Assembly: GCA_035432765.1 (NCBI GenBank)
Contig: DAORTR010000001.1
Coordinates: 1-63,997 of the forward strand
DNA: 63,997 nt
Direction: 5' to 3'
Origin: Pyrinomonadaceae bacterium
GTDB taxonomy: Bacteria; Acidobacteriota; Blastocatellia; Pyrinomonadales; Pyrinomonadaceae
Shown: positions 1 through 63,997 of the stretch, one piece after another
Layout: every line of letters begins with the position of its first letter
How positions within the stretch are numbered: position 1 is the stretch's first letter
The notes under the pieces: model-generated
Databases searched by the model: none
Seen by the model: only the letters and a program-made list of their open reading frames with translations
What the model was told of the DNA's origin: nothing
Translations under genes and position numbers: made by a program

Positions 1-8
1 GGAACTCG

Positions 9-485
9 ATGTTCATGCCGACGGAATCGATCCTAGAGGTCGTGATCCGCGGCACGATAATGTACCTCGGAATGTATTTCATTCTGAGGGCGTTCCGCCG
101 CCAGTCCGGAGCGATCGGGATGGCCGACCTTCTGGTCATCGTCGTGATCGCTGACGCCGCTCAGAACGGAATGGCGGGCGAAACGCACTCTGTTACCGAG
201 GCACTGATATTGATCGCAACGATCGTTCTTTGGGATGTCCTGTTCGATTGGCTTGGATTCAGATCGGTAATGGCCAGGAAACTGCTCGAGCCGTCGCCGC
301 TGCTTCTGGTTGAGAATGGAAAATTCATCGACAAGAACCTGAAGCAGGAATTCTTGACCGAGGACGATCTCCTTGCGGTGCTTCGCGAACACGGCCTTGA
401 GAGCGAGACGACCGTGAAACAGTGCTATCTGGAGAGCAGCGGCCATTTCAGCGTCATCTTATCGAAGGCAACGAATAACAGGTAA
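9..485 (+). CDS. DUF421/YetF-like membrane protein
   Basis: 158-aa ORF with hydrophobic N-terminal helices followed by a soluble C-terminal half, as in the DUF421 family. The family was recalled from the pattern only. Confidence 0.55.
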
Positions 486-508
486 TTTACGTCGATCTAT
501 CGAAAGAA

Positions 509-1639
509 ATGGGAAAGAAAAGCTTAAAATTACTTCACTCGATATTTGCGGTTGAACGCGACCTGATCGTCGGCGGCCAAGCCGTTATGGAAGGCGTGAT
601 GATGCGGACGCCCTCGGCGTATGCGATCGCATGCCGCCGTAAGGACGGTTCGATCACGACCACTGCCGAAGTTCTGCCGCGATGGAGCGATAAGTATTCG
701 TGGTTGAAATTCCCTGTCCTTCGCGGCGGAGCAACGCTTGTTCAATCGATGGCTCTCGGCGTAAAGGCATTGAATTTTTCCGCTCGCGTTTGGGAAGAGG
801 ATAACGAGGAGAAGCAAACCGAAAAGGTTGCGGCCGGCGAACGTGCGCCCGCACTTGCAACCGGCACGACCGACGAAGACTTTACAAAAGCACCGGTAAA
901 GGTCGTCTTGCCGGACGGCGAAGCGTCGAAGAAGAAAAGTGCGGCTTCGTCTTTGAGCGCGGCCGGTTCGATCACCTTTGCGCTGCTCTTTAACGTGCTT
1001 CTGTTCATCGCCGCTCCGCTTCTTCTAACGAATATCGCGTTCATCGCATTGGGCTGGGCCGATGCTCCGCTTTTAACGGCGGATGCAGGTTGGTGGACAA
1101 CCATCAAGGCATACATCTGGGAGATCAAGCCCCATTCGTGGCTTGCGTTCAACCTGATCGATGGCGTTATCCGTATGGTCTTTTTCGTTACGATGATCTT
1201 GACGATGTCGTGGATAAAGGATATTCGACGCGTGTTCGAATATCACGGAGCCGAGCACAAGACCGTGTTCACTTGGGAAAAAGGCCTTGCCTTGACCCCT
1301 GCAAACGCCACCGGCCAGCGGCGCCAGCATCCGCGTTGCGGCACGTCGTTCTTGATGGTCGTAATGCTGATCGCGATCGTGCTCTTCTCGGTCATCAAGT
1401 TCGACGCTTTTTGGATGAACCTTGTCGTCAGGATCGCCTTGATGCCGCTCGTCGCGGGTCTTTCATACGAAGTGATCCGTTATGCCGCCAAGAAAGAATC
1501 CGGTGCGATCTTCAAGCTGATGACGCTTCCCGGCCTTTGGCTGCAAAATATTACGACGCAGGAACCGGACGATGAGCAACTAGAGGTCGCGATCCGCGCG
1601 CTCGAAGAATCATTAAAGCTCGAACCGGAAACTGCATAA
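509..1639 (+). CDS. DUF1385 family membrane protein (prfA/prmC-associated)
   Basis: 376-aa ORF with a YHGAEHK motif and a multi-TM C-terminal half. It sits in the conserved position directly upstream of prfA. Confidence 0.75.
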
Positions 1640-1740
1640 AACAATGAGTTGACAGCATCGAGACGTGAACACTGCATAACAGCTTTCGGTTGAATTCCCG
1701 GCCTCGTGCGTTTGTGCCGATCTGCGGCAAATAGAGAATT

Positions 1741-2817
1741 ATGTTTGAGAAACTCGAACAGATAGAAAAGAACTACGAAGAACTTACCGAGCAGATCTCT
1801 TCGCCCGATATCATGGCCGATATGAAGGTCTATGCGAAGACGATGAAGCAACATCGCTCGCTTGGCGAGATCGTCGAAAAATATCGCGAGGTCAAGAAGA
1901 TGCGCTCCGATCTCGAGGGTGCCCGCGACCTTGCCGAGATCGCCGATGACGACGAGATGCGCGAGATGGCGGCGCTCGAGGCCGCGGACCTCGAAACCCG
2001 CCTCGAAACCGCCGAGGAAGCTCTTAAAGTGCTTCTGCTTCCAAAAGATCCGAACGACGAGAAGAACGTTATTCTCGAAATTCGCGCCGGAACCGGCGGC
2101 GACGAAGCGACACTCTTTGCTGCCGAGATCCTCCGTATGTATGCACGATACGCCGAACGGCAAGGCTGGAAGATGGATGTAATGGAAGCATCCGACACGG
2201 GCGTTGGCGGCATCAAGGAAGCTGTTGCAATGATCGAGGGCGACAACGTCTATTCGAAGATGCGTTTCGAGAGCGGTGTCCATCGCGTACAGCGTGTGCC
2301 GCAGACGGAAACGCAAGGCCGGATACACACGTCAGCTATCACTGTCGCAATTCTTCCCGAGGCCGAAGAGGTCGATGTTCAGATCAATCAGAACGATCTT
2401 CGTATCGATACTTTTTGTTCATCGGGCCCCGGCGGGCAGTCCGTCAACACGACGTATTCAGCCGTCCGCATTACTCACCTTCCGACCGGCGTGGTCGTCT
2501 CGATGCAGGATGAGAAATCGCAGATAAAGAATCGCGAAAAGGCGATGCGCGTCCTTCGCGCTCGTCTCCAGGAGATCGAGGAGCAGAAACAGCACGACGC
2601 TCTCTCCGCAGAACGCAAATCGATGGTCGGCTCGGGCGATCGTTCCGAAAAGATCCGCACCTACAACTTCAAAGAAAATCGCGTGACCGACCACCGCATC
2701 GGAATGACCGTGCACCAACTCGATCTCGTGATGGAAGGCCAGATCGATGAATTCATCGACGCGCTGCGAACGCATTATCAAACAGAGAAGCTCCAGGCGG
2801 AGGCCGTTACCGCTTAA
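1741..2817 (+). CDS. prfA: peptide chain release factor 1
   Basis: 358 aa. Contains the GGQ motif ([12 protein letters not shown]) and an RF1-type PxT context ([14 protein letters not shown]). Confidence 0.95.
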
Positions 2818-2920
2818 TCCTAAAGCCCGCGCGTCAGCGAGGGCGTAACACGGAACTTGACTCCAGTCCAAAGGGAGATGGATAGATCGCAGTCGTTAAA
2901 CGAGACCTTTCGCGAGATCT

Positions 2921-3613
2921 TTGATACATCGGCGGCCCGAATGCCTTGATAAAATTGTGCCCATAACCAAACTTTACTTAGTTCGACACGGACAATCTGC
3001 CGGCAATGCCGAAGGCCGCTTTGGCGGCCATAGCCCGACGCCGCTCTCAACGCTCGGCGTCAAACAGGCTGATGCGGCGGCACAAGCTCTTCAGAAGGAA
3101 GGAATCACGGCGATCTATTCAAGCGATCTGCTCCGTGCCGTTCAGACCGCTGAACCTCTTTCGCGTTTGATCGACGTGCCCGTTGTGCCGAATTCCGCCT
3201 TTCGCGAACGAAATGTCGGGGTACTCGAGGGCCTGACATTCGACGAATCAAAGGCCGCTTACCCCGATGACTTTTACGCGCTTGTGAACCGCGATCTTAA
3301 CCGCGTCATCACAAATGGCGAGAGCTATCGGCAGCTTCTTGAACGCAGCACTGACGAGTTGTGGAAGATATTGAATTCGCACATCGGAGAACGCGTCGCG
3401 ATCTTTTCGCATACAGGCGTGATCTGCTATCTAACGCTTCATCTAATGGGCGCGATCCATCGCGGCACAAAAACAACGCCGTGGCTGATCACTTCTAATT
3501 GCGGCATCAATCGATTCGAGATCCGCAGCCGCCGTAACATTCGCGTTGTTGCCTTGAACGACACGCGTCATTTGATGCAGACCACCGGCGAAGACGCATT
3601 CGCCGCTCGCTGA
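2921..3613 (+). CDS. histidine phosphatase (phosphoglycerate mutase-like) family protein
   Basis: Has LYLVRHGQSAGN (RHG motif) and a later SHTG histidine. The true start may be the GTG near 2957. Confidence 0.8.
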   Translation: MIHRRPECLDKIVPITKLYLVRHGQSAGNAEGRFGGHSPTPLSTLGVKQADAAAQALQKEGITAIYSSDLLRAVQTAEPLSRLIDVPVVPNSAFRERNVGVLEGLTFDESKAAYPDDFYALVNRDLNRVITNGESYRQLLERSTDELWKILNSHIGERVAIFSHTGVICYLTLHLMGAIHRGTKTTPWLITSNCGINRFEIRSRRNIRVVALNDTRHLMQTTGEDAFAAR

Positions 3614-3618
3614 TAGAA

Positions 3619-4536
3619 TTACGACTTCGCTAAACGCATTTTGATAACCTTGATCGCCGTCGCGGCCTGCCCGACCGCGGTCGCGATCGTCGGCGAAAGC
3701 GGCGAGGCGACGTCGCCGATCGCAAAGACCATCTCGACGCCCGTCTCACAGGTAGCGTCCGTTATTACATAGCGCTTCGCATCAAGGTTCACAAAGCCTT
3801 TGACGAGTTCGGAATTCGGCGCGACGCCGATGCGAACGAGCAAGAAATCTGTCGGGATCCGTTGCGTGCCGTTCTTCCCGTCGAGCCCGATCTCTTTCAA
3901 GTCACCCTTTTCCCCGACAAGTTCACGAACAACCGTGCTCTCAATGATCTTGATCTTCGGATCGCGGCGCACGGGATCGAGAAATTCGGCTCGAGCACGG
4001 AATCTATCGGAATGGTGGATCAACGTTACCTCCGATGCGTATTTTGATAGGATCAGCGCATTCTCAAATGCCGCATCGCCGCCGCCGACGATCGCGACGC
4101 GGGCGCCCGCAGTTTCCGCCGCCTGCTTCGCTCCGGATTCGAGAACGCCGCGGAGTTCCGCTTCGCCCGGCAGATCGAGGCGACGCCGTCTAACGCCTGT
4201 CGCAAGCACGATCGCCTTCGCCCACAGCTTTTCCCCGGAAGCGAGTTCAGCGGTCAGCGAACTTCCATCTACCGAGATCACGCTCGAACTCGCACGCATC
4301 TCGCCGCCCATAGCCGTTACCTGTTCCGCAAAACTGCCTGCAAGATCTCTCGCTGCGATCGACCTGATTCCCGGATAGTTCGTTATCGGATTGTATATCT
4401 TGTGAAGTTGGCCGCCCGTTGAATCTTCTTTTTCGAGCGCGAAATGCGACAATCCGAGGTCGGAGCACCAGATCGACGCGGCCATTCCCGCCGGCCCGCA
4501 ACCTATGATCAAAACGTCCTTTTCCACCATTACCAT
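3619..4536 (-). CDS. FAD/NAD(P)-dependent oxidoreductase, thioredoxin-reductase-like but without the CxxC redox motif
   Basis: Has GCGPAGMAA and VGGGDAAFE dinucleotide-binding motifs and a C-terminal FAIGDV. No CxxC is seen. The ORF extends to 4578, and the start at MVMVEKD (4536) is preferred. Confidence 0.75.
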   Translation of the reverse strand: MVMVEKDVLIIGCGPAGMAASIWCSDLGLSHFALEKEDSTGGQLHKIYNPITNYPGIRSIAARDLAGSFAEQVTAMGGEMRASSSVISVDGSSLTAELASGEKLWAKAIVLATGVRRRRLDLPGEAELRGVLESGAKQAAETAGARVAIVGGGDAAFENALILSKYASEVTLIHHSDRFRARAEFLDPVRRDPKIKIIESTVVRELVGEKGDLKEIGLDGKNGTQRIPTDFLLVRIGVAPNSELVKGFVNLDAKRYVITDATCETGVEMVFAIGDVASPLSPTIATAVGQAATAIKVIKMRLAKS

Positions 4537-4811
4537 ACCCTTTGAGGATCGCACTTTTTTGTCAACGAGAAGTAACAAATATTGTCATTTCGACCATATT
4601 TTGCACTAGGCCGCGGCGAACAGCTTTTTCAATAAGTCTGCTGTACCCAACATTTTACACGATTTTTGCTCGGTTTTGACAGTCACATTTTGCCGTGCAT
4701 TTGATGGCATTAGAGTTGCTTATCGCAATAGTGTCTTAATGGGCGTAGCCTGTCTTGGTGGCCCTATCGTAATTCGCGAATTCTTCGAACAACCAGAAAA
4801 ACTGGAGACCT

Positions 4812-7067
4812 ATGAGACTCAAAATTGAACCCTCCGCCTACTCTCCGGCAGAGACGCTTGTTGGCGAATCTGCTCCCGCCGCAGCCTATTCAGCCGATCT
4901 TCGCGAGCTTGTCGCAGAAGGCGTCGCCGCCGCCCAATCCGGCGATCGAGCCCGCGCCCGCGTTCTGCTTACGCAAGCTACCGACAAAGATCCTGCAAAT
5001 TCAGAAGCATGGATGTGGCTCGCTTCGATCAGCGAGTATCCAGAAGAACTTCTCGTCTTTTTGAACAAGGTCCTCGAATGTGACCCGACGAACCGGCGTG
5101 CGCTCGACTGGCATACTTCGACCAGTTCTCTCATCGCAAAGAACTTCGTGCATCGAGGTGTCGCCGCAAAGGACGAAGGCAATCTCGAACTCGCGATGGA
5201 TTGCTTTGAAAAGGCGATCGCCAACGACGAGAAGAGCGAGATGGCTTGGTTCTGGAAAGCTTCGATCGCTCCCGAAGAATCGGCCGTCGTCGAGGCATTA
5301 AATCGCGTTCTTGAAATAAACCCCGACAACGACGATGCTCGCATCGCGCTTGCTTCGATCGACGACGCTCGCATCGAAACGCGTTTTCTCGCAGTTCAGA
5401 AGACCGTTGCGGACGGAAACTGGTACGAGGCTTTGAGTGAACTCGATGACTTTCTCGCGGACAATCTCGCGAGTGTTGAAGCGTGGACACTTCGCTCGCA
5501 TATCTCTTCCAGTATCGAGGAAAAACTCCTTTGCTACGAACGTGTCTTGAGTCTCGAACCGTCGAATGACTTTGCAATTGCGGGCCGTGATTTCCTGACC
5601 GCGTTGAACGCCGCCGTGCGGCCGGCGCTCGCTGAACAGCCTGTTGTCGCAGAGGAACCGGCTGTTGTCGATGAGATCGAAGAACCGGAACAGCTAGACG
5701 CCGACGCGTCTGCGATCGCGATGCCGACCGACATTCCGCTTGACGAACCCGCACCTCCGACATCGGGACTCGAAACCCGTCTCGACCCGCCGAACTTTTT
5801 CGCGGAACCGGAAAGGATAGAACCCGCTCCGGAATATGTTCCGAAGAGTGATCCTGAAGTCGATCCGATGATAATGGCGGCCGTCCTCGCCGAATTGGAA
5901 GCAAATGACAATGCCGATGTTCTTGAACCGATCGAAGAGGTCGAAACTCACTTTGACGGCGAGATCCACGTATCCGCTGACGACGAGAACTCGGAGAGCT
6001 ATGCGTACGATGACGCCGATTCGCTCTCGGGCATTCCCGACGGTTCACCGTTCAATGAGCTGGTCGAAGACCGTAAGGTCGAGCAGCCGGCAGAACCGCT
6101 TTTTGATGACGGCGACAAGATCCTCGAAAGCACCGTGATCGATTTCCCTGCAGAAGCCGAAGCCCCGAGCGGCGTCGAGGATTTCCTGAAAGCATACGAC
6201 GAGAGATTTTCCGACGAGCCGTCCGAAGCTCCCCAGAGTGCCGAGGAGATCGCCGCCGAAGCCGCGATACACGAAACTGTCAGCGCTCCGCTTATCACAT
6301 CCGTGCCTGAGTACGAATGTCCTTTCTGCGCGACGGAGATCGCGCCGCAGGCATATTCCTGCAAAGACTGCCGCGCGATCCTTTCGCTCGACGATGTTGA
6401 AGGCATCCTTGCCAGCAGCACCGGCGATCTTGAGCAGATCCACGATGCCGTCGTCGAGATGGAAGCGTCTTGGAATACGCGCGAATTCACCGCCCGCGAA
6501 CTTACCGATCTTGGGATGGGGCATCTGAATCTCAAGAATTTTGATCGCGGCCTTCGCTATCTTCAAGAAGCCGCCCGTCTCGAACCTGACAACGTCATTC
6601 TCGTATCGCAAGTCAATTCGCTCGCGATCCGCCTTGACGAGATCCGCCGCCACGACGCTTCTATTGATTCGAAGCCGAAAGGCTGCTCTATACTCGTCGT
6701 TGACGACAGCGCGACGGTTCGCAAGCTGATCTCGAACAAGCTCGAAAAACACGGCCACACCGTTATCTGCGCATCGGACGGCGTCGAGGCAATGGAGGCC
6801 ATCGATAATTTCACCCCCGAACTCGTCCTTCTCGACATCACGATGCCGCGAATGGACGGCTATCAGGTCTGCAAAATGATCCGAGCTCACGAAACCGCCA
6901 AGGAAGTCCCGGTCGTGATGATCTCCGGCAAAGACGGCTTTTTTGACAAGGTTCGCGGCAAAATGTCCGGCTGCACAGGCTACATCACGAAGCCGTTCGG
7001 CCCCGAGACCCTGATGAAGGCTCTGGATACTTATCTGACGCAACCGGCACAACCTGTTGTAGAATAA
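4812..7067 (+). CDS. TPR-repeat protein with long acidic linker and C-terminal CheY-like receiver domain
   Basis: N-terminal TPR-like repeats and an Asp/Glu/Pro-rich central region. The C-terminus reads ILVVDDSATVRK...LLDITMPRMDGY...KP, which is a receiver domain. Confidence 0.8.
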   Translation: MRLKIEPSAYSPAETLVGESAPAAAYSADLRELVAEGVAAAQSGDRARARVLLTQATDKDPANSEAWMWLASISEYPEELLVFLNKVLECDPTNRRALDWHTSTSSLIAKNFVHRGVAAKDEGNLELAMDCFEKAIANDEKSEMAWFWKASIAPEESAVVEALNRVLEINPDNDDARIALASIDDARIETRFLAVQKTVADGNWYEALSELDDFLADNLASVEAWTLRSHISSSIEEKLLCYERVLSLEPSNDFAIAGRDFLTALNAAVRPALAEQPVVAEEPAVVDEIEEPEQLDADASAIAMPTDIPLDEPAPPTSGLETRLDPPNFFAEPERIEPAPEYVPKSDPEVDPMIMAAVLAELEANDNADVLEPIEEVETHFDGEIHVSADDENSESYAYDDADSLSGIPDGSPFNELVEDRKVEQPAEPLFDDGDKILESTVIDFPAEAEAPSGVEDFLKAYDERFSDEPSEAPQSAEEIAAEAAIHETVSAPLITSVPEYECPFCATEIAPQAYSCKDCRAILSLDDVEGILASSTGDLEQIHDAVVEMEASWNTREFTARELTDLGMGHLNLKNFDRGLRYLQEAARLEPDNVILVSQVNSLAIRLDEIRRHDASIDSKPKGCSILVVDDSATVRKLISNKLEKHGHTVICASDGVEAMEAIDNFTPELVLLDITMPRMDGYQVCKMIRAHETAKEVPVVMISGKDGFFDKVRGKMSGCTGYITKPFGPETLMKALDTYLTQPAQPVVE

Positions 7068-7128
7068 TTTGCGGCGGGGTGAGGCCGCCCTTACCCGGCA
7101 GGCTCGACGAGCGCTTGCGCGTCCGCAA

Positions 7129-9192
7129 ATGGAAACCTTCGAACTACAGTCATTCTTGGAGTCTGCCGAAAGGCAGATCTCACTTGCACGGTCAAGTTTA
7201 CTCGTAGTCGCCCAAACGGGCGGCGAATTGGGCAACTTGGCCGTTGCCGCGCGTGCGCTTCGCGAACTAAAGGTGCAGACGGCCGACCAAGGACTTGAAG
7301 AAGTCACGGCGGCGATCGTCGAATGCGAGAACGCTCTCGATACGCTCTTTTCTTCAGGCGTCGCTTCGTCCAACGATGCGTATCAACTCCTCGACCTCGT
7401 CGCGAAGATCGAATCTGCGCTGCTCGAGATGCCGCTTCTTTCAGGCGGGCTTGTCGATGATGTCAGCAGCTTTCTCGATGCATCCTTCGATCAGATCGCG
7501 CCACGCCCTTCGAATGAAGATGCCGCGGAGGAAGTTTCGTCCGCCTGGGTCGAAGAAGAATTCGAGATCGACGAGGAAACGCTCGACATCTTCCGCACGG
7601 AAGCAACCGACCTGCTCTCGCAGATCGCGAACGATCTCGGCCGCCTGCAGACCGGGGCCGAAGCGCAGTCCGCGCTATGGGATATTCGCCGCAGTGCGCA
7701 TACCTTTAAGGGTGCCGCGGGTGTCGTCGGCCTTAAAAAGGCGTCAGAACTCGCACACCAGATGGAAGACCTTCTCGACAAACTCGTCGAGAACGACCGT
7801 CCGGCCGACCCTTCGATCATCGAACTTCTGTATGAAGCCCTGAGCCAACTCGGTTCCGTCGTCGGCACGCACAGCACGGGCGACGCGGTAACTGACCTCG
7901 GCGAACGCTTTGCCGCTGCGATCGCATCGCTCGACTCGTCCGCCGTTAAAGCTGAGAGCGCAAAGCCGCGTGCAGTTTCGCCGTTCCGCAAGCCGGACAA
8001 GAAGATACACTCGCCGATCGTGCGCGTTTCGCTCGAACGGCTCGACGATCTGATCCAGCTCGCCACAAAACTTGCGTCCAACAACGAGATGCTCGAAACG
8101 GCGATCGCAGAGCTTGGCGACACTCGCTCCGAAGCCGATTCCGACCGGATTTCCGAGATCCTTTTTAACGCTCATGAGATCACGGGAGCATTGGTGGACA
8201 ACCTTCGCCGCGTTCGTATGCAGCGGTTCGGGACGCTTGAGACGCGGCTCAACCGTGCCGTCCACGTTACCTGCGAGGAAGAAGGCAAGCAGGCTGCTCT
8301 TACGATCGAGAACGGCGACGTCGAGATCGACACGCTTCTCATCGACGCCCTCGTCGAACCGCTCCTTCACCTGCTCCGGAATTCCGTCGTTCACGGCATC
8401 GAGCCGCCCGATCAGCGCCGCCTTTTAGGCAAGCGTGAAAAAGGCGGCATCATCGTAAAAGTGCGCTCTGCCGACGGTCTTGTTCTCATCTCGGTCGAAG
8501 ATGACGGCCGCGGTATCGTCGCGGAAACTTTGAAACAGCGTGCCGTCAAGAGCGGACTCCTTTCTTACGAAGATGCTGCAAAACTATCGGACGCAGAAGC
8601 TCGGCAGCTCATCTTTGCTCAAGGTTTGACGACCGCCGAGACGATCAATTTGAATGCCGGTCGAGGCGTCGGAATGTCGATCGTAAAAGAGAGCGTCGAG
8701 CATCTCGGCGGTGCGGTCGAGGTAATGTCGGAGCCGTTGAAGGGAACGCGTTTTGTCCTGCGTGTGCCTGTTCACGCCGCTGCGCCGGCGCATAAGATCG
8801 AGCAGATCACAAAAGATAAAAGCACCGCACCGCTCGTGCTCATCGTCGATGACAGCGCAAGCATCCGCAAGCACAACACGACGCTCATCGAGAACGCCGG
8901 GTTCAGAACGATCACGGCCAACGACGGCGTCGAAGCTCTCGAAGTCCTGCTTTCAGGCTCCTGGAGACCCGATCTTATTATGTCCGACGTCGAAATGCCG
9001 CGTATGGACGGCTGGCAGCTTCTCGAGACGATCGGCGGTTCCGAAGACCTCGCCGCGATCCCGGTCGCTCTTGTAACGTCGCTCGATACGGACGATCATC
9101 GCCTGCGCGCCGCCGAACTTGGCGCGTCGTACTATTTCGTTAAGCCTTTGAAAGTGGAAAATTTGAACGAGCTTACGGTCGCTTTGAATTGA
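7129..9192 (+). CDS. CheA-like hybrid histidine kinase (Hpt, HATPase_c, receiver)
   Basis: Has an Hpt motif (HTFKGAAGVVGL), an ATPase G-boxes region (DDGRGI ... GRGVGMSIV) and a C-terminal receiver (LIVDDSASIRK ... DVEMPRMDGW). No CheW-like P5 domain was recognised. The ORF opens at 7069. Confidence 0.8.
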   Translation: METFELQSFLESAERQISLARSSLLVVAQTGGELGNLAVAARALRELKVQTADQGLEEVTAAIVECENALDTLFSSGVASSNDAYQLLDLVAKIESALLEMPLLSGGLVDDVSSFLDASFDQIAPRPSNEDAAEEVSSAWVEEEFEIDEETLDIFRTEATDLLSQIANDLGRLQTGAEAQSALWDIRRSAHTFKGAAGVVGLKKASELAHQMEDLLDKLVENDRPADPSIIELLYEALSQLGSVVGTHSTGDAVTDLGERFAAAIASLDSSAVKAESAKPRAVSPFRKPDKKIHSPIVRVSLERLDDLIQLATKLASNNEMLETAIAELGDTRSEADSDRISEILFNAHEITGALVDNLRRVRMQRFGTLETRLNRAVHVTCEEEGKQAALTIENGDVEIDTLLIDALVEPLLHLLRNSVVHGIEPPDQRRLLGKREKGGIIVKVRSADGLVLISVEDDGRGIVAETLKQRAVKSGLLSYEDAAKLSDAEARQLIFAQGLTTAETINLNAGRGVGMSIVKESVEHLGGAVEVMSEPLKGTRFVLRVPVHAAAPAHKIEQITKDKSTAPLVLIVDDSASIRKHNTTLIENAGFRTITANDGVEALEVLLSGSWRPDLIMSDVEMPRMDGWQLLETIGGSEDLAAIPVALVTSLDTDDHRLRAAELGASYYFVKPLKVENLNELTVALN

Positions 9193-9197
9193 GGCGC

Positions 9198-9920
9198 TTA
9201 CTTTCCCGGCGGTTTGCTCGGCCGCAACTCGATCCTGCTCGGCAGAGCTCTCGCGTCCATTCCGAAAAGATCAAGCACTACCTCGCCAAGGTCTTCCGGC
9301 TGGAGTTGCCAGGCTTTTTCTTCCGACGGCGTATCTCCGCCAAAGTACGTATTGACGCTGCCCGGACAAATGCCCGTTACCTTGATATTGTCGCCGCGGA
9401 CTTCCTGCATAAGAGCTTCGGTAAATCCGTTGACGCCGAATTTAGACGCGTTGTAGGTCGCGGCTTTCGGCTGTGCGTACTGCCCCATCAACGACGAGAT
9501 ATTAATGATGTAGCCGCCGCCGCGTTGTTTCATCAGCGGGATCGCGTAATGGCACGCGTAGAACATTCCGAAAAGGTTGGTCTCGAGCGTCTGGCGAAAG
9601 ATATCGCCGCTTGTCTCTTCGACCGTCGTCCCGTTGAACCCGACGCCGGCGCTGTTCACAAGAATATCGACTCCGCCGAAAACTCGCGTCGCCTGTTCGA
9701 TCATCTGCCGGACTTGATCTTCGCTGCGAACGTCGCAGGATTCGCCCGCAGCCTCACCGTGTTCCGATAGCTGCGCAACGGCTTTCTGCACGTCCGCTTT
9801 CGAGCGGCCGCAAATAAATACCTTCGCACCCGCCTTGACCAAAGCCTCTGCGATACCAAGGCCGATGCCCTTTGTGCCGCCGGTAACAACCGCCGTTTTT
9901 CCCGAAAGATCGAATCCCAT
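9198..9920 (-). CDS. SDR family oxidoreductase
   Basis: Has the TGGTKGIGLG cofactor motif and the YNASK catalytic YxxxK. Confidence 0.85.
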   Translation of the reverse strand: MGFDLSGKTAVVTGGTKGIGLGIAEALVKAGAKVFICGRSKADVQKAVAQLSEHGEAAGESCDVRSEDQVRQMIEQATRVFGGVDILVNSAGVGFNGTTVEETSGDIFRQTLETNLFGMFYACHYAIPLMKQRGGGYIINISSLMGQYAQPKAATYNASKFGVNGFTEALMQEVRGDNIKVTGICPGSVNTYFGGDTPSEEKAWQLQPEDLGEVVLDLFGMDARALPSRIELRPSKPPGK

Positions 9921-9923
9921 TTC

Positions 9924-11402
9924 TTAACTGCCTTTCAACTTCTCACGCAGCAGGTCATTGACGACCTTCGGATTTGCCTTGCCCTGCGACGCTTTCATCA
10001 CTTGCCCGACAAAGAATCCGAACAATGCCTCTTTGCCGCTGCGGAAAGCTTCGACCTGAGCCGGATTGCTTGCGATCGCCGCATCGACGAACGCTTCGAT
10101 CGCGGAACTGTCCGAAACCTGTTCGAAACCGCGTTCAGATATGACCTCCGCCGACGGCTTGCCGCTGATGAACATCTCCGCCAAAACTTCTTTAGCCTGA
10201 TTATTATTGATCTTCCCGGACTCGAGCGTAACGATCAGCTCCGCAAGATCTTCGGGCGATACGAGTGTATCGCCGATCGCCTTACCGGAAGCGTTCAGTT
10301 CGCGTGTAAGTTCGCCCAAGATCCAGTTGGCAGCCGTCTTTGGGTTCGCCGATACTCGCGACACCGTCTCGAAATATTCCGCTAACGCCTTCTCGCTCGT
10401 AAGCTGAACGGCGTCCGCAAAACTTAGCTGATACACCTCGATAAAGCGGTCGCGCATCGCGTCCGGCAGTTCCGGCATTTCCTTCTTTACGTCTTCGATG
10501 AACGACATCGAGAGCTTCAAAGGCTGTAGGTCCGGCTCGGGAAAATAGCGATAATCGTGCGCGTCCTCTTTCGAACGCATCACACGGGTTTCGCTGTTCT
10601 TCTCATCCCAAAGCCGCGTCTCCTGGGCGACAGGCTCACCCGCTTCGTGAGCTTTGACCTGACGTTCGATCTCGAATTCGATCGCCTTCTGCATAAACCG
10701 AACGGAATTCAGATTCTTAAGCTCGACCTTGTTGTTGAATTTGGTTTCGCCGACGCGCCGCACAGAGACATTCGCCTCGCAGCGAAGGTTTCCCTTTTCC
10801 ATATCAGCGTCGCTCGCCTCGACCCATTGCAGAGTTCTGCGGACGTGATTCACATAGTCATACGCTTGCCACGAAGTGCGAAAATCCGGCGACGTTACGA
10901 TCTCGCCGAGCGGCGTGCCCGCACGATTGAGATCGACATAAGAATACTTATCCGTTTCGGGAAGACCTTCGTGAACGTTCTTGCCCGCATCTTCTTCAAG
11001 GTGCATACGTTCGATGTGGATCGTCATCGGAAGCCATTCCGTCGCCCTTCCGTGCTCATCGCGTTCGGAGGTCAGGATCGTCAGGTCGCCATTCGCCGAA
11101 AAAGGCTTGTCGTATTGCGAGATCTGATAACCCTTCGGCAGGTCGGGATAAAAATAGTTCTTTCGCGAAAAGACACTCGTCTCCTGCAGCTCTAGTCCGA
11201 GCGCGATCGCAGCACGGGCTCCAAGATCAACAACCCTCGCATTCAGCACAGGCAACGCTCCGGGCAGGCCGAGACACACAGGACATGTGTTCGAATTCGG
11301 CTCACCGCCCGTCTCAACGCGGCAGCCGCAAAAGATCTTCGTCTTGGTCGCAAGCTGCGCGTGAATTTCCATGCCGATAACGGCTTCCCAACCTTCTTTC
11401 AT
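9924..11402 (-). CDS. gatB: Asp-tRNA(Asn)/Glu-tRNA(Gln) amidotransferase subunit B
   Basis: 492 aa. N-terminus GMEIHAQL...KIFCGC and full-length GatB-like sequence including the C-terminal GatB/YqeY tail. Confidence 0.95.
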   Translation of the reverse strand: MKEGWEAVIGMEIHAQLATKTKIFCGCRVETGGEPNSNTCPVCLGLPGALPVLNARVVDLGARAAIALGLELQETSVFSRKNYFYPDLPKGYQISQYDKPFSANGDLTILTSERDEHGRATEWLPMTIHIERMHLEEDAGKNVHEGLPETDKYSYVDLNRAGTPLGEIVTSPDFRTSWQAYDYVNHVRRTLQWVEASDADMEKGNLRCEANVSVRRVGETKFNNKVELKNLNSVRFMQKAIEFEIERQVKAHEAGEPVAQETRLWDEKNSETRVMRSKEDAHDYRYFPEPDLQPLKLSMSFIEDVKKEMPELPDAMRDRFIEVYQLSFADAVQLTSEKALAEYFETVSRVSANPKTAANWILGELTRELNASGKAIGDTLVSPEDLAELIVTLESGKINNNQAKEVLAEMFISGKPSAEVISERGFEQVSDSSAIEAFVDAAIASNPAQVEAFRSGKEALFGFFVGQVMKASQGKANPKVVNDLLREKLKGS

Positions 11403-11415
11403 AGCGTAAAAATGA

Positions 11416-11928
11416 TCAATGCCTTGGCCTTGGCGTTACAAAAAGCGGACGCGGCGGAGTTGCCGATCCGGTTGCCCAAAAATTCCCGCCGGCAAAATAG
11501 CCCGGCTGCTGGTATGTACGGCGGATATTGTTGAAATGCCAGCGATTCCCGTAATAGACGTAGCCGTAATAAAGGCCGGTGTCCTGCGGAACATAAACGA
11601 CGCTGCCGTTCGCAAGCGACGTCCGTCCGCGATAATAAGCTGCCCAAGCCTCGGACGCCGCCGCGGCCTGCTCTTGGCTAACGCGTTCGGCACGCAGCTT
11701 CTCTGAAAGCACCGTCATTGCACGGGCGTCTTCCGCGTCGCTTTTCGCACGTTCTTCAGGCGAGCGAAAACCGAGACTAGCGTAATTCTCGCGAAGCTGC
11801 TTCTCTGCCGCGACCCGCGAATCCTTGTATTTATCGAGATCAAGGTTCGTGATCGTGTGCCGCGTCTGCGCAGACGCCGAAATACAAAAGATCGTCAGGA
11901 TCAGGCCAACAAATATCGTACCTTTCAT
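11416..11928 (-). CDS. secreted hypothetical protein
   Basis: Signal peptide MKGTIFVGLILTIFCISASA, with an ATG at 11928 inside a longer ORF. No family was recognised. Confidence 0.5.
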   Translation of the reverse strand: MKGTIFVGLILTIFCISASAQTRHTITNLDLDKYKDSRVAAEKQLRENYASLGFRSPEERAKSDAEDARAMTVLSEKLRAERVSQEQAAAASEAWAAYYRGRTSLANGSVVYVPQDTGLYYGYVYYGNRWHFNNIRRTYQQPGYFAGGNFWATGSATPPRPLFVTPRPRH

Positions 11929-12039
11929 AACATTCACGCTCCCATACCACCATTTTACCACAGCCAGAGGCTCCGGAAGTCGGCAAACGGTAAGGGAATT
12001 TCGCCCGAGAATGCAAGACAACTTTGCCGGCGAATAACA

Positions 12040-12095
12040 CGAATGAATGCGAATTAAGACTTTGGCCCTAACCTCTGTCTATTCGCGTTCATTCG
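12040..12095 (-). terminator. candidate stem-loop terminator after the TonB-dependent receptor gene
   Basis: A 15-bp inverted repeat, CGAATGAATGCGAAT / ATTCGCGTTCATTCG, with 1 mismatch and a 26-nt loop, about 30 nt downstream of the stop at 12128. The U-tract is poor. Confidence 0.3.
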
Positions 12096-12127
12096 CGCCA
12101 TTCGCGGGCAAAATGTTTTCTCAGCTC

Positions 12128-14497
12128 TTAAAAGCCGAAAGTTACCCCGATCCTTCCCGTTCTTGACGCCGTACGGAAGCCATTTTCGAAGTACTCGTTG
12201 TCAAAAACGTTCTCGATCGTTCCGTAAAGCCGCAGCTTCAACGAATCTTCGCCGTTCAGCTTGAACGTGTAGCCCGCGGTCACGTCGCCTTTTCGGTTAC
12301 CGCGAAAACGATAAACATACGTTCCGAAGGTCGCGTTGCTGAAGATCGGCGCAAGATAATCGCCCGTGGCGAGAAGGTCGAAATTTATCCAGAATCGGCC
12401 GAAATTCTGCGTCGCAACAAGCGTGAACTGATGCTTCGGGATTCCGAACGCACGAAGCACGCCGCTGCCCGCGACGGGCGAGATCCGGTTGCGGCTGTCC
12501 GTAAATGTGTAAGACGCAAAAATGTCGGTCGTACGTGTCGGTTTCGCCGTTACGCTGCCTTCGAAACCCGAAGAGCGGCCGCCTTTCTGATTCTCGTAAC
12601 CGCCGAACGGCCTCGGCGTCGTGCCGATATCCGGAACCACGTTGCCGTATCCGATAATGTCCGTCAGGCGTGTCCAAAAGTATGTCGCAGACATCCTCAG
12701 CCGATCGCGGAATGCAGTTTGGTCCACGCCGAGATCGAACGCTATCGCTCTTTCGGGCTTTAGCCTCGGATCGCCAAGTGCGACGAATGACGCGCTCGGC
12801 CACGTCGAATAGAACGTTCCGAAACGCTCGTAGAGCGACGGCACGCGATAGCCGTTGCCAACGTGCGCACGCAGCTTTGTTCCGGTTCGGAAATTGTACG
12901 AGATCGCGCCGTCAAGCGTAAATGCTCCCGCCGGCGAGTCAACCTGAGCGCTTTGATACGGCGAACCGGTGAGGCTGAACGTCGGCTGCCCTAAGCGATA
13001 TCTTTGGTAACGAATGCCGCCCGCAAGCTGCAGGCCGCCGAAAGGCTGCGACAACGCCTGAAGAAAGACCGTGTCGCTCGATTGTGTCGCGCGCGTAAAG
13101 AAATCGCTCGCTCCGGCCGGCGTCAAACCTTCGTTGCCGAACCGTTCGCGTTCGAATTCGTAGCCGCCTGATATCGTATTCGAGCCGTTCGCTGCCCACG
13201 TGAGCTTTGCGTTCACAGTGTCGATGCGGCCGTCAAAAACGCTCGTCGAAGGGCTCTGAAAACCCGGTCCAAGCACACCGTCGTCATTGCGCCGACGTGT
13301 ATCGACGACGTGATAATAACCGGAAAGAACGAACCTATCGCCGATCTGCTGAGCGACGTTCGCGTGCCCCGAAAAGAATCTCGAACGCTGAAGCGCGTCC
13401 GGGTCGTCCTCGTCCGGCGTAAAATTAACGAACGGGTCTGCGTCTATAATGATGTTGTTCGCGGGCGGCAATGTCCCGGCCGTGTCAGGGCCGACGTTCA
13501 AGCGGACCTTCGCGTTCGAGAAGAAAAAAGCCGCCGAGATCGTGGTCGTTCTTGTTGGATGCAGATCGGTGCGCATCTGGAAATTCGTATTGTCCGCGTT
13601 GTCGTCGCCGTCGATCCCTTTCGTAAAAGCGGTTCGCGAAATGCCGCCGCCAATGCCGTATTTCCCGTCTTTCGTACCGTGCGAAAGCGTCCCGCGAAAG
13701 CGGCCGAAGCCCATTCCACCATAGTTTCCGCTCAACTGGCCGTGCGTTCCGCTTCGCGCCGACGGCGTCTCAAAACTCACAACGCCGCCGATAGCATTCG
13801 TGCCGTAGAGCGACGAACCCGATCCGCGTAGCACCTCGACGCGGCTCACGCTCGTAAGCGTCAGGTCGCTCAGGAATGGCGTTGCGTCGCCGGAGATCGC
13901 CGACGGATCGCGAAACCTTACGCCGTCGATCAGAACCGCCGTGTCTTGATTTCGAAGGCCGCGCGATTTGATCGAGGCGGTTCGTCCAAAGCCGCCCAAC
14001 TGCTGCACGCGAAATCCCGGTATCGTCCTCAGGCTTTCGATAAGCGTGAAATCCGCGCGGTCGCGCATCTCTTGCCCGCCGATGACATTCACCGTCTTCG
14101 ATACATTCTCAAGCGGCTGCGCAGTGTCCGCCGCGACCGTTACTGTCTCGCTAATGCTCGCGATCGGCAGTTCGATCGCGATCTCCGTGACCGCATTTCC
14201 CGCGACCTTGATCGCGAGCCTTGTCTCTGTTCGAACGCACGCGCTGCATTCGACCGAGATGAAATATGAGCCGGTCGGAATGCCGCTGAAGACGAACTCG
14301 CCATTTGCGTTCGATGTCGTCTCGCGAATTGCGTCGCGATTCGCGGCCTGAAAAAGGCGAACTTTCACGCCTTCTTTCGAAACGACCGACTTGCTGTTTG
14401 CGGGGATAGAAAGTTTGCCGCTGATCTGCCCTGTCTGTTGCGCCGAGACAGAAAGAGCCGCGGCTATGAGTAAAAAAGTAAGATAAAAGAGTTTCAT
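12128..14497 (-). CDS. TonB-dependent receptor with N-terminal carboxypeptidase-regulatory-like domain (BtuB-like by context)
   Basis: Signal peptide MKLFYLTFLLIAAALSVSAQ, a plug region and a C-terminal beta-barrel ending in ...GVTFGF. GGAGG lies 5 nt before the ATG at 14497. It is preceded by a cobalamin riboswitch-like leader. Confidence 0.85.
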   Translation of the reverse strand: MKLFYLTFLLIAAALSVSAQQTGQISGKLSIPANSKSVVSKEGVKVRLFQAANRDAIRETTSNANGEFVFSGIPTGSYFISVECSACVRTETRLAIKVAGNAVTEIAIELPIASISETVTVAADTAQPLENVSKTVNVIGGQEMRDRADFTLIESLRTIPGFRVQQLGGFGRTASIKSRGLRNQDTAVLIDGVRFRDPSAISGDATPFLSDLTLTSVSRVEVLRGSGSSLYGTNAIGGVVSFETPSARSGTHGQLSGNYGGMGFGRFRGTLSHGTKDGKYGIGGGISRTAFTKGIDGDDNADNTNFQMRTDLHPTRTTTISAAFFFSNAKVRLNVGPDTAGTLPPANNIIIDADPFVNFTPDEDDPDALQRSRFFSGHANVAQQIGDRFVLSGYYHVVDTRRRNDDGVLGPGFQSPSTSVFDGRIDTVNAKLTWAANGSNTISGGYEFERERFGNEGLTPAGASDFFTRATQSSDTVFLQALSQPFGGLQLAGGIRYQRYRLGQPTFSLTGSPYQSAQVDSPAGAFTLDGAISYNFRTGTKLRAHVGNGYRVPSLYERFGTFYSTWPSASFVALGDPRLKPERAIAFDLGVDQTAFRDRLRMSATYFWTRLTDIIGYGNVVPDIGTTPRPFGGYENQKGGRSSGFEGSVTAKPTRTTDIFASYTFTDSRNRISPVAGSGVLRAFGIPKHQFTLVATQNFGRFWINFDLLATGDYLAPIFSNATFGTYVYRFRGNRKGDVTAGYTFKLNGEDSLKLRLYGTIENVFDNEYFENGFRTASRTGRIGVTFGF

Positions 14498-14504
14498 TTT
14501 TCCT

Positions 14505-14628
14505 CCGACCTTGCATCCACGCAAGGGATCGTCCAAGTTGCCAAGGCCGCATCAGAAAGAAGTTCCCGGCTGTAACGGTTGCGTGGGCAGCGTCGGATTC
14601 GCACCGAACTTCCTTTCTTTCTTACGGC
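14505..14628 (-). promoter_or_regulatory. cobalamin riboswitch candidate (leader of the TonB-dependent receptor)
   Basis: The minus strand reads AAGGAAGTTCGGTGCGAATCCGACGCTGCCCACGCAACCGTTACAG ... GGCCTTGGCAACTTGG. This matches the conserved GGAA..GGTG..AATCC..GCTGCCC.CGCAACCGT core. A hairpin (CCTTGC/GCAAGG) lies next to the GGAGG ribosome-binding site. Confidence 0.7.
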
Positions 14629-14641
14629 CAAACGATGGTTG

Positions 14642-15412
14642 TCAATAAACTTGCGTTACGCGGGCCTTCCCGCTTGACGGATTCGTGTCGAGCAGAACCT
14701 CGACGCCAAAAATTTCGCGAATATTCTGCGTCGTCAATACTTCGTTCGGCGAACCTTTATGCGCGATCTTGCCCCTCGAAAGCATTACGACCTCGTCTGC
14801 AAATTCCGCCGCGAGGTTGAGATCGTGCGTGATGATCGCGGCGGCGTATTGATGCTCGACACAACGCTCGACGACGAGCCGGAACATCAATGTCTGATGC
14901 GCAAGGTCGAGGTTTGCGGTCGGTTCATCGAGAAGCAGAACGCGGCCTTCGCTCGCAAGCGCACGTGCGAGGACGACTCGCTGGCGTTCGCCGCCTGAAA
15001 GATCGTTCATCCTGCGGGCAGCAAAATCCTCTAGCTCGCAGTCGGCGATCGCTCGTTTCGCAGCCTCGATATCGCGGCTGTTCTCCCAGCCGAACGAACT
15101 GCCGTACGCGAATCTTCCTGTCAGGACGAACTCGTGCACGGTAACGGGAAACCGCGATTCCGTCTCCTGCGCAACGACCGCGACATCGCGCGCGATCTCC
15201 GCTCTCGATAGCGATGCGAGCGGCCGTCCGCCAAGCAGCACATCGCCTGTCGCCGTTTGCACAGAACCGTTGAGAGCTTTCAGGAGCGAAGTTTTTCCGG
15301 CGCCGTTCGCGCCGACGATCGCCGTTATTCTGCCCGGCGGAAGGTTCACGGTCGCTCCCTCAAGGACCGCGATGCCGTTGTATTCAACAGAGATGTCGCG
15401 TGCCTCGAGCAT
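14642..15412 (-). CDS. ABC transporter ATP-binding protein (FecE/BtuD-like)
   Basis: Walker A GANGAGKTS, signature LSGGERQR, Walker B LLLDEP. Confidence 0.9.
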   Translation of the reverse strand: MLEARDISVEYNGIAVLEGATVNLPPGRITAIVGANGAGKTSLLKALNGSVQTATGDVLLGGRPLASLSRAEIARDVAVVAQETESRFPVTVHEFVLTGRFAYGSSFGWENSRDIEAAKRAIADCELEDFAARRMNDLSGGERQRVVLARALASEGRVLLLDEPTANLDLAHQTLMFRLVVERCVEHQYAAAIITHDLNLAAEFADEVVMLSRGKIAHKGSPNEVLTTQNIREIFGVEVLLDTNPSSGKARVTQVY

Positions 15413-16362
15413 CAGTTCTTCCTCAAGAGATAGATAAAAAGCGGAGCGCCGAGCAGCGCCGTAATTGCTCCTACGGGAAGTTCACGCGGAGCGATCGCAA
15501 CCCTTGCCGCAAGATCTGCGAGTACGACGAAGGCCGCACCGGCGATCGCCGACATCGGTACGACGATGCGATTGTCGCTGCCGACCGCAAGCCTCAAAAG
15601 ATGCGGCACGATCAGCCCGACGTATCCGACCGAACCGCTCGCCGCGACCGCCGCTCCGACAACAAGGCTCGACGCGCCGAACACGAGCAGCCGCACGCGT
15701 CCGACCTCGACGCCGAAATCGACCGCGTCGCGTTCGCCGAGCATCATTAGATTCAACGCTCTCGATTGCGACGTAAGAATGATCGTCGCGATCACCACCG
15801 CACCAAAGCTCAAATAAACGCCGCTCCAGGTCGCTTGCGAAAGATCGCCGAGCAGCCAGAACGTAAAACTCCGCAAGCGTGCGGCGTCGAGCAAGGTGGT
15901 CAGCATAATGATCACCGACGAGAGGAATGTCGTAACGATCACGCCCGATAGAACGAGGCGTTCGACGTTCATTCCCGCGCGCGTTCTTGCAAGACTGTAA
16001 ACGACGACCGAAGCGACCGCCGCGCCCGCGAACGCAAGCAGCGGCCTTGCGAAAACATAGTTTCCGAAGACAACGAACGCCATCATCGTCCCCAACGCCG
16101 CGCCATTCGAAACGCCTAGTAAATAAGGTTCAGCGAGAGGATTTCGAAGCAGGGCCTGCAAACCTGCGCCGGCGACCGCGAGGCTCGCGCCGACGCAGGC
16201 GCCGAGCAGTACACGGGGCAGGCGAATGTCGAAAAGGATCGCTCTTTCGCCCACGTCTGTCGAAAAAGGCGTCGCCCATTCGGCGCCGAAAAGAAGCGCC
16301 GCAGCAAGCGCCGCAGCAAGGACAGCAAGCAGGACAACTGCGATCTTTACAGCGCGTTTCAT
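15412..16362 (-). CDS. FecCD/BtuC-family ABC transporter permease
   Basis: 316-aa polytopic membrane protein with the FecCD-type pattern. Its stop and start overlap the neighbouring genes. Confidence 0.85.
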   Translation of the reverse strand: MKRAVKIAVVLLAVLAAALAAALLFGAEWATPFSTDVGERAILFDIRLPRVLLGACVGASLAVAGAGLQALLRNPLAEPYLLGVSNGAALGTMMAFVVFGNYVFARPLLAFAGAAVASVVVYSLARTRAGMNVERLVLSGVIVTTFLSSVIIMLTTLLDAARLRSFTFWLLGDLSQATWSGVYLSFGAVVIATIILTSQSRALNLMMLGERDAVDFGVEVGRVRLLVFGASSLVVGAAVAASGSVGYVGLIVPHLLRLAVGSDNRIVVPMSAIAGAAFVVLADLAARVAIAPRELPVGAITALLGAPLFIYLLRKN

Positions 16363-17295
16363 CTACTTTTCTTTGAAGGCCTCCGGGTGAAGATCGCGGG
16401 CCGCCGCCTCGACGGCATCGACGATCCGCGGCCCGGGCCTCGCCAACAGGTCGGCGTTGATGCGAAAAACCTGTCCGTTCTTCACCGCCGCAGAGTTCGC
16501 AAAGGCAGAATCCGGCTCGTGATTTCCTTCGTTGTCCGAGATAATGATCGCGTCGGGATCGAGCTTCGACGCGGTCTCGCGGCTAAGATTCGGGTACGCG
16601 CCGGGGATCTGTTGCGTAACAGATTCGCCGCCTGCGACCCTTACGACCTCGTTGAGATAGGCTTCGCGTCCTGCGGTAAAAAGCGGCTCTTTCGATATCT
16701 GAACAAAGACCCGCCGCGTCGCCTTGCCGTCAACCTGCGAACGCACTGAGTCAAGGCGCTGCCTTAGTGCCGCGACCGTCTCTTCGGCTTTGGGCCGTGT
16801 GCCGAGAATGTCGCCGATCGTCAGCAAGCCCGCAAGAACATCCTCGACCGATCTCGCATCAACGACGTACACCGCGATATTGCGTTCGGCGAGCGTCCGC
16901 ATAAATGCCTCGATCTGCGACGCCGTCGAGACAAGGACCACGTCCGGATGAAGCGCGATGATCGCCTCCATATTCGGGCTCATCGTGTCGCCGATCTTTT
17001 GGACGGACTTTGCGGCTTCCGGAAAGTCGCAATACGTCGTATCGCCGACGAGTTTTTCGCCGCCGCCGACAGCGTAGATCATTTCTGTAAGGTTCGGCGC
17101 AAGGCTTACGACGCGTTTCACGTCTCGCGGCATAGAGACGTCGCGTCCGAGCGCGTCCTTTAAGACTCGCGTATTATCCGGCACGGCGTTCTGGTTGGAA
17201 ATTGACGGGCGGGAACACGAGACGCCGGCAAGAGCGACAAACGCCAACGCTAAAACAACGAACTGTCTAAATTCAAAAAACCGCACCTGCATCAT
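16363..17295 (-). CDS. periplasmic substrate-binding lipoprotein (BtuF/Peripla_BP_2-like)
   Basis: Signal peptide ending ...LAGVSCS, and an RVVSLAPNLTEMIYAVGG motif typical of class III binding proteins. It is the first gene of the operon. Confidence 0.8.
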   Translation of the reverse strand: MMQVRFFEFRQFVVLALAFVALAGVSCSRPSISNQNAVPDNTRVLKDALGRDVSMPRDVKRVVSLAPNLTEMIYAVGGGEKLVGDTTYCDFPEAAKSVQKIGDTMSPNMEAIIALHPDVVLVSTASQIEAFMRTLAERNIAVYVVDARSVEDVLAGLLTIGDILGTRPKAEETVAALRQRLDSVRSQVDGKATRRVFVQISKEPLFTAGREAYLNEVVRVAGGESVTQQIPGAYPNLSRETASKLDPDAIIISDNEGNHEPDSAFANSAAVKNGQVFRINADLLARPGPRIVDAVEAAARDLHPEAFKEK

Positions 17296-17329
17296 TCCTC
17301 TTTAGAGCGTGAAAACACTCGAGGAAAAC

Positions 17330-17480
17330 AGGGGCGGTTCTTTTCGATCTGACCCGTGCCGGCCCACGATGTTTTTTCGCGAAACATCCTTATTAGGCAG
17401 CAGCTTGCAGGACCGGTGGCCCGACTTTTACGGTGACGCGATCGCGCAGGAGTTACACCTGCTTTCCCGGTTCATTTGCA
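17330..17480 (-). promoter_or_regulatory. cobalamin riboswitch candidate (leader of the ABC uptake operon)
   Basis: The minus strand reads CCGGGAAAGCAGGTGTAACTCCTGCGCGATCGCGTCACCGTAAAAGTCGGGCCACCGGTCCTGC, with GGGAA..GGTG.AA.TCC ... ACCGTAA and a GCCACCGG B12-box-like element. Confidence 0.6.
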
Positions 17481-17567
17481 AGATGATGTTGAATTTTCAA
17501 GGCCGGCCGCGACCGGCAAACGCTAAGTCTATCGCACCTGTGCCGATATCGCTAACGTCATTCGAGC

Positions 17568-18338
17568 TTATTTATCTGTATAAGCAAGCTTGATCGAATT
17601 CATCCCGCGCAGGATCACACGCTGCCGCCGGACAACACGCTTTCGATTCTTCGCCGGATTGAAGATATTGAGCGGGCTTGGGATCATCGCCGCAAGGAAC
17701 GCGGCCTCATCGCGGGTCAGATCCGACGCTGATTTCTTGAAGTACGTCCTCGACGCCGCCTCGGCGCCGTAAATGCCGTCGCCCCATTCGATCACGTTGA
17801 GATATATCTCGAGGATCCGCTTTTTTGTCAGTTCCCTTTCGAGAAAGTACGTATCTACGGCCTCGCGGCCCTTCCGCAGGAAGTTTCGGTCTTCCGAAAG
17901 GAAAAGGTTTTTTGCGAGCTGCTGTGTAACCGTCGATGCTCCGCGTTTGAAGCTCGGCATCGCCGGGATCCAATCATTCGGGTCGTAATCGCCCTCTTCG
18001 CGGGCCTCTTTTTCGCCTTCTTTTACTGCTTCATCCCACGCTTTTTGGATAGCGTCCCAATCAAAGCCGTTGTGTTGGAAGAATCTCGCGTCTTCGCCGG
18101 CGAGCACCGCCCTTTGCAGGTTCGGGCTGATCTGGTCGATCGGCGTCCAGATCATAAATTTTTTCGGATCGCGCCCTTCCGAGCGTGCTTCGGACAGGCG
18201 ATATTCGATCAGCGAGGACGTCGTCGGGTTCTCGGTCCTCAGGCTCGATATCGACGGAAAAGTGATCACCTCGTAGGCGAACCAAAGCAATATCGCCCCG
18301 GCAAAAACTAAAAATAACAGCTTGATCCAATACCACAT
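17568..18338 (-). CDS. mtgA: monofunctional peptidoglycan glycosyltransferase
   Basis: N-terminal TM helix, a GT51 motif (GEDARFFQHNGFDW) and the size expected for MtgA (256 aa). Confidence 0.85.
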   Translation of the reverse strand: MWYWIKLLFLVFAGAILLWFAYEVITFPSISSLRTENPTTSSLIEYRLSEARSEGRDPKKFMIWTPIDQISPNLQRAVLAGEDARFFQHNGFDWDAIQKAWDEAVKEGEKEAREEGDYDPNDWIPAMPSFKRGASTVTQQLAKNLFLSEDRNFLRKGREAVDTYFLERELTKKRILEIYLNVIEWGDGIYGAEAASRTYFKKSASDLTRDEAAFLAAMIPSPLNIFNPAKNRKRVVRRQRVILRGMNSIKLAYTDK

Positions 18339-18432
18339 CTTGTGCTTTCCCGCGAAATGTTAATAATTAGTGAGCGGACTGTAAAGTTCAAAAATTGTTT
18401 ACATCCCTCAGCGGACTGACTACTATTCTACT

Positions 18433-19728
18433 ATGGGCCAGTATGACAACGTCGTCGCGGTAGTTCTCGGCGGCGGAGCCGGCTCCCGCCTTTTCCCGCT
18501 TACCGGTGAAAGGTCAAAGCCTGCGGTTCCGCTCGGCGGCAAGTATCGCCTCATCGACATTCCCGTTTCTAACTGTATCAATTCGGGCATCACGCAGATC
18601 TTTGTCCTTACACAGTATAATTCTGCGTCGCTGAATCGCCACGTCTCGACGACATATCGATTCTCGTCGTTCTCGACCGGTTTTGTCGAGGTCTTGGCGG
18701 CCGAACTCACCCGCGACAATCCGGAGTGGTTCCAGGGAACTGCCGACGCCGTGAGGCAAATGCTGCCGCACGTCCGCGATTGGCACGTCGATACGCTGCT
18801 TATCCTCTCGGGCGACCATCTCTATCGGATGGATTATTCGAAGTTCCTCGAACGGCACTTTTCCTCGGGAGCTGACCTTACGGTCTCGGTCATTCCCTCG
18901 CGTAGAGAAGACGCCGAGGAATTCGGCCTGCTCAAGACCGACGAAACCGGCCGCATCATTGAATTCAAGGAAAAACCGAAAGGCGCCGAGCTTGACGCAA
19001 TGCGTGTCGATACGCGCTCGCTCGGCCTTTCGGACGCCGAAGCCGAAGAGCGACCGTTCCTCGCCTCAATGGGCATTTATGTATTTAACTACGCAAAGCT
19101 CGTTGAACTCTTGAATACCGACAGAGACTGGGTCGATTTCGGCAAACAGATAATTCCTGCGGCGATCGACAAATACTCGGTCCAAGCTCATCTCTTCAAC
19201 GGATATTGGGAAGACATCGGGACGATACGCGCCTTCTACCAGGCGAATCTCGACCTTGCGTCGCCTTTGCCGAAATTCAATTTCTTCAACGCCGCTGCTC
19301 CGATCTACACGCGAAGCCGTTATCTGCCACCGTCGAAGATACACGACTGCACGGTCGATAATTCGATGATCAGCGAAGGCTGCATCCTAAGCGGCGTTAC
19401 GATCAAGAATTCGATCATCGGTCTGCGTGCACGCATCGACAAAGGCGTCATCATCGAGAATTCGATCGTGATGGGCTCGGATATCTTCGAGGCGATCGAG
19501 GACATTCGCGACAATCTCGAACGCCAAGTTCCGCACATCGGCATCGATGAGAACACGGTCGTCCACAATGCGATCATCGACAAGAATGTTCGTATCGGAA
19601 AGGACGTCCAACTGATAAATCGCGACGGCATCGAACATTTCGATTCGCCGGACCGCTCGTATTATATTCGCGACAAGATCATCATCATCCCGAAGAATGC
19701 GATCATCCCGAACGGCACGGTTATTTGA
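18433..19728 (+). CDS. glgC: glucose-1-phosphate adenylyltransferase
   Basis: [43 protein letters not shown]-terminus, plus a left-handed beta-helix C-terminal half. Confidence 0.95.
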
Positions 19729-19971
19729 CGTGCCGCCGCGCTTGTATTGCGCGCTAAAAGGGTCTATTATCGCGAACGATATTTTTCTCGTGCCTTAAAA
19801 CGAAATAGTTTTACTGTCTTTACTTTTGGCTGATTTCTCAGATCAGCCGTTCACGGCCGAGCTTCTCGCGTACGACCGAACAATTCCCGAACGGGACGCA
19901 AGACATTGGCGGCCGCTTGCATTACTTAGTTTTTAGATCAATTTCAAATTTTGCTAGATTGGAGGAGTCGT

Positions 19972-20845
19972 GTGAACAAGAAACTTTTTCTCGCGTACGG
20001 CGGTTTGATCTTTATCGGCGCTATCATTTCCCTCGCTATCGTAACGGCAGGGATCGAGGCCGCAACAATTTTAAGCGAAGGGTTCGAGGCGGGCGGCAAG
20101 ACCGCATATGCGGGCGGCAACGTTACGCTCGGCACTGGAAGCTGGTATATGAACGACGCCCTGACCGGCAATTCTTCGAGCGACCGAAAGACAGGTTCGT
20201 ATTCCGCACGCGTCCGAAATACGGGCGCCGTTCGGATGAATTTTAATGTGTCGTCTGCCGGCACATTCTCGGTAAAGCATGCAAAATACGGCTCGGACGG
20301 TACGAGCGCTTGGGAGCTTTGGAAATCGACGAACAGCGGCTCTTCGTGGTCAAAAGTCGGCTCGACCGTAACGACAAGTTCAACATCGCTCACGACAGCG
20401 AGCTTTACGGTGAACTCGGCGTCTGCGGTTCGATTCGAACTGCGGAAGGTCTCCGGCGGTTCGAACCGCATAAACTTCGACACGGTCTCGATCACCAATT
20501 ACACCGCCGCAACGCCGACTCCGACTCCGACTCCAACCGCCACGCCGACTCCGACTCCAACGCCGCCGCCTTCGTCGAACGTTCATCTCACGATGGGCAA
20601 TCCGTCGAATGCCGCGACGAACGTCGGCACTCCGCTGAATTATCTGATGGAGAGATCGACCTACGCGCTCTCGTACAACAACACCGACCGCAGGCCGAAT
20701 TGGGTGTCGTGGCATCTTGCATCGACCTGGCTCGGCACAACGCCGCGGCAGGATGATTTCCGTGCGGACACGACGCTTCCGTCCGGTTGGTATCGCGTGC
20801 AGGGTTCGGACTATTCGGGTTCGGGATACGACCGCGGGCATATGT
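19972..20845 (+). pseudogene. secreted DNA/RNA non-specific endonuclease (Endonuclease_NS family), 3' part removed by prophage insertion
   Basis: GTG start after GGAGG, a signal/TM segment, a beta-sandwich-like N-domain, a Thr-Pro linker, then a nuclease domain ending at ...SGYDRGHM. The reading frame then runs into the prophage end repeats and stops at 20889. Confidence 0.75.
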
Positions 20846-20848
20846 TGT

Positions 20849-20959
20849 TGCGCAGATCGTTTTATGAAGTTGCGCAGATTGTTTTATGAACGGGGTTGGG
20901 AAAAAGTGCGCAGATTGTTTTATGAACAGCGGTGAAAAGTGCGCAGATTGTTTTATGAA
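20849..20959 (+). repeat. four direct 20-bp repeats TGCGCAGAT(C/T)GTTTTATGAA (candidate transposase end-binding sites)
   Basis: Copies at 20849-20868, 20871-20890, 20907-20926 and 20940-20959. Three are identical and the first differs at one base. A TG dinucleotide lies at 20843-20844. Confidence 0.85.
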
Positions 20960-21063
20960 CGGTGGGGGAGAATCGAGAGTTTGGCACTCTTCGGCGGTGC
21001 TTTGAGTAACCTTTGAATGGAGTTTGAAAATGACTTGGAGTGTTCAGGTTTCAAGAACGCCCT

Positions 21064-21273
21064 TCATTTGCGTCCAGCGTTCAGAAGCTCTTTGAGGTCA
21101 GCTTGTTTGTCTCGTTGAATCAACGACTCGAGAACCTGAGCGTTTACAAGCTGATGAACAGGCTCCACGATTTCGCCTACGATAGCATCCTCGTTGTTAT
21201 CGGCACTTGTTGTGCCTTTGCCTGCGGAAAGTTCCTTGCGATCGCCCTGTCGCTTGTCTCTAGATCTAGCCAT
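21064..21273 (-). CDS. hypothetical small protein (lower-GC end region)
   Basis: 69-aa ORF co-oriented with its neighbours, with a disordered N-terminus and a helical C-terminus. A competing + strand ORF (21040..21300) cannot be excluded. Confidence 0.35.
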   Translation of the reverse strand: MARSRDKRQGDRKELSAGKGTTSADNNEDAIVGEIVEPVHQLVNAQVLESLIQRDKQADLKELLNAGRK

Positions 21274-21303
21274 ATACGTGTTTGGAATTTGCTCCGTTGA
21301 AAG

Positions 21304-21576
21304 CTAGAAGCTGGGTTTCAACCTTCTGATTACATTTGCCCTCGCCGGGTCAGTTTTTTCGACGATGACAGCTTCCGCCTCTCTTTCCAAATCGGTAATA
21401 GCATCTTTGGCACGCTTCAATTGATTGACAAGGTCTTGCTTGGAGTCTGCCTCGTGACCGGGCGTGACGATGTTCTTCTGAGCCGCGTCCGATGCCGCGC
21501 CAAACGCTTTTGTGATCTCTCGCAGTACTAAGAGGCGAATTTCGTCCGTCATGTCTTTGTCAAGTTTGGTTTCCAT
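21304..21576 (-). CDS. hypothetical protein
   Basis: 90 aa from METKLDKD..., predicted helical. A TTGCAT ... TACTAT promoter-like pair lies just upstream. Confidence 0.5.
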   Translation of the reverse strand: METKLDKDMTDEIRLLVLREITKAFGAASDAAQKNIVTPGHEADSKQDLVNQLKRAKDAITDLEREAEAVIVEKTDPARANVIRRLKPSF

Positions 21577-21622
21577 AGGCAAATAGTATCGAACAAAGTT
21601 CGTGTAGAATGCAATACAGTCC

Positions 21623-21991
21623 CTACTTTGCATTACATTTTGAGCACGGGAGCATTCGCCAACGCATCCAGTCGTACTGCGCGTCAGGATAAACCTCGGT
21701 GCGGATGAACCGCTCGTTGCCGCAGGCGACGCAATCGGGCAGCTGCGGCTTCGAGGCGGGCTTTGGCGGCGACGCGGCGGCCTTCATCGGCATCGCCTCG
21801 CGGTCGCTGTCGAGCCAACGGAGCAGGCGGCGACGCGTCGGCGTAACCCGTTTCTGGCGACACCAATCGAACATCTTCCGATGCATCGCACGGACATCTA
21901 TGCCGCGATTCTCCGGCTGCGAACCGAGCCATGCGAGCCACTCATGGTCGCCTAGATCAGGCCGCGTTTTTTGCTCCTTCTTCGCCATCAC
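21623..21991 (-). CDS. hypothetical protein with C-terminal CxxC...CxxC zinc-ribbon (in the tail-fibre-assembly position)
   Basis: 122 aa. Its start overlaps the fibre gene stop (ATGA). Cysteine pairs are CVACGN and CSKCN. Confidence 0.55.
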   Translation of the reverse strand: MMAKKEQKTRPDLGDHEWLAWLGSQPENRGIDVRAMHRKMFDWCRQKRVTPTRRRLLRWLDSDREAMPMKAAASPPKPASKPQLPDCVACGNERFIRTEVYPDAQYDWMRWRMLPCSKCNAK

Positions 21992-24804
21992 GAACCTAGC
22001 TCGACGATCCAGTTGTCGCCGTCGGCAACGACGCCGGCGGCAGTTACAACCGCGTCGAACGTTACGGTCGGCGACGCGAGATGATAGAGTTTGCCGTCGC
22101 CGCCGTATGCCCGTGCATCGACGTACTTGACCGGCACGGCCATCTCGTTATCGAACTGCGTCGTCGCCGGTAACGCACCCTTCGAACCTGTATATTTAAT
22201 ATGTCCGCGACGGTTGATGTAGTTTTTCAGCGTCGGAGCCGACGATCCGTTCGGCGTAACTTTGTGGATCAAACAGCGTTTCGCGTCCGACGGCAAAATG
22301 ACATCGCTCAGGATAAGCGTGCCGTCGCGATTCAGATAGAGAGCCTTCACGATCGACGGAGCGTTGTAGTGGATCACTGTGCGTGTTTCCAACTCAACGC
22401 CGTTCTGGTCGAAGATCTCGATCGCCTTTGCGAGGACCGGTTTCGACGTCGTGAGGTTATACATCGTGAATCTCACCTGTCGGCTGCCCTGATCCGAGTT
22501 GGCGAGGAAGGTTGTTTCCGGCGTGATCTCGTGCCATGTATCGCCCGAGTCAAAGCTGGCCTCAACGAGAAGGTTTGAGCGGTTCCACGAACCGACGAGG
22601 CTGATCAAGTAGCCCTTGAGGTCCCAACTCGCGGTGTGCGGATCGAGGATAAACTGTGCAAAAGTCGAGGCGTCGGATATCGTGATCGCCTCGACGCCAT
22701 TGAACGTCGTCGCGATCACGCCGCCCTGTTTTGACGAGTAGATGCGGGTCTTCGCGTCAGAGAATTCGCCGTGGCCTGCGAAGAAAAACGCGCTTCCCGA
22801 CGGCAGGTTTCCAACGCCGCCGATCGTCGAGCAAAAGCCGGGATCTTGAACGGGAGCGAATGTCGCGTCCCACGAAGTCCATTTCGTGCCGGCCCACAAA
22901 AGGCCGCCGAGAACAGATGCCGGAGTCAACTCCCAAACCTTCGCCTTTGTCCTATCGCTATCCTTCGTGAGAACGCTGCCGACGAGCAACGCACGTCCGT
23001 TGACGTTCGCCATTCTGAAACGCGATATCGGTTGCTGCACGGCGGCCGTTCCGGCGTACGGGGACGCGACCGCGAGTTTCGTCCACTGGAGCGTCGTGCG
23101 GTCGAAAACATAGGTCGCTCCGCTCGAGCTGACGCCCGGCGTTGACGCTACGAGAACGAACTTGTCTTGAGCGTAGTAACAGCCGGCGGCGTAGTCGATC
23201 TCAAGGACGGGGACATACCCGGTCGTGCCGAGCAGCGTGAACACATTCGTAACTGTGTTGAACTCCCAGAAATCGGCTTCCGTGCCGGTTATCTCCCGGC
23301 GCAGTGCGACGAGGAAAATGTGCGTCGGCGAGATCAGGTCGCCGAAGAAGCAAACGCCCGTCGGCAGCGTTCCCGAAAGCTCGGCGACGAGAGCGGTCGA
23401 GGCATTCACTCTGAAAACTCGCGGGGTTGGGTCGGCCTCGCTTCCCGCGATGAATAGGACATTCGAGCCGTCGCCGTAGGGAATCGCACACGGCCGTCCG
23501 GTCGTCGGGAGCGAGATCGACGGCGTTCGCTGCGTGAGCGTGTCGGCCTGCGTGTCGTAGGTGAACCAGTCCGAAAGCTGCGACGTGTTATCGACGGACA
23601 AACCGCCGAGCACTTCGATGTATCGTCCGTCTCGGGCCGCCGTTGCCGGACGCGAACGAGCAGACGGCATCACCGCCGAACGCTGCACAAAATCGGTGAA
23701 ACCGTCGGCGGCGATCTGCGTGATGTTCGCAAGCACGAGATTCGTGGTCAGGCTCTCGCGTGCGGCTCCGCCGGATGCTTGTGCGAATCGCGCATTCAAA
23801 GCGTTGTCCTTAAACATTTGGGGCAAGATCGGCACCTCAACGTTCCCGAAGAAAACCTTAGCTCCGATCTCCATTTGAACCGTCGGGATCGTGCTGACGA
23901 CGGTGCCTGTCGACGGCACCTGCGACGACGCCGGAGAGGTGAGAGCGACCTTTGCGTTCGCGTAGCGTATCTCCGGCAGTTGAGCCAGCGAATCGATCTG
24001 CCCTTGCAACGCGGCGAGGATGTCGCCGAGCGTTCGGATCTCGCCGAAAATGTGCGAGAGATCAATCGGGGAGTTTGCGAGGCGTTCGAGTTGTGCAACG
24101 CGACGCGTGAGGTTTGCGAGGTCGATACGGTCCTGACCGACGAGGTTGTTCAGCTCGCGGAGAGTCAGTACGATGTCGCGCAGGTCGAGCACGTCAGCGT
24201 CGCGGATCGACGTGGAGCCGGGAGCGACGATGATCAGATAGAGCGGCACTTCGTTGGACGCGTGAGTCGGCGGCGTAGGAACGGTTGCAGGCGTTCCCGT
24301 TTTTATAATGGGAACCGCACGCCAGCTTCGTTCGACGGCTGCGGTCTTGTTCGTCGGCGGGTACGCCGGCACGTTCGCACTGAACTCGTCGCTCGTGCGG
24401 AGCCGGACGAACGGGATCGGTGCGATGGCGGCATCGACGGCGTCATCGAGCGTTGCGACAACAAGATCGAGCCTCGGGAGCAGAGCGTCCGCAGGTGCGA
24501 TCGTGAGCGTCGTGGACGCTCCGAGATCATAGGTAACGCCAGCTTGCGAGTGCACGCGGCCGGGAGTTTGGATAGAGACGTTGAACGCCGTGCCTGCACC
24601 GAGCGAGTACGCAAAGCCGCTGATCTCGGACGGTCGCAGTCTGTTTATAAAATCCGACAATATGCTGTTGATCCGCTCATGCACAAAATCTTGAGCCTTC
24701 ATCAGATCGTTCGGATCGCTGACCTGACCGAACGTCACACCACCTTCTACCAGTGTTTGAACTACGCTTTTTTTCATATAATTTTCAGTTTGCCCAGACG
24801 ACAA
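21988..24804 (-). CDS. tail fibre / receptor-binding protein with Kelch-like beta-propeller-type repeats
   Basis: 938 aa, the last large gene of the baseplate operon. It has a central coiled-coil-like segment and repeated ...VF(R/D/E)xN/T...W(T/E)xL... units. A TTG start at 24804 or an ATG at 24777 is possible. Confidence 0.65.
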   Translation of the reverse strand: MSSGQTENYMKKSVVQTLVEGGVTFGQVSDPNDLMKAQDFVHERINSILSDFINRLRPSEISGFAYSLGAGTAFNVSIQTPGRVHSQAGVTYDLGASTTLTIAPADALLPRLDLVVATLDDAVDAAIAPIPFVRLRTSDEFSANVPAYPPTNKTAAVERSWRAVPIIKTGTPATVPTPPTHASNEVPLYLIIVAPGSTSIRDADVLDLRDIVLTLRELNNLVGQDRIDLANLTRRVAQLERLANSPIDLSHIFGEIRTLGDILAALQGQIDSLAQLPEIRYANAKVALTSPASSQVPSTGTVVSTIPTVQMEIGAKVFFGNVEVPILPQMFKDNALNARFAQASGGAARESLTTNLVLANITQIAADGFTDFVQRSAVMPSARSRPATAARDGRYIEVLGGLSVDNTSQLSDWFTYDTQADTLTQRTPSISLPTTGRPCAIPYGDGSNVLFIAGSEADPTPRVFRVNASTALVAELSGTLPTGVCFFGDLISPTHIFLVALRREITGTEADFWEFNTVTNVFTLLGTTGYVPVLEIDYAAGCYYAQDKFVLVASTPGVSSSGATYVFDRTTLQWTKLAVASPYAGTAAVQQPISRFRMANVNGRALLVGSVLTKDSDRTKAKVWELTPASVLGGLLWAGTKWTSWDATFAPVQDPGFCSTIGGVGNLPSGSAFFFAGHGEFSDAKTRIYSSKQGGVIATTFNGVEAITISDASTFAQFILDPHTASWDLKGYLISLVGSWNRSNLLVEASFDSGDTWHEITPETTFLANSDQGSRQVRFTMYNLTTSKPVLAKAIEIFDQNGVELETRTVIHYNAPSIVKALYLNRDGTLILSDVILPSDAKRCLIHKVTPNGSSAPTLKNYINRRGHIKYTGSKGALPATTQFDNEMAVPVKYVDARAYGGDGKLYHLASPTVTFDAVVTAAGVVADGDNWIVELGS

Positions 24805-25387
24805 AAACCTCCTGCGAGTGCGGCTGCACGTACCGTATAAGTTCTAAAATTTCCCACGTTGTAAAGAGCGGTCGCGGCGTAACATAGTAGCTCTCGCCCC
24901 ACGCGCCCTCGTCGGTGAAACACATATCCATCGAGCCTGCCCGAATCTCCATGATCTCGACGACGATGTGGAGCGGTTCCCTGATCGCGAAGGAATTCTC
25001 GCCCCAGACGAACTCGTCCCACGGCTGAGTGCGGGTGTGTACGCGGGCAACGATTCCGAAATCCGCGAGCCACGCTTCGATGCCGCGTGCCGTCCCCTTG
25101 CGTCCCAAATGCCGTCCAAAGTGCGAGTAAAGTCGTCGCATTTCAAACAGCGTGAACCACCACGGAAACCACGACCAGCCAAAAAGAACGTAGAGCCAGA
25201 ACCGCACCCATTTTTCCGCAGCGGTCGCCGACGCGATCGACGCGTGAAACGCATCGTAACCGTCGTCCCATCCGTCGAGCATCTCACCCGGCGTTTGCAG
25301 GAACCGACGCAGGAACGTATCGGCGTCCGCCCGCCGATATCGGGACGGGAGATGCTCGTAAATGTAGAGTCCGTTATCAACCGACAT
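24785..25387 (-). CDS. baseplate/tail protein I-like (P2 gpI / Mu gp48 position)
   Basis: 200 aa. The N-terminal LPSRYRR motif is typical of the phage tail protein I domain. It follows the J-like gene with an overlapping start. Confidence 0.65.
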   Translation of the reverse strand: MSVDNGLYIYEHLPSRYRRADADTFLRRFLQTPGEMLDGWDDGYDAFHASIASATAAEKWVRFWLYVLFGWSWFPWWFTLFEMRRLYSHFGRHLGRKGTARGIEAWLADFGIVARVHTRTQPWDEFVWGENSFAIREPLHIVVEIMEIRAGSMDMCFTDEGAWGESYYVTPRPLFTTWEILELIRYVQPHSQEVFVVWAN

Positions 25388-26600
25388 GGAGCGTTACAGT
25401 TACCAACCTCGGAACCTGAAATTCCTGCAAAAACGAATCGGCGAGCGGCGCCGCTATGATCGGCGTGGGAGCCGTGCGGTCTGCCGTTGGATCATAAACC
25501 GCGACGATCCGATCAACGCCGGCCGTGCCCTCGATTACCGTGATGATCTCGCTTCGCAGGATCGGTCTGCCGAAGTTCTCGCGTGCAGCGGCGTAAAACG
25601 CCCGCAGGTTTTTCTCGACGTTCGTGAGCACCGACCCTTCGGGCGATCCCGTTCGGACGCGGATCGTTGCCTCGATGTCAAAATTTATAAACACAGGATC
25701 CACGATATACGTGAACTGATTACCGACGCACTGCTCGGCGAGGGCTGAACAACGGTCCCGCATCGTCGCATCGATCGGGTCTCCGGCGGTCGTCATCACG
25801 ACCGCGGTCGTATGCCCAACGAGCAGTTCGCCGGTCGTGAATTCGCCGTTGCGAATGAAGGGGAAAACCCGAACGACGCCGTTGCCGTCCAGAGCCTCAT
25901 CAGCGATCGCTTCTTCGAGATCCATCACCGTAACGATCCGCTCGCCGCGACGCATATACTGACGAACGCGTTCGAGCGTTGCCTGCACGGCCTCGATCTC
26001 GGTGCCTGCGTCGATCGCCGACGGATTGCGGACGCTCGAAACATACGCCGGAACATCGACAAGTTCGGTCAGCACGTTTGCTGATAACAGCGTGTGTCCC
26101 GTAATGCTCCGCTCGGCCTGCACGGTGCCGCTCGGATTTCCGTACACGATAGTAAGGGCCGCGGTCGTCGTAAAAATATATGTTCCCGTCGCGTCCGAGA
26201 TTTCTGTGCCCGCCGGTACGACAACGTCCGTGCCTGCCGGTGGATCCACCGTGAATTCAAGTATCGTCGTCGCTCTCGTCGCCGGGCGGCGTTCGATGCC
26301 GAAGAGGTTTGCGAACGCGATGAGATTCTGTTCCGGGATACGGTTGAACCTATATGCCTGCTGTGAAATTGCCCATGAGATCGCCTCGAGCAGAACGGTA
26401 TGCGGAGCCGACGGGTTGGCGTTCGTCAATTCCGGACAGACAGGCGTATCGAGTCCCGCCGCGATTTGCGTGAGCAACTCGCGACGAGCCGCGATCTGTG
26501 CCTCCACGATCTCGGTCGTCAGGCCGCCCGACGTCCGCGAGATCATCAATGCCGCACGGCGCTCTTCACTAGTGTCGTCAATCAACGGATATTCGATCAC
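25377..26600 (-). CDS. baseplate J-like protein (P2 gpJ / Mu gp47)
   Basis: 407 aa. Size, position and sequence pattern fit the Baseplate_J family. Confidence 0.8.
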   Translation of the reverse strand: MIEYPLIDDTSEERRAALMISRTSGGLTTEIVEAQIAARRELLTQIAAGLDTPVCPELTNANPSAPHTVLLEAISWAISQQAYRFNRIPEQNLIAFANLFGIERRPATRATTILEFTVDPPAGTDVVVPAGTEISDATGTYIFTTTAALTIVYGNPSGTVQAERSITGHTLLSANVLTELVDVPAYVSSVRNPSAIDAGTEIEAVQATLERVRQYMRRGERIVTVMDLEEAIADEALDGNGVVRVFPFIRNGEFTTGELLVGHTTAVVMTTAGDPIDATMRDRCSALAEQCVGNQFTYIVDPVFINFDIEATIRVRTGSPEGSVLTNVEKNLRAFYAAARENFGRPILRSEIITVIEGTAGVDRIVAVYDPTADRTAPTPIIAAPLADSFLQEFQVPRLVTVTLHVG

Positions 26601-26839
26601 GCCGCCCTCCGTCCGATATATCCCGGCGGCAGTTTCGACGCTGCACGCTCGAAGTCCTCACGCCCGTCCCATGAGTTGTGGATGATCATCGTTCGTCCCT
26701 CGACATCGTGACTGATCCGCGGACGGCACGCGCATCCGGTTTCCGGGATGTGATCCAATTCTTCGCCGCGAGGGCGAATATCGACCTTGTCCGCATAGGT
26801 GTCGCGACACCAACCTTTTCCAGATTTCCTAGTTTCCAT
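26597..26839 (-). CDS. small Cys-containing hypothetical baseplate-operon protein
   Basis: 80 aa from METRKSGKGWC.... Its stop overlaps the J start, and it fills the otherwise non-coding W-J gap. Confidence 0.4.
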   Translation of the reverse strand: METRKSGKGWCRDTYADKVDIRPRGEELDHIPETGCACRPRISHDVEGRTMIIHNSWDGREDFERAASKLPPGYIGRRAA

Positions 26840-27227
26840 ATCTCCACACCGGATAGACCAGATTTCGCGGTGCCGCGATCGTGTCCACCCTTCGATACGT
26901 GACGTGTGCCTCGCATCGTCCCTCAACGTCGATCTCCGTCCGCACGGCGGCCGATCTTACGAGCGGCACATAACGCGTTATCTGACTCTCTAAATGAGCG
27001 GCGAAGCGATGTTCGAACGCTCCATCGACAACGGCAAAAACATAATCATCGATCCCGTAGTCAGGCAACATCACGCGTTCGCCGCGTCGCGTCTCGATAA
27101 TGTCGGCGATCGCCTGTTCGATCTCGTCATCGCGTCGGTCGAGCGTAACGATCGTGCCGCGTGCATCGACGCGGAAGGGAAAATCGACTGTGGCTCCCGT
27201 AACTATCATCGTTTCGTAAACTATCAA
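26829..27227 (-). CDS. baseplate wedge protein, GPW/gp25 family
   Basis: 132 aa. Contains IADIIETRRGERVMLPDYG, the characteristic GPW_gp25 motif. Confidence 0.85.
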   Translation of the reverse strand: MIVYETMIVTGATVDFPFRVDARGTIVTLDRRDDEIEQAIADIIETRRGERVMLPDYGIDDYVFAVVDGAFEHRFAAHLESQITRYVPLVRSAAVRTEIDVEGRCEAHVTYRRVDTIAAPRNLVYPVWRYGN

Positions 27228-27892
27228 ATGGACGGTCCCGATTTGTTGACCGTCCGTCCCTCAAGCGTCAGATTTCCGCCTGCCGAAACTGCGACGTTGC
27301 CGCCGCCGTGGATCGTGCAATTTCCGCTCGCGTCGATCTGGATCGTTGAGCCGTTGGCACTCAGTTGACCGCTTGCTGAAAGGCGTATCTCATTGCCGAT
27401 AACGCGAGCCAATGCAGCGGCGATCACATCGACGTCGTTGCCCTTGAACTCGCCCAACTGTTCGGCCTCGCAGTGAACGTTTTGCCCCAGCAGTTTCAGC
27501 AGCGTCGTTGCGATCGCGGTAACGTCGCCCGGACCTCGGAACCCGACGCTCATCTCGGAGTCCATCGCAGGCGGCACGGCCATTTTCTCGTTGTATAACG
27601 AGGCGTAAAAAAGGTTATGTTTCTGGCCTAATTGTCCGAACACGACGACCTCGCCGCCTTTCGGCGGTATAAACGCCGAGCCGAAACCGTCGCCGAGGCA
27701 AAAGACCATCTGCCGGGCCCACTCGTCATAGATCATCGCTTCGTCGATCGACGGAATGATGAGCTTCACTCGATGCTGTCGATCTGGATCGGCATTGTCA
27801 GCAACGAGTGCCGGAACGCCCATCAGCCAGCAGCCGTCGTCCGCTATCGACGCTCTGCCCGCTTTTTTCATTTCTCCAAACAGGTTTCTCAT
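27224..27892 (-). CDS. baseplate spike/assembly protein V (P2 gpV / Mu gp45-like)
   Basis: 222 aa with an OB-fold-type N-terminus (VPALVADNADPDRQHRVKLIIP) and a C-terminal beta-helix-like repeat. Confidence 0.8.
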   Translation of the reverse strand: MRNLFGEMKKAGRASIADDGCWLMGVPALVADNADPDRQHRVKLIIPSIDEAMIYDEWARQMVFCLGDGFGSAFIPPKGGEVVVFGQLGQKHNLFYASLYNEKMAVPPAMDSEMSVGFRGPGDVTAIATTLLKLLGQNVHCEAEQLGEFKGNDVDVIAAALARVIGNEIRLSASGQLSANGSTIQIDASGNCTIHGGGNVAVSAGGNLTLEGRTVNKSGPSI

Positions 27893-28950
27893 TCTGCGAT
27901 GTCCCGATACAGATCCAGCGATATGGACAGCTCGCCGGGCCCGAACTGAAAATTTACGGTGTCAGCGATGTACGAACCGCTGAAGAGTTTCCCTACATTC
28001 TCGATCGCGATCGTCTGCCGTGCGTCCGGAATTTCTTTGCGGTCCGTCGGAAAGATGGTCTCGACGCGTGCGTGAAACGCGTGTTCGCGGTCAAGCTCCT
28101 TTTGTGCGGCCGCTCGTTTCGAGAGCTTTGATTTCGTGGCCTTGCCCGGAACGTCGCGTTTGACAACGAGATCTTCGCGGCCACGGGGCGAGATGCCCGA
28201 CGCTCCTTCCAACTGTTTGCCCGCCGAACCGCGTCCGCGTTGACGAACGACCTTTGGGCGGCCGTCGCGATTCTCCGGCGTGTGAAACGCAAAATTCCAG
28301 CCGCGACGCAGGCGAATGTCGCCTCGGTTTTTGAGCGTCATAACAGGCGACGAAACCTTTGCCGGACGCTGAGCGAACAGCGTGTCGCCGCGAACAAAAA
28401 GCACGAGGCCGGCGTCGCGGGCGAGTTCCAGCGAGTGATCCCAATCCGTCGCTTCGTCCTGCATAGTGGCGTTTCGCGGGCCGAGGTTCAGCGGCGTTTC
28501 AGGACCTTCGAAGTTCAGGCCGTTTCGTTTAGCGAGTTCGCGTATGATCGCGAGTTCGTCTTTTTTGTTCTTGTATCCGGCCTTTTTTTCGAGCTTCATT
28601 TTGAACGCCATATCGAACGCCGTGAACACCGTCGAAGCCTGCTCGCGGCGAACCTCGCCGAGCAGTCCTTTGAAAACCGGCTCGCCCAATTCCTGTCCAA
28701 ACCCCATCCAAACCTTGACAGTTGACATCGGAACCGGCGAGCTTCCGGCGAAACTGTCGATGAGCGAAAAGCGCGGATCGAAGATCGTCCATTCGGCCTG
28801 CGACGTTTCGTTCGATACGAGGTCAACGGTCGCACTCTGGAACAATCGCGGCATATCCCACGAATCATACGTCGCCGTTCCCTGACCGTCCGAAAAATTC
28901 GGACGTTCGATCTCGACGATCGCGTGCGGATTTGCAGGGACCTTCGTCAT
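27889..28950 (-). CDS. baseplate hub protein, P2 gpD / Mu gp44 (late control D) family
   Basis: 353 aa. Position and size fit, as does the sequence pattern (FDPRFSLIDSF ... LFVRGDTLF). Confidence 0.75.
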   Translation of the reverse strand: MTKVPANPHAIVEIERPNFSDGQGTATYDSWDMPRLFQSATVDLVSNETSQAEWTIFDPRFSLIDSFAGSSPVPMSTVKVWMGFGQELGEPVFKGLLGEVRREQASTVFTAFDMAFKMKLEKKAGYKNKKDELAIIRELAKRNGLNFEGPETPLNLGPRNATMQDEATDWDHSLELARDAGLVLFVRGDTLFAQRPAKVSSPVMTLKNRGDIRLRRGWNFAFHTPENRDGRPKVVRQRGRGSAGKQLEGASGISPRGREDLVVKRDVPGKATKSKLSKRAAAQKELDREHAFHARVETIFPTDRKEIPDARQTIAIENVGKLFSGSYIADTVNFQFGPGELSISLDLYRDIAE

Positions 28951-29201
28951 ACCGATTCGTACCGTCCTTTTTCGAGCGGCCTTGCGGGGATCACGAGCAC
29001 CGTGCCGGGAGCGATCGCACGAACATCCGCGATCTCGTTTCTATCCGCGATCACACGCCACAGCCGCCAGTCCTCGTAGTAACGATCCGAAAGCTGCGAA
29101 ACGGTCTCGCCCGTTACGACCGTGTGCAGACGCAGCCGCGAATCCCGTTCAGGCGTTGAGCGGCCGTATCTCTCGTATGGGCTGATAGATCGTCGCGGCA
29201 T
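28947..29201 (-). CDS. LysM-type tail protein X
   Basis: 84 aa. LysM-like HTVVTGETVSQLSDRYY...WRVIADRNEI...APGTVLVIP. Confidence 0.8.
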   Translation of the reverse strand: MPRRSISPYERYGRSTPERDSRLRLHTVVTGETVSQLSDRYYEDWRLWRVIADRNEIADVRAIAPGTVLVIPARPLEKGRYESV

Positions 29202-29207
29202 ATAACG

Positions 29208-29711
29208 TTAGATCCCTCCGTGCGGCAGCGACGTACTGCCTCCCGTCGACTCGGAATCGGGAATATCTTCGTCGCCGACCATTGTCGAGGTCGCCTCGCC
29301 GTCGTCCTGCAGTTCGAGCAGTTCGATCATTATTCGGCAGCGTGTCGGGTCGCCGTCCCGATTGAAATACACTTCTTCGATATCGAGCGATTGCAGCACA
29401 CAGCGGAGCTTCTGCGACCCCCAAACGGCTAGTAGAGGTGTTGGGCTGCCTATCGTCTCGTTCTCGGCTTTAAGTGCCCTTAGATCGTCAAGATCGGGCA
29501 CTAGGCTGCGGTCGTCGTCCGTCGTGTCGAGGATGAGATCGTTTACGCTCATCTGCCGCGGCTCGGTGTTCTGATAGAAAAGCGGACGCACGCCGATCGT
29601 TGTATCCTGCGGCGACCAGTTCATCCGTTCCGAATGGCGAATCGCCTCGGGGAAAAACTGAAACGTGAACGAGATATTGCTCGTCAGGTCGATGAGTTGG
29701 AACGTGCTCAT
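29208..29711 (-). CDS. P2 gpU-like tail protein (tube/baseplate adaptor)
   Basis: 167 aa directly after the tape measure. The pattern ISFTFQFFP...NW...PLFYQ...LLAVWG... resembles the gpU / DNA-circulation N-domain family. Confidence 0.55.
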   Translation of the reverse strand: MSTFQLIDLTSNISFTFQFFPEAIRHSERMNWSPQDTTIGVRPLFYQNTEPRQMSVNDLILDTTDDDRSLVPDLDDLRALKAENETIGSPTPLLAVWGSQKLRCVLQSLDIEEVYFNRDGDPTRCRIMIELLELQDDGEATSTMVGDEDIPDSESTGGSTSLPHGGI

Positions 29712-29713
29712 TC

Positions 29714-32323
29714 TTAGGCCCGGATCCTCCCTCTCGCCATTTCGTCCGCGACCATCGACGCGATGTCCTGCTTGTGCCGATAGAGCATATCGGCGAAGTC
29801 CGTGCGGTCGCGTTCGCCGACCTGACCGCCGAACGAAATTTTCGGCGCGTAGTTGATCGTAACGCCCGAGCCGCCGCGTGATTCATAACGTTTCGCCCGT
29901 GCCGGCACGATGTCCTCATCCGCGTGTACGAACGCAAGCCCCGACCGGGTGACGGTTCCGCCGACAGCGAAGCCGGGAGGATTGATGAGCGAGGGGAAAC
30001 CGGCGGGTGATGTTGCGGTAGGAGCCACGCCCGCTGGCGGCTGCCAAGCGGAGAACCTGCCACCTAAAAGGTCCAGGCTGCTTGCGGCGTTGTCGGCGGA
30101 ACCGATCAGGTTGTTGAATGCCGGCGGCACTCGATTCGCGGTAGTTGAAAATACCGTGAGCGATTTGTTTGTTTCGTCGATCGGCGGCGGCAATTGATTA
30201 AACAACTCGGCCGTCCGCATCGCGGGATCTTGGATCGCCGTCAGGCTCTGTGCGACGGGAGTCATCATTTCGGGCCCGAGCTGCTGCATCGCGGCAGCGA
30301 ACGCTTCGGGAAACGCCTTCGCGAGCCCGGCCTTTACATCCGACTGCTCGCGTTGATCCGGCACACGCGTTTTTAGTTCACGCAGAAACTCGGTCATTAT
30401 CCGAGTGTCGCCGAGCTGCGGTGCGGTCTTCTTGAAACCCTGTGCGAACGTGTCACTGTCATAGCTAAAACGTGCGGTCTTCAGGAATGGATTCGTAACG
30501 CCGGCAACGGACGTGATCGGGTAGAGAACCGAGTAGTCCATGCTCTTGCCGACGCGTTCGCTGAACGGCTTTTTGGCGAACTCGGACGGCAGTGCGTCGC
30601 TCAAACCCATCTGCATTGCAGAGAACCACGCCGTTGCGGCCTGCGACGTGATTATGTTCTGCGGCATCGTCGTACCCTGCTGCGTGAATTCTTTGTCCGC
30701 GTTTTGGAACGCCGTGACGTTCTTGTTCGTCGCGTCCTCAGCAAGCCGTCGCTGTTCGGCCGCGTCGAACGCTCTCTGCACTTCTCGCTGGATCACTCCG
30801 ATGAGGAACTCGATTCCCATGATCGCGCCAATCTGTACGCCGATCCGAACGGTCTGCGATTTGCCGATCCCGGAGAGCATTCCTTTCAGCCCTTGCGTTC
30901 GCGTCGTTGCCGTCGCGAGGTTTGTCGAGAGTGTTTTCGTCTCAGAGTTGGCCGCGTTCAAAAACGTCAGAGCACTGTCACTGCGTGTGAACTGTGACGC
31001 GAGTCGGAAGATCCGAAACCCTGTCGTCAGCGTCTTGAACGACGAGTAAACCGTGAGGGCCGTCGCTCCGTAGAAGGCGAGTGTGCCCAGCGTTTTTGTG
31101 AGTCCCGGATTTGCGGCGGCAAACTCCTGCAACGACGACACGACGTTGTTCAGCCCCTTCGTCATCTCGGTCAGTTGCGGGAGCATTGGGCCGAACGCAC
31201 TTACGACCAAATTCGAGACGGTTCCCTGCAGAGCTTCAAGTTGGTTGTTGAAGGTTTTCGATTTTTCGCTATTTTTGTCAACGAGCGATATCGTCTTATC
31301 CTGCTCGGCGTTGAACTGCTGCCAGCCGGTCGTGCCCTCCGTCGCGAAAATATTCGCCGCCGACATGCCGCGAAGACCAAACACTTTTTCCATCCAACCG
31401 GAGCGATCTTTGTCCGACAGTTTGTCGAACTGCTTCATCTGTTCGAAGATGGCATCAACACCGGCAAATTTCCCCTTTTCGTCGAAAAAGTTGAGTTTGA
31501 TACCCGTCTTCGATTCAAGTTCTTTGATCTGGTCGGCGTGCGTTTGGTACTGCGAAAAGAAGTCCGTGAGCGTTGTACCCGCCATTGATCCACGCAAACC
31601 CTTTTTACCCAACAGGCCGAAGAGCCGGGTGATCTGCTCAGCATCTTTCAGCCCGCCGATACCGAGCGATGTTCCGGCCCTACCTTGAAAATATTTCGCG
31701 GCCTCGACGAGTTCGGTTGATGTTTGCCCGGTCGACGTGTAGATGCGCGAGAACACGTCAGCCGCAGGCGTGAAATCCTCTGGCCGGAGCTTGAACAGGT
31801 TTCCGTACTGTGCAAAGTCGGCAGCGATATCACGCGGGAGCATATCGTTCGCGACGGCGAGATTGCCGACCGCATCCGCAGCCCCGTTGAGGATAGTCTC
31901 GGTCGAGAGTCCGTTCTGTTTAAGGACCTGCATCATCTGCACGAAGTCCTCGGTCGTGCCGGGCAAGGCGTTGCCGAGATGCATCGCGATCGCCTCGGCC
32001 TTTTTCATACTCTCGCCGACCTGCTCGAAGTTTATCTTGCCGTCAGGTCCGACCTCGCTCATCGAATTGCGAAGATCGACGATCGATGTTTGAAAATCAG
32101 CCGCGACCCTCACGCCCTTGGCGAGCGCAGTGAGCCCCGCAATGCCGGCACCGCCGATCTGTAGATCTCGGTTTAGGTCTGCTCGCAGTTTCTCGAACTC
32201 GCTCTGGAATTTAGCTCCGTCGCGGCCCGCCGACCGAAGCCGTTCCGAAAAGCGATCAAGCCCCGAGGACGCACTGTCCTTGAGGGTCAGTAGGATCGCT
32301 AAATTGAAGACTTCGCTGCTCAC
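29714..32323 (-). CDS. tail tape measure protein
   Basis: 869 aa, helical and Ala/Gly/Thr-rich with internal hydrophobic segments. A GTG start overlaps the chaperone extension stop. Confidence 0.85.
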   Translation of the reverse strand: MSSEVFNLAILLTLKDSASSGLDRFSERLRSAGRDGAKFQSEFEKLRADLNRDLQIGGAGIAGLTALAKGVRVAADFQTSIVDLRNSMSEVGPDGKINFEQVGESMKKAEAIAMHLGNALPGTTEDFVQMMQVLKQNGLSTETILNGAADAVGNLAVANDMLPRDIAADFAQYGNLFKLRPEDFTPAADVFSRIYTSTGQTSTELVEAAKYFQGRAGTSLGIGGLKDAEQITRLFGLLGKKGLRGSMAGTTLTDFFSQYQTHADQIKELESKTGIKLNFFDEKGKFAGVDAIFEQMKQFDKLSDKDRSGWMEKVFGLRGMSAANIFATEGTTGWQQFNAEQDKTISLVDKNSEKSKTFNNQLEALQGTVSNLVVSAFGPMLPQLTEMTKGLNNVVSSLQEFAAANPGLTKTLGTLAFYGATALTVYSSFKTLTTGFRIFRLASQFTRSDSALTFLNAANSETKTLSTNLATATTRTQGLKGMLSGIGKSQTVRIGVQIGAIMGIEFLIGVIQREVQRAFDAAEQRRLAEDATNKNVTAFQNADKEFTQQGTTMPQNIITSQAATAWFSAMQMGLSDALPSEFAKKPFSERVGKSMDYSVLYPITSVAGVTNPFLKTARFSYDSDTFAQGFKKTAPQLGDTRIMTEFLRELKTRVPDQREQSDVKAGLAKAFPEAFAAAMQQLGPEMMTPVAQSLTAIQDPAMRTAELFNQLPPPIDETNKSLTVFSTTANRVPPAFNNLIGSADNAASSLDLLGGRFSAWQPPAGVAPTATSPAGFPSLINPPGFAVGGTVTRSGLAFVHADEDIVPARAKRYESRGGSGVTINYAPKISFGGQVGERDRTDFADMLYRHKQDIASMVADEMARGRIRA

Positions 32324-32493
32324 GATTTTTTATTGAATTCGTTCAGTAGTTCCGTGTACGTATTAAGCCGCTGCATCGGCAGCGACAGCAGTTCCTGCTC
32401 GCTCATCCCGGTCGCTCCCATCAGCAGGAAGATCGTCCGCGCCAGTCCGCTCCGACGGTACGCGTTCTCGGCTGAGTCGAAACGAAAGCCTCC
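32320..32493 (-). other. candidate +1/-2 recoding extension of the tail chaperone
   Basis: The +1 frame opens at 32493 and encodes FRFDSAENAYRRSGLARTIFLLMGATGMSEQELLSLPMQRLNTYTELLNEFNKKS. It ends in a TGA overlapping the tape-measure GTG. The frame-0 sequence at the junction is AGG AGG CTT TCG. Confidence 0.5.
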
Positions 32494-33070
32494 TCAACCG
32501 GGCACCTATCCTTAGCTGAACTAGATCCGTGCCGTCGAGTGTCGCGAAATGTTCGACCGCGATAGCCCCTTCGAGCTTTCGGCCGTCCGCGTTCTCGACG
32601 GATTCGATCTGACGGCCGAGCAAATAGCACTCGCGGCTGATGCCCTTTAATCCGAGCACGTCGGCCTGCAGTTCGTCGTGGCCGGTCGTAAATCGACCGA
32701 ATTTGACGACATCGTAGTGAACGCCGTCAATGTCGAAACCGAACGCGAGCGTGCAAGCGTCTTCGCCGATCTCGCCTTTGCGATCGGCCCGTGACGTCTC
32801 CAGGAATCGATCCACGCCGACCTGAACATCTTCGCGGTCAACGCTGTCAAGCGAGAGCAGGACCGTCTCGGCGATCGGCAAGGGAAGTGAGCCGAAGCGT
32901 GTGATCATCTTGCGGCAAAGCAGATCGTTGTACTGCGTCGCATTCGCCGCCCGCGGGTCGCTGTCGAGCAGCATCATATCGCCGACGGACACGCGTCGCC
33001 CGAACTCGACCTCGCGATGCACGGTGCCCGTGCGGTCTGTGTAGCCTGTTAAAAGTTTGATCGAGTGCAT
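32363..33070 (-). CDS. tail assembly chaperone (frame 0 product)
   Basis: Lies between the tube and tape measure genes, starting at MHSIKLL. The last 40 or so codons of frame 0 look non-protein-like. See the recoding feature below. Confidence 0.65.
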   Translation of the reverse strand: MHSIKLLTGYTDRTGTVHREVEFGRRVSVGDMMLLDSDPRAANATQYNDLLCRKMITRFGSLPLPIAETVLLSLDSVDREDVQVGVDRFLETSRADRKGEIGEDACTLAFGFDIDGVHYDVVKFGRFTTGHDELQADVLGLKGISRECYLLGRQIESVENADGRKLEGAIAVEHFATLDGTDLVQLRIGARLRRLSFRLSRERVPSERTGADDLPADGSDRDERAGTAVAADAAA

Positions 33071-33202
33071 AAAAAATTCCCGTCTAAAAAAAGGTGGCCC
33101 CTCGTTGGCGGGGAAACGGGGGGCCATCCTTCTCATCAACGAACGCGGGCATCCGCGCTACGTCGAAATTAAAATTAGAAAGTGTCGATTACCGGCCCGC
33201 TT

Positions 33203-33634
33203 TTAGTAATCGACCCTGAGGTCTGTCGGTTGAAGGACGACATTAAAATATGCCGCGTCGCTGCCGTCCGCTTTGTTGTCCTCGAGGGAGAACTCCTTCG
33301 GCACGCAGTCGATACAGTCATAGATTCCGGCGATGCCGGCTCCGTCTTCCGCGAGCTGCACGATGCGGAAGTTCCTCTTCTCGGTCGTTTGTCCCTCGCA
33401 GTAGTCGTTGAAGTAGCGGAAAATATCGCGGCCCGCCGAGTTGAGAGCGACGGCGTGTTTCATCGTCACCGCTTCGCATTTCGATTTGCCGCGTGCGTAG
33501 AAAGGCATCGCCCGCGTTCCGGTTTTGATCTCGGCCGGTTCGTGCGTTTTTTTAAGGCCGGAGATGTTCGTCGCCTCGATCACCGCGACGCCGTCCATCT
33601 CGACCAGAAAATGTCCTGAATGTGTTCCTGGCAT
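33203..33634 (-). CDS. contractile tail tube protein
   Basis: 143 aa immediately downstream of the sheath gene, with a T4 gp19/P2 FII-like pattern. Confidence 0.8.
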   Translation of the reverse strand: MPGTHSGHFLVEMDGVAVIEATNISGLKKTHEPAEIKTGTRAMPFYARGKSKCEAVTMKHAVALNSAGRDIFRYFNDYCEGQTTEKRNFRIVQLAEDGAGIAGIYDCIDCVPKEFSLEDNKADGSDAAYFNVVLQPTDLRVDY

Positions 33635-33637
33635 AGT

Positions 33638-35161
33638 TTAGTTATCACCTCCGGTGAGGATATTGAGATCCTGCGACAACGGCACGCTGTCGATATTGAC
33701 GAAGATTTGTTCAGCCGTTGGAGAGAGTTTGACGCCCAGTTGGACGTGTACGCGGCCGAGTTCGAGTTCCTCTGCAGGGTTGTTTGTTTCGTCGGCTACG
33801 ACGAGGAAAGCCTCGCCTTCGGTCTTGCCGTAAAGCCCGCCGTCTCGCCACAGCGATCGCAGGAAGTTTTCGCCGCTGGTTCGCAAGTCGCGGAACAACC
33901 GTCCGGCTCCGTCCACGACTGCAAACACTGCCCATCGGTAGCCTTGCTTTGCCGTGTAGTAGATCAGGTTGAGCATCCGGCGTTCGTGAACGAACTGAAC
34001 TCGCGTTTCGCCGACCTCTGCGAGGACGCGGCCGCCGTAGAGCTTGATGCCCTCGCCCGCGATCGGAGTGATCACGTTGACGTTTCGCTGGTTGAGATAC
34101 GCACGGACGTTATCGTTGACCATTGACGTGCCGTCCACGTTCCGCTCGACGTCCACCGCCGCCGGAACTTTGATGTTCGCCGGTGCTTTGTGCGTGCCGA
34201 CGGTTCGATCGACCTGAGCGCAGGCTCCGGCCGCAAAGATCGAGGGCGGATAAAGTTTCGTTCCCGACGTGCCGTCGATCGCCGGCATCAAAACCCACGG
34301 CCAGTAGGCCGCACCGTAGGATGACGGGCTTGCGACGAGGTTGTTCGCCGCGTCCGAATAATCGGTCGCGATCGCGTCTTCGACGAGTGCGAGGCGATTG
34401 TATGCCTCGGCGTGTGCCATAAGAGCGGCCTGATTCTGTTTCGAGTAGCCCGGAATGAGCACCTGCCCGGTGCCGAGGTTCTCGTCGTTAAGCAGCGTTA
34501 AATACGCCCCGAGATCCGTTGCGACCACCGTCGCCGAACCATCGTCGCCGTCGTCGAAAGCTACTCCGTCGCCGACGGCAGGCTGCGGGCGGCCCGTCGC
34601 ACCGGATACTGCGGTCGCAACGAGTGAGACGGTTACGAGTTTCGATTTCTCGTTTATCGCGGCAAGGTCGGACGCCGATCGCAGGTCAGCAGATTTGTAC
34701 GTCTCGACAACGCCGAGAGCGGCCGCCGTGATCTTGATGTCGCACAGATCGGTGCTGCCCGCAACGTCCGTGACCACTATGTTAAGGGCGACTGTTTTTG
34801 AGGGATACTTCGCATCGAACTTGAACGTTGCGAGCGGCGTGGTCGCTCGATTTGTGAGAGTGATCGTGCCCTTTACGGGCGATGCTCCGCCAGCACGGAT
34901 CGCGATGATCTGGCGGCCGCCGAAGTAGTCGAAGAAGATCTTCGCCGCGTCAGCCAGCCAGCCGAGACTGTGAAAACCGCCGAATTTTCGTTTGAACTCG
35001 GACCAGCTTGTGATGACCGTCGGAACGCCGATCGGTCCCCACGGTGCAAAACCGATTATGAAGGCGGTCGACGTCGGCTGTCGTTTCAGCGGGCGTGACA
35101 CCTGACCTGCGTTGACGATCGCGGTAACGCCCGGTGCAGAATTTTCAACGGTCAAACTCAT
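33638..35161 (-). CDS. contractile tail sheath protein
   Basis: 507 aa. The conserved C-terminal sheath region is present (VNVITPIAGEGIKLYGGRVL ... RRMLNLIYY). Confidence 0.9.
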   Translation of the reverse strand: MSLTVENSAPGVTAIVNAGQVSRPLKRQPTSTAFIIGFAPWGPIGVPTVITSWSEFKRKFGGFHSLGWLADAAKIFFDYFGGRQIIAIRAGGASPVKGTITLTNRATTPLATFKFDAKYPSKTVALNIVVTDVAGSTDLCDIKITAAALGVVETYKSADLRSASDLAAINEKSKLVTVSLVATAVSGATGRPQPAVGDGVAFDDGDDGSATVVATDLGAYLTLLNDENLGTGQVLIPGYSKQNQAALMAHAEAYNRLALVEDAIATDYSDAANNLVASPSSYGAAYWPWVLMPAIDGTSGTKLYPPSIFAAGACAQVDRTVGTHKAPANIKVPAAVDVERNVDGTSMVNDNVRAYLNQRNVNVITPIAGEGIKLYGGRVLAEVGETRVQFVHERRMLNLIYYTAKQGYRWAVFAVVDGAGRLFRDLRTSGENFLRSLWRDGGLYGKTEGEAFLVVADETNNPAEELELGRVHVQLGVKLSPTAEQIFVNIDSVPLSQDLNILTGGDN

Positions 35162-35162
35162 T

Positions 35163-35408
35163 TTATTTTTCTCCTCCCTTTTTGCCGGCCGCTTGCTGTT
35201 GCTGCGTCGGCGACGGAACTGTTATCTGATTCTCGGTAATGTTCGTGATCACGAGCCAGCCGCGACCTTCGAGATCGCGATGCCGTTTCGTAACGCTCGC
35301 GACTTCGCAGCTCGCACCCGGCACGATGTATGTGCCGTCATTGGCCTCGATCGGATATTTCGAGATATTGGAAATTTTGAACATCAAATTTTTAGTCTCC
35401 TGTTTCAA
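35163..35408 (-). CDS. small protein in the Mu gp38 position (DUF2635-like)
   Basis: 81 aa between the gp37-like and sheath genes. The call rests mostly on position. Confidence 0.45.
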   Translation of the reverse strand: MKQETKNLMFKISNISKYPIEANDGTYIVPGASCEVASVTKRHRDLEGRGWLVITNITENQITVPSPTQQQQAAGKKGGEK

Positions 35409-36036
35409 AGTTCACTCCGGGTACGTTGCCCGGATTTGAAGGGGATGCGGATTGATCGCCGACGCCCACAATGATCTCTGCCACGTCGCTGCCTAGAACG
35501 GTGCGGTCGGGCGATGACCAGTTGAACCACGTTCGGAAAACCGCAACATACGCCGTCATATTCGCGAGTTTGAGGACGTACTCGGTTCCGTCCGGCTCGA
35601 AGACTCCGTGCGTTAGCACAACACGCTCGTCCGTATCTTCGTCGATCGTTACGAGCCGTCGTCCGGTAAGCTCGCGGCGAACCGCCGAGAGCATCCCGTA
35701 AACCGATGACCGCCGTCGCGAGCGTTCGCCACGCGGATCGTTGTCGGCGCAGATCACAGCAAAGAAGCAATCGTGCCGATAGCTGAGCGGTTTGCCTAGC
35801 ACCGATGGCGTTGCCGGGCTTCGTGTGTCATGGCCGCCGCCGTAGGAAACCATCACGAGCGGAAACACGCGGGCTTCGCTTGCGATCGCCGACTGCAATG
35901 CTTTCGCGTCATCCAGTTCGCCGGAATAGGTTGTCAATTCACGCACGCCGCACGGCGGCTGTTTCATTCCTTGAAGGGCAGCGATAATGCCGTCCTCGAT
36001 CCCGCCTACATAAAAATCAAAATCACGCTCCGCCAT
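35392..36036 (-). CDS. Mu gp37-like protein (DUF1834)
   Basis: An N-terminus of GGIEDGIIAALQGM...VRELTTYSGELDD is typical of the gp37 family. Confidence 0.65.
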   Translation of the reverse strand: MAERDFDFYVGGIEDGIIAALQGMKQPPCGVRELTTYSGELDDAKALQSAIASEARVFPLVMVSYGGGHDTRSPATPSVLGKPLSYRHDCFFAVICADNDPRGERSRRRSSVYGMLSAVRRELTGRRLVTIDEDTDERVVLTHGVFEPDGTEYVLKLANMTAYVAVFRTWFNWSSPDRTVLGSDVAEIIVGVGDQSASPSNPGNVPGVNFETGD

Positions 36037-36048
36037 TTTCTAACGCCG

Positions 36049-36504
36049 TCAGCTTCGAATGTGTCGCAAAAAGATCTCTCCGAGAACGTCGAAATCTTTG
36101 TCTTGGAACATCACGAACGGTCGTGCCGGCGTTTTTGCCTGTCCGCGTCCGCTGCCGCCCGGATAACCGAAGTGCTGGCGTTTCGCCTGCACGGCGTTCG
36201 TGCCGACCTCGGCAGACGTGAGATTCGTTTTTGACGAGATCGACCGCCGGAGAGTTCCTGTGTCGATGAGCGGCTTGATCCCGCCGCGGCCTTTTCCTTT
36301 TCGGCGCTGTGCGACGGTGCTCTCTGCGAGCTTCTGCCACGACTGCGGTCGGCCTGATTCGGCAAAATTCTGCCGGATCGAACCTGCCATATAAACCGCA
36401 CCGGCTTTCATCGGACGCTCCATATCGCGGGTGATCCGCGATGAAAGGCGACTGACCCGACGCATAAGTTCGTTAAATCCTTCGATGCCGTTGCTCATAG
36501 TCAA
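36049..36504 (-). CDS. virion morphogenesis protein, Mu gpG family
   Basis: 151 aa. Pattern: IRQNFAESGRPQSWQKL ... LIDTGTLRRSI ... VGTNAVQAKRQHFG ... PARPFV. Confidence 0.75.
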   Translation of the reverse strand: MTMSNGIEGFNELMRRVSRLSSRITRDMERPMKAGAVYMAGSIRQNFAESGRPQSWQKLAESTVAQRRKGKGRGGIKPLIDTGTLRRSISSKTNLTSAEVGTNAVQAKRQHFGYPGGSGRGQAKTPARPFVMFQDKDFDVLGEIFLRHIRS

Positions 36505-36944
36505 AACGACTTCAGTACGTCGTCAGTAAATGTTTGCGATGTCGCGTTCGTTAGTATCCGGTCCTCGTTCGCGGGCAGCGTTTCGGTCTCGGTCTCGGAC
36601 ACGACATCAAGTGCTGCCTTGCCGCTCGCAACGTCCTTGAGCAGCCGTACCGCGTCGTCATAGGCCTGCTTTTTCACCGCATAAATTCCCTCGGCAAATT
36701 GCGATCGGGATTTATGCAAATGAAAGACCGCGATATCGAGATTCAGGCTCCGTACCATTGCGGTCGCGGGCACCGGAATCGAGTAACGGGCACGCGCGTA
36801 GGAGTCGAAAAGGCCGCTGGCGAATTCGATCGCTTTTAGGACGCGCGTTTCGTTGATCTCGCCCGTTCCCTCGTCGTCGGTGAGCTTGGCGAGTGTTGCC
36901 TCGCCAAGTTCATCCAACAGGTCTTGCGTCAGAAGGTACGCCAC
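36501..36944 (-). CDS. Mu gp36-like protein (DUF1320)
   Basis: MAYLLTQDLLDELGEATLAKLTDDE ... SYARARYSIPVP matches the DUF1320 N-terminal signature. Confidence 0.8.
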   Translation of the reverse strand: MAYLLTQDLLDELGEATLAKLTDDEGTGEINETRVLKAIEFASGLFDSYARARYSIPVPATAMVRSLNLDIAVFHLHKSRSQFAEGIYAVKKQAYDDAVRLLKDVASGKAALDVVSETETETLPANEDRILTNATSQTFTDDVLKSF

Positions 36945-36948
36945 GGTG

Positions 36949-37170
36949 TTACTCGACGGCCTCCACCTTCGTCTGCCCCGCGATATCGAGAACCGCGACG
37001 TATTGCGGATCGTCCGTTATGTCTCCCTTTTTGAGGAGTTTTGGGCCGAGCACTCCGCCGCAGATCACGCGAACCATGAGTCCCGAGGGAGCGGTTTGTA
37101 AATCCGCTCCCTCACTCGCCTTGGTTGCAGCGGGGTTATCCTTTTCGATTTGCTTTTTTGCCACCTTCAC
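36949..37170 (-). CDS. hypothetical small head-module protein
   Basis: 73-aa ORF between the capsid and gp36-like genes, tightly spaced. Confidence 0.5.
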   Translation of the reverse strand: MKVAKKQIEKDNPAATKASEGADLQTAPSGLMVRVICGGVLGPKLLKKGDITDDPQYVAVLDIAGQTKVEAVE

Positions 37171-37178
37171 TCGTCTCC

Positions 37179-38246
37179 TTATGCCTCATATACGGCCATC
37201 TTGACGACCGATTTCGGATAGACCAGGCGAGGGCCGCCGTAGATGCCGCCGGTGATCTCCACTTTCGGATTTTTGCCCGAACCGAGTTGACCGAGTGACA
37301 CGCTGCCTGCGATCTCGCTCGGTACGCCGTTGACCTCGATCACGGAGAAATATCCGGGTGCCGGCTGCCCGCCCTTGCTCTTATGCAGGCTCGGCGTCGA
37401 GACGACATCGCCGACCGTCTGTGCCGCAGGGCGCTGGCCGACGACGATAACGTCGCCGTCCTTGATGAAGTTTTTGTAAGCGTTGCTCCCGTCGATATAC
37501 CCATGATCGACGACGACGATGGTCGGCAATCCGCGGGCTACGAGAATCTTGTTTAGCTCGTCGATCGCGTAGGGCAGTTGGACAAAGTTGGCGTTTTGAA
37601 AACCCTTGATATCGCCGCTGTTCTGGTTTTCGAGAAGCAGATTTGCTGTCGACTGATTCATATACGCCTTCGCACCGGCAGCCGAAGCTCCAGTTCCGCG
37701 GAAGAGCAGCTTCACCGCGTCGAAATCCGCGAGCGGAGTCGCCGTCGTGGGCGTATCCCAGCCAGTTGCGGAGGTGTACGACTGAACGGCGAACGATTCA
37801 GAAACCGAAACGCCGCCTTCGTTGATCGTGATCTGGCCGGCGAGAGCGTCCCAACGGAGCTTCTCGATGCGGTTCATCGTCTTGACCCAACGGTTGCGTG
37901 CGAGGCGTGCGATCTCGGATGCGATATCGAGCGTTCCGGCCATCGTGCCAAGTTGACGTGCGCGCAATAGTTCGTCTTCCTTCAGAAGATCGCTTTCCTT
38001 GAACGGGATCGGCGTATAGCTGCGGCGAACCGAGCCTTGGCGGGTGTCCACCCTCGGGTCTGCGCCGAGCAGGTGCGGTGCCGTCAGGCCGCGTTCCCTA
38101 TCGCGTTCATCCCACTGCACCTCTTGGTACATTGACTCCGTCAACGGAAGAATTGTCGAGCCGACGAATTCGGCAGGATCCGGCACGAAGGCCTCGACCA
38201 CTGCGTTCAGCTCGGCGTTTGTTGGAAATGATAGAACTAAACTCAT
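37179..38246 (-). CDS. major capsid protein (lambda gpE-like)
   Basis: 355 aa. The segment LPTIVVVDHGYIDGSNAYKNFIKDGDVIVVG parallels lambda E VAIVVYSGQYVENGVKKNFLPDNTMVLG. It follows the protease and decoration genes. Confidence 0.8.
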   Translation of the reverse strand: MSLVLSFPTNAELNAVVEAFVPDPAEFVGSTILPLTESMYQEVQWDERDRERGLTAPHLLGADPRVDTRQGSVRRSYTPIPFKESDLLKEDELLRARQLGTMAGTLDIASEIARLARNRWVKTMNRIEKLRWDALAGQITINEGGVSVSESFAVQSYTSATGWDTPTTATPLADFDAVKLLFRGTGASAAGAKAYMNQSTANLLLENQNSGDIKGFQNANFVQLPYAIDELNKILVARGLPTIVVVDHGYIDGSNAYKNFIKDGDVIVVGQRPAAQTVGDVVSTPSLHKSKGGQPAPGYFSVIEVNGVPSEIAGSVSLGQLGSGKNPKVEITGGIYGGPRLVYPKSVVKMAVYEA

Positions 38247-38262
38247 TTTGTCTTATAGCCTC

Positions 38263-38808
38263 CTAGAATCTGAAAATGTTGCCGGGACGGAGCGTGCCGC
38301 CGAGTTCCGACAGCGCAGACGCGTCCAGGTCAGAGATGCGGGTAGCATCGAAATAACCGCCGATGAACGCCCTTATCGTCGTATCACCTACGCCGTCGCT
38401 ACCTTCGTCGGCGATACACACCGCTATCTGCGAACCATCGCTCGCGAGGATGGACTGACCATTTGCAACCGCGACCGCGGCGTTTGCGGTTAGCGTAACC
38501 ACGCCGTCGTTCGCGATCGAGAGGATTGTGCCGACGCTCGCTCCGGCTGCGTTCGTGAGGATGTCGCCTGGGACGAAAGAGCCGGGAATGACGCGACCGT
38601 TCGGTGAGCCGGTCGTGAATGCCGTCGAGATAACAGTTGATCTGCCTCGCCGGCGATACTTGCCGCTCGAACCGATCTGACCGAGGGTGTCGCCGCGGCC
38701 AACCACGAACCCCGATTTGATCGTCAACGGAATCGCGACCGCTTGTTCCGGTGCGACCGCTTCAAGCGGCTCTTGTGCGGCGGTTGTTTCCAAAACTTGA
38801 GTTGGCAT
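38263..38808 (-). CDS. head decoration protein (lambda gpD-like C-terminal domain)
   Basis: 181 aa between the protease/scaffold and capsid genes. The C-terminal pattern IAVCIADEGSDG...IRAFIGGYFD resembles the gpD family. Confidence 0.55.
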   Translation of the reverse strand: MPTQVLETTAAQEPLEAVAPEQAVAIPLTIKSGFVVGRGDTLGQIGSSGKYRRRGRSTVISTAFTTGSPNGRVIPGSFVPGDILTNAAGASVGTILSIANDGVVTLTANAAVAVANGQSILASDGSQIAVCIADEGSDGVGDTTIRAFIGGYFDATRISDLDASALSELGGTLRPGNIFRF

Positions 38809-39923
38809 TATTTTGCACCTCCTGCGATTTCGACGGCTGCTGTTTTAACGCCGGCCGCCGCCTTCATTGCATTGATTCGATCTGTGTTGACCAGGGCTCC
38901 GGCCTCGGGCGAAGCCTCGAGCTGGCCGAAACGCTCGCCGAATTCGACGATCGCCGGCAGTTCGGTAACGAACTGCTTGAACCACTCGACACGCGAGAAC
39001 TCGATCGGCTTTTCACCGGCTTTGCGTTCCGCGAATTTGATCGCGGCTTTGCCGCCGTCGCGTTCGTCCGCGTCGGCAAGCGATTCCATAAAATCGACAA
39101 CGCCGGCGCTCTTTAGATAGTGACGGGCCTTTTCGACCGGGATCGATTCGACGAACGATACGATCTGCGATCTGCGTCCGGTCGCAACGCCCGCGTCGAT
39201 CTTCTTCACGAGTTCGGCGTTCACGACGGCAAGAGCGTCGAACTTCGCCTTGTACTCGGCGGTCGTCGCAGCAACAGCCGACTTGACCATCGCACTGATC
39301 TGTTCCTCGGAAAGGCTCATCACTGCCGTCTGCTCTGAAGCAGGCGGTGCAGTCTGATCGGCCGCAGGCGGCGTCTTTGCGTCGCCCTCTTTGAACTCGG
39401 CCTTTTGCCCGCCGAGCTTCGCTTTGACTTTTTCCCAGAAGCTTTCCGGCAACTGGTCGAGATCTTCCTCTTCCATTTTTTTCTCCTCTGTCAGGTTGAT
39501 TACTTCGACGGCGAAGGAATCGCCGTCCGAAAATTTGATATCCGCCAGGCCCTTAATGGCCGGAGCCGCACCGCCGAGGAACCCGACGTGTCGCAGGCTC
39601 GGCGGATCGAGATAGAACGATGCCGACCGTTTTTTATAACGTCCGGCTTCGACGAGTTTTTCGAACTCGTCATCCGTATCGACGAAACGCGCCTCGAGCA
39701 CGTCGCCGTTAAGCCGCAGGTCGCTCGTCCAGCCGAACGCCGGCTCAGTGTCCGAGTCCGGATGTCCGACGACGACGGGAGCGTCGTGACCGCCCGCTTT
39801 GTAGTTCGCGATCACTCGCTTAATCCACTCCGGCGAGAGGTCGCGTGCCGTGCCTGTCGAATCGGTCGCCTGCCCGAGGCGTGCGATCTCGATCCACTGA
39901 TTGTTAAATCCGACCTTCGGCAT
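38808..39923 (-). CDS. Mu gpI-like head maturation protease with C-terminal scaffold region
   Basis: N-terminus NQWIEIARLG ... VVVGHPDSDTEPAFGWTSDLRLNGDVLEARF ... RYKKRSASF, as in the Mu I family. The C-terminal half is helical and charged. Confidence 0.8.
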   Translation of the reverse strand: MPKVGFNNQWIEIARLGQATDSTGTARDLSPEWIKRVIANYKAGGHDAPVVVGHPDSDTEPAFGWTSDLRLNGDVLEARFVDTDDEFEKLVEAGRYKKRSASFYLDPPSLRHVGFLGGAAPAIKGLADIKFSDGDSFAVEVINLTEEKKMEEEDLDQLPESFWEKVKAKLGGQKAEFKEGDAKTPPAADQTAPPASEQTAVMSLSEEQISAMVKSAVAATTAEYKAKFDALAVVNAELVKKIDAGVATGRRSQIVSFVESIPVEKARHYLKSAGVVDFMESLADADERDGGKAAIKFAERKAGEKPIEFSRVEWFKQFVTELPAIVEFGERFGQLEASPEAGALVNTDRINAMKAAAGVKTAAVEIAGGAK

Positions 39924-39980
39924 AATAAAAAGAAAGAGGCCCGCGAATCCTTTTTAGGATCACGGGCCTCGCAGGGCCTC
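39924..39980 (-). terminator. intrinsic-terminator-like hairpin abutting the gpI start codon
   Basis: Minus-strand RNA reads GAGGCCCUGCGAGGCCCGUGAUCCUAAAAAGGAUUCGCGGGCCUC followed by UUUCUUUUUAUUAUG. The stem has 8 GC-rich bp plus an inner helix. Two alternative 5' GAGGCCC arms are available. Confidence 0.7.
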
Positions 39981-40009
39981 TTGCTGTTCGTCGTTTGAGC
40001 TTGTTTTAG

Positions 40010-40270
40010 TTAGGGCGTCTCAGCGCCTCGCTTTTCGAGAGCCGCATCAGATAAGGAGCGTACGGCCGTTTCGTTATGGATACTATTCTTTTCTGCATCG
40101 GGTTGCAAGTAAATTCGATTACTGCGACCGCACTTTTTACATTTATATCGGAGAACGCCGCTCGAACCCGCCTTGATCTCGCAGATCATACGACGGCAAC
40201 TGGGACAGCGGACGGGAAGGAATCCGTTGTCCGTTTCCGGCTGAATTTTATCGTATTGCGATTTCTGCAT
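40010..40270 (-). CDS. Com-like zinc-finger protein (Mu Com family)
   Basis: VRCPSCRRMICEIKAGSSGVLRYKCKKCGRSNRIY parallels Mu Com IRCKNCNKLLFK...IEIRCPRCKR. ATG at 40270. Confidence 0.7.
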   Translation of the reverse strand: MQKSQYDKIQPETDNGFLPVRCPSCRRMICEIKAGSSGVLRYKCKKCGRSNRIYLQPDAEKNSIHNETAVRSLSDAALEKRGAETP

Positions 40271-40404
40271 CACTGACTATCTACCCAGTACCCTTCCAAA
40301 CCTCTCCAAACCGTTCAGTATCGATCCAAATCCGAAATAGGTAGTAGGGCTTGGGTTCGCTATTTTTCGACCGCCAAATCGCGACCATTCGCGACGTGTC
40401 CCGA

Positions 40405-41175
40405 TCACCTCGATCGGAATGAAATATCTAGTTCCTGTTTTAGGACCTTGAGATAATTCTCAACCTCGGCACGCGTCACCGGACGATCGTCGTGAGTGCG
40501 TCGTTTGAGATCTCGATGAGCCGCGATGTGCAGCAGTGCATTCACGAGGGCCGTCGCCTGCCGGAACGTAAGTCGCTTGTACGAAAGCGTCGGACTTGCC
40601 GCGATCGCACTTGCCCATGGAAACCGCTTCGCCAAATACTTTTGGACGTCCGCGTCGCTCCACGTTAGATAGCGCTGGAGCTTATCGAGCGTATAGACCT
40701 GTTCGTGCGAGGAGAGAAAAACGGTTTCGCGTGGTCTCGGCTGCGTGCCGCTTTTTCCCTGCCCGAAATGAGCGCGAACGACGTTGCCGGCCTCTGCCCG
40801 CTTTCTCGGCACATACGACTGTATCGGTTTCGGATCTGTGTAGCCCGTCAAACGCTTCAACTCGCCGGCGACAAGGCCGAGATGCTCGTCCGATAGATCA
40901 GAGAGCGATCCGAGCGGATTCGCAAGGTCGAGGAATTCCGTGATCCAGCTGAGGCGAGCTTCGCGGTCGGCCTCGCTGCCCTCGCGTCCGGCAAGCTGCT
41001 TCCAGCAGATGTTTATCGCCGCGTAGGCTTTCGTTCGCCATTCCCGCGAACCGCCGCGTCTCGTTGTTCGTGTTGCCTGCATTTGATCGTTGCTCCCTGT
41101 TTTCTTGGCAGGACGGACACCGCCGCCCCGCCTGGCTATTTTATTAAAGGGTCGTTGCGTGAGCCTCGCCCTCAC
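40405..41175 (-). CDS. GemA/gp16-like regulatory protein (DUF1018)
   Basis: Two-part pattern: AINICWKQL...REARLSWITEF...LSDLSDEHLGLVAGELKRL and LTFRQATALVNALLHI. The true start may be the internal Met near 41082. Confidence 0.55.
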   Translation of the reverse strand: MRARLTQRPFNKIARRGGGVRPAKKTGSNDQMQATRTTRRGGSREWRTKAYAAINICWKQLAGREGSEADREARLSWITEFLDLANPLGSLSDLSDEHLGLVAGELKRLTGYTDPKPIQSYVPRKRAEAGNVVRAHFGQGKSGTQPRPRETVFLSSHEQVYTLDKLQRYLTWSDADVQKYLAKRFPWASAIAASPTLSYKRLTFRQATALVNALLHIAAHRDLKRRTHDDRPVTRAEVENYLKVLKQELDISFRSR

Positions 41176-41205
41176 GTTGGCGGCGGCGGTAGGCCGCGAA
41201 AAGTG

Positions 41206-41451
41206 TCATCGGATTTTCTCCTCGATGCCTTTACTCTGCAAGACTTTTCGCTCTTTACGTGCTTTCTCAAGCACGTTTGTACGGAATTCTTCGCACAATC
41301 GCTCCAATATCGCCTCACTGATTTCGTGCAATGCGTATGTCGAAGGCTCAAGATGGCGAGAGCTGCCGTCGCTTGGCGGCAACTTAACGGTGACAAAATT
41401 AGGCGTGGTGAACGGAGCGAGTTCTACTTCCATTTTTATAATCGTTGTCAT
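41206..41451 (-). CDS. hypothetical early protein
   Basis: 81-aa ORF co-oriented in the early operon. Confidence 0.5.
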   Translation of the reverse strand: MTTIIKMEVELAPFTTPNFVTVKLPPSDGSSRHLEPSTYALHEISEAILERLCEEFRTNVLEKARKERKVLQSKGIEEKIR

Positions 41452-41535
41452 CGCGTTACCTCATCCTCAATGCCTTCGTGGGCGATTCGATGAGCCGCGG
41501 CGCGTTGTCGTTCATTTCGTTTTCTCCTTCTTCCA

Positions 41536-41724
41536 TTATTTTTTCTCTCCTTGCATCCGCTCCCACTCTCTGCCTGCGAACCAGATCGCCTTTATAAGGG
41601 CGTCCGCAAACGGACTAGGCGACGGCCACTTTATCCCGTTCTTCGGAAACCACTCCCTGTAGAGGGAGCGATATATCGTGTTGACCTCATCTCGCTCTTC
41701 TTTTGTCCACATTTTCCTCGTCAT
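41536..41724 (-). CDS. hypothetical early protein
   Basis: 62 aa from MTRKMWTKEE.... Its start overlaps the upstream stop (ATGA). Confidence 0.5.
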   Translation of the reverse strand: MTRKMWTKEERDEVNTIYRSLYREWFPKNGIKWPSPSPFADALIKAIWFAGREWERMQGEKK

Positions 41725-42170
41725 TTTGTTTTCTCCTCCACGAAATCCAGCGTCATCTGACCGGCAAGCCGCGGATAATTCTTCTTCAGCATTATCGCGA
41801 CGGTGCTCGCCTCGTCTTTGATCTGTGCAAAAAACACTTTTGCAAATTCCTCGACCTCCGGCTCGGTTCGTCCCCACCAATAACCGGCGGGAAAGCCCTT
41901 TCGGCTGCAGATCGGGAAGCCGCGTTCGCGGCGAAACCGTCGGATCATTAGACGAACCGTCCGGTTCGTCAAGAGCGTCTGCGATTCGCGCGTTACCTCG
42001 GCGATCAGCTCTCGCTGTTTGACAGGCTCCGTTGTCGTGGCTCGCAGCAGCCGACCCACGACAACGATCTCGATATTGCTAAGGCCGACGCTCGACGCCG
42101 GATTTATGATCTCCTCCTCGACTGTCTCTTCGGGAAGGAATCTGTTTGGTTCTACTTCCGTGCCCTGCAT
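41721..42170 (-). CDS. hypothetical early protein (possible winged-helix)
   Basis: 149 aa from MQGTEVEP.... The longer ORF prefix, reaching up to 42380, looks non-coding. Confidence 0.5.
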   Translation of the reverse strand: MQGTEVEPNRFLPEETVEEEIINPASSVGLSNIEIVVVGRLLRATTTEPVKQRELIAEVTRESQTLLTNRTVRLMIRRFRRERGFPICSRKGFPAGYWWGRTEPEVEEFAKVFFAQIKDEASTVAIMLKKNYPRLAGQMTLDFVEEKTK

Positions 42171-42187
42171 ATACCTTTCGCCTCCTT

Positions 42188-42952
42188 CTACGCGATCATC
42201 GCGTCCGCACGCAGTTCGTCGGGGACGTCTGCGAGGTTCGCTACCATGTCGTAGTTCAGCAATGCGTTGATCACCGACGCGCGTTGTGCTGCGTTGAGCG
42301 TCGCCGCTGTCGCCGACCGGAATTCTTTGGCGAGCCACGCTCGATATGACCGCTGATCCTTGCCGATGATCAGTCCGCATTCCTCGGCGAGAGCGTGGAT
42401 CTGCCGCAAGTCCTTGCCGCGAAGCTCACTCGCATCGGCACGCTTATGCAGTTCGATCTCCTCCTCTGAAAGTCGCTCATCCTCGGCAGGCGACAAGGCC
42501 GGCCGCGTCGGATATGCGGATCGAAAGCCCGCCTTGAACGGGTGAAAGCCCGCGGCACTTAACGCCGCCTGCAAAGCCCGTCCTTGAGCCAGAGCGTGCG
42601 TATCGAGGCTTACGACCTCGTCGCCCACTTCGCCGCCGTGCTCCTCGCCGATCGTCGCAACGCCGCATCGCTCGAACGTTCTCCCGTCAGCGTCGATCAC
42701 TTTTGCATTCCAAATTTGCTGTTCGAGTTCGCGAACGTACTGGTTGAACGAAATGCCGACGTAGGTGAACGATCCGATCTGCAGTGCGATCGACTGCAGA
42801 AGATCGGGCGGGATCCATGGCTCGTCCGCTTGGCTGAAAAATCGGCATCTAGCGAGAGCCGCTTCCGACAAGCCATATTCGTGCTTGAGGGTATTGAGGC
42901 TCCGCAACTGGCCGGCGGTTAGTATCTGTCGTGTCTGTTGTTGTGTAGTCAT
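42188..42952 (-). CDS. hypothetical early protein
   Basis: 254-aa ORF with no family recognised. The start is uncertain because it overlaps the upstream ORF by about 100 nt. Confidence 0.55.
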   Translation of the reverse strand: MTTQQQTRQILTAGQLRSLNTLKHEYGLSEAALARCRFFSQADEPWIPPDLLQSIALQIGSFTYVGISFNQYVRELEQQIWNAKVIDADGRTFERCGVATIGEEHGGEVGDEVVSLDTHALAQGRALQAALSAAGFHPFKAGFRSAYPTRPALSPAEDERLSEEEIELHKRADASELRGKDLRQIHALAEECGLIIGKDQRSYRAWLAKEFRSATAATLNAAQRASVINALLNYDMVANLADVPDELRADAMIA

Positions 42953-43202
42953 AAGTCGTCTCCGGTGTTTTGTCTCTTAGGGTTTTGCCGAGTGCGATTC
43001 CGATAACGGAAGCAGGGATGTAGCTGCGGCCGCCGCACTCGGCACATCTGCCGTCGGCTGTCAGCATTGTTTTTCTCGGCAGCGTCTCGTCGCCTGCGCA
43101 GTCGCCGCAGACTATCCGCGTCGCGGTTACTGCCGGAATCGACGCGGGCGAGATCGTGTCAAAAAGCGAACCTGTGAGCAGTCGTATCTGTTGTCGGTTC
43201 AT
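42849..43202 (-). CDS. hypothetical zinc-ribbon protein
   Basis: CGDCAGDE ... CAECGG cysteine pairs. It lies directly downstream of the MuB-like gene. Its 3' end overlaps the next ORF. Confidence 0.45.
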   Translation of the reverse strand: MNRQQIRLLTGSLFDTISPASIPAVTATRIVCGDCAGDETLPRKTMLTADGRCAECGGRSYIPASVIGIALGKTLRDKTPETTYDYTTTDTTDTNRRPVAEPQYPQARIWLVGSGSR

Positions 43203-43211
43203 ATCGTCTCC

Positions 43212-44306
43212 TTATCCGAGCATCAGACGCGTCATCGCGCTTGCGACGAGGTCCTCCGCTTTCAGGTCTCCGGCGGCGATCGCCTCGGCATTCTTGTCGA
43301 ATAACGCTTTCAATCGCGGCAGCAGGAAGCTCAGGTTGCGAAAGTTCGCGACCTGATACGTGCCTGTCGTCGATCGCTGATTGCTCGATATCGCGTTGAA
43401 TACCGCCGCGACGACCGCCGCCGTTGCCCGTCGTCCGAGAGTCTTTTGAACGACCGGCTTAACCTCTTCGAGCGAGAGCCCCTTGAGCGGAACGAACATC
43501 GCGACGCGGCTCGAAAGCTGCGCCTTGATGTCCTCCCGATCGGTGAGCATCGAAAATAGTTCGTAGAGTTGATGCGTTCCCGCGAGAACGATGCCGACGC
43601 GTGCCCGCTCCCAGATGTGGCAGATCGTGCCAAGCCCGCGTTCGTCCAAATAGTTCGCTTGATCCACGAAGATCACGCGCTTGTTTTTGATCAGGCTCTC
43701 GGCGATCCGATCCTCGGTTTCGGGAATGCAGCCGAGGTTCTTGAGTCGCAGTTCGGAGGCAAGCCGCCGGACAAAATAGCCTGGCGTTATGTTCCGCGAA
43801 CACAGTATCCGTATCGGCGGCGTCGTCATCCGATCGAGTACGTACTGCTGCAGCGAAACCGATTTACCGTGCCCCGGCGAACCGTACGCGACGACGATGA
43901 TATTCTCCTCGATCGCGGTCGAGCAGGCGTATTCGAGTTGACTCGCGAGCACCGTTCGCACGAATCCGATGCCGCTGCCGTCGGCGTTCGTGTTTTCCAT
44001 TCGGTCAAGATATTCGCGAACTTTACTCTCGATGCGGCTCGCCTTCGGGTTAACGGCTGCTCCTCCCGGCCCGCCGCGAAGAAAATATTCGCCTTTCAAA
44101 AGCAGGTCGAGTGCCGTCTTCGAAACGCCGATCGAGTGTTCCTTGTCGAGCACCGACGTTGTCAGATGCGGATGCTCGCTCATAAATCTCTCGAACCTAA
44201 GGCGAAGCGCTTCATCGTGACTGCTTCCGCTGCCGCCGACGATGTTCACGCTGCCACGCGTTTCGTCCAGTCGGCTCGCGGCCGACATTGTTAATCGTGA
44301 TCCCAT
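43212..44306 (-). CDS. MuB-like AAA+ transposition ATPase
   Basis: Walker A GSPGHGKS and Walker B VIFVDQANYL. GGAG lies 7 nt upstream of the ATG at 44306. The ORF is open up to 44399. Confidence 0.8.
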   Translation of the reverse strand: MGSRLTMSAASRLDETRGSVNIVGGSGSSHDEALRLRFERFMSEHPHLTTSVLDKEHSIGVSKTALDLLLKGEYFLRGGPGGAAVNPKASRIESKVREYLDRMENTNADGSGIGFVRTVLASQLEYACSTAIEENIIVVAYGSPGHGKSVSLQQYVLDRMTTPPIRILCSRNITPGYFVRRLASELRLKNLGCIPETEDRIAESLIKNKRVIFVDQANYLDERGLGTICHIWERARVGIVLAGTHQLYELFSMLTDREDIKAQLSSRVAMFVPLKGLSLEEVKPVVQKTLGRRATAAVVAAVFNAISSNQRSTTGTYQVANFRNLSFLLPRLKALFDKNAEAIAAGDLKAEDLVASAMTRLMLG

Positions 44307-44436
44307 TTCAATTCTCCAAATGTTTTTGTAATTGACTTGAGCCTGTCGGTACGTGGTATAAACGTTCCTGACAAACCGGTCGTAAATCGTCTCCAACACG
44401 TTCTCGGCCGTGTCTCTTTTGTTGAGGAGGCTTTGT

Positions 44437-44952
44437 TCAAGAAAGCCTCTTCTTCTTTCTGCTGTTGTGTATGATCTCGGGGTCTATCTCTTCGATCAGA
44501 TCCCGAATCTTTTTGATAGCTATGTCGTCCGATAGACGGAAATCGTCGCCCAGAACGTCGTAGGTCTCTCGCACGATCGCCGCAAGCCGATCGGGCAGCC
44601 GCAGAATTTTCGTTGTCATTTCATCGACCATCCAGTTCACCTCCTGTTTTAATTTCTTTTCCCGTCGCTCTTTTGCGATGAGAAGCACTGCATAAACTCG
44701 TCGAAACTGTCGGTAGGTCGCAATGTGAGAGAGCGTCTGCGGGCTCGGTATCTCGCGTTTGTGCACGAACCGGAACCGGAGGCCGTATTTGGCGATCTGC
44801 TCAACGGGAAAGGCATAGCTGCCGCGACAGATCATGCACACTCGAAATCTTCGTTTTCGGTGGACGACCCTACCGCCGTCATCGTCCCTGCGAGTTTTCC
44901 GTCCGCACACGCTGCAGACTTTCCGTCGTCGCTTCTGCTCATCCCCACCCAT
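44437..44952 (-). CDS. hypothetical zinc-ribbon protein inserted between the transposase and the ATPase
   Basis: 171 aa with CSVCGRK ... CMICRG, an Arg/Lys-rich N-half and a helical acidic C-half. GC is lower by eye. Confidence 0.5.
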   Translation of the reverse strand: MGGDEQKRRRKVCSVCGRKTRRDDDGGRVVHRKRRFRVCMICRGSYAFPVEQIAKYGLRFRFVHKREIPSPQTLSHIATYRQFRRVYAVLLIAKERREKKLKQEVNWMVDEMTTKILRLPDRLAAIVRETYDVLGDDFRLSDDIAIKKIRDLIEEIDPEIIHNSRKKKRLS

Positions 44953-45166
44953 AGCGAATTGCCTCGAAGAAAAATTTAATTGGTCCGCCTAACGGGCATC
45001 ATCAACCGCTAAAGATGACCGCTGTCGCATGGAGCTGAACGCCTGACGTTGCCTGGACAAGCAACGCGGAGATTGTTGCGTTCGTTTTTACCCCGTCGTG
45101 TCACATCCATTCTCCGGGGAGCGGTTTCTATCACGCCAGCGCGGACCAAACTTGAGTTTTCAATTT

Positions 45167-47404
45167 TCAATCCCACTCGTCCTTTATCTGCGGACGGGAC
45201 ACGGCCTCACTCTCACCGCCGAAAAACCCTTCGACGACATTCGACGCATCAACGTCGTCGGCTGTTACGCTTCGACGCGGTGCCGCCGGAACCGCACGGT
45301 CGAGCCGCGTTAGTTGGCGTACCGTCGGCTGCGAATTGACGGCCAACTTCTCGGCGTCCGGCGAGCTGGGCTCGTCGTGCTCGTTGACGATCTGTGCGAC
45401 ACGATCCTCCGTCGTTTCGCCGCGATAATTCGATTCCTGAATAAACCGAAACTCTCGGACGACCTTTCGCTCATGAGCCTTTTGCCGTGCGATCATTTCC
45501 ATCGACTTCTTGTTCGGATTCAGGATCGAACTCGGCGTTACGAGTTGAGCCTCGACAATGCGTCCGTCGGGCAGAACCGCCCAGAGTCGCGAATAATCGC
45601 CGTCCGAATACCGCACCTCGATCTCGATCGAGCGATCGCCCTTGTAGGCCGAGAATTCCTCGCAGAGGTAGTACCAGTGCGGCTGATGCATCTGAATGCC
45701 GTTCTTGCCGATCTTCCGCTTCGCGGTTTTCATCAGCAGCAGAGCGAGCGATGCGTCCGAGATCTCGTATCGCGTGTGATAAAGCCGCTCAAACTCCTCT
45801 GCCGGGACGATTCGCGAACCGCCGAGCACCGCCCGTTTGTGTGCCGAGTGGTTGTACTCAACGATCCATCCGGCGAGGTTCTCGCGGTAGCTGTCGAACG
45901 TCATAAACGGCGATTCGGACTCTATCCGCTCACGATTGCCGTCGGCACGTTTGACGAGCTTCTGGTGCCGGTGCCACGCCCGCCGCCATTGATCCGGCTT
46001 GTCAGTCTTGCCGTTTCCGCAGTACTCGTCGACAAAGTCGTTCTGCTCCCAAGCCGAGATATCCTTGTGCACACGCTCGACCGGTTTTTCTTTCGCGTTG
46101 TAGCCGCGGGCCATAATATGTTTGATCCCCAGCTCGTCCATAAAACCCACGCGGCGTTGCGTGCAGATCGCGTTCAGCCCGCCGTCGATCGCGGCCGCCC
46201 GCTTAAATACGAGGTCTTGGCCCGTGAGCGTTCGCGAACGGTAGTCGCGGCCCTGATCGGTGTAGAGATACGACGTGTAGCCGCTCTCCGGATCCGAGAT
46301 CGGCTGCGCACCGAAGTTCTGTACGCCGTTCACGTAGGCCAAACCGATAGTTCGCGATGACGGCACCGTGTCCAGATGCCAGCCCCAAATGAGCGACGTT
46401 CGCAGGTCGTACCAAAGGGTGAGCCACGGTCGGATCAGTTCACCGTCCGGCAGCATCACCGAAACATCGCGTACCGAGTGATCGCCGCACAGGATCTGGA
46501 GAGCTCCGAGATCTGCGACGGTTCGCGGCAGGAACGGCGACAGACGGCCTTGATAGGCGTTCTCACCTTCGAAGGTGAGCGTCGAGACGATCTTCGGCAG
46601 ATCGCGGTATCGTCGATATATCCAGCCGTATGCAGGGATCTTCCACCCGTGTTTTCGTGCCTCTCGCTCCAACGCCTGATGGAGTTTGAACGGGCTTGGC
46701 TTCTTTCGCCAATTTTTGTTCAGCCAATCGACAGCAGCCGCTGAAACCTCGGCACGACGTGCATCGATGCGTCCCGTCGGCGCAGGCGGCTTCCGCAGGA
46801 ACGCCCCGAGGCCGATCTTTCGCACCGCCTTTGACCACGCTTCGATCGCGTGAGGCGATCGGCGTTTCGCCCGGTTCGGTTCGACCGCGACGATCCCCGC
46901 GTCCGTACACGGGGTTTCATCGCAAAGCCGTTCGACCGCCGGGACGTAGTCGAACGCTCGTCCGGCATCTTTTCGCACGCGTTTCGGCGAGATGCGGTCG
47001 TATCGCCGGACGATCTCGGCGAGACGTTCGGCCTCGGCTAGCATTCGTTCGCGAAGCTCCGGCCGGTATCGCGCGAGCGAATTCACAAGAGCCGTCTCCG
47101 GGTCGTCTCCCTCGCTCCGGTCGGTATCGTCGTCCACGGCGGTTGCATCGCTCAACACGAGATCGTCCGTTGCGACGTCCGTGCTTGTTTCAGTTGTCAA
47201 AGAGCCGGTCTGACCGTGGCCGAAGATCTGCAGGTACGCGGCCTGATATCGCTCGGGGAGCGATTCGAGCAAAACCTCTTCGACGGGTCGGCCGTTGCGG
47301 CCTCGACGGCCCGTCTGCCGCCAACGCCATACGTCGCGGTTGCGGTGCAGAATGCCTCTCGACACTCCGATCTCGGTCAGTTGATGCGGGGTCAACCAGA
47401 TCAT
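45167..47404 (-). CDS. MuA-like DDE transposase
   Basis: 745 aa. N-terminal HTH region, an rve-type core (LCGDHSVRDV ... LYTDQGRDYRS ... EYNHSAHK) and a Mu-transposase C-terminal barrel region (VRYSDGDYSRLWAVLPDGRIVEAQ). Confidence 0.9.
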   Translation of the reverse strand: MIWLTPHQLTEIGVSRGILHRNRDVWRWRQTGRRGRNGRPVEEVLLESLPERYQAAYLQIFGHGQTGSLTTETSTDVATDDLVLSDATAVDDDTDRSEGDDPETALVNSLARYRPELRERMLAEAERLAEIVRRYDRISPKRVRKDAGRAFDYVPAVERLCDETPCTDAGIVAVEPNRAKRRSPHAIEAWSKAVRKIGLGAFLRKPPAPTGRIDARRAEVSAAAVDWLNKNWRKKPSPFKLHQALEREARKHGWKIPAYGWIYRRYRDLPKIVSTLTFEGENAYQGRLSPFLPRTVADLGALQILCGDHSVRDVSVMLPDGELIRPWLTLWYDLRTSLIWGWHLDTVPSSRTIGLAYVNGVQNFGAQPISDPESGYTSYLYTDQGRDYRSRTLTGQDLVFKRAAAIDGGLNAICTQRRVGFMDELGIKHIMARGYNAKEKPVERVHKDISAWEQNDFVDEYCGNGKTDKPDQWRRAWHRHQKLVKRADGNRERIESESPFMTFDSYRENLAGWIVEYNHSAHKRAVLGGSRIVPAEEFERLYHTRYEISDASLALLLMKTAKRKIGKNGIQMHQPHWYYLCEEFSAYKGDRSIEIEVRYSDGDYSRLWAVLPDGRIVEAQLVTPSSILNPNKKSMEMIARQKAHERKVVREFRFIQESNYRGETTEDRVAQIVNEHDEPSSPDAEKLAVNSQPTVRQLTRLDRAVPAAPRRSVTADDVDASNVVEGFFGGESEAVSRPQIKDEWD

Positions 47405-47411
47405 CGTTGCG

Positions 47412-47639
47412 TTAAATGGTCGTGCGTGCTCCCATCAAAAGTTCGCGATCTGCGACATAGCCGAGGAGCGCGCTTCTCAAAACCTGCTCGATCGTCTGCC
47501 ACCCGTCTCTGTAGTAATCCCCGAGCTTCTCGTCGCCGCCATAGGTCGCGTTCCAACGCTGTTTGTACAGATAGCGTGCGATGCGATTCAGCCTCTCGGC
47601 CGCGAATACTGTCGTTGTTGTGGTTGATGTTGTGGTCAT
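47412..47639 (-). CDS. hypothetical early protein
   Basis: 75 aa from MTTTSTTTTTVFAAERL.... The start overlaps the upstream stop. Confidence 0.5.
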   Translation of the reverse strand: MTTTSTTTTTVFAAERLNRIARYLYKQRWNATYGGDEKLGDYYRDGWQTIEQVLRSALLGYVADRELLMGARTTI

Positions 47640-47959
47640 TTCGAGTCCTCCAAAATCTCGGCGTCCAGGATCGAGTCCGATGCCGCACGCCCATCTGCAA
47701 GCACGAGTTCTTTGAAATCGAGGAAGTCGTTGAGGAGAACGCGTGGGACCATCGTGCTTCGGCCGGCGCGAAAGGTTCTCTGGATCTTGAAAGCTCCAAA
47801 CTCGTCCTTGAAGGTCAGTGAGCAAGTAAATGTAACGCGGCTGGTCGGATGCGCCGTTAGGGGATGTGAGTCGGGGTTGAGAGTTACCGCCACCTCGCCT
47901 TCGCGAAGAAAGAATCCTCGTCGCGCTCGGTTGAGTTGTTGCCGCCACTTTTTTGTCAT
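47636..47959 (-). CDS. hypothetical early protein
   Basis: 107-aa ORF, translationally coupled on both sides. Confidence 0.55.
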   Translation of the reverse strand: MTKKWRQQLNRARRGFFLREGEVAVTLNPDSHPLTAHPTSRVTFTCSLTFKDEFGAFKIQRTFRAGRSTMVPRVLLNDFLDFKELVLADGRAASDSILDAEILEDSK

Positions 47960-48078
47960 TTTCCTTCTCCCTTTTTTTTCTCTCTGCCTTCTACGATCTG
48001 CCCGATCTGAAACGCCGCGAGCAGAGCGGCAAGCGATAGCAGCACTATCGCGATCACGGTGTCGACATCGAAATTCAT
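47956..48078 (-). CDS. 40-aa single-TM peptide
   Basis: MNFDVDTVIAIVLLSLAALLAAFQIGQIVEGREKKKGEGK. The ATG directly follows the upstream TAA, and the stop overlaps the next ATG (ATGA). It is not in the supplied ORF track because it is under 60 aa. Confidence 0.45.
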   Translation of the reverse strand: MNFDVDTVIAIVLLSLAALLAAFQIGQIVEGREKKKGEGK

Positions 48079-48840
48079 TTAGGCTGCCCTCCGCTGCGTT
48101 CGGAATGGGAACGATTCGCCGTATGCTCGATAGAGTTGTTCGAGGAGTTCGCTGATATGATCCAGATCGCCCTCGGCTCGTTCGGCCTTGAGGTCGCCCG
48201 GCAGATCTTTGACCTCGGCGATGAACACAAGGAACGCCTCGACGGCCCGCAAATACGCGACGACATACGCCGGTTTTTCGTCGAGTTCCGCAAGCTCGGC
48301 TTTCAGCTTCTTGTGCTCGTCAGCGATCCTTTCGAGTCGAGCGATCTCCTTGTCGGACTTTGATATCTGCCCTTCGGCGGCGATCTTATCGCGGACAAGC
48401 TGCTCGACAATGGTTTTGATCGAACCGCCGTTCGTGAGGCTTACGCGTTCAGAGCCGGCGACAACTACCTCGTCGCCGTCGATCGCGATGTCGCCGGACG
48501 AAAGCCTGCGTCGCAGCGTCGCCGGGATCTTCAGTTCATTAAACAGGTCATATTGCTCAACGCCCTCGGCGAGATAAAGCTTCTCTTCGCGGTAAAAGGT
48601 GTCGCGTTTGAACGGCGACATCGGCGAATCGAGAAACTCATCCATGCTCGAAAAGCCGAAATGTTGGTATCGCCTGTCGTCTCGCACCGCTTGGCAAAAT
48701 CGAACAAGATCCGATTTCGCGGATTGGTGGGCGTGGTTCGCGTATCTCGCCGCGCCAAGCATCAGGAATGAAGTTGTGACCGCGTCGACGGCAGTCGCAT
48801 CGTTGTTTTGAATTACAAGTTGATCGCTCTTTTTTTTCAT
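48079..48840 (-). CDS. hypothetical early protein with C-terminal coiled coil
   Basis: 253 aa from MKKKSDQLV..., with GGAG 8 nt upstream. The longer ORF prefix looks non-coding. Confidence 0.55.
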   Translation of the reverse strand: MKKKSDQLVIQNNDATAVDAVTTSFLMLGAARYANHAHQSAKSDLVRFCQAVRDDRRYQHFGFSSMDEFLDSPMSPFKRDTFYREEKLYLAEGVEQYDLFNELKIPATLRRRLSSGDIAIDGDEVVVAGSERVSLTNGGSIKTIVEQLVRDKIAAEGQISKSDKEIARLERIADEHKKLKAELAELDEKPAYVVAYLRAVEAFLVFIAEVKDLPGDLKAERAEGDLDHISELLEQLYRAYGESFPFRTQRRAA

Positions 48841-48940
48841 ATTCGTCTCCGCCCCTTTGAGAGTCAGCGGCCTCTTAAGTCCTTTATTTCCAACAAAGCG
48901 TGTCTCTTTCGTCTCCGATAATCGGAGACGGATGGTGTTT

Positions 48941-49156
48941 TTAGGCGGCGGTCGGCGTGTTTCGCCGACGGGCATTTTGGGCGATTTCAAACAGCCGATT
49001 CGTCGTTCGGATGATCCGTGCCCGCGTGTGCTTGAGTTTGATCTCCTCGCGTCCGTCGATCCGTCCGTCATCGAATGCGTCCAGGAAGTCCTCGCCGCCC
49101 GCAAGCATTTCGCGGACGGCTCGTCCGCAGACCCCGAGCAACGTCAAATCCGTCAT
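48941..49156 (-). CDS. C-terminal-like half of a CII-type regulator (separate frame)
   Basis: 71 aa: LLGVCGRAVREMLAGGEDFLDAFDDGRIDGREEIKL.... This resembles the C-terminal part of phage CII (CP76-type) regulators. It overlaps the 3' end of the upstream ORF in the +1 frame. Confidence 0.4.
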   Translation of the reverse strand: MTDLTLLGVCGRAVREMLAGGEDFLDAFDDGRIDGREEIKLKHTRARIIRTTNRLFEIAQNARRRNTPTAA

Positions 49157-49460
49157 CTGTCTCGATCGGCGTCACGTCGCAAAGGCTCACGATCGCCATT
49201 GCGAGGGCGTTGGACTCGAATTGTTTGCAGAAAACCGGGATCAGCAGACTGGGTATGTCCGTCTTCCCGGACCGGTAGTTATAGAGCTGGCGCTCATCGA
49301 GCCCCGTAAATCCCGCGAGCTTCGTCATCACCGTTCCGATCTCAAGCCCTTTTTCGACCGCAAGGCGTTTGATCTCGGCGTCGAACGTCAACGCGACCAG
49401 CGAATGTGTTTCAGGAGTTGCCGGCGGCACCAGCCGCATCCCCTTGTTTTTAGTCTCCAT
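49068..49460 (-). CDS. HTH regulator, CII-like N-terminal part
   Basis: 130 aa. HTH-like IGTVMTKLAGFTGLDERQLYNYRSGK. The last 25 or so residues are Arg-rich and look out of frame. Confidence 0.5.
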   Translation of the reverse strand: METKNKGMRLVPPATPETHSLVALTFDAEIKRLAVEKGLEIGTVMTKLAGFTGLDERQLYNYRSGKTDIPSLLIPVFCKQFESNALAMAIVSLCDVTPIETDDGFDVARGLRTSRPRNACGRRGLPGRIR

Positions 49461-49518
49461 GTTTCAATTTCCTCCATTTTTTGAAATCCACTCGCCTCTC
49501 GGTTCGTGTTAATAATAA

Positions 49519-49848
49519 TTAGACCGTCGTATAGAACTCTTGCGGTGGCCGTTGCGGCATCGCAATGAACCGCCTTGAATTGATCGCTTCGTCAAACCAC
49601 TCGGCGGACGGTGGATCGTCGGCTTTTAGCCTTCGGTCGTCGGCTGCCCTGTGGTGTCGTCGAAGATTGGCGTAAATTTCCGGTGTGATCCTGTAATCGA
49701 AGCGGAGTGTTTGCTCGCCGCAACGAAGCGTTACAAACCACCAAGGCTCCGCTAACCAAGAGACCCACGACTCTTCAAATTTGCTGAACTCTATGGCCGA
49801 CACATCAAGCCGAATCATTCGTATCGGGGTTCTGAATTCCTTCTTCAT
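49519..49848 (-). CDS. hypothetical early protein
   Basis: 109 aa from MKKEFRTPIRMI.... Begins 4 nt after the Ner-like stop. Confidence 0.5.
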   Translation of the reverse strand: MKKEFRTPIRMIRLDVSAIEFSKFEESWVSWLAEPWWFVTLRCGEQTLRFDYRITPEIYANLRRHHRAADDRRLKADDPPSAEWFDEAINSRRFIAMPQRPPQEFYTTV

Positions 49849-49852
49849 AGCT

Positions 49853-50092
49853 CTAGGCCGCTTGTCGCGTTCGCATTGGGCGCAAATGAATTGGGCGTTC
49901 AAGTCGAAGTCCGACCTGTTCGAAAACCTTGTCGGCAAGCGTCGGATAGAACCTTCGGCCATTGATCATGTCCGTTATCATCGAGCGAAGACTCGCCTCC
50001 GTCGCGTCCGAATCGGCCGCGAGACGCCGAGCAATTTCAGCAACTGTCAACTCGTGATTGATCAGGAAAATTTTTGCTTTCTTGTCGTTCAT
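49853..50092 (-). CDS. small HTH DNA-binding protein in the Ner/Cro position
   Basis: 79 aa, HTH-like LTVAEIARRLAA. It is the first gene of the early arm and is divergent from the repressor. Confidence 0.55.
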   Translation of the reverse strand: MNDKKAKIFLINHELTVAEIARRLAADSDATEASLRSMITDMINGRRFYPTLADKVFEQVGLRLERPIHLRPMRTRQAA

Positions 50093-50278
50093 AATGTATC
50101 GTGTGCTTACAGGTGTAAGCGTTTGTGTCCGTCCGACACAGTCATTTGCCGCCGATACGCCTTTACTCTTGGCGATCTTGATGACGAAACGGCTTCAGGC
50201 AGAATTGCGTCATTTGTACTGCTTGCTTTATCAACTTCGTTTAGCAAGCAAATAAAGGATAATGTAGGTCAATGACAT
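50093..50278. promoter_or_regulatory. divergent immunity control region with several inverted repeats (candidate operators/promoters)
   Basis: Repeats seen by eye: GCTTACA-GG-TGTAAGC, GTGTC-CGTCC-GACAC, TGCTTGCT-N18-AGCAAGCA, and repeated (A/T)TGTCA/ATGACA motifs near the repressor start. Confidence 0.55.
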
Positions 50279-50293
50279 TTGTCAACACAAATA

Positions 50294-50686
50294 ATGTCAG
50301 TTGGTGAAAAGATTCGCGAGGCAAGGAAACGTGGCGGCTACACGCTGAAGGAGGTCGGCTCAAGAATTGGCGTTGCTCATTCATCGTTATCCCAAATCGA
50401 GACGGGCACGAATCAGCCAAGCAAGCAAATTTTGATAAGCTTAGCTCGCGTCCTTGGAGACAACTTCGGCCTTGACTGGCTTACGGAACACGTCGACGGA
50501 GCAGCGCCGACTCCGTCGAAAAAAGAGATTGCTCGGGAGCTAAGCGTTCAAGAATTGATCAGTCTGAAATTTGGTGGTGGCGGCGAAACAAGGACGAGGG
50601 CGCAGTTGCGGGCTCTGGCACAACTTCTCGACGCCGAGATCGAGAAAGAGCAACGAATAATGAGCTACCCTGTCCGAAAAAGATGA
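50294..50686 (+). CDS. XRE-family repressor
   Basis: MSVGEKIREARKRGGYTLKEVGSRIGVAHSSLSQIETG HTH_3 motif. Divergent from the early arm. Confidence 0.85.
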   Translation: MSVGEKIREARKRGGYTLKEVGSRIGVAHSSLSQIETGTNQPSKQILISLARVLGDNFGLDWLTEHVDGAAPTPSKKEIARELSVQELISLKFGGGGETRTRAQLRALAQLLDAEIEKEQRIMSYPVRKR

Positions 50687-50687
50687 A

Positions 50688-51122
50688 ATGTCGGCCATTC
50701 TCACAAGCCTAATTAAAAAGCGTCTCCCTGATTGGAACACTCGTGTTTTCGGGATGAAGGACTTCGAGCAGATTTGCTTGCACGAGCGAATATTGTTCGT
50801 CGAAGGGATCGGCCGTAAGCACAAGGGTGAGTTCGTCCCTCTCGCAAATCGCAATGCCATTCTCCTGAGGGCCGGTCTCGCCGAAGGTGAGCGTCGATGG
50901 GTTGCATTTCACGAACTTGGGCATTATTTTCTGCATGCAGCCGCTCATCGCTTCAGTCGTTCCGAACAACGACGTATGGATCGTGAAGCGAACATTTTCG
51001 CCGCTGTCGCATTACTACCGACTCATCTACTTCGGCGCGATGAACAGATTATGCTTGACGGATACTACCCTAGAGAGTTAGCGCGGATTCGATTTAACAT
51101 CTTAAAAGAATACGGTTTATGA
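50688..51122 (+). CDS. ImmA/IrrE-family metallopeptidase
   Basis: HELGHYFLH zinc motif (HExxH). Starts 1 nt after the repressor stop. Confidence 0.85.
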   Translation: MSAILTSLIKKRLPDWNTRVFGMKDFEQICLHERILFVEGIGRKHKGEFVPLANRNAILLRAGLAEGERRWVAFHELGHYFLHAAAHRFSRSEQRRMDREANIFAAVALLPTHLLRRDEQIMLDGYYPRELARIRFNILKEYGL

Positions 51123-51715
51123 GCACATTGTCAGAGATCTTCGGCATTCTCAAGCGGTATCCGCGGACGGCGGTTGTTGGCGGTTTGTTTCTGATTTTGA
51201 TCGCATTCTTGGGTTATCAGCTAGTCCAAAGCGAGGCACATCAAGCGAGCATCGAAAGGCAGAATGAGGACAATCGACGGACCGACGAGATATTGAAAGC
51301 CCGCGACCCCGCCGCCCGTCAGCCTATTAAACGAGCGTCACCGGACGCCACGCCATGGCCGGAATCAGCAACTATCGAGCCGTCAAACGGTGCGCCGAAA
51401 GTAGATGCGACTGATCCCGACGGAAACGACCGTATTGTGGCCATGGCAATCGCGAAGCGAACGCGACAAGATGCTGACGAGATTCTCGCTTCGGCGATGA
51501 CGTACACTCGAAAGACCAATGACATCGGCCGTTCGGAAAGACCTCTGTCACGCGCCGAGTTCCTTTACCTTATTACAGTTATCGTTGATGGGGTTGAGAA
51601 GGAACCGAAGCTAAGGAAGCGTTTTACGGTCGATCAGAACGGGAAATACGATTTCGATCAACTCGCAACTGCCGCCTTCCTGATGGCAATGTCATCGAGA
51701 GCGGCTCCTAAATAG
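51119..51715 (+). CDS. membrane-anchored hypothetical protein (third gene of the immunity operon)
   Basis: 198 aa with an N-terminal TM segment (TAVVGGLFLILIAFLGYQLV). ATGA overlap with the ImmA gene. Confidence 0.6.
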   Translation: MSTLSEIFGILKRYPRTAVVGGLFLILIAFLGYQLVQSEAHQASIERQNEDNRRTDEILKARDPAARQPIKRASPDATPWPESATIEPSNGAPKVDATDPDGNDRIVAMAIAKRTRQDADEILASAMTYTRKTNDIGRSERPLSRAEFLYLITVIVDGVEKEPKLRKRFTVDQNGKYDFDQLATAAFLMAMSSRAAPK

Positions 51716-51718
51716 CCG

Positions 51719-51925
51719 CTACTGCTTTCGCGGGCGGCCGACTTTGATCTCGTCGATGTTTTTCAGGTCGGATTCAGCGATCTCCCAATAACTACCCAAT
51801 GGCGTTTCGATCTTGCGGGCATTCGGTAGTTTTCCGGTTCGACACCATTTGGTCAACGTGGACTTCGCCGCTCCGCTAATATCCGACGCTTCACGTATCG
51901 TCAGCCATTTGCCTCTTGCTTTCAT
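51719..51925 (-). CDS. excisionase/AlpA-type HTH protein
   Basis: 68 aa. WLTIREASDISGAAKSTLTKWCRTGKLP. Confidence 0.65.
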   Translation of the reverse strand: MKARGKWLTIREASDISGAAKSTLTKWCRTGKLPNARKIETPLGSYWEIAESDLKNIDEIKVGRPRKQ

Positions 51926-52037
51926 ACAAATTGCAAAAACATAGTGACTCGGCTACATTTCCATAAAACAGGACAAGCCCGGCGAACCGCTGTCGCCGGG
52001 CTTGTTGATACCTTCCCCAAAGATGGAGAATTACAAA

Positions 52038-52220
52038 ATGTCAGACAATTCTAACACGAATCCTATCGGCGACGAGTCTCGCCGGCTGCACATCGTCCTC
52101 GGCATTGAGGAAGTGAACGAGATGCTCGCAACGCTAAAGATCCCTCTTCCGGACGCCGCCGAGCTTGATGAGATCAGCATAACGGTCTGCGCAAGCGACA
52201 TTCACGATCTCGGCACTTGA
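52038..52220 (+). CDS. small acidic hypothetical protein
   Basis: 60 aa from MSDNSNT..., with GGAG 10 nt upstream. Confidence 0.45.
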   Translation: MSDNSNTNPIGDESRRLHIVLGIEEVNEMLATLKIPLPDAAELDEISITVCASDIHDLGT

Positions 52221-52275
52221 AATTGCTGCCGATCACACGCTACTGTGTGTGCCTTTCGCGGGGAGAGGTGAACTT

Positions 52276-53076
52276 ATGCAGCGTCCGATCGCAAATCCCG
52301 TCCTTAAATATTACGGCGGCAAGTTCCGACTTGCCCGTTGGGTTATTTCCCATTTCCCAAGGCACGAGTCCTACGTCGAGCCGTTCGGCGGCGGCGGCAG
52401 CGTCCTCTTTCAAAAGGAACCGTCACGCCTTGAGACCTACAACGATCTCGATGGCGACGTGTGTAATTTTTTCCGCGTCCTACGGGATCGAGCCGACGAG
52501 CTTGTGCGGTCGATCCGCCTAACGCCGTGGTCGCGTGAGGAGTTCGAGGTCTGTTTGACCGCCGCCGAAGACCCGCTTGAGCAAGCCCGTCGGCTTTTCT
52601 TTCGGTTGAAGATGAGTATGCACGGCGGCACTCGCGCGATCGCTTCGAATTTTCGCAGGCACAAATCCCGCGACTCTCCGGTTGCCGGGATCAAACCGCA
52701 GGTGATCTACGACGCGGCAAAGCGGCTCTCGCTTGTCCAGATCGAGAATCGGGACGCCGCTCGTTTGATCGCAGATATGGACTCGCCCTCGACGCTCTTT
52801 TATCTCGACCCACCGTATGTTACGGCAACTCGTACCGACAAGAACCGGTACACGCACGAGCTTGACGACGACGCTCACCGCAGGCTCGCCGCGACGCTAG
52901 ACGGCGTTAAAGGGATGGTTGTGTTGAGCGGCTATGCGTCCGATCTCTATCGTTCGCTTTTTGAGGATCGCGGCTGGCGCCGCGTCGATACCGAGACGAC
53001 GGCCAACGGCGGCGTCAAGCGACGTGAGAGTCTGTGGCTCTCGCCGCGCACGTTGGCCGCTCTTGACTGTGGCTGA
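52276..53076 (+). CDS. Dam-like N6-adenine DNA methyltransferase (D12 class)
   Basis: YYGGK, EPFGGGGSV (motif I) and FYLDPPYV (motif IV). Good SD (GGGAGAGG). Confidence 0.85.
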   Translation: MQRPIANPVLKYYGGKFRLARWVISHFPRHESYVEPFGGGGSVLFQKEPSRLETYNDLDGDVCNFFRVLRDRADELVRSIRLTPWSREEFEVCLTAAEDPLEQARRLFFRLKMSMHGGTRAIASNFRRHKSRDSPVAGIKPQVIYDAAKRLSLVQIENRDAARLIADMDSPSTLFYLDPPYVTATRTDKNRYTHELDDDAHRRLAATLDGVKGMVVLSGYASDLYRSLFEDRGWRRVDTETTANGGVKRRESLWLSPRTLAALDCG

Positions 53077-53210
53077 TCCGACATACATTATTCTTGCGAA
53101 TTTTGCACGATTAGATTAGAGTAAGTCCGTGCGTTGACGACAAAACGAGCGACGCTTTGCGAGGCGCTGAGACGCCCGGACGAACCTGAAAACATTTAGA
53201 GGCTCTGCGA

Positions 53211-53256
53211 AGCCCATGATCCGTAAATCACGCGGATCGTGGGCTTTTTCTTTTTC
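53211..53256 (+). terminator. strong intrinsic terminator between the methylase and the lysis genes
   Basis: AGCCCAUGAUCCG-UAAAUCAC-..CGGAUCGUGGGCU forms a 13-bp stem (one G.U pair) followed by UUUUCUUUUUCCCC. Confidence 0.8.
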
Positions 53257-53271
53257 CCCGATCAAACAAAA

Positions 53272-53844
53272 ATGGCGAACGTAAAGAACTACACCGACAA
53301 ACAGATATACGACCGCGTTTCGCAACTCGCGTCGTTTCGCGGTTTTCCACGCGGCGTTCTCGACGTTTGGGTACGTTCGGACGAGGACGAGTTCGATCGA
53401 TTCGATGACAAGGTTTACACGTTCGACGGCTCGTCCGGCGAAATGAAATTCATCTCCGTCGCATCGGGGACGACGAACGCCGGGGCCGAGGGTTTGAAGC
53501 ATTTCGACAAGTACAACCGTCTGGGTTGTGCGATTTTGAAAAGTGACGAGATCGTTTACGACTCGCACATCTACGGACTGCACAAGGGCAAGTATCCTGC
53601 ATACCGGCAGAATCGTCCGTTTCCCTATTTTCGGGACAACAACAAGAACGACCGTGTCGAGGAGATCGGCAAGGTCTATTACGACGTCATCGGTGCCAAC
53701 TGTCATCGTGCCGGTTGGTACTCGACGCGGATCGGCGGCTGGTCCACAGCGTGTCTGGTCCGCAATCAACGGCAGCAGTTCGATGACTGGATGAAATTTA
53801 TGAACCGCAGGCCGCTTACGGTCTGCATTTTGAAGGAATGGTAA
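53272..53844 (+). CDS. candidate endolysin / cell-wall hydrolase (YkuD-like His...Cys signature)
   Basis: 190 aa directly upstream of the holin-like gene. NCHRAGWYSTRIGGWSTACLVR resembles the L,D-transpeptidase-fold H-x(n)-(S/T)xxC(I/L/V)R catalytic motif. Confidence 0.5.
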   Translation: MANVKNYTDKQIYDRVSQLASFRGFPRGVLDVWVRSDEDEFDRFDDKVYTFDGSSGEMKFISVASGTTNAGAEGLKHFDKYNRLGCAILKSDEIVYDSHIYGLHKGKYPAYRQNRPFPYFRDNNKNDRVEEIGKVYYDVIGANCHRAGWYSTRIGGWSTACLVRNQRQQFDDWMKFMNRRPLTVCILKEW

Positions 53845-54176
53845 CACTTATGTCAACAATTTTACTTGCACTTTCGTTCGTTCTGGCGGCAAGCTTTTTC
53901 ACGCCTGAAAATCTTGTTACGACACTCGTCGGCTTTATCGCCGCGACCGGCATCATTCAGTGGATCAAGGTTCAAACCGGTCTCGCCGGCGTCGGGGCAC
54001 TGTTTCTCGCGATGGTTATCTCGGTTCTGGTCGCTGCTGCGTCCGTGCTCGTCTCGGCGTTCTTTTCGGGGACGATCGGCTGGGACACGCTCCCGCAGGC
54101 CGCTCTGCAAATTTTTGCACTCGCCACGATCGCGTACAAGCTCATCGTAGGCATCAATTCCGAGCCGCTGCGATAG
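53838..54176 (+). CDS. holin-like membrane protein
   Basis: 112 aa with three hydrophobic helices. Overlaps the endolysin-candidate stop. Confidence 0.6.
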   Translation: MVTLMSTILLALSFVLAASFFTPENLVTTLVGFIAATGIIQWIKVQTGLAGVGALFLAMVISVLVAAASVLVSAFFSGTIGWDTLPQAALQIFALATIAYKLIVGINSEPLR

Positions 54177-54190
54177 GTTCATTTGATTTG

Positions 54191-54532
54191 ATGATGTGGC
54201 GACCTCTACTTTCATGGCTGCTGAAATTCGTACTCGCACGTTTGGGTGAGGACCTCGATGAGTCTGAACGAACGGCGGTCGCCGAGTACGAAGCAAAGAG
54301 GCAGGCGGTGCTCGACGAACTCGCCGCCGGCGAAAGGGATCTCGCGACGATAACCGCAACGCTGTTTCAAAACGCCGCACGGCGCAGGGCACTCGCCGCC
54401 GAGATCGACACAGCCGCCACGCAGCTCGATCTGATGTCGAAGAAATTGGAGAAAATAAATGAGACTCGCAAAACCGTTATGTCTGATCTTGCTGCTCGCA
54501 GCGATGATGACATGCTGCGTTCCGACTTCTAA
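54191..54532 (+). CDS. membrane-anchored coiled-coil protein (i-spanin-like)
   Basis: 113 aa from MMWRPLLSWLLKFVL, followed by coiled coil. Confidence 0.5.
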   Translation: MMWRPLLSWLLKFVLARLGEDLDESERTAVAEYEAKRQAVLDELAAGERDLATITATLFQNAARRRALAAEIDTAATQLDLMSKKLEKINETRKTVMSDLAARSDDDMLRSDF

Positions 54533-54944
54533 TGCTCAGGCGACCCGCGTCGTCGAAAGCCTGCCGGACGGCTCGTTGATCGTCGAGGTTGCGGGCATCG
54601 AGTACCGTGCGTTGACCGCCGAGCAGATGCGAAAGATTCAGGCGATGAAAGCCGAGCTTAAATTGGTCTCGGACGAGAACGAGACGCTAACGGCATCGAT
54701 TGCCGCTGCGAACGCTAAAGCTGCGGCCCTTAGTCGCAGCGTCGAACTCGCCAACGAGAATGTGTCTTTGAACGAAAAACGTGCGGACGAGTTCCGTCGA
54801 AAGTTCGAGGGCGAGCAGCAGCTGCGGCTCGCGGCTGAAAAACTGATTTCGCGCCCGAACGCGTTGGATCGCTTCTTGAAAAATCCGGCTGTCCAGGTCG
54901 CGATCGTCGCGGTTTCGATCGTCGCCGCCGTGAAGACCAGATAA
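54459..54944 (+). CDS. secreted coiled-coil protein (spanin-like)
   Basis: Signal peptide MRLAKPLCLILLLAAMMTCC. The start is embedded in the 3' end of the preceding gene. C-terminal hydrophobic helix. Confidence 0.5.
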   Translation: MRLAKPLCLILLLAAMMTCCVPTSNAQATRVVESLPDGSLIVEVAGIEYRALTAEQMRKIQAMKAELKLVSDENETLTASIAAANAKAAALSRSVELANENVSLNEKRADEFRRKFEGEQQLRLAAEKLISRPNALDRFLKNPAVQVAIVAVSIVAAVKTR

Positions 54945-54950
54945 TTATCT

Positions 54951-55400
54951 ATGGTGAACCTTCTCCTGCAGGACACGCCGTTGAGCGTCAACTGGACACA
55001 GTTTGGAGTGGCGGGCGGTGCCATTTTCGTTGTCTTTCTCGTTCTCTTTTTTTTACTGAAGATCGCGCCGACGCTCACGGCAACTTGGAAGGAGATAAAA
55101 CTCGCCGAGATCGAAGTTCGGTCAAAGGAGACCGAGGCTCGGACGCAAGAGGCCGAATCGCGGGCACAGCAGGCGCACGGATTTTCGCAGCTTGCGAACG
55201 CACTCTCTCAGATGAGCAGCGTCCTGCACGATGTCGTTATCGAGCAGCGGCACGCAACCGACAAGGTTATGATCCTGCAGCGTGTGAACGCTGATACGAG
55301 CGAGCAGGTGATGGCCTCGATCACCGAATTGACCGATGAGATCGCGGCGATCAAAGACGCTCTCTCATACAAAGTGAAAAATGGAACTCAAGCAAAATAA
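54951..55400 (+). CDS. membrane-anchored coiled-coil protein
   Basis: 149 aa with a TM segment (GGAIFVVFLVLFFLL), followed by coiled coil. Confidence 0.5.
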   Translation: MVNLLLQDTPLSVNWTQFGVAGGAIFVVFLVLFFLLKIAPTLTATWKEIKLAEIEVRSKETEARTQEAESRAQQAHGFSQLANALSQMSSVLHDVVIEQRHATDKVMILQRVNADTSEQVMASITELTDEIAAIKDALSYKVKNGTQAK

Positions 55401-55758
55401 ACTCCGACAACTTGAGATCGGCCGTCGTCGCGGATGGGTCGTCTATCTGGCGTACACGGCGAAGCCGATGCCGCTCACGTTCAACACGCTGATCGAGCTT
55501 CTCGACGCGAGGAATATGCCGCTCACGCATCGGCGTTTCGCCGAGCATCTCGATTTCCTGCGTTCGATCGGCTTTGTGAAGATCTTCCCGATCGCCAATT
55601 CCGTCGAGATATCGAATCTTGAACAAACGAAGATCATCCAGGCGTACTGCGACAACGACGGTGACGGCGGCGACGGATACTGCATCGGCCTGACGACCCG
55701 CGGCATCAATTTTCAGGAAGGCCACTTCGAGGAGACCGGCGTGCTCCGGATGAACTAA
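55381..55758 (+). CDS. hypothetical protein (possible winged-helix)
   Basis: 125-aa ORF upstream of the terminase small subunit. Confidence 0.5.
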   Translation: MELKQNKLRQLEIGRRRGWVVYLAYTAKPMPLTFNTLIELLDARNMPLTHRRFAEHLDFLRSIGFVKIFPIANSVEISNLEQTKIIQAYCDNDGDGGDGYCIGLTTRGINFQEGHFEETGVLRMN

Positions 55759-55762
55759 CGCG

Positions 55763-56368
55763 ATGGGACGTCGTTCAACCGTCGAGAAGCTGCTCGACGA
55801 GCAATTCGATTTTGTTATCCGGCAGATCCTTGACGGACGGACGGATCGCGAGATCTCGGCGGCCTTCGAGGATAGGTATGGCGAGGCACTTCCGAAATCG
55901 TCGTTGAACACATGGAGAAACTCTGCAGGCAACGAACTCGCCGAGCGGTATCGACTCAAGCGGTTTCAGGTTCGCTCATTTGTTGAGCAGCTAAAGTCCG
56001 AGGGCGTTGATGTAGCCGAAGATCACTATTCGATGATCATCCAGAGTTTGGAAGATCACCTTTTGACCGCCGAGCGTGACCTCGTTGCGAATGATCCGCT
56101 AAAGCTTCTCGCCGCGAGGCAGGAGGACGAGCGTTTGAAGATCAAGCGGGAGCAGATCGCACTCAACCGGCAAAAGCTCGATTTTGAGAAAGAGAAACAC
56201 GAACGCGAAGCGGCTGTCCGCGTTGACCGCCTCGCGATCGGGGCAAGCGTCCTAAAGTTCTTCCTGTTCTGGCTAAACGATAACGAACCGCACGTCGCCG
56301 ATGTCGTAACGCGACGCGGTGGGGCGATCGCTGAAGCCCTCGAAGGTTTTATTGAGGAGATGCCGTAA
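55763..56368 (+). CDS. terminase small subunit, Mu gp27-like (DUF3486)
   Basis: MGRRSTVEKLLDEQFDFVIRQILDGRTDREISAAF N-terminus, typical of the gp27 family. Precedes terL. Confidence 0.7.
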   Translation: MGRRSTVEKLLDEQFDFVIRQILDGRTDREISAAFEDRYGEALPKSSLNTWRNSAGNELAERYRLKRFQVRSFVEQLKSEGVDVAEDHYSMIIQSLEDHLLTAERDLVANDPLKLLAARQEDERLKIKREQIALNRQKLDFEKEKHEREAAVRVDRLAIGASVLKFFLFWLNDNEPHVADVVTRRGGAIAEALEGFIEEMP

Positions 56369-56377
56369 AAAGCGAAC

Positions 56378-58117
56378 GTGGCGACTAAACTCACACTGCC
56401 GAAAAAGCCGATCAGCCGCTCCGAGTTTCGCGAGCTGGCCCGCCGCGCGACCGAATCGGTGCAGCAGCAGCGTGCAGCCGCACAGATCGCGTCAGAATCG
56501 CTCGAAGCGGGACGTGCCGCCTTTGGACCGAGCGACGGCACTATCGAGGAACGTCACGCCCGGACGCGCAATTCGCCGCTCGAATTCGGGCGAGTGTATC
56601 TGCCGCACTTTTTCGACAACGTAACGCCGCCGTATCATCACTGTCTCGACCGGCTTCTTGTCGGCGACTACACGCAGAGCGATCTCGAACGATGGACGGA
56701 AGATCTCGGGATCGAGGTTTTTGAGGGCGATCCGCTTTTGCGTCTGCTCGCCGTCTGCATCTTTCGCGGCGGCGGCAAGTCCGTATTCGCGATCTTGTTC
56801 GATACCTTGCGACGAATCTGTCACGGCCTCGATCCATATATCATTATCGGCTCCGACACGGTCGGTCAGGCGGCCTCGCAGCTCGAGGATATCAAAGACG
56901 AGCTTGCGTCGAATGAGAAGATCCGAGCTGACTTCGGGAACCTGAAACCGTCAGCCGGCGTTTGGCGTGAGGCCGAAGTGGTTCAGCGAAACGACGGCCG
57001 CGTCGTCTGGCGTGAAGGGCAGATCATCACGACGAATCGCGTCCGCGTTGACGCGATCGGACGCGGCGGTAAAATGCGCGGTCGCCGCTTCGGCACCAAA
57101 CGGCCTACGCACATCATTCTCGACGATCTCGACAACGACGAGAACGTCGCAACGAAGGACCAGCGTGAGAAGGCTTGGAACTGGGTGATCTCGGCGGTCG
57201 AACCTGCACGCGACCCGCAGAGGGGGCGCATCGTCATCATCGGCACGATCATACACTTCGATTGCGTTATCGCCCGATCGGTGCGAAAAACCGATGCCGA
57301 CGGCAATCGCTTTTTTACGTCGATCCGTTTTCCCGTGATGCACCGCGACGACGAAGGGCAGTGGGTTTCCGCTTGGCCGGAGCGGTTCGAGGTGAGCAAA
57401 CTTCTCGCGACACGCGACCTGCTCGGCCCGACGAAATTCGGAGCCGAGTATATGAACGATCCGCGTGATCCCGACACGCAGATATTCGTGCCAGATCGCT
57501 TCTATTATTATCTGCAGTCCGAACTTACGGATAAGCGACTGTTCCGGATCCTCTACGTCGATCCGTCGAAAGGCAAAAAAGGGAAGGGCCGCAAAAAAAG
57601 CGACTTCTCCGGCTTCGCCGATGTGCTGGTCGATCCGTCGGAGAGAGTGACGTGGGTGCTCAACGCATTTCGTAAACGCCTCAGCCCTAACGCCGCAAAG
57701 GGCGAGGTCATCGAGTGGTATATCGAGGCTATGAGGGGCCGTTATCCCGTTGAACTGTGGATCGAAGAAAACTCGTTCGGCGACATCCTCGGCGAGAACT
57801 TTCAGGACGAGTTGCGCCGTCGCGGACTCGATGTCCGCGTTCACACGCTGCTGCACACGACCGAGAAAGTGGCTCGACTCGAACGCCACTCGATCCGCGT
57901 CGAGACCGGCGGCGTTCGGTTTCCCGCTCGCTGGTCGCAGGACACGTCGCGACCGGAGTGGTTCGCAGAGTATGAAGATTTTCCGGCAGGGAGTTTTGAC
58001 GACACGATCGACGCGATCGAATCGGCAGATGACATCGGCCTAAATCACATCGCCGGCTTGATCGAATTTCGTTCGTCCGGACAGCGGACGGGAAGTGCAG
58101 CGATGAAGGGATTTTGA
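56378..58117 (+). CDS. terminase large subunit
   Basis: 579 aa. Walker A-like RGGGKS, Walker B HIILDDLDNDEN, and a C-terminal nuclease region with YVDPS and DDTIDA acidic motifs. Confidence 0.85.
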   Translation: MATKLTLPKKPISRSEFRELARRATESVQQQRAAAQIASESLEAGRAAFGPSDGTIEERHARTRNSPLEFGRVYLPHFFDNVTPPYHHCLDRLLVGDYTQSDLERWTEDLGIEVFEGDPLLRLLAVCIFRGGGKSVFAILFDTLRRICHGLDPYIIIGSDTVGQAASQLEDIKDELASNEKIRADFGNLKPSAGVWREAEVVQRNDGRVVWREGQIITTNRVRVDAIGRGGKMRGRRFGTKRPTHIILDDLDNDENVATKDQREKAWNWVISAVEPARDPQRGRIVIIGTIIHFDCVIARSVRKTDADGNRFFTSIRFPVMHRDDEGQWVSAWPERFEVSKLLATRDLLGPTKFGAEYMNDPRDPDTQIFVPDRFYYYLQSELTDKRLFRILYVDPSKGKKGKGRKKSDFSGFADVLVDPSERVTWVLNAFRKRLSPNAAKGEVIEWYIEAMRGRYPVELWIEENSFGDILGENFQDELRRRGLDVRVHTLLHTTEKVARLERHSIRVETGGVRFPARWSQDTSRPEWFAEYEDFPAGSFDDTIDAIESADDIGLNHIAGLIEFRSSGQRTGSAAMKGF

Positions 58118-58121
58118 AATT

Positions 58122-58337
58122 ATGGACGAACAGCAAATTAGAAACAATTTTACCTACCACGAACCGATTAAAGACCAGTCGATCCGTTATGGACGCCTGC
58201 GAAATTACGCCCGTGAGATGGCCGAGCAGATCAATCAGCTTTGCCCAGAGTCGCGTGAAAAAAGCCTCGCCTTCACAAATCTTGAACAAGCTTTGATGTG
58301 GGCAAATGCAAGCATCGCCCGAAACGAAACTGAATGA
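58122..58337 (+). CDS. small conserved-looking hypothetical protein
   Basis: 71 aa (FTYHEPIKDQSIRYGRLRNYAR ... EQALMWANASIAR). Coupled to the terL and methylase genes. Confidence 0.55.
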   Translation: MDEQQIRNNFTYHEPIKDQSIRYGRLRNYAREMAEQINQLCPESREKSLAFTNLEQALMWANASIARNETE

Positions 58338-59092
58338 AGTTTGACTTTTCAAATCAGAGATTGCATCACGCAGATTGGCGTGAGGTGCTTCCGTCTCTGC
58401 CGGACGCATCGGTTGATCTCCTTTTGACCGACCCGCCGTACGGGACGACGAACCTCGTTTGGGATCGCAAGATCGACTGGACGGAGTTTTGGGGCGAGAT
58501 AAAACGCGTCTGTAAACCAAACGCGCCGATGGTTATTTTTGCTTCGGGCAAGTTCGTGAACGAGTTGGTCAATTCGAATCCGCACGATTATCGTTACGAG
58601 CTGATCTGGGAAAAATCTCTAGCGGTCGGTTTCCTTGACGCAAATCGCCGTCCGCTGCGGGCGCACGAACAGATACTTATTTTCACGCGAAAGAGTTTTC
58701 GCGGCTCGACCTACAATCCGCAAATGGTCGAGGGGCAACTGCACAAAACCGGCGGCGACGGTAGAAAGGCTCCGCACTATGGCGGGCATCGATGCGGCAC
58801 AAAAACGGTCGTTACGAACCTCTATCATCCGCGATCGGTGTTGCGGTATTCGAATCAGGTTCGAGGCCGCAGCCTGCACCCGACGGCCAAGCCGCTCGAA
58901 CTCGTGGAATGGCTTGTCCGCACGTACAGCGATCTCGGCGGCCTCGTTCTCGATCCCTTTGCGGGCAGCGGGACGACGCTCTGTGCGTCGATGATCGCAG
59001 AGCGTCGTTCGATCGGCTGCGAGGTTGACCGAAACTACTTTGACACCGCGAACGGAAGGCTTGTCGAACTGGAGGCGGCACTCGCTCTATGA
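58334..59092 (+). CDS. beta-class N4/N6 DNA methyltransferase
   Basis: Motif IV LLTDPPYGT precedes HPTAKPLELVEWLV and motif I LDPFAGSGTT. Confidence 0.85.
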   Translation: MKFDFSNQRLHHADWREVLPSLPDASVDLLLTDPPYGTTNLVWDRKIDWTEFWGEIKRVCKPNAPMVIFASGKFVNELVNSNPHDYRYELIWEKSLAVGFLDANRRPLRAHEQILIFTRKSFRGSTYNPQMVEGQLHKTGGDGRKAPHYGGHRCGTKTVVTNLYHPRSVLRYSNQVRGRSLHPTAKPLELVEWLVRTYSDLGGLVLDPFAGSGTTLCASMIAERRSIGCEVDRNYFDTANGRLVELEAALAL

Positions 59093-59445
59093 GTTACAAA
59101 TTTGTTTTCACCGCAGGGCTTTCCGTGCAGCTGCCGATGCAGTACCTGACAAAAAACGCCGACGGAACACGCACGCCGATCAACCTGACGGGAAAGACCG
59201 TCGCGGTTCGCTTCGTTGTTCGCGGAGCGGCGTCGCCGTTACTAGCTCTCGAATCGGGAGCGGCCGCGACCGCGAACGGTTCGAGCCTGCAGGTGAGCAA
59301 CGCCGTTGAAGGTCGCTTTGTCATAACGGTTACGGTCGAGGAGATAGCCGCGATGACTCCGCCCTGCTTCGGACGGGCATATCTAACTTTGGAGGATACG
59401 ACCGGTACGCGTGAACTCGCGGACCTGCCGTTCAGCGTTTTATGA
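59089..59445 (+). CDS. hypothetical beta-rich (Ig-like?) protein
   Basis: 118-aa ORF with an ATGA overlap on both sides. Confidence 0.5.
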   Translation: MSYKFVFTAGLSVQLPMQYLTKNADGTRTPINLTGKTVAVRFVVRGAASPLLALESGAAATANGSSLQVSNAVEGRFVITVTVEEIAAMTPPCFGRAYLTLEDTTGTRELADLPFSVL

Positions 59446-60458
59446 GTGACCCGATAGTTGAGGCGAAAAAGCTCGTCACCGAGATCCTTACCATCGGCAT
59501 CCAAGGCCCGTCCGGTGCCACGGGGCCGCAAGGTCCGCAAGGTCCGCAAGGCGTGCCGGGTACCAGTGGCGGTGGGGAGACGGCGGCGACGGTGTTGGCG
59601 AAGCTGAACGCTAGTGGGTTGAAGTTCATTGATCCTACTCTCGTTCCCTCGTTTCCGTCGTTAGCAAGTTTCGGTTCGGATACAGTTAGTACGATTCCGA
59701 CCGCCGACACAGGACGGACGGGTTTATCGCAAAAATATTGGTTTCACCTCGATGGTAGTTATCAGAGCATTTTCGGAAACAAACTCGAACTCATAACAGA
59801 GGGTGCTCCTACGGGTGCGAATGTTACGGGGTTTGATATTAACGTCTCGAACTACAACACGACGGGAATTGACAGTCTATACGGTTTCGCGGTGACGGCA
59901 AATGCCGAATGGAGAGCTGAATATATTTATGGCGGCTTTTTTTCAGCGGCTCCGGGTTCGATAAATGCAGATGGTTCGCCGTTTATCTCAGGCGTTTCTT
60001 CGTATGCAGGTTTCGGCCACCACGCAAATACAGGCCGCACGGTCGGCTTTGAAGCCGCACTTATTGCTGCTGCGTCGACCGTGCCTGTTGTCGCCGATGA
60101 AGTCATCGGGTTGAACGTCTGGGGGCATGCAAATAACAACTCAACGGCAGACAAGGCTTATGGAATTTTCATCGAGAGTTTTACGAGAGCGGGCACGGGT
60201 GGATGGAATCACGTTTACGCAGTTCACGCCGCGGCAGATGCGTATGCAAACACGCCGGACGGTTGGTTTTTACACAACCTGAGTCCTGCTCCGAGTTTGT
60301 TGTCGGGAGAACTTCAATTTGCAAAACTCGCGGCTGAACCTGCGAATCCACCGGCGGGCAGATTCTCGATCTACGGTCTCGACAACGGTGCGGGCAAGTT
60401 GAAGGTGATGGTGAAGTTTCCAAGCGGAACTTCGCAGCAACTAGCAATCGAAAGCTAG
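59442..60458 (+). CDS. collagen-like-repeat fibre protein
   Basis: A G-X-Y run (GPSGATGPQGPQGPQGVPGTSGG) near the N-terminus, followed by a roughly 280-aa globular region. Confidence 0.65.
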   Translation: MSDPIVEAKKLVTEILTIGIQGPSGATGPQGPQGPQGVPGTSGGGETAATVLAKLNASGLKFIDPTLVPSFPSLASFGSDTVSTIPTADTGRTGLSQKYWFHLDGSYQSIFGNKLELITEGAPTGANVTGFDINVSNYNTTGIDSLYGFAVTANAEWRAEYIYGGFFSAAPGSINADGSPFISGVSSYAGFGHHANTGRTVGFEAALIAAASTVPVVADEVIGLNVWGHANNNSTADKAYGIFIESFTRAGTGGWNHVYAVHAAADAYANTPDGWFLHNLSPAPSLLSGELQFAKLAAEPANPPAGRFSIYGLDNGAGKLKVMVKFPSGTSQQLAIES

Positions 60459-60475
60459 TCAAACAATTTGGTCTT

Positions 60476-61195
60476 ATGGCTGATATGTACGCAAACGAGG
60501 GCTATTTCACAGCGCTTCTTCAGTCGGCGATCGATGCCGTGAACGTCGCGGTCGCGGCGATCGACGGTGCTGTGAATGGCGTGGCCGCCGAGGTCGCGGA
60601 AGCTCGCGGCGATCGCTCGTCCGTGCATAAACGTATCTCGTGCATCTCGAACTTCGCAAGCCCGAACGCGGGCGGCATCGTCGTTGGGAATTATTACGAT
60701 TCGTGCTTTCACGCGTCCGCCCAAGGAACGCTTGCGGGAGCGGCAAACCGCCTCACTCTCTTCCCGTTCTACACGTCGGATCACCTAGCGATAAACGACA
60801 TCGGCGTTCTGGTTTCGACGGCAGTTGCGGCCGCTCAAGGCAAGGTCCTGATCTATGGAAGCGGTGCGGACAACTGGCCGTCAGACAAACTCTTTGAGTC
60901 ATCGCCTCTCGACTTCTCGACGATCGGATACAAAGGCGCGGCGATCAATTTCACGTTCGACGCCGGACGACAATATTGGCTTGGGCTGACGGAAAGTTCG
61001 ACGGCCACGCTGCGGGCGATAGCGGTCGCGGCGGCAGTAAACCTTGGACTCGCGGGCAATACGGGAACGAGTTATTACACAGTGATCCGTCGGACGGTAA
61101 CATTCGCGAACCCGGCTCCGGCCACGTGGGTTTTTAACAAAGCAGAACTTACGGCGAACATCACGCCGCCGTCGATCCGATTTAAGGCGGCTTAG
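60476..61195 (+). CDS. hypothetical protein (fibre-associated?)
   Basis: 239-aa ORF with an Ala-rich helical N-terminus and a beta-rich C-terminal region. Confidence 0.5.
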   Translation: MADMYANEGYFTALLQSAIDAVNVAVAAIDGAVNGVAAEVAEARGDRSSVHKRISCISNFASPNAGGIVVGNYYDSCFHASAQGTLAGAANRLTLFPFYTSDHLAINDIGVLVSTAVAAAQGKVLIYGSGADNWPSDKLFESSPLDFSTIGYKGAAINFTFDAGRQYWLGLTESSTATLRAIAVAAAVNLGLAGNTGTSYYTVIRRTVTFANPAPATWVFNKAELTANITPPSIRFKAA

Positions 61196-61200
61196 ATTTT

Positions 61201-61413
61201 ATGAAAGAAACTACGGAAACACAGTCTTCACAGCCGTCAATGAATGACGTCAAAGCTGCCATCTACGATTGTACGGTGGAGATCAGGAGACAACAGTCGA
61301 TGATCGCACAGTTCGAACAAGCTCTTGCTCATTTGATGACACAACAGAATTCATCGATCAAGCAGGACATCGACGCGATCAACGATGCACGTACCGCAAA
61401 GGATGCGTTATGA
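61201..61413 (+). CDS. small coiled-coil hypothetical protein
   Basis: 70-aa ORF whose stop overlaps the next ATG. Confidence 0.45.
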   Translation: MKETTETQSSQPSMNDVKAAIYDCTVEIRRQQSMIAQFEQALAHLMTQQNSSIKQDIDAINDARTAKDAL

Positions 61414-62177
61414 ACACGCATATCATCATCGGGATAGTTGTGGCGGCGGTTTGTGTCATCGCGTTCGCGTGGCTGTTTTTGTGGCGTGGACGGGACAAGG
61501 ACGATGTTTGGGACGGCCTTGTCGATCTTGGCATACCGAAAGACCACGCGAAATGGAAGCACACATACAACGAGGCTCCATACACGCTCTCAACGGTCGA
61601 GGTTCCCGCGCAGATGCTGCCCGTCGTGAGAATCGGTATTAGGCGAACGATCACACGTTGGCTAGAGAAGTTCCCAGAGTGGACGAACGAGAGAGAACTC
61701 TCGGACTATCGGATGCTTTTCATCGACCCGATGGCAACGAATCGAGATGGAAGCCCTGCAATTAAGGTCAAAGGAATTCAGTCCGCCGGAACGACCATTG
61801 GCTTAGGCGAAGCTCCTATCACCGAACGTCCGTATTTAGTGCTTCCGCATCAGGGCGATTCAGGTTGGCGTTATACGGACTATCTACGCGACGCATCGGC
61901 GAACGAAGCCGATCACTACATCGCGGGATGCAACAATCTTATCGTGTTTTGGTGGTTTCTAGGACGACGCGACATTCATCCGCACGATCTAAGCACCTAT
62001 CCAGGCGACGCGGAAGCTCTGCGGATTCTCGCCCAAGAAGCGGGCGTTAACGTGATGCGAGTTTCAGCGGACGCGCTCGTGCGACAACAACGGTCGATCC
62101 TGCGAGCCTACGCGAAGCATCTCGCCGCGAACCCGCAAGAGCTTGGATGCTCGGTTGCAAACAAACTGACAAAGTAG
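61410..62177 (+). CDS. membrane-anchored hypothetical protein
   Basis: 255 aa from MNTHIIIGIVVAAVCVIAFAWLF, in the same frame as the listed ORF 61269..62177. Confidence 0.5.
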   Translation: MNTHIIIGIVVAAVCVIAFAWLFLWRGRDKDDVWDGLVDLGIPKDHAKWKHTYNEAPYTLSTVEVPAQMLPVVRIGIRRTITRWLEKFPEWTNERELSDYRMLFIDPMATNRDGSPAIKVKGIQSAGTTIGLGEAPITERPYLVLPHQGDSGWRYTDYLRDASANEADHYIAGCNNLIVFWWFLGRRDIHPHDLSTYPGDAEALRILAQEAGVNVMRVSADALVRQQRSILRAYAKHLAANPQELGCSVANKLTK

Positions 62178-62191
62178 CGTGCCGAAACAAA

Positions 62192-63997
62192 ATGACTAAC
62201 GAGAAGGTAGAACTCTTTTCCGAAATTCTGGCGTCCGATCAACTCGGACCCTATCAGAATTTCTCCTCGATGTTGATGGGCGTGATCCCGACGGCTGATC
62301 CGTCGTGGGTCTGGAGTCAGCTGTCGTGCAACCCGTGGATCGCGATGGCAATTTATTGGGAAATGGAGGAAAAAGACGCGGCCATCTTCTCAGCCCTAGA
62401 CACGCGGAAAACGAATGTTCTCTCGAAAACGTGGAATTTGTTTCCGGCCTCTGAAAAGCGGCAGGATCGCAAGATCGCCGACTTCATTGAAGAGTGTTTG
62501 AAGTCCCATTTTGAGGACTTTGACAGCTTTTTGTACGAGGCTCTGGATGCGATCGGTAAGGGCGTTTCGATCGGCGAGAAAATCTTCGTCCCGGCCGGCG
62601 ACCGCATCTGTATTTCGGACGTACGCTTCAAACCGCAGCATCTCTTTACGTTCGGCGAAACGGGAATCGCGAACTATTCGACAGCCTCGATCGCCTATCC
62701 GCAGACCGGGCCGCTGCAGCTGCGAACGGGCGTCAGCGTCGGCAACATAGCTCTCGGCGGCGTGCTCCCCGAGGAGAAGTTTTTTGTCTTCTCGTTCCGA
62801 ACGCGCTACGGGAATCGCTGGGGTGATCCCGTCGACCGAAAGGCCTTCTGGCCGTCGTGGATCAAGCGAAACTCAATTAAACAATGGCTTCGATACCAAG
62901 AAAAAGGCTCCGGTGTCGTCGTCGCTAAATATCCCGGAAGTTCCGGACCGAAAGAGCAGGGGGACGCATTAGCAGCTGCGGCCGCCGTCCAGGACGAAAC
63001 CGCCGTCGCGATCCCTGATAAGTTCGTGCTCGAAGTCCATGAGATGGTTCGCAATATCGGCAGTTCGCATAAGGAGCTAGTCGATGATTTTTGCAACGCA
63101 GAGATATCTCGCATCTACCTCGGCCAAACGCTCACAAGCCGCGGCTCGGACGGCGGCGGTAGTCGTGCTCTCGGCGAGGTTCACGAGCGAAAAGAAGACC
63201 GTATCGGCGAGGCAGACTGCCGCTCTCTGATGCAGGCAATAAATTCCCAGATCGTCCGTCCGCTCGTTCAGTTGAATTTCGGACTCTCGACTCCCTGCCC
63301 GCAATTCCGGTTCGACTACGAGCCGAAAGAGGACCTTGATGCAAAGGCAAAACGTTACGCCGTCATCCGCAAAGATATAGGCCTCGAACTGTCAAAAACC
63401 CAGGTTCGCGACGATCTTCAACTTGAGGAACCGACCGACGAAGGGGACACGCTCCAAGCCTCCACAAAGGCTGATGATCGCGGCCTCGCCGACAACGCCG
63501 ATCCGTCCGAGACTACCGAGTTCGCCGAGGGTGACGACCTAAAAAAAAACGCCAAAAACGTCCGTGATGCGATCGATCTTGAGGACGCAACACTTCGAAC
63601 ACTCGCTCCCATCTACGCGGGAATGCTCGAAAAAGCGATTCACGTCGTCGAACTTGCCGAGCTTCTAAACGTTAAGCCCGACCTCGACAAACTGCTGTCA
63701 GCCGACTTTCAAACCCTCGCCGACCGCCTCGCAACCGGAGCACTCGCAGCCTGCCTTTTGGGGCGGTATCGGGTTAAAACCATCGCTGCGAACTTCGCGG
63801 AAGGCGGCGACGATAAAGATAAGAAACGCCCCTCAAAGCGACGCTCGTGGCGTCAGGAAACCTACGGACCGAACGAAAAACACGAGACGGCCGACGAACT
63901 TATTCGCCCGAACAATTCGGTACTGACCGGACTCCGTTTCGACGTTCCGCCCGAAAAGGCGATTGAGTTTTTTAAGGGAAAGAAGATCGTGTCGCCC
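62192..63997 (+). CDS. portal protein, Mu gp29-like (DUF935), apparently continuing in frame into a MuF (gp30)-like N-terminus; 3' partial
   Basis: ATG at 62192. The frame stays open for 602 codons to the window edge, and the ORF is absent from the track because there is no stop. The portal-like body (WGDPVDRKAFWPSW ... LGQTLTSRGSDGGGSRALGEVH) is followed by LRFDVPPEKAIEFFKGKK, typical of MuF N-termini. Confidence 0.75.
   Translation, partial: MTNEKVELFSEILASDQLGPYQNFSSMLMGVIPTADPSWVWSQLSCNPWIAMAIYWEMEEKDAAIFSALDTRKTNVLSKTWNLFPASEKRQDRKIADFIEECLKSHFEDFDSFLYEALDAIGKGVSIGEKIFVPAGDRICISDVRFKPQHLFTFGETGIANYSTASIAYPQTGPLQLRTGVSVGNIALGGVLPEEKFFVFSFRTRYGNRWGDPVDRKAFWPSWIKRNSIKQWLRYQEKGSGVVVAKYPGSSGPKEQGDALAAAAAVQDETAVAIPDKFVLEVHEMVRNIGSSHKELVDDFCNAEISRIYLGQTLTSRGSDGGGSRALGEVHERKEDRIGEADCRSLMQAINSQIVRPLVQLNFGLSTPCPQFRFDYEPKEDLDAKAKRYAVIRKDIGLELSKTQVRDDLQLEEPTDEGDTLQASTKADDRGLADNADPSETTEFAEGDDLKKNAKNVRDAIDLEDATLRTLAPIYAGMLEKAIHVVELAELLNVKPDLDKLLSADFQTLADRLATGALAACLLGRYRVKTIAANFAEGGDDKDKKRPSKRRSWRQETYGPNEKHETADELIRPNNSVLTGLRFDVPPEKAIEFFKGKKIVSP

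Follow-up and report, generated by a model that had tools for sequence, protein, structure and literature searches.

The window analysed here, a 63,997-nt stretch of Pyrinomonadaceae bacterium contig DAORTR010000001.1, carries capsid and tail genes on one strand, lysis, packaging and portal genes on the other, and an immunity switch between them. Whether such an arrangement can belong to one Mu-like phage, and whether it is as atypical as a preliminary description proposed, are the questions raised by this locus. What is apparently a single, intact Mu-like transposable prophage of 44,269 bp with KS10-type organization extends from position 20846 to ~65114, its far end lying ~1.1 kb past the end of the window. 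The element is a new example of a published layout, not a new kind. We consider it quite probable that all parts of the following reading hold together: a single KS10-type prophage, an independent and inherited inversion, and two leader-headed late units with a presumed Com switch.

Extent and integrity of the prophage

The prophage has TG...CA ends and is flanked by a 5-bp target duplication, TATGT, its insertion splitting a host Endonuclease_NS (nuclease) gene. The 5' part of this gene precedes the left duplication (20841-20845), and the left terminus (20846..20960) begins 5'-TGTTGCGCAG... at the junction with the host gene. Four copies of TGCGCAGATYGTTTTATGAAS at 20849-20960 (four matches against none expected) are likely transposase-binding end repeats. 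The right arm was completed with public contigs 100% identical to the window. The window end cuts the portal-MuF gene at residue 602 of 820, and the stop codon lies 657 nt beyond (contigs L001 and L024), giving a complete 820-aa product with Portal_Mu and Phage_Mu_F matches. Nine GCGCGCYTWGGAT repeats come next in an array, and then the right terminus, ...CTTACA(GCA), which has the left-end repeat in inverted orientation 116 nt inward, ends in CA and is bordered by the same TATGT. Beyond it come the other half of the split nuclease gene and more host genes; a contig of 176 kb that matches the window exactly has the host's nuclease, VWA and chromate-transporter genes immediately after portal-MuF. 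Judging from the names of homologues rather than from the window's own genes, the host is probably a Pyrinomonadaceae-type acidobacterium.

Four other explanations of the layout were weighed against a single intact prophage. Since the portal gene is cut by the window end, the window sequence alone is compatible with two different elements abutting at ~50.1-50.3 kb, a packaging-less Mu-like prophage and a second phage continuing past the window, and three assemblies do break at 63988-63997. Identical contigs, however, run through portal-MuF to the terminus with its TATGT and on into host genes. That this is one element is shown by its precise termini, by the 5-bp duplication and by the interrupted host gene, and because host genes directly follow portal-MuF there is no second capsid and tail set. 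The element has a single transposase, a single MuB and a single set of ends, and the right terminus, the matching TATGT and the host genes beyond it rule out two abutting elements, a reading to which we give almost no weight. A misjoin or collapsed inversion in the right arm is just as hard to credit. Mu-like phages do break short-read assemblies, and a number of contigs stop at 48.5-48.9 kb and at 63988, but contigs 100% identical to the window span the junction at 40 kb (39.9-40.4 kb), the junction at 50 kb (50.0-50.3 kb) or both in assemblies from five samples (ENA ERZ27275376 and ERZ27275391, Logan SRR6266368 and SRR5580759, and JGI 3300012533). They derive from four separate pipelines or archives (Logan, JGI and two ENA contigs named k141) and agree in sequence across both junctions, which excludes misassembly. 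Both diagnostic junctions are also present, at 52-81% protein identity, in a relative from another sample.

The same assemblies bear on the idea of a programmed inversion, in which a segment of 14-25 kb would be a giant counterpart of the Mu G segment and the window would show one of its two states. Mu-family phages do carry invertible segments, such as the G segment of Mu with its invertase, but only one orientation was seen in all assemblies, and the other would place end sequences internally. No inverted shared repeats of at least 10 nt link the junctions and no recombinase or invertase family was matched among the proteins scanned, so that nothing points to a flip-flop segment; we regard this reading as highly improbable. 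Somewhat less remote, though still unlikely, is a decaying, rearranged prophage remnant whose layout is functionally meaningless. In favour of this, no Mor/C activator was recognised, and several early ORFs lack homologues in the family libraries. Against decay, none of the expected genes is truncated, the element retains both ends and its target duplication intact, the leaders described below are intact on both arms, and the relative at 52-81% protein identity has kept the same layout; KS10, which shares it, forms plaques (PMC2628397).

Organization of the two arms

Pfam and PHROG matches bear out the gene order and strands that had been described for both arms. Gene calls and assemblies place the packaging, lysis and portal genes on the strand opposite to the capsid and tail genes, and the claim that neither arm alone encodes a virion is supported. 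The early (transposition) arm (40405..49460, minus strand) contains genes for 298/341-aa and 130-aa early proteins, a Mu-type DDE transposase (45167-47404, minus; Pfam DDE_2, Mu-transpos_C and HTH_Tnp_Mu_2; phrog_310, E 9.5e-62), a MuB-like ATPase (43212-44399, minus; phrog_296, E 1.4e-30; Pfam AAA_22), small ORFs and a 225-aa protein in the GemA position. Apart from the transposase and the ATPase, genes in this interval had no family match in Pfam or PHROG. The same is true of the first gene of the early arm (79 aa; 49853-50092, minus), which occupies the Ner/Cro position, as do KS10 gp14 and B3 ORF17. The earlier labels "Ner/Cro-like", "CII-like", "GemA-like", "decoration" and "terS" all proved to be positional, with no Pfam or PHROG match behind them. 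In tblastn comparisons none of these genes matched its KS10 or B3 counterpart, the only hit being a weak one of the terS-labelled gene inside the KS10 portal gene. No Mor/C-type activator was recognised among the prophage proteins. The divergent switch region (50093..50293) contains the short palindromes GCTTACAGGTGTAAGC, GTGTCCGTCCGACAC and TGACATTTGTCA, read directly from the sequence, which are candidate operators.

The head and tail genes are also on the minus strand. The gpI-type head maturation protease/scaffold gene (38808..39923; phrog_976, E 5e-49; Pfam Mu-like_Pro below cutoff) opens the head-tail late unit. Genes for head completion and the shell (36049..38808) encode a 181-aa head-region protein with no family match (38263-38808), the major capsid protein (capsid E; 37179-38246; Pfam Phage_cap_E, E 3e-19), a Mu gp36 adaptor (36501-36944; Pfam Phage_Mu_Gp36, E 1e-22) and a MuG-like Neck1/tail completion protein (36049-36504; phrog_26, E 1e-26). 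The tail module (21304..36036) comprises a Mu gp37-like gene (35392-36036; weak Phage_Mu_Gp37 match in the contig gene tables), sheath (33638-35161; phrog_23, E 2.7e-52), tube (33203-33634; phrog_4542), a gene in the chaperone position between tube and tape measure, tape measure (29714-32323; phrog_28, E 7e-42), baseplate genes (24785-29711; baseplate wedge phrog_6, E 2e-33), fibre (21988-24804) and two small ORFs.

On the plus strand, the immunity genes (50294..51715; phrog_8, phrog_3 and phrog_87) encode an HTH_3 repressor (50294-50686; Pfam HTH_3, E 4e-12), an ImmA-type metalloprotease (50688-51122; Pfam Peptidase_M78, E 3e-12) and a 198-aa protein. A 68-aa HTH_17/excisionase-like gene (51719-51925, minus; phrog_10045 and phrog_66) separates them from a D12-class Dam methyltransferase gene (52276..53076; Pfam MethyltransfD12, E 2e-21; phrog_56, E 4e-70). 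The lysis and packaging genes (53272..58117) comprise an endolysin-like gene (53272-53844; weak endolysin match, phrog_3000), membrane, lipoprotein and spanin-like ORFs (53838-55400), a 125-aa ORF, a putative terS placed by position (55763-56368) and terL (56378-58117; phrog_38, E 8e-80); the small ORFs among them have homologues in the same order in relatives. Accessory genes (58122..62177) follow, encoding an Acb2/Tad1-hairpin protein (58122-58337; Pfam Acb2_Tad1_hairpin, E 3e-17), an N6/N4 methylase (58334-59092; Pfam N6_N4_Mtase, E 4e-29) and a strain-specific ~3-kb island (59089-62177) with ORFs of 118 aa, 338 aa (collagen-repeat), 239 aa, 57 aa and 255 aa. The island genes have no homologues in relative L016, where the methylase directly adjoins the portal. 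The arm ends in the window with the Mu-type portal fused to MuF (62192..63997; Pfam Portal_Mu, E 1.5e-71; phrog_113).

Comparison with known phages and origin of the layout

Burkholderia phage KS10 (NC_011216), a myovirus, is transposable and has a Mu-like head and tail, like the window phage. In its record, module order and strands are identical to those of the window, gene for gene. One strand carries the end, MuF, portal, terL, terS, lysis and repressor; the other begins with the gene for a DNA-binding protein and continues with transposase, B, the GemA and Mor positions, protease/scaffold, a small head protein gene, capsid, tail, fibre and the end. The capsid genes of KS10 were described as lying in two modules "separated by approximately 11 kb", and a 17-kb segment as apparently inverted when compared with Mu (Goudie et al., 2008; PMC2628397). 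The two phages differ in that protein identity is 23-40%, and this in a few alignable genes only; KS10, from a betaproteobacterial host, encodes portal and MuF in separate genes, has a GemA and a Mor that can be recognised, and lacks ImmA, Dam, Acb2, the island, a Com gene before the protease and the leader (no match to covariance model R1). Phages of the Pseudomonas phage B3 (and BcepMu) type share the central switch, with the repressor heading a lysis-terS-terL-portal-MuF arm and transposase and B opposite, and B3 also encodes a Com-like protein. In B3, however, the right arm runs on from MuF through G, protease, capsid and tail, a block that follows the early arm in the window phage. The Leptospira TG1-group transposable prophages, reported in 2021, have a similar split of morphogenesis, with two arms separated by regulatory genes and no Mor/C recognised; they differ in their unrelated host phylum and 6-bp duplications, and are likened here by their described layout (PMC8705779). 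Escherichia phage Mu has the same transposase/MuB replication, TG...CA ends, 5-bp duplication and head genes (portal gp29, F, I and gp36), and likewise has several separate late units, starting at lys and I, but its repressor lies at the left end, and the rest of its genes are colinear.

The architecture is thus atypical relative to Mu and D3112 only: a mid-genome switch is normal in B3, and the full split was published for KS10 (PMC2628397). The premise that the B3 repressor sits beside the left end was mistaken, the c2-like repressor in the B3 record being at 9990 of 38439 bp, where it heads the lysis-terminase-portal arm, with transposase, GemA and Mor on the other strand. Nor is a two-arm split of morphogenesis unprecedented, given KS10 (record and paper; PMC2628397) and the similar case of Leptospira TG1 (PMC8705779).

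Mu-type or B3-type order is found in the closer relatives, which come from acidobacterial MAGs and metagenomes (47-81% identity); L017 and L032 are of the B3 type. Portal, MuF, (Com) and gpI are colinear in L012, L018 and L023 and likewise in ~10 of 16 GTDB loci, those reaching gpI (33-73% identity). In a survey of ~150 gpI loci, 133 were colinear, 3 others had early genes directly upstream and 10 had a divergent portal-MuF. The window's early-to-Com-to-gpI junction recurs in relative L011 (transposase 57%, gpI 52% identity), and relative L016 (terL 81%) carries Dam, leader, lysis, terminase, portal, MuF and end repeats, followed by sequence without phage homologues. The layout is best explained by a fixed, inherited rearrangement within an acidobacterial Mu-like clade. 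One inversion comprising the early arm, the switch and the lysis-to-MuF arm would convert a B3-type genome into that of the window; such a single inversion is the most economical route, but no scar of it is detectable at the junctions. Because the closer acidobacterial relatives have other layouts and KS10 is only 23-40% identical, it probably arose independently of KS10, and the resemblance would be convergent. The lysis-to-MuF and Com/gpI-to-tail blocks are probably separate late expression units, like the lys and I operons of Mu, and the rearrangement would have been tolerated for that reason.

A conserved leader and a Com homologue

What is new in this element is a conserved leader heading each late arm. 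The covarying 61-nt hairpin has exactly two strong matches in the window. Copy 1 (39926..39986, minus; model R1, 56.0 bits, E 3.7e-11) ends 2 nt before the gpI ATG and consists of a GAGGCCC box, a 14-bp GC-rich hairpin (-29.8 kcal/mol, z -3.3) and a U-run. Copy 2 (53193..53257, plus; 56.1 bits, E 3.4e-11) has the same parts (hairpin -30.2 kcal/mol, z -3.9), lies between Dam, the last gene before it, and the endolysin-like gene, ends 14 nt before the latter, and is kept at the same place in L016. In its general form, a GAGGCYC box is followed by a hairpin of 14 bp and then by a U-run whose end lies 0-15 nt ahead of the first gene. In the alignment 95.5% of cells are paired, with compensatory changes in 11 of 14 pairs, and none of 500 shuffles was as good. 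Each relative has 2-4 leaders. They are invariably on the strand of the late genes and immediately precede gpI, the lysis block and, in some cases, the portal, tube or tape measure.

The last gene before copy 1 (40010..40273, minus) encodes a Com homologue with a CxxC...CxxC zinc ribbon. Its Pfam Zn_ribbon_Com score is 20.1 bits, below the 22.9 cutoff, and a profile of 23 Com homologues aligned with Mu Com (hhalign probability 96.6%, E 6.9e-10) and with B3 ORF47 (96.5%). A leader lies 17-175 nt after the Com homologue in 23 of 23 distinct cases. Within the window, the published SELEX consensus for Com RNA, GAGNNCC(N)2-3GAGNNCC, is matched exactly only once, starting at 39980 in the gpI leader. 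This consensus, derived from a distant Com, is exact in 2 of 19 leaders and within 2 mismatches in 7 more, and a competing 4-bp hairpin is paired in 19 of 19. In Mu, the zinc-finger regulator Com acts on an RNA hairpin beside an inhibitory stem-loop and controls mom only, whereas in the window phage the Com gene and a putative target precede the head operon, with a second copy of the target before the lysis-packaging unit.

These features suggest that the leader copies are a shared switch coordinating the two late arms. The large hairpin would block read-through or translation, so that transcription from the repressor arm would be kept out of the lysis genes and that from the early arm out of the head genes; the Com homologue may bind the box and small hairpin in competition with the base of the large hairpin, which would open both arms together late in infection. 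The leader could also be a simple inter-operon terminator or 5' stabiliser. That both copies are ordinary intrinsic terminators of the Com and Dam units, with no late-activation role or link to Com, is a possible though less probable reading. It would account for the GC-rich stem with its T-run and for the constant location at unit boundaries. In colinear relatives, moreover, Com lies downstream of the lysis-unit leader, and Com is therefore not the sole key to the first leader. A terminator, however, needs neither the conserved single-stranded box 5' of the stem nor the fixed 0-15 nt gap to the next start codon. That gap has no room for a promoter, which puts the hairpin in the late mRNA, and the Com-leader adjacency and the box's match to the published Com motif likewise speak against a plain terminator. 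In the interval that separates the immunity genes from Dam, a scan for terminator-like sequences also found a GC-rich hairpin of 13 bp (51973-52005), which matches R1 weakly (16 bits).

Assembly support, termini and insertion site

Exact-protein look-ups returned contigs 100% identical to the window from several samples: ENA ERZ27275376 (45 kb), ENA ERZ27275391 (176 kb), Logan SRR6266368, Logan SRR5580759 and JGI 3300012533. Together these contigs cover the junctions at 40 kb and 50 kb several times each, and one orientation is found in all assemblies. No inverted repeats common to the two junctions were found, and no invertase family matched among the proteins scanned. The end of the phage is reached by two contigs (SRR6266368 and ERZ27275391), and the JGI contig comes very near without reaching it. 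The window and two independent contigs (L003 and L025) end within 10 nt of each other (63988-63997) inside the portal-MuF gene, where other contigs read through. No repeat or nearby variant explaining these breaks was found, and a 99% portal variant differs elsewhere in the protein, not at 63988-63997.

The portal-MuF protein is 820 aa long, with its stop codon 657 nt past the window end. The preliminary description had left room for a second set of capsid, tail and replication genes further to the right, that is, for two abutting elements. In the 176-kb contig, portal-MuF is followed instead by host genes, encoding Endonuclease_NS, VWA and chromate-transporter proteins. The N-terminal portion of this Endonuclease_NS protein, to its DRGH motif, is encoded in the left flank of the window, so that this DNA/RNA non-specific endonuclease gene is split between window 19951-20845 and positions 18738-19289 of the identical contig L024. 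Once joined, the two flanks give back ...DRGHMCPSGDR..., and TATGT is duplicated; this fixes the ends and the length of the element (44,269 bp), and we conclude that it was inserted by Mu-type transposition. The left end reads 5'-TGTTGCGCAG... and the right end ...CTTACA(GCA)-3', i.e., TG...CA ends, and the TATGT target duplication lies on both flanks inside the host Endonuclease_NS gene. End repeats are present as four copies at the left end (20849-20960), where the minus-strand arm finishes, and one inverted copy at the right. A right end at that inverted copy (position 14523 of the identical contig L001) was rejected, as there is no target duplication there; once the split nuclease gene was recognised, the right end was placed at L001 14636-14639. 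Further out in the host flank, upstream of the gene at 16363-17295, is an AdoCbl-II (cobalamin) riboswitch (17405-17481, minus strand) whose score of 42 bits exceeds the Rfam gathering score.

An array of nine GCGCGCYTWGGAT copies, some of them as palindromic pairs, follows the MuF stop ahead of the right terminus (L001 14164-14359, or 0.65-0.85 kb past the window end). Its counterpart in the related contig L016 has 6-7 copies (11362-11585). The array may serve as a pac or terS site, or as a group of sites for a regulator. No copy of GCGCGCYTWGGAT occurs inside the window; its core, TTTGGA, is found three times within 31 nt at 40295-40325 (minus strand), between the gene in the GemA position and the Com-like gene. 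The idea that the array and this trio are inversion-split halves of one array was dropped, since no such cluster is present at the corresponding junction of the related contig L011.

Gene order compared with KS10, B3 and Mu

ORFs were called and scanned against Pfam and PHROGs, and both the gene order and the strands given in the preliminary description were borne out. The minus-strand arm runs leftward from 50092, beginning with a 79-aa gene and several early ORFs without a match. These are followed by a Mu-type (MuA-type) DDE transposase (45167-47404; Pfam DDE_2, Mu-transpos_C and HTH_Tnp_Mu_2; phrog_310, E 9.5e-62), a MuB-like ATPase (43212-44399; Pfam AAA_22; phrog_296, E 1.4e-30), a Com-like zinc ribbon (40010-40273) and the gpI protease/scaffold (38808-39923; phrog_976). 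Past gpI come capsid, Mu gp36 (Phage_Mu_Gp36), a MuG-like protein, sheath, tube, tape measure, baseplate and fibre. The plus-strand arm runs rightward from 50294 and encodes an HTH_3 repressor, ImmA, a 198-aa protein, Dam, an endolysin-like gene with membrane proteins, terL (56378-58117), an Acb2-like gene, an N4/N6 methylase, a 3-kb island and a Mu portal that is fused to MuF and runs off the window (Portal_Mu, Phage_Mu_F). The labels Ner/Cro, CII, GemA, decoration and terS had been assigned as well; these match no family, tblastn did not match them to their counterparts in KS10 or B3, and position is their sole basis. With both transposition proteins, Mu-type head genes and a length within the ~37-45 kb criterion, the element has the content of a Mu-like transposable phage. 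No early-arm protein matched middle or late activators of the Mor/C family in Pfam or PHROGs. Leptospira prophages likewise lack them (PMC8705779), so Mor/C is not universal in Mu-like transposable phages.

Two parts of the right arm attract separate comment. Directly after terL (58122-58337, plus strand) is a 71-aa protein with an Acb2/Tad1 hairpin domain; proteins of this family act as sponges that take up cyclic-nucleotide immune signals. Its conservation in L016 is 85%, and L032 and L036 have it as well. The 3-kb island (59089-62177, plus strand), between the methylase and the portal, is strain-specific and missing from L016. It contains a 118-aa ORF, a 338-aa protein with a GPQ collagen-like repeat, a 239-aa protein (phrog_25093) and a 255-aa membrane-anchored protein.

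The head genes are thus split over two divergent arms, which breaks the usual rule of colinear packaging, head and tail genes. The preliminary description called this layout atypical, which holds relative to Mu; the B3 and KS10 records show that it does not hold relative to all transposable phages. It had also placed Pseudomonas phage B3 with Mu, having a repressor next to the left end, and this was mistaken. In the B3 record, Mor, GemA, B, A and an HTH gene occupy 0.1-9.9 kb of the minus strand, and a c2-like repressor at 9990 heads an arm of lysis, terS, terL, portal and MuF. A mid-genome switch, as in the window prophage, is therefore the standard B3 plan. The Burkholderia phage KS10 record (NC_011216) is a gene-for-gene mirror of the prophage, with MuF, portal, terL, terS, lysis and repressor on one strand, and an HTH gene, transposase, B, GemA, Mor, protease/scaffold, small head protein, capsid and tail on the other. 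The lysis-terS-terL-portal-MuF block is co-oriented with the repressor and extends to one genome end (window 50294 to the right end; KS10 gp13 to gp01), and the transposition arm leads into protease/scaffold, capsid and tail without a change of strand (window 50092 to 21304; KS10 gp14 to gp49). The KS10 paper noted that the capsid genes are ~11 kb apart and that the first 17 kb are apparently inverted (PMC2628397). The architecture is therefore already known from KS10 and the Leptospira prophage group TG1, and half of it from B3. We conclude that the split layout is real and well supported and that the prophage is a further example of the KS10-type architecture, in what is probably a new host phylum for it.

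Relatives and origin of the split layout

Megablast of both prophage halves against 50,697 phage records returned nothing, leaving no nucleotide-level relative among deposited phages, and a single-protein transposase scan of IMG/VR was also empty. Protein-guided scans of IMG/VR, GTDB genomes and JGI metagenomes yielded ~190 loci, which were annotated by tblastn and jackhmmer; the GTDB loci are mostly Pyrinomonadaceae or Acidobacteriota MAGs. Among them, L016 (terL 81% to the window) carries Dam, lysis, terS, terL, Acb2, methylase, portal, MuF and end repeats, and then non-phage DNA. L011, from the same sample (transposase 57%, gpI 52%), carries transposase, B, a gene in the GemA position, Com, gpI and capsid. 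These two contigs show that the split is common to a diverged lineage. Other relatives are of B3 type (L017, terL 73%; L032, portal 51% and gpI 43%), and in L012, L018, L023 and ~10 of the 16 GTDB loci (those reaching gpI; 33-71%) portal, MuF, (Com), gpI and capsid are colinear.

Common descent with KS10 is not supported, since identity to it is only 23-40%, versus 47-81% to relatives of Mu-type or B3-type order. The KS10-type map here thus lies nested among other layouts, and a convergent rearrangement, with an origin probably independent of KS10, is its simplest reading. A single inversion of the early arm, switch and lysis-to-MuF arm would convert a B3-type genome into the window layout. 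The split is real and inherited and looks convergent with KS10, so annotators and prophage finders should not call such maps chimeras or two elements.

Among the gpI loci surveyed, 133 are colinear, seven have early genes directly upstream and ten have portal-MuF on the opposite strand. Four of the seven are the window phage itself, and the rest are L011, L042 (Ga0187893_10001607) and L105 (OSEO01001405). In the latter two, gpI is immediately preceded by MuB and early genes, and packaging genes are missing in between; they are possible additional KS10-type genomes, and L105 looks truncated. The loci with opposite-strand portal-MuF (L049, L050, L055, L130, L154, L176, L191, L195, L200) fall in several unrelated clades. 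They encode Mu-type head genes and queuosine, PAPS-reductase or ParB genes, and had no transposase hit; their portal-MuF, in some cases together with terL, is divergent from gpI and capsid. They were rejected as relatives in layout, being other, probably non-transposable phages that have only the breakpoint in common. Since other kinds of phage also break there, the MuF|protease boundary is, on these gene maps, a recurrent breakpoint.

The late leader and the Com-like protein

A terminator scan found similar hairpins just before gpI and before the endolysin-like gene, with a common 60-nt pattern unique in the window. A covariance model gives exactly two strong matches in the window, each ~56 bits, at 39926-39986 (minus strand) and 53193-53257 (plus strand). 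The element, here termed the leader, is 61 nt long, consists of a GAGGCYC box, a covarying 14-bp hairpin and a U-run, and directly precedes the first gene of each late unit. Besides the window, leaders are present in L011, L012, L016-L018, L023, L028-L040, L042, L044-L046 and L122-L127. Relatives have 2-4 copies each, all of them on the strand of the late genes. The copies end 0-15 nt upstream of gpI or of the gene that opens the lysis block, and in some cases of portal, tube or tape measure; nearly all clade members have such an element directly before gpI. The model found no leader in KS10, B3 or distant loci, and no Rfam family covers it. By this model, the leader is specific to this acidobacterial Mu-like clade. 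Only 19 nt are common around the two window copies, and a larger duplicated segment was rejected as their source. The split falls exactly between the lysis and gpI units, each of which keeps its own leader. The breakpoint thus lies where two late expression units meet, in support of operon-level modularity as the constraint on phage genome rearrangement.

That the leader is a plain terminator and nothing else is a serious alternative, and the form of its large hairpin agrees with this. The 14-bp stem and T-run are present in 19/19 aligned copies (~-30 kcal/mol) and fit a predicted Rho-independent terminator; the stem is 95.5% paired with compensatory changes in 11 pairs, and 0/500 shuffles were as good. 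A further role is suggested by the box and by the neighbouring Com-like gene. This gene, before gpI, and its homologues comprise 23 distinct sequences, each followed by a leader within 17-175 nt. Four Cys are invariant in all 23 (a CCCC zinc ribbon), and the family profile matches Mu Com (hhalign probability 96.6%, E 6.9e-10) and also the B3 Com-like protein. The window protein scores 20.1 bits with Pfam Zn_ribbon_Com, below the 22.9 cutoff, and 7/23 homologues match at E <=0.01. According to published work, Com recognises GAGNNCC(N)2-3GAGNNCC within a short hairpin that adjoins an inhibitory stem-loop, and its binding melts the stem-loop. The gpI leader holds the sole exact match to this consensus in the window, GAGGCCCTGCGAGGCCC, where 0.39 are expected by chance; the L042 leader also has an exact match, and seven other leaders have <=2 mismatches. 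In 19/19 sequences the box is able to pair with the large stem at its 5' base, with two covarying pairs, so the small (4 bp) and large hairpins would be mutually exclusive. The large hairpin has no start codon inside, unlike the Mu TIS.

From these features we infer a model in which the large hairpin would keep the late units shut, protecting lysis genes from repressor-arm read-through and head genes from early-arm read-through. Com, whose gene closes the early arm in this layout, would then relieve the block on both units. In colinear relatives the first leader precedes Com, which means that some additional input must act there. We put forward tentatively, and with rather more doubt than confidence, the wider reading that in this acidobacterial clade a Com-type zinc-ribbon RNA-binding protein controls the main morphogenetic operons rather than mom, through a clade-specific leader, where a small hairpin bound by Com and a terminator-like hairpin compete ahead of each late unit. 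As each unit has its own leader copy, units might then be moved or inverted without losing control, which would explain the repeated KS10-type split at the MuF|protease boundary. Together, Com and the leader form a compact cassette, a candidate for the switch that controls late genes in phages from a phylum that has received little study.

The right arm also carries, on the opposite strand, a 68-aa HTH_17/excisionase-like gene (51719-51925). Adjoining it, at 51973-52005, is a GC-rich hairpin of 13 bp to which the leader model gives a weak score.
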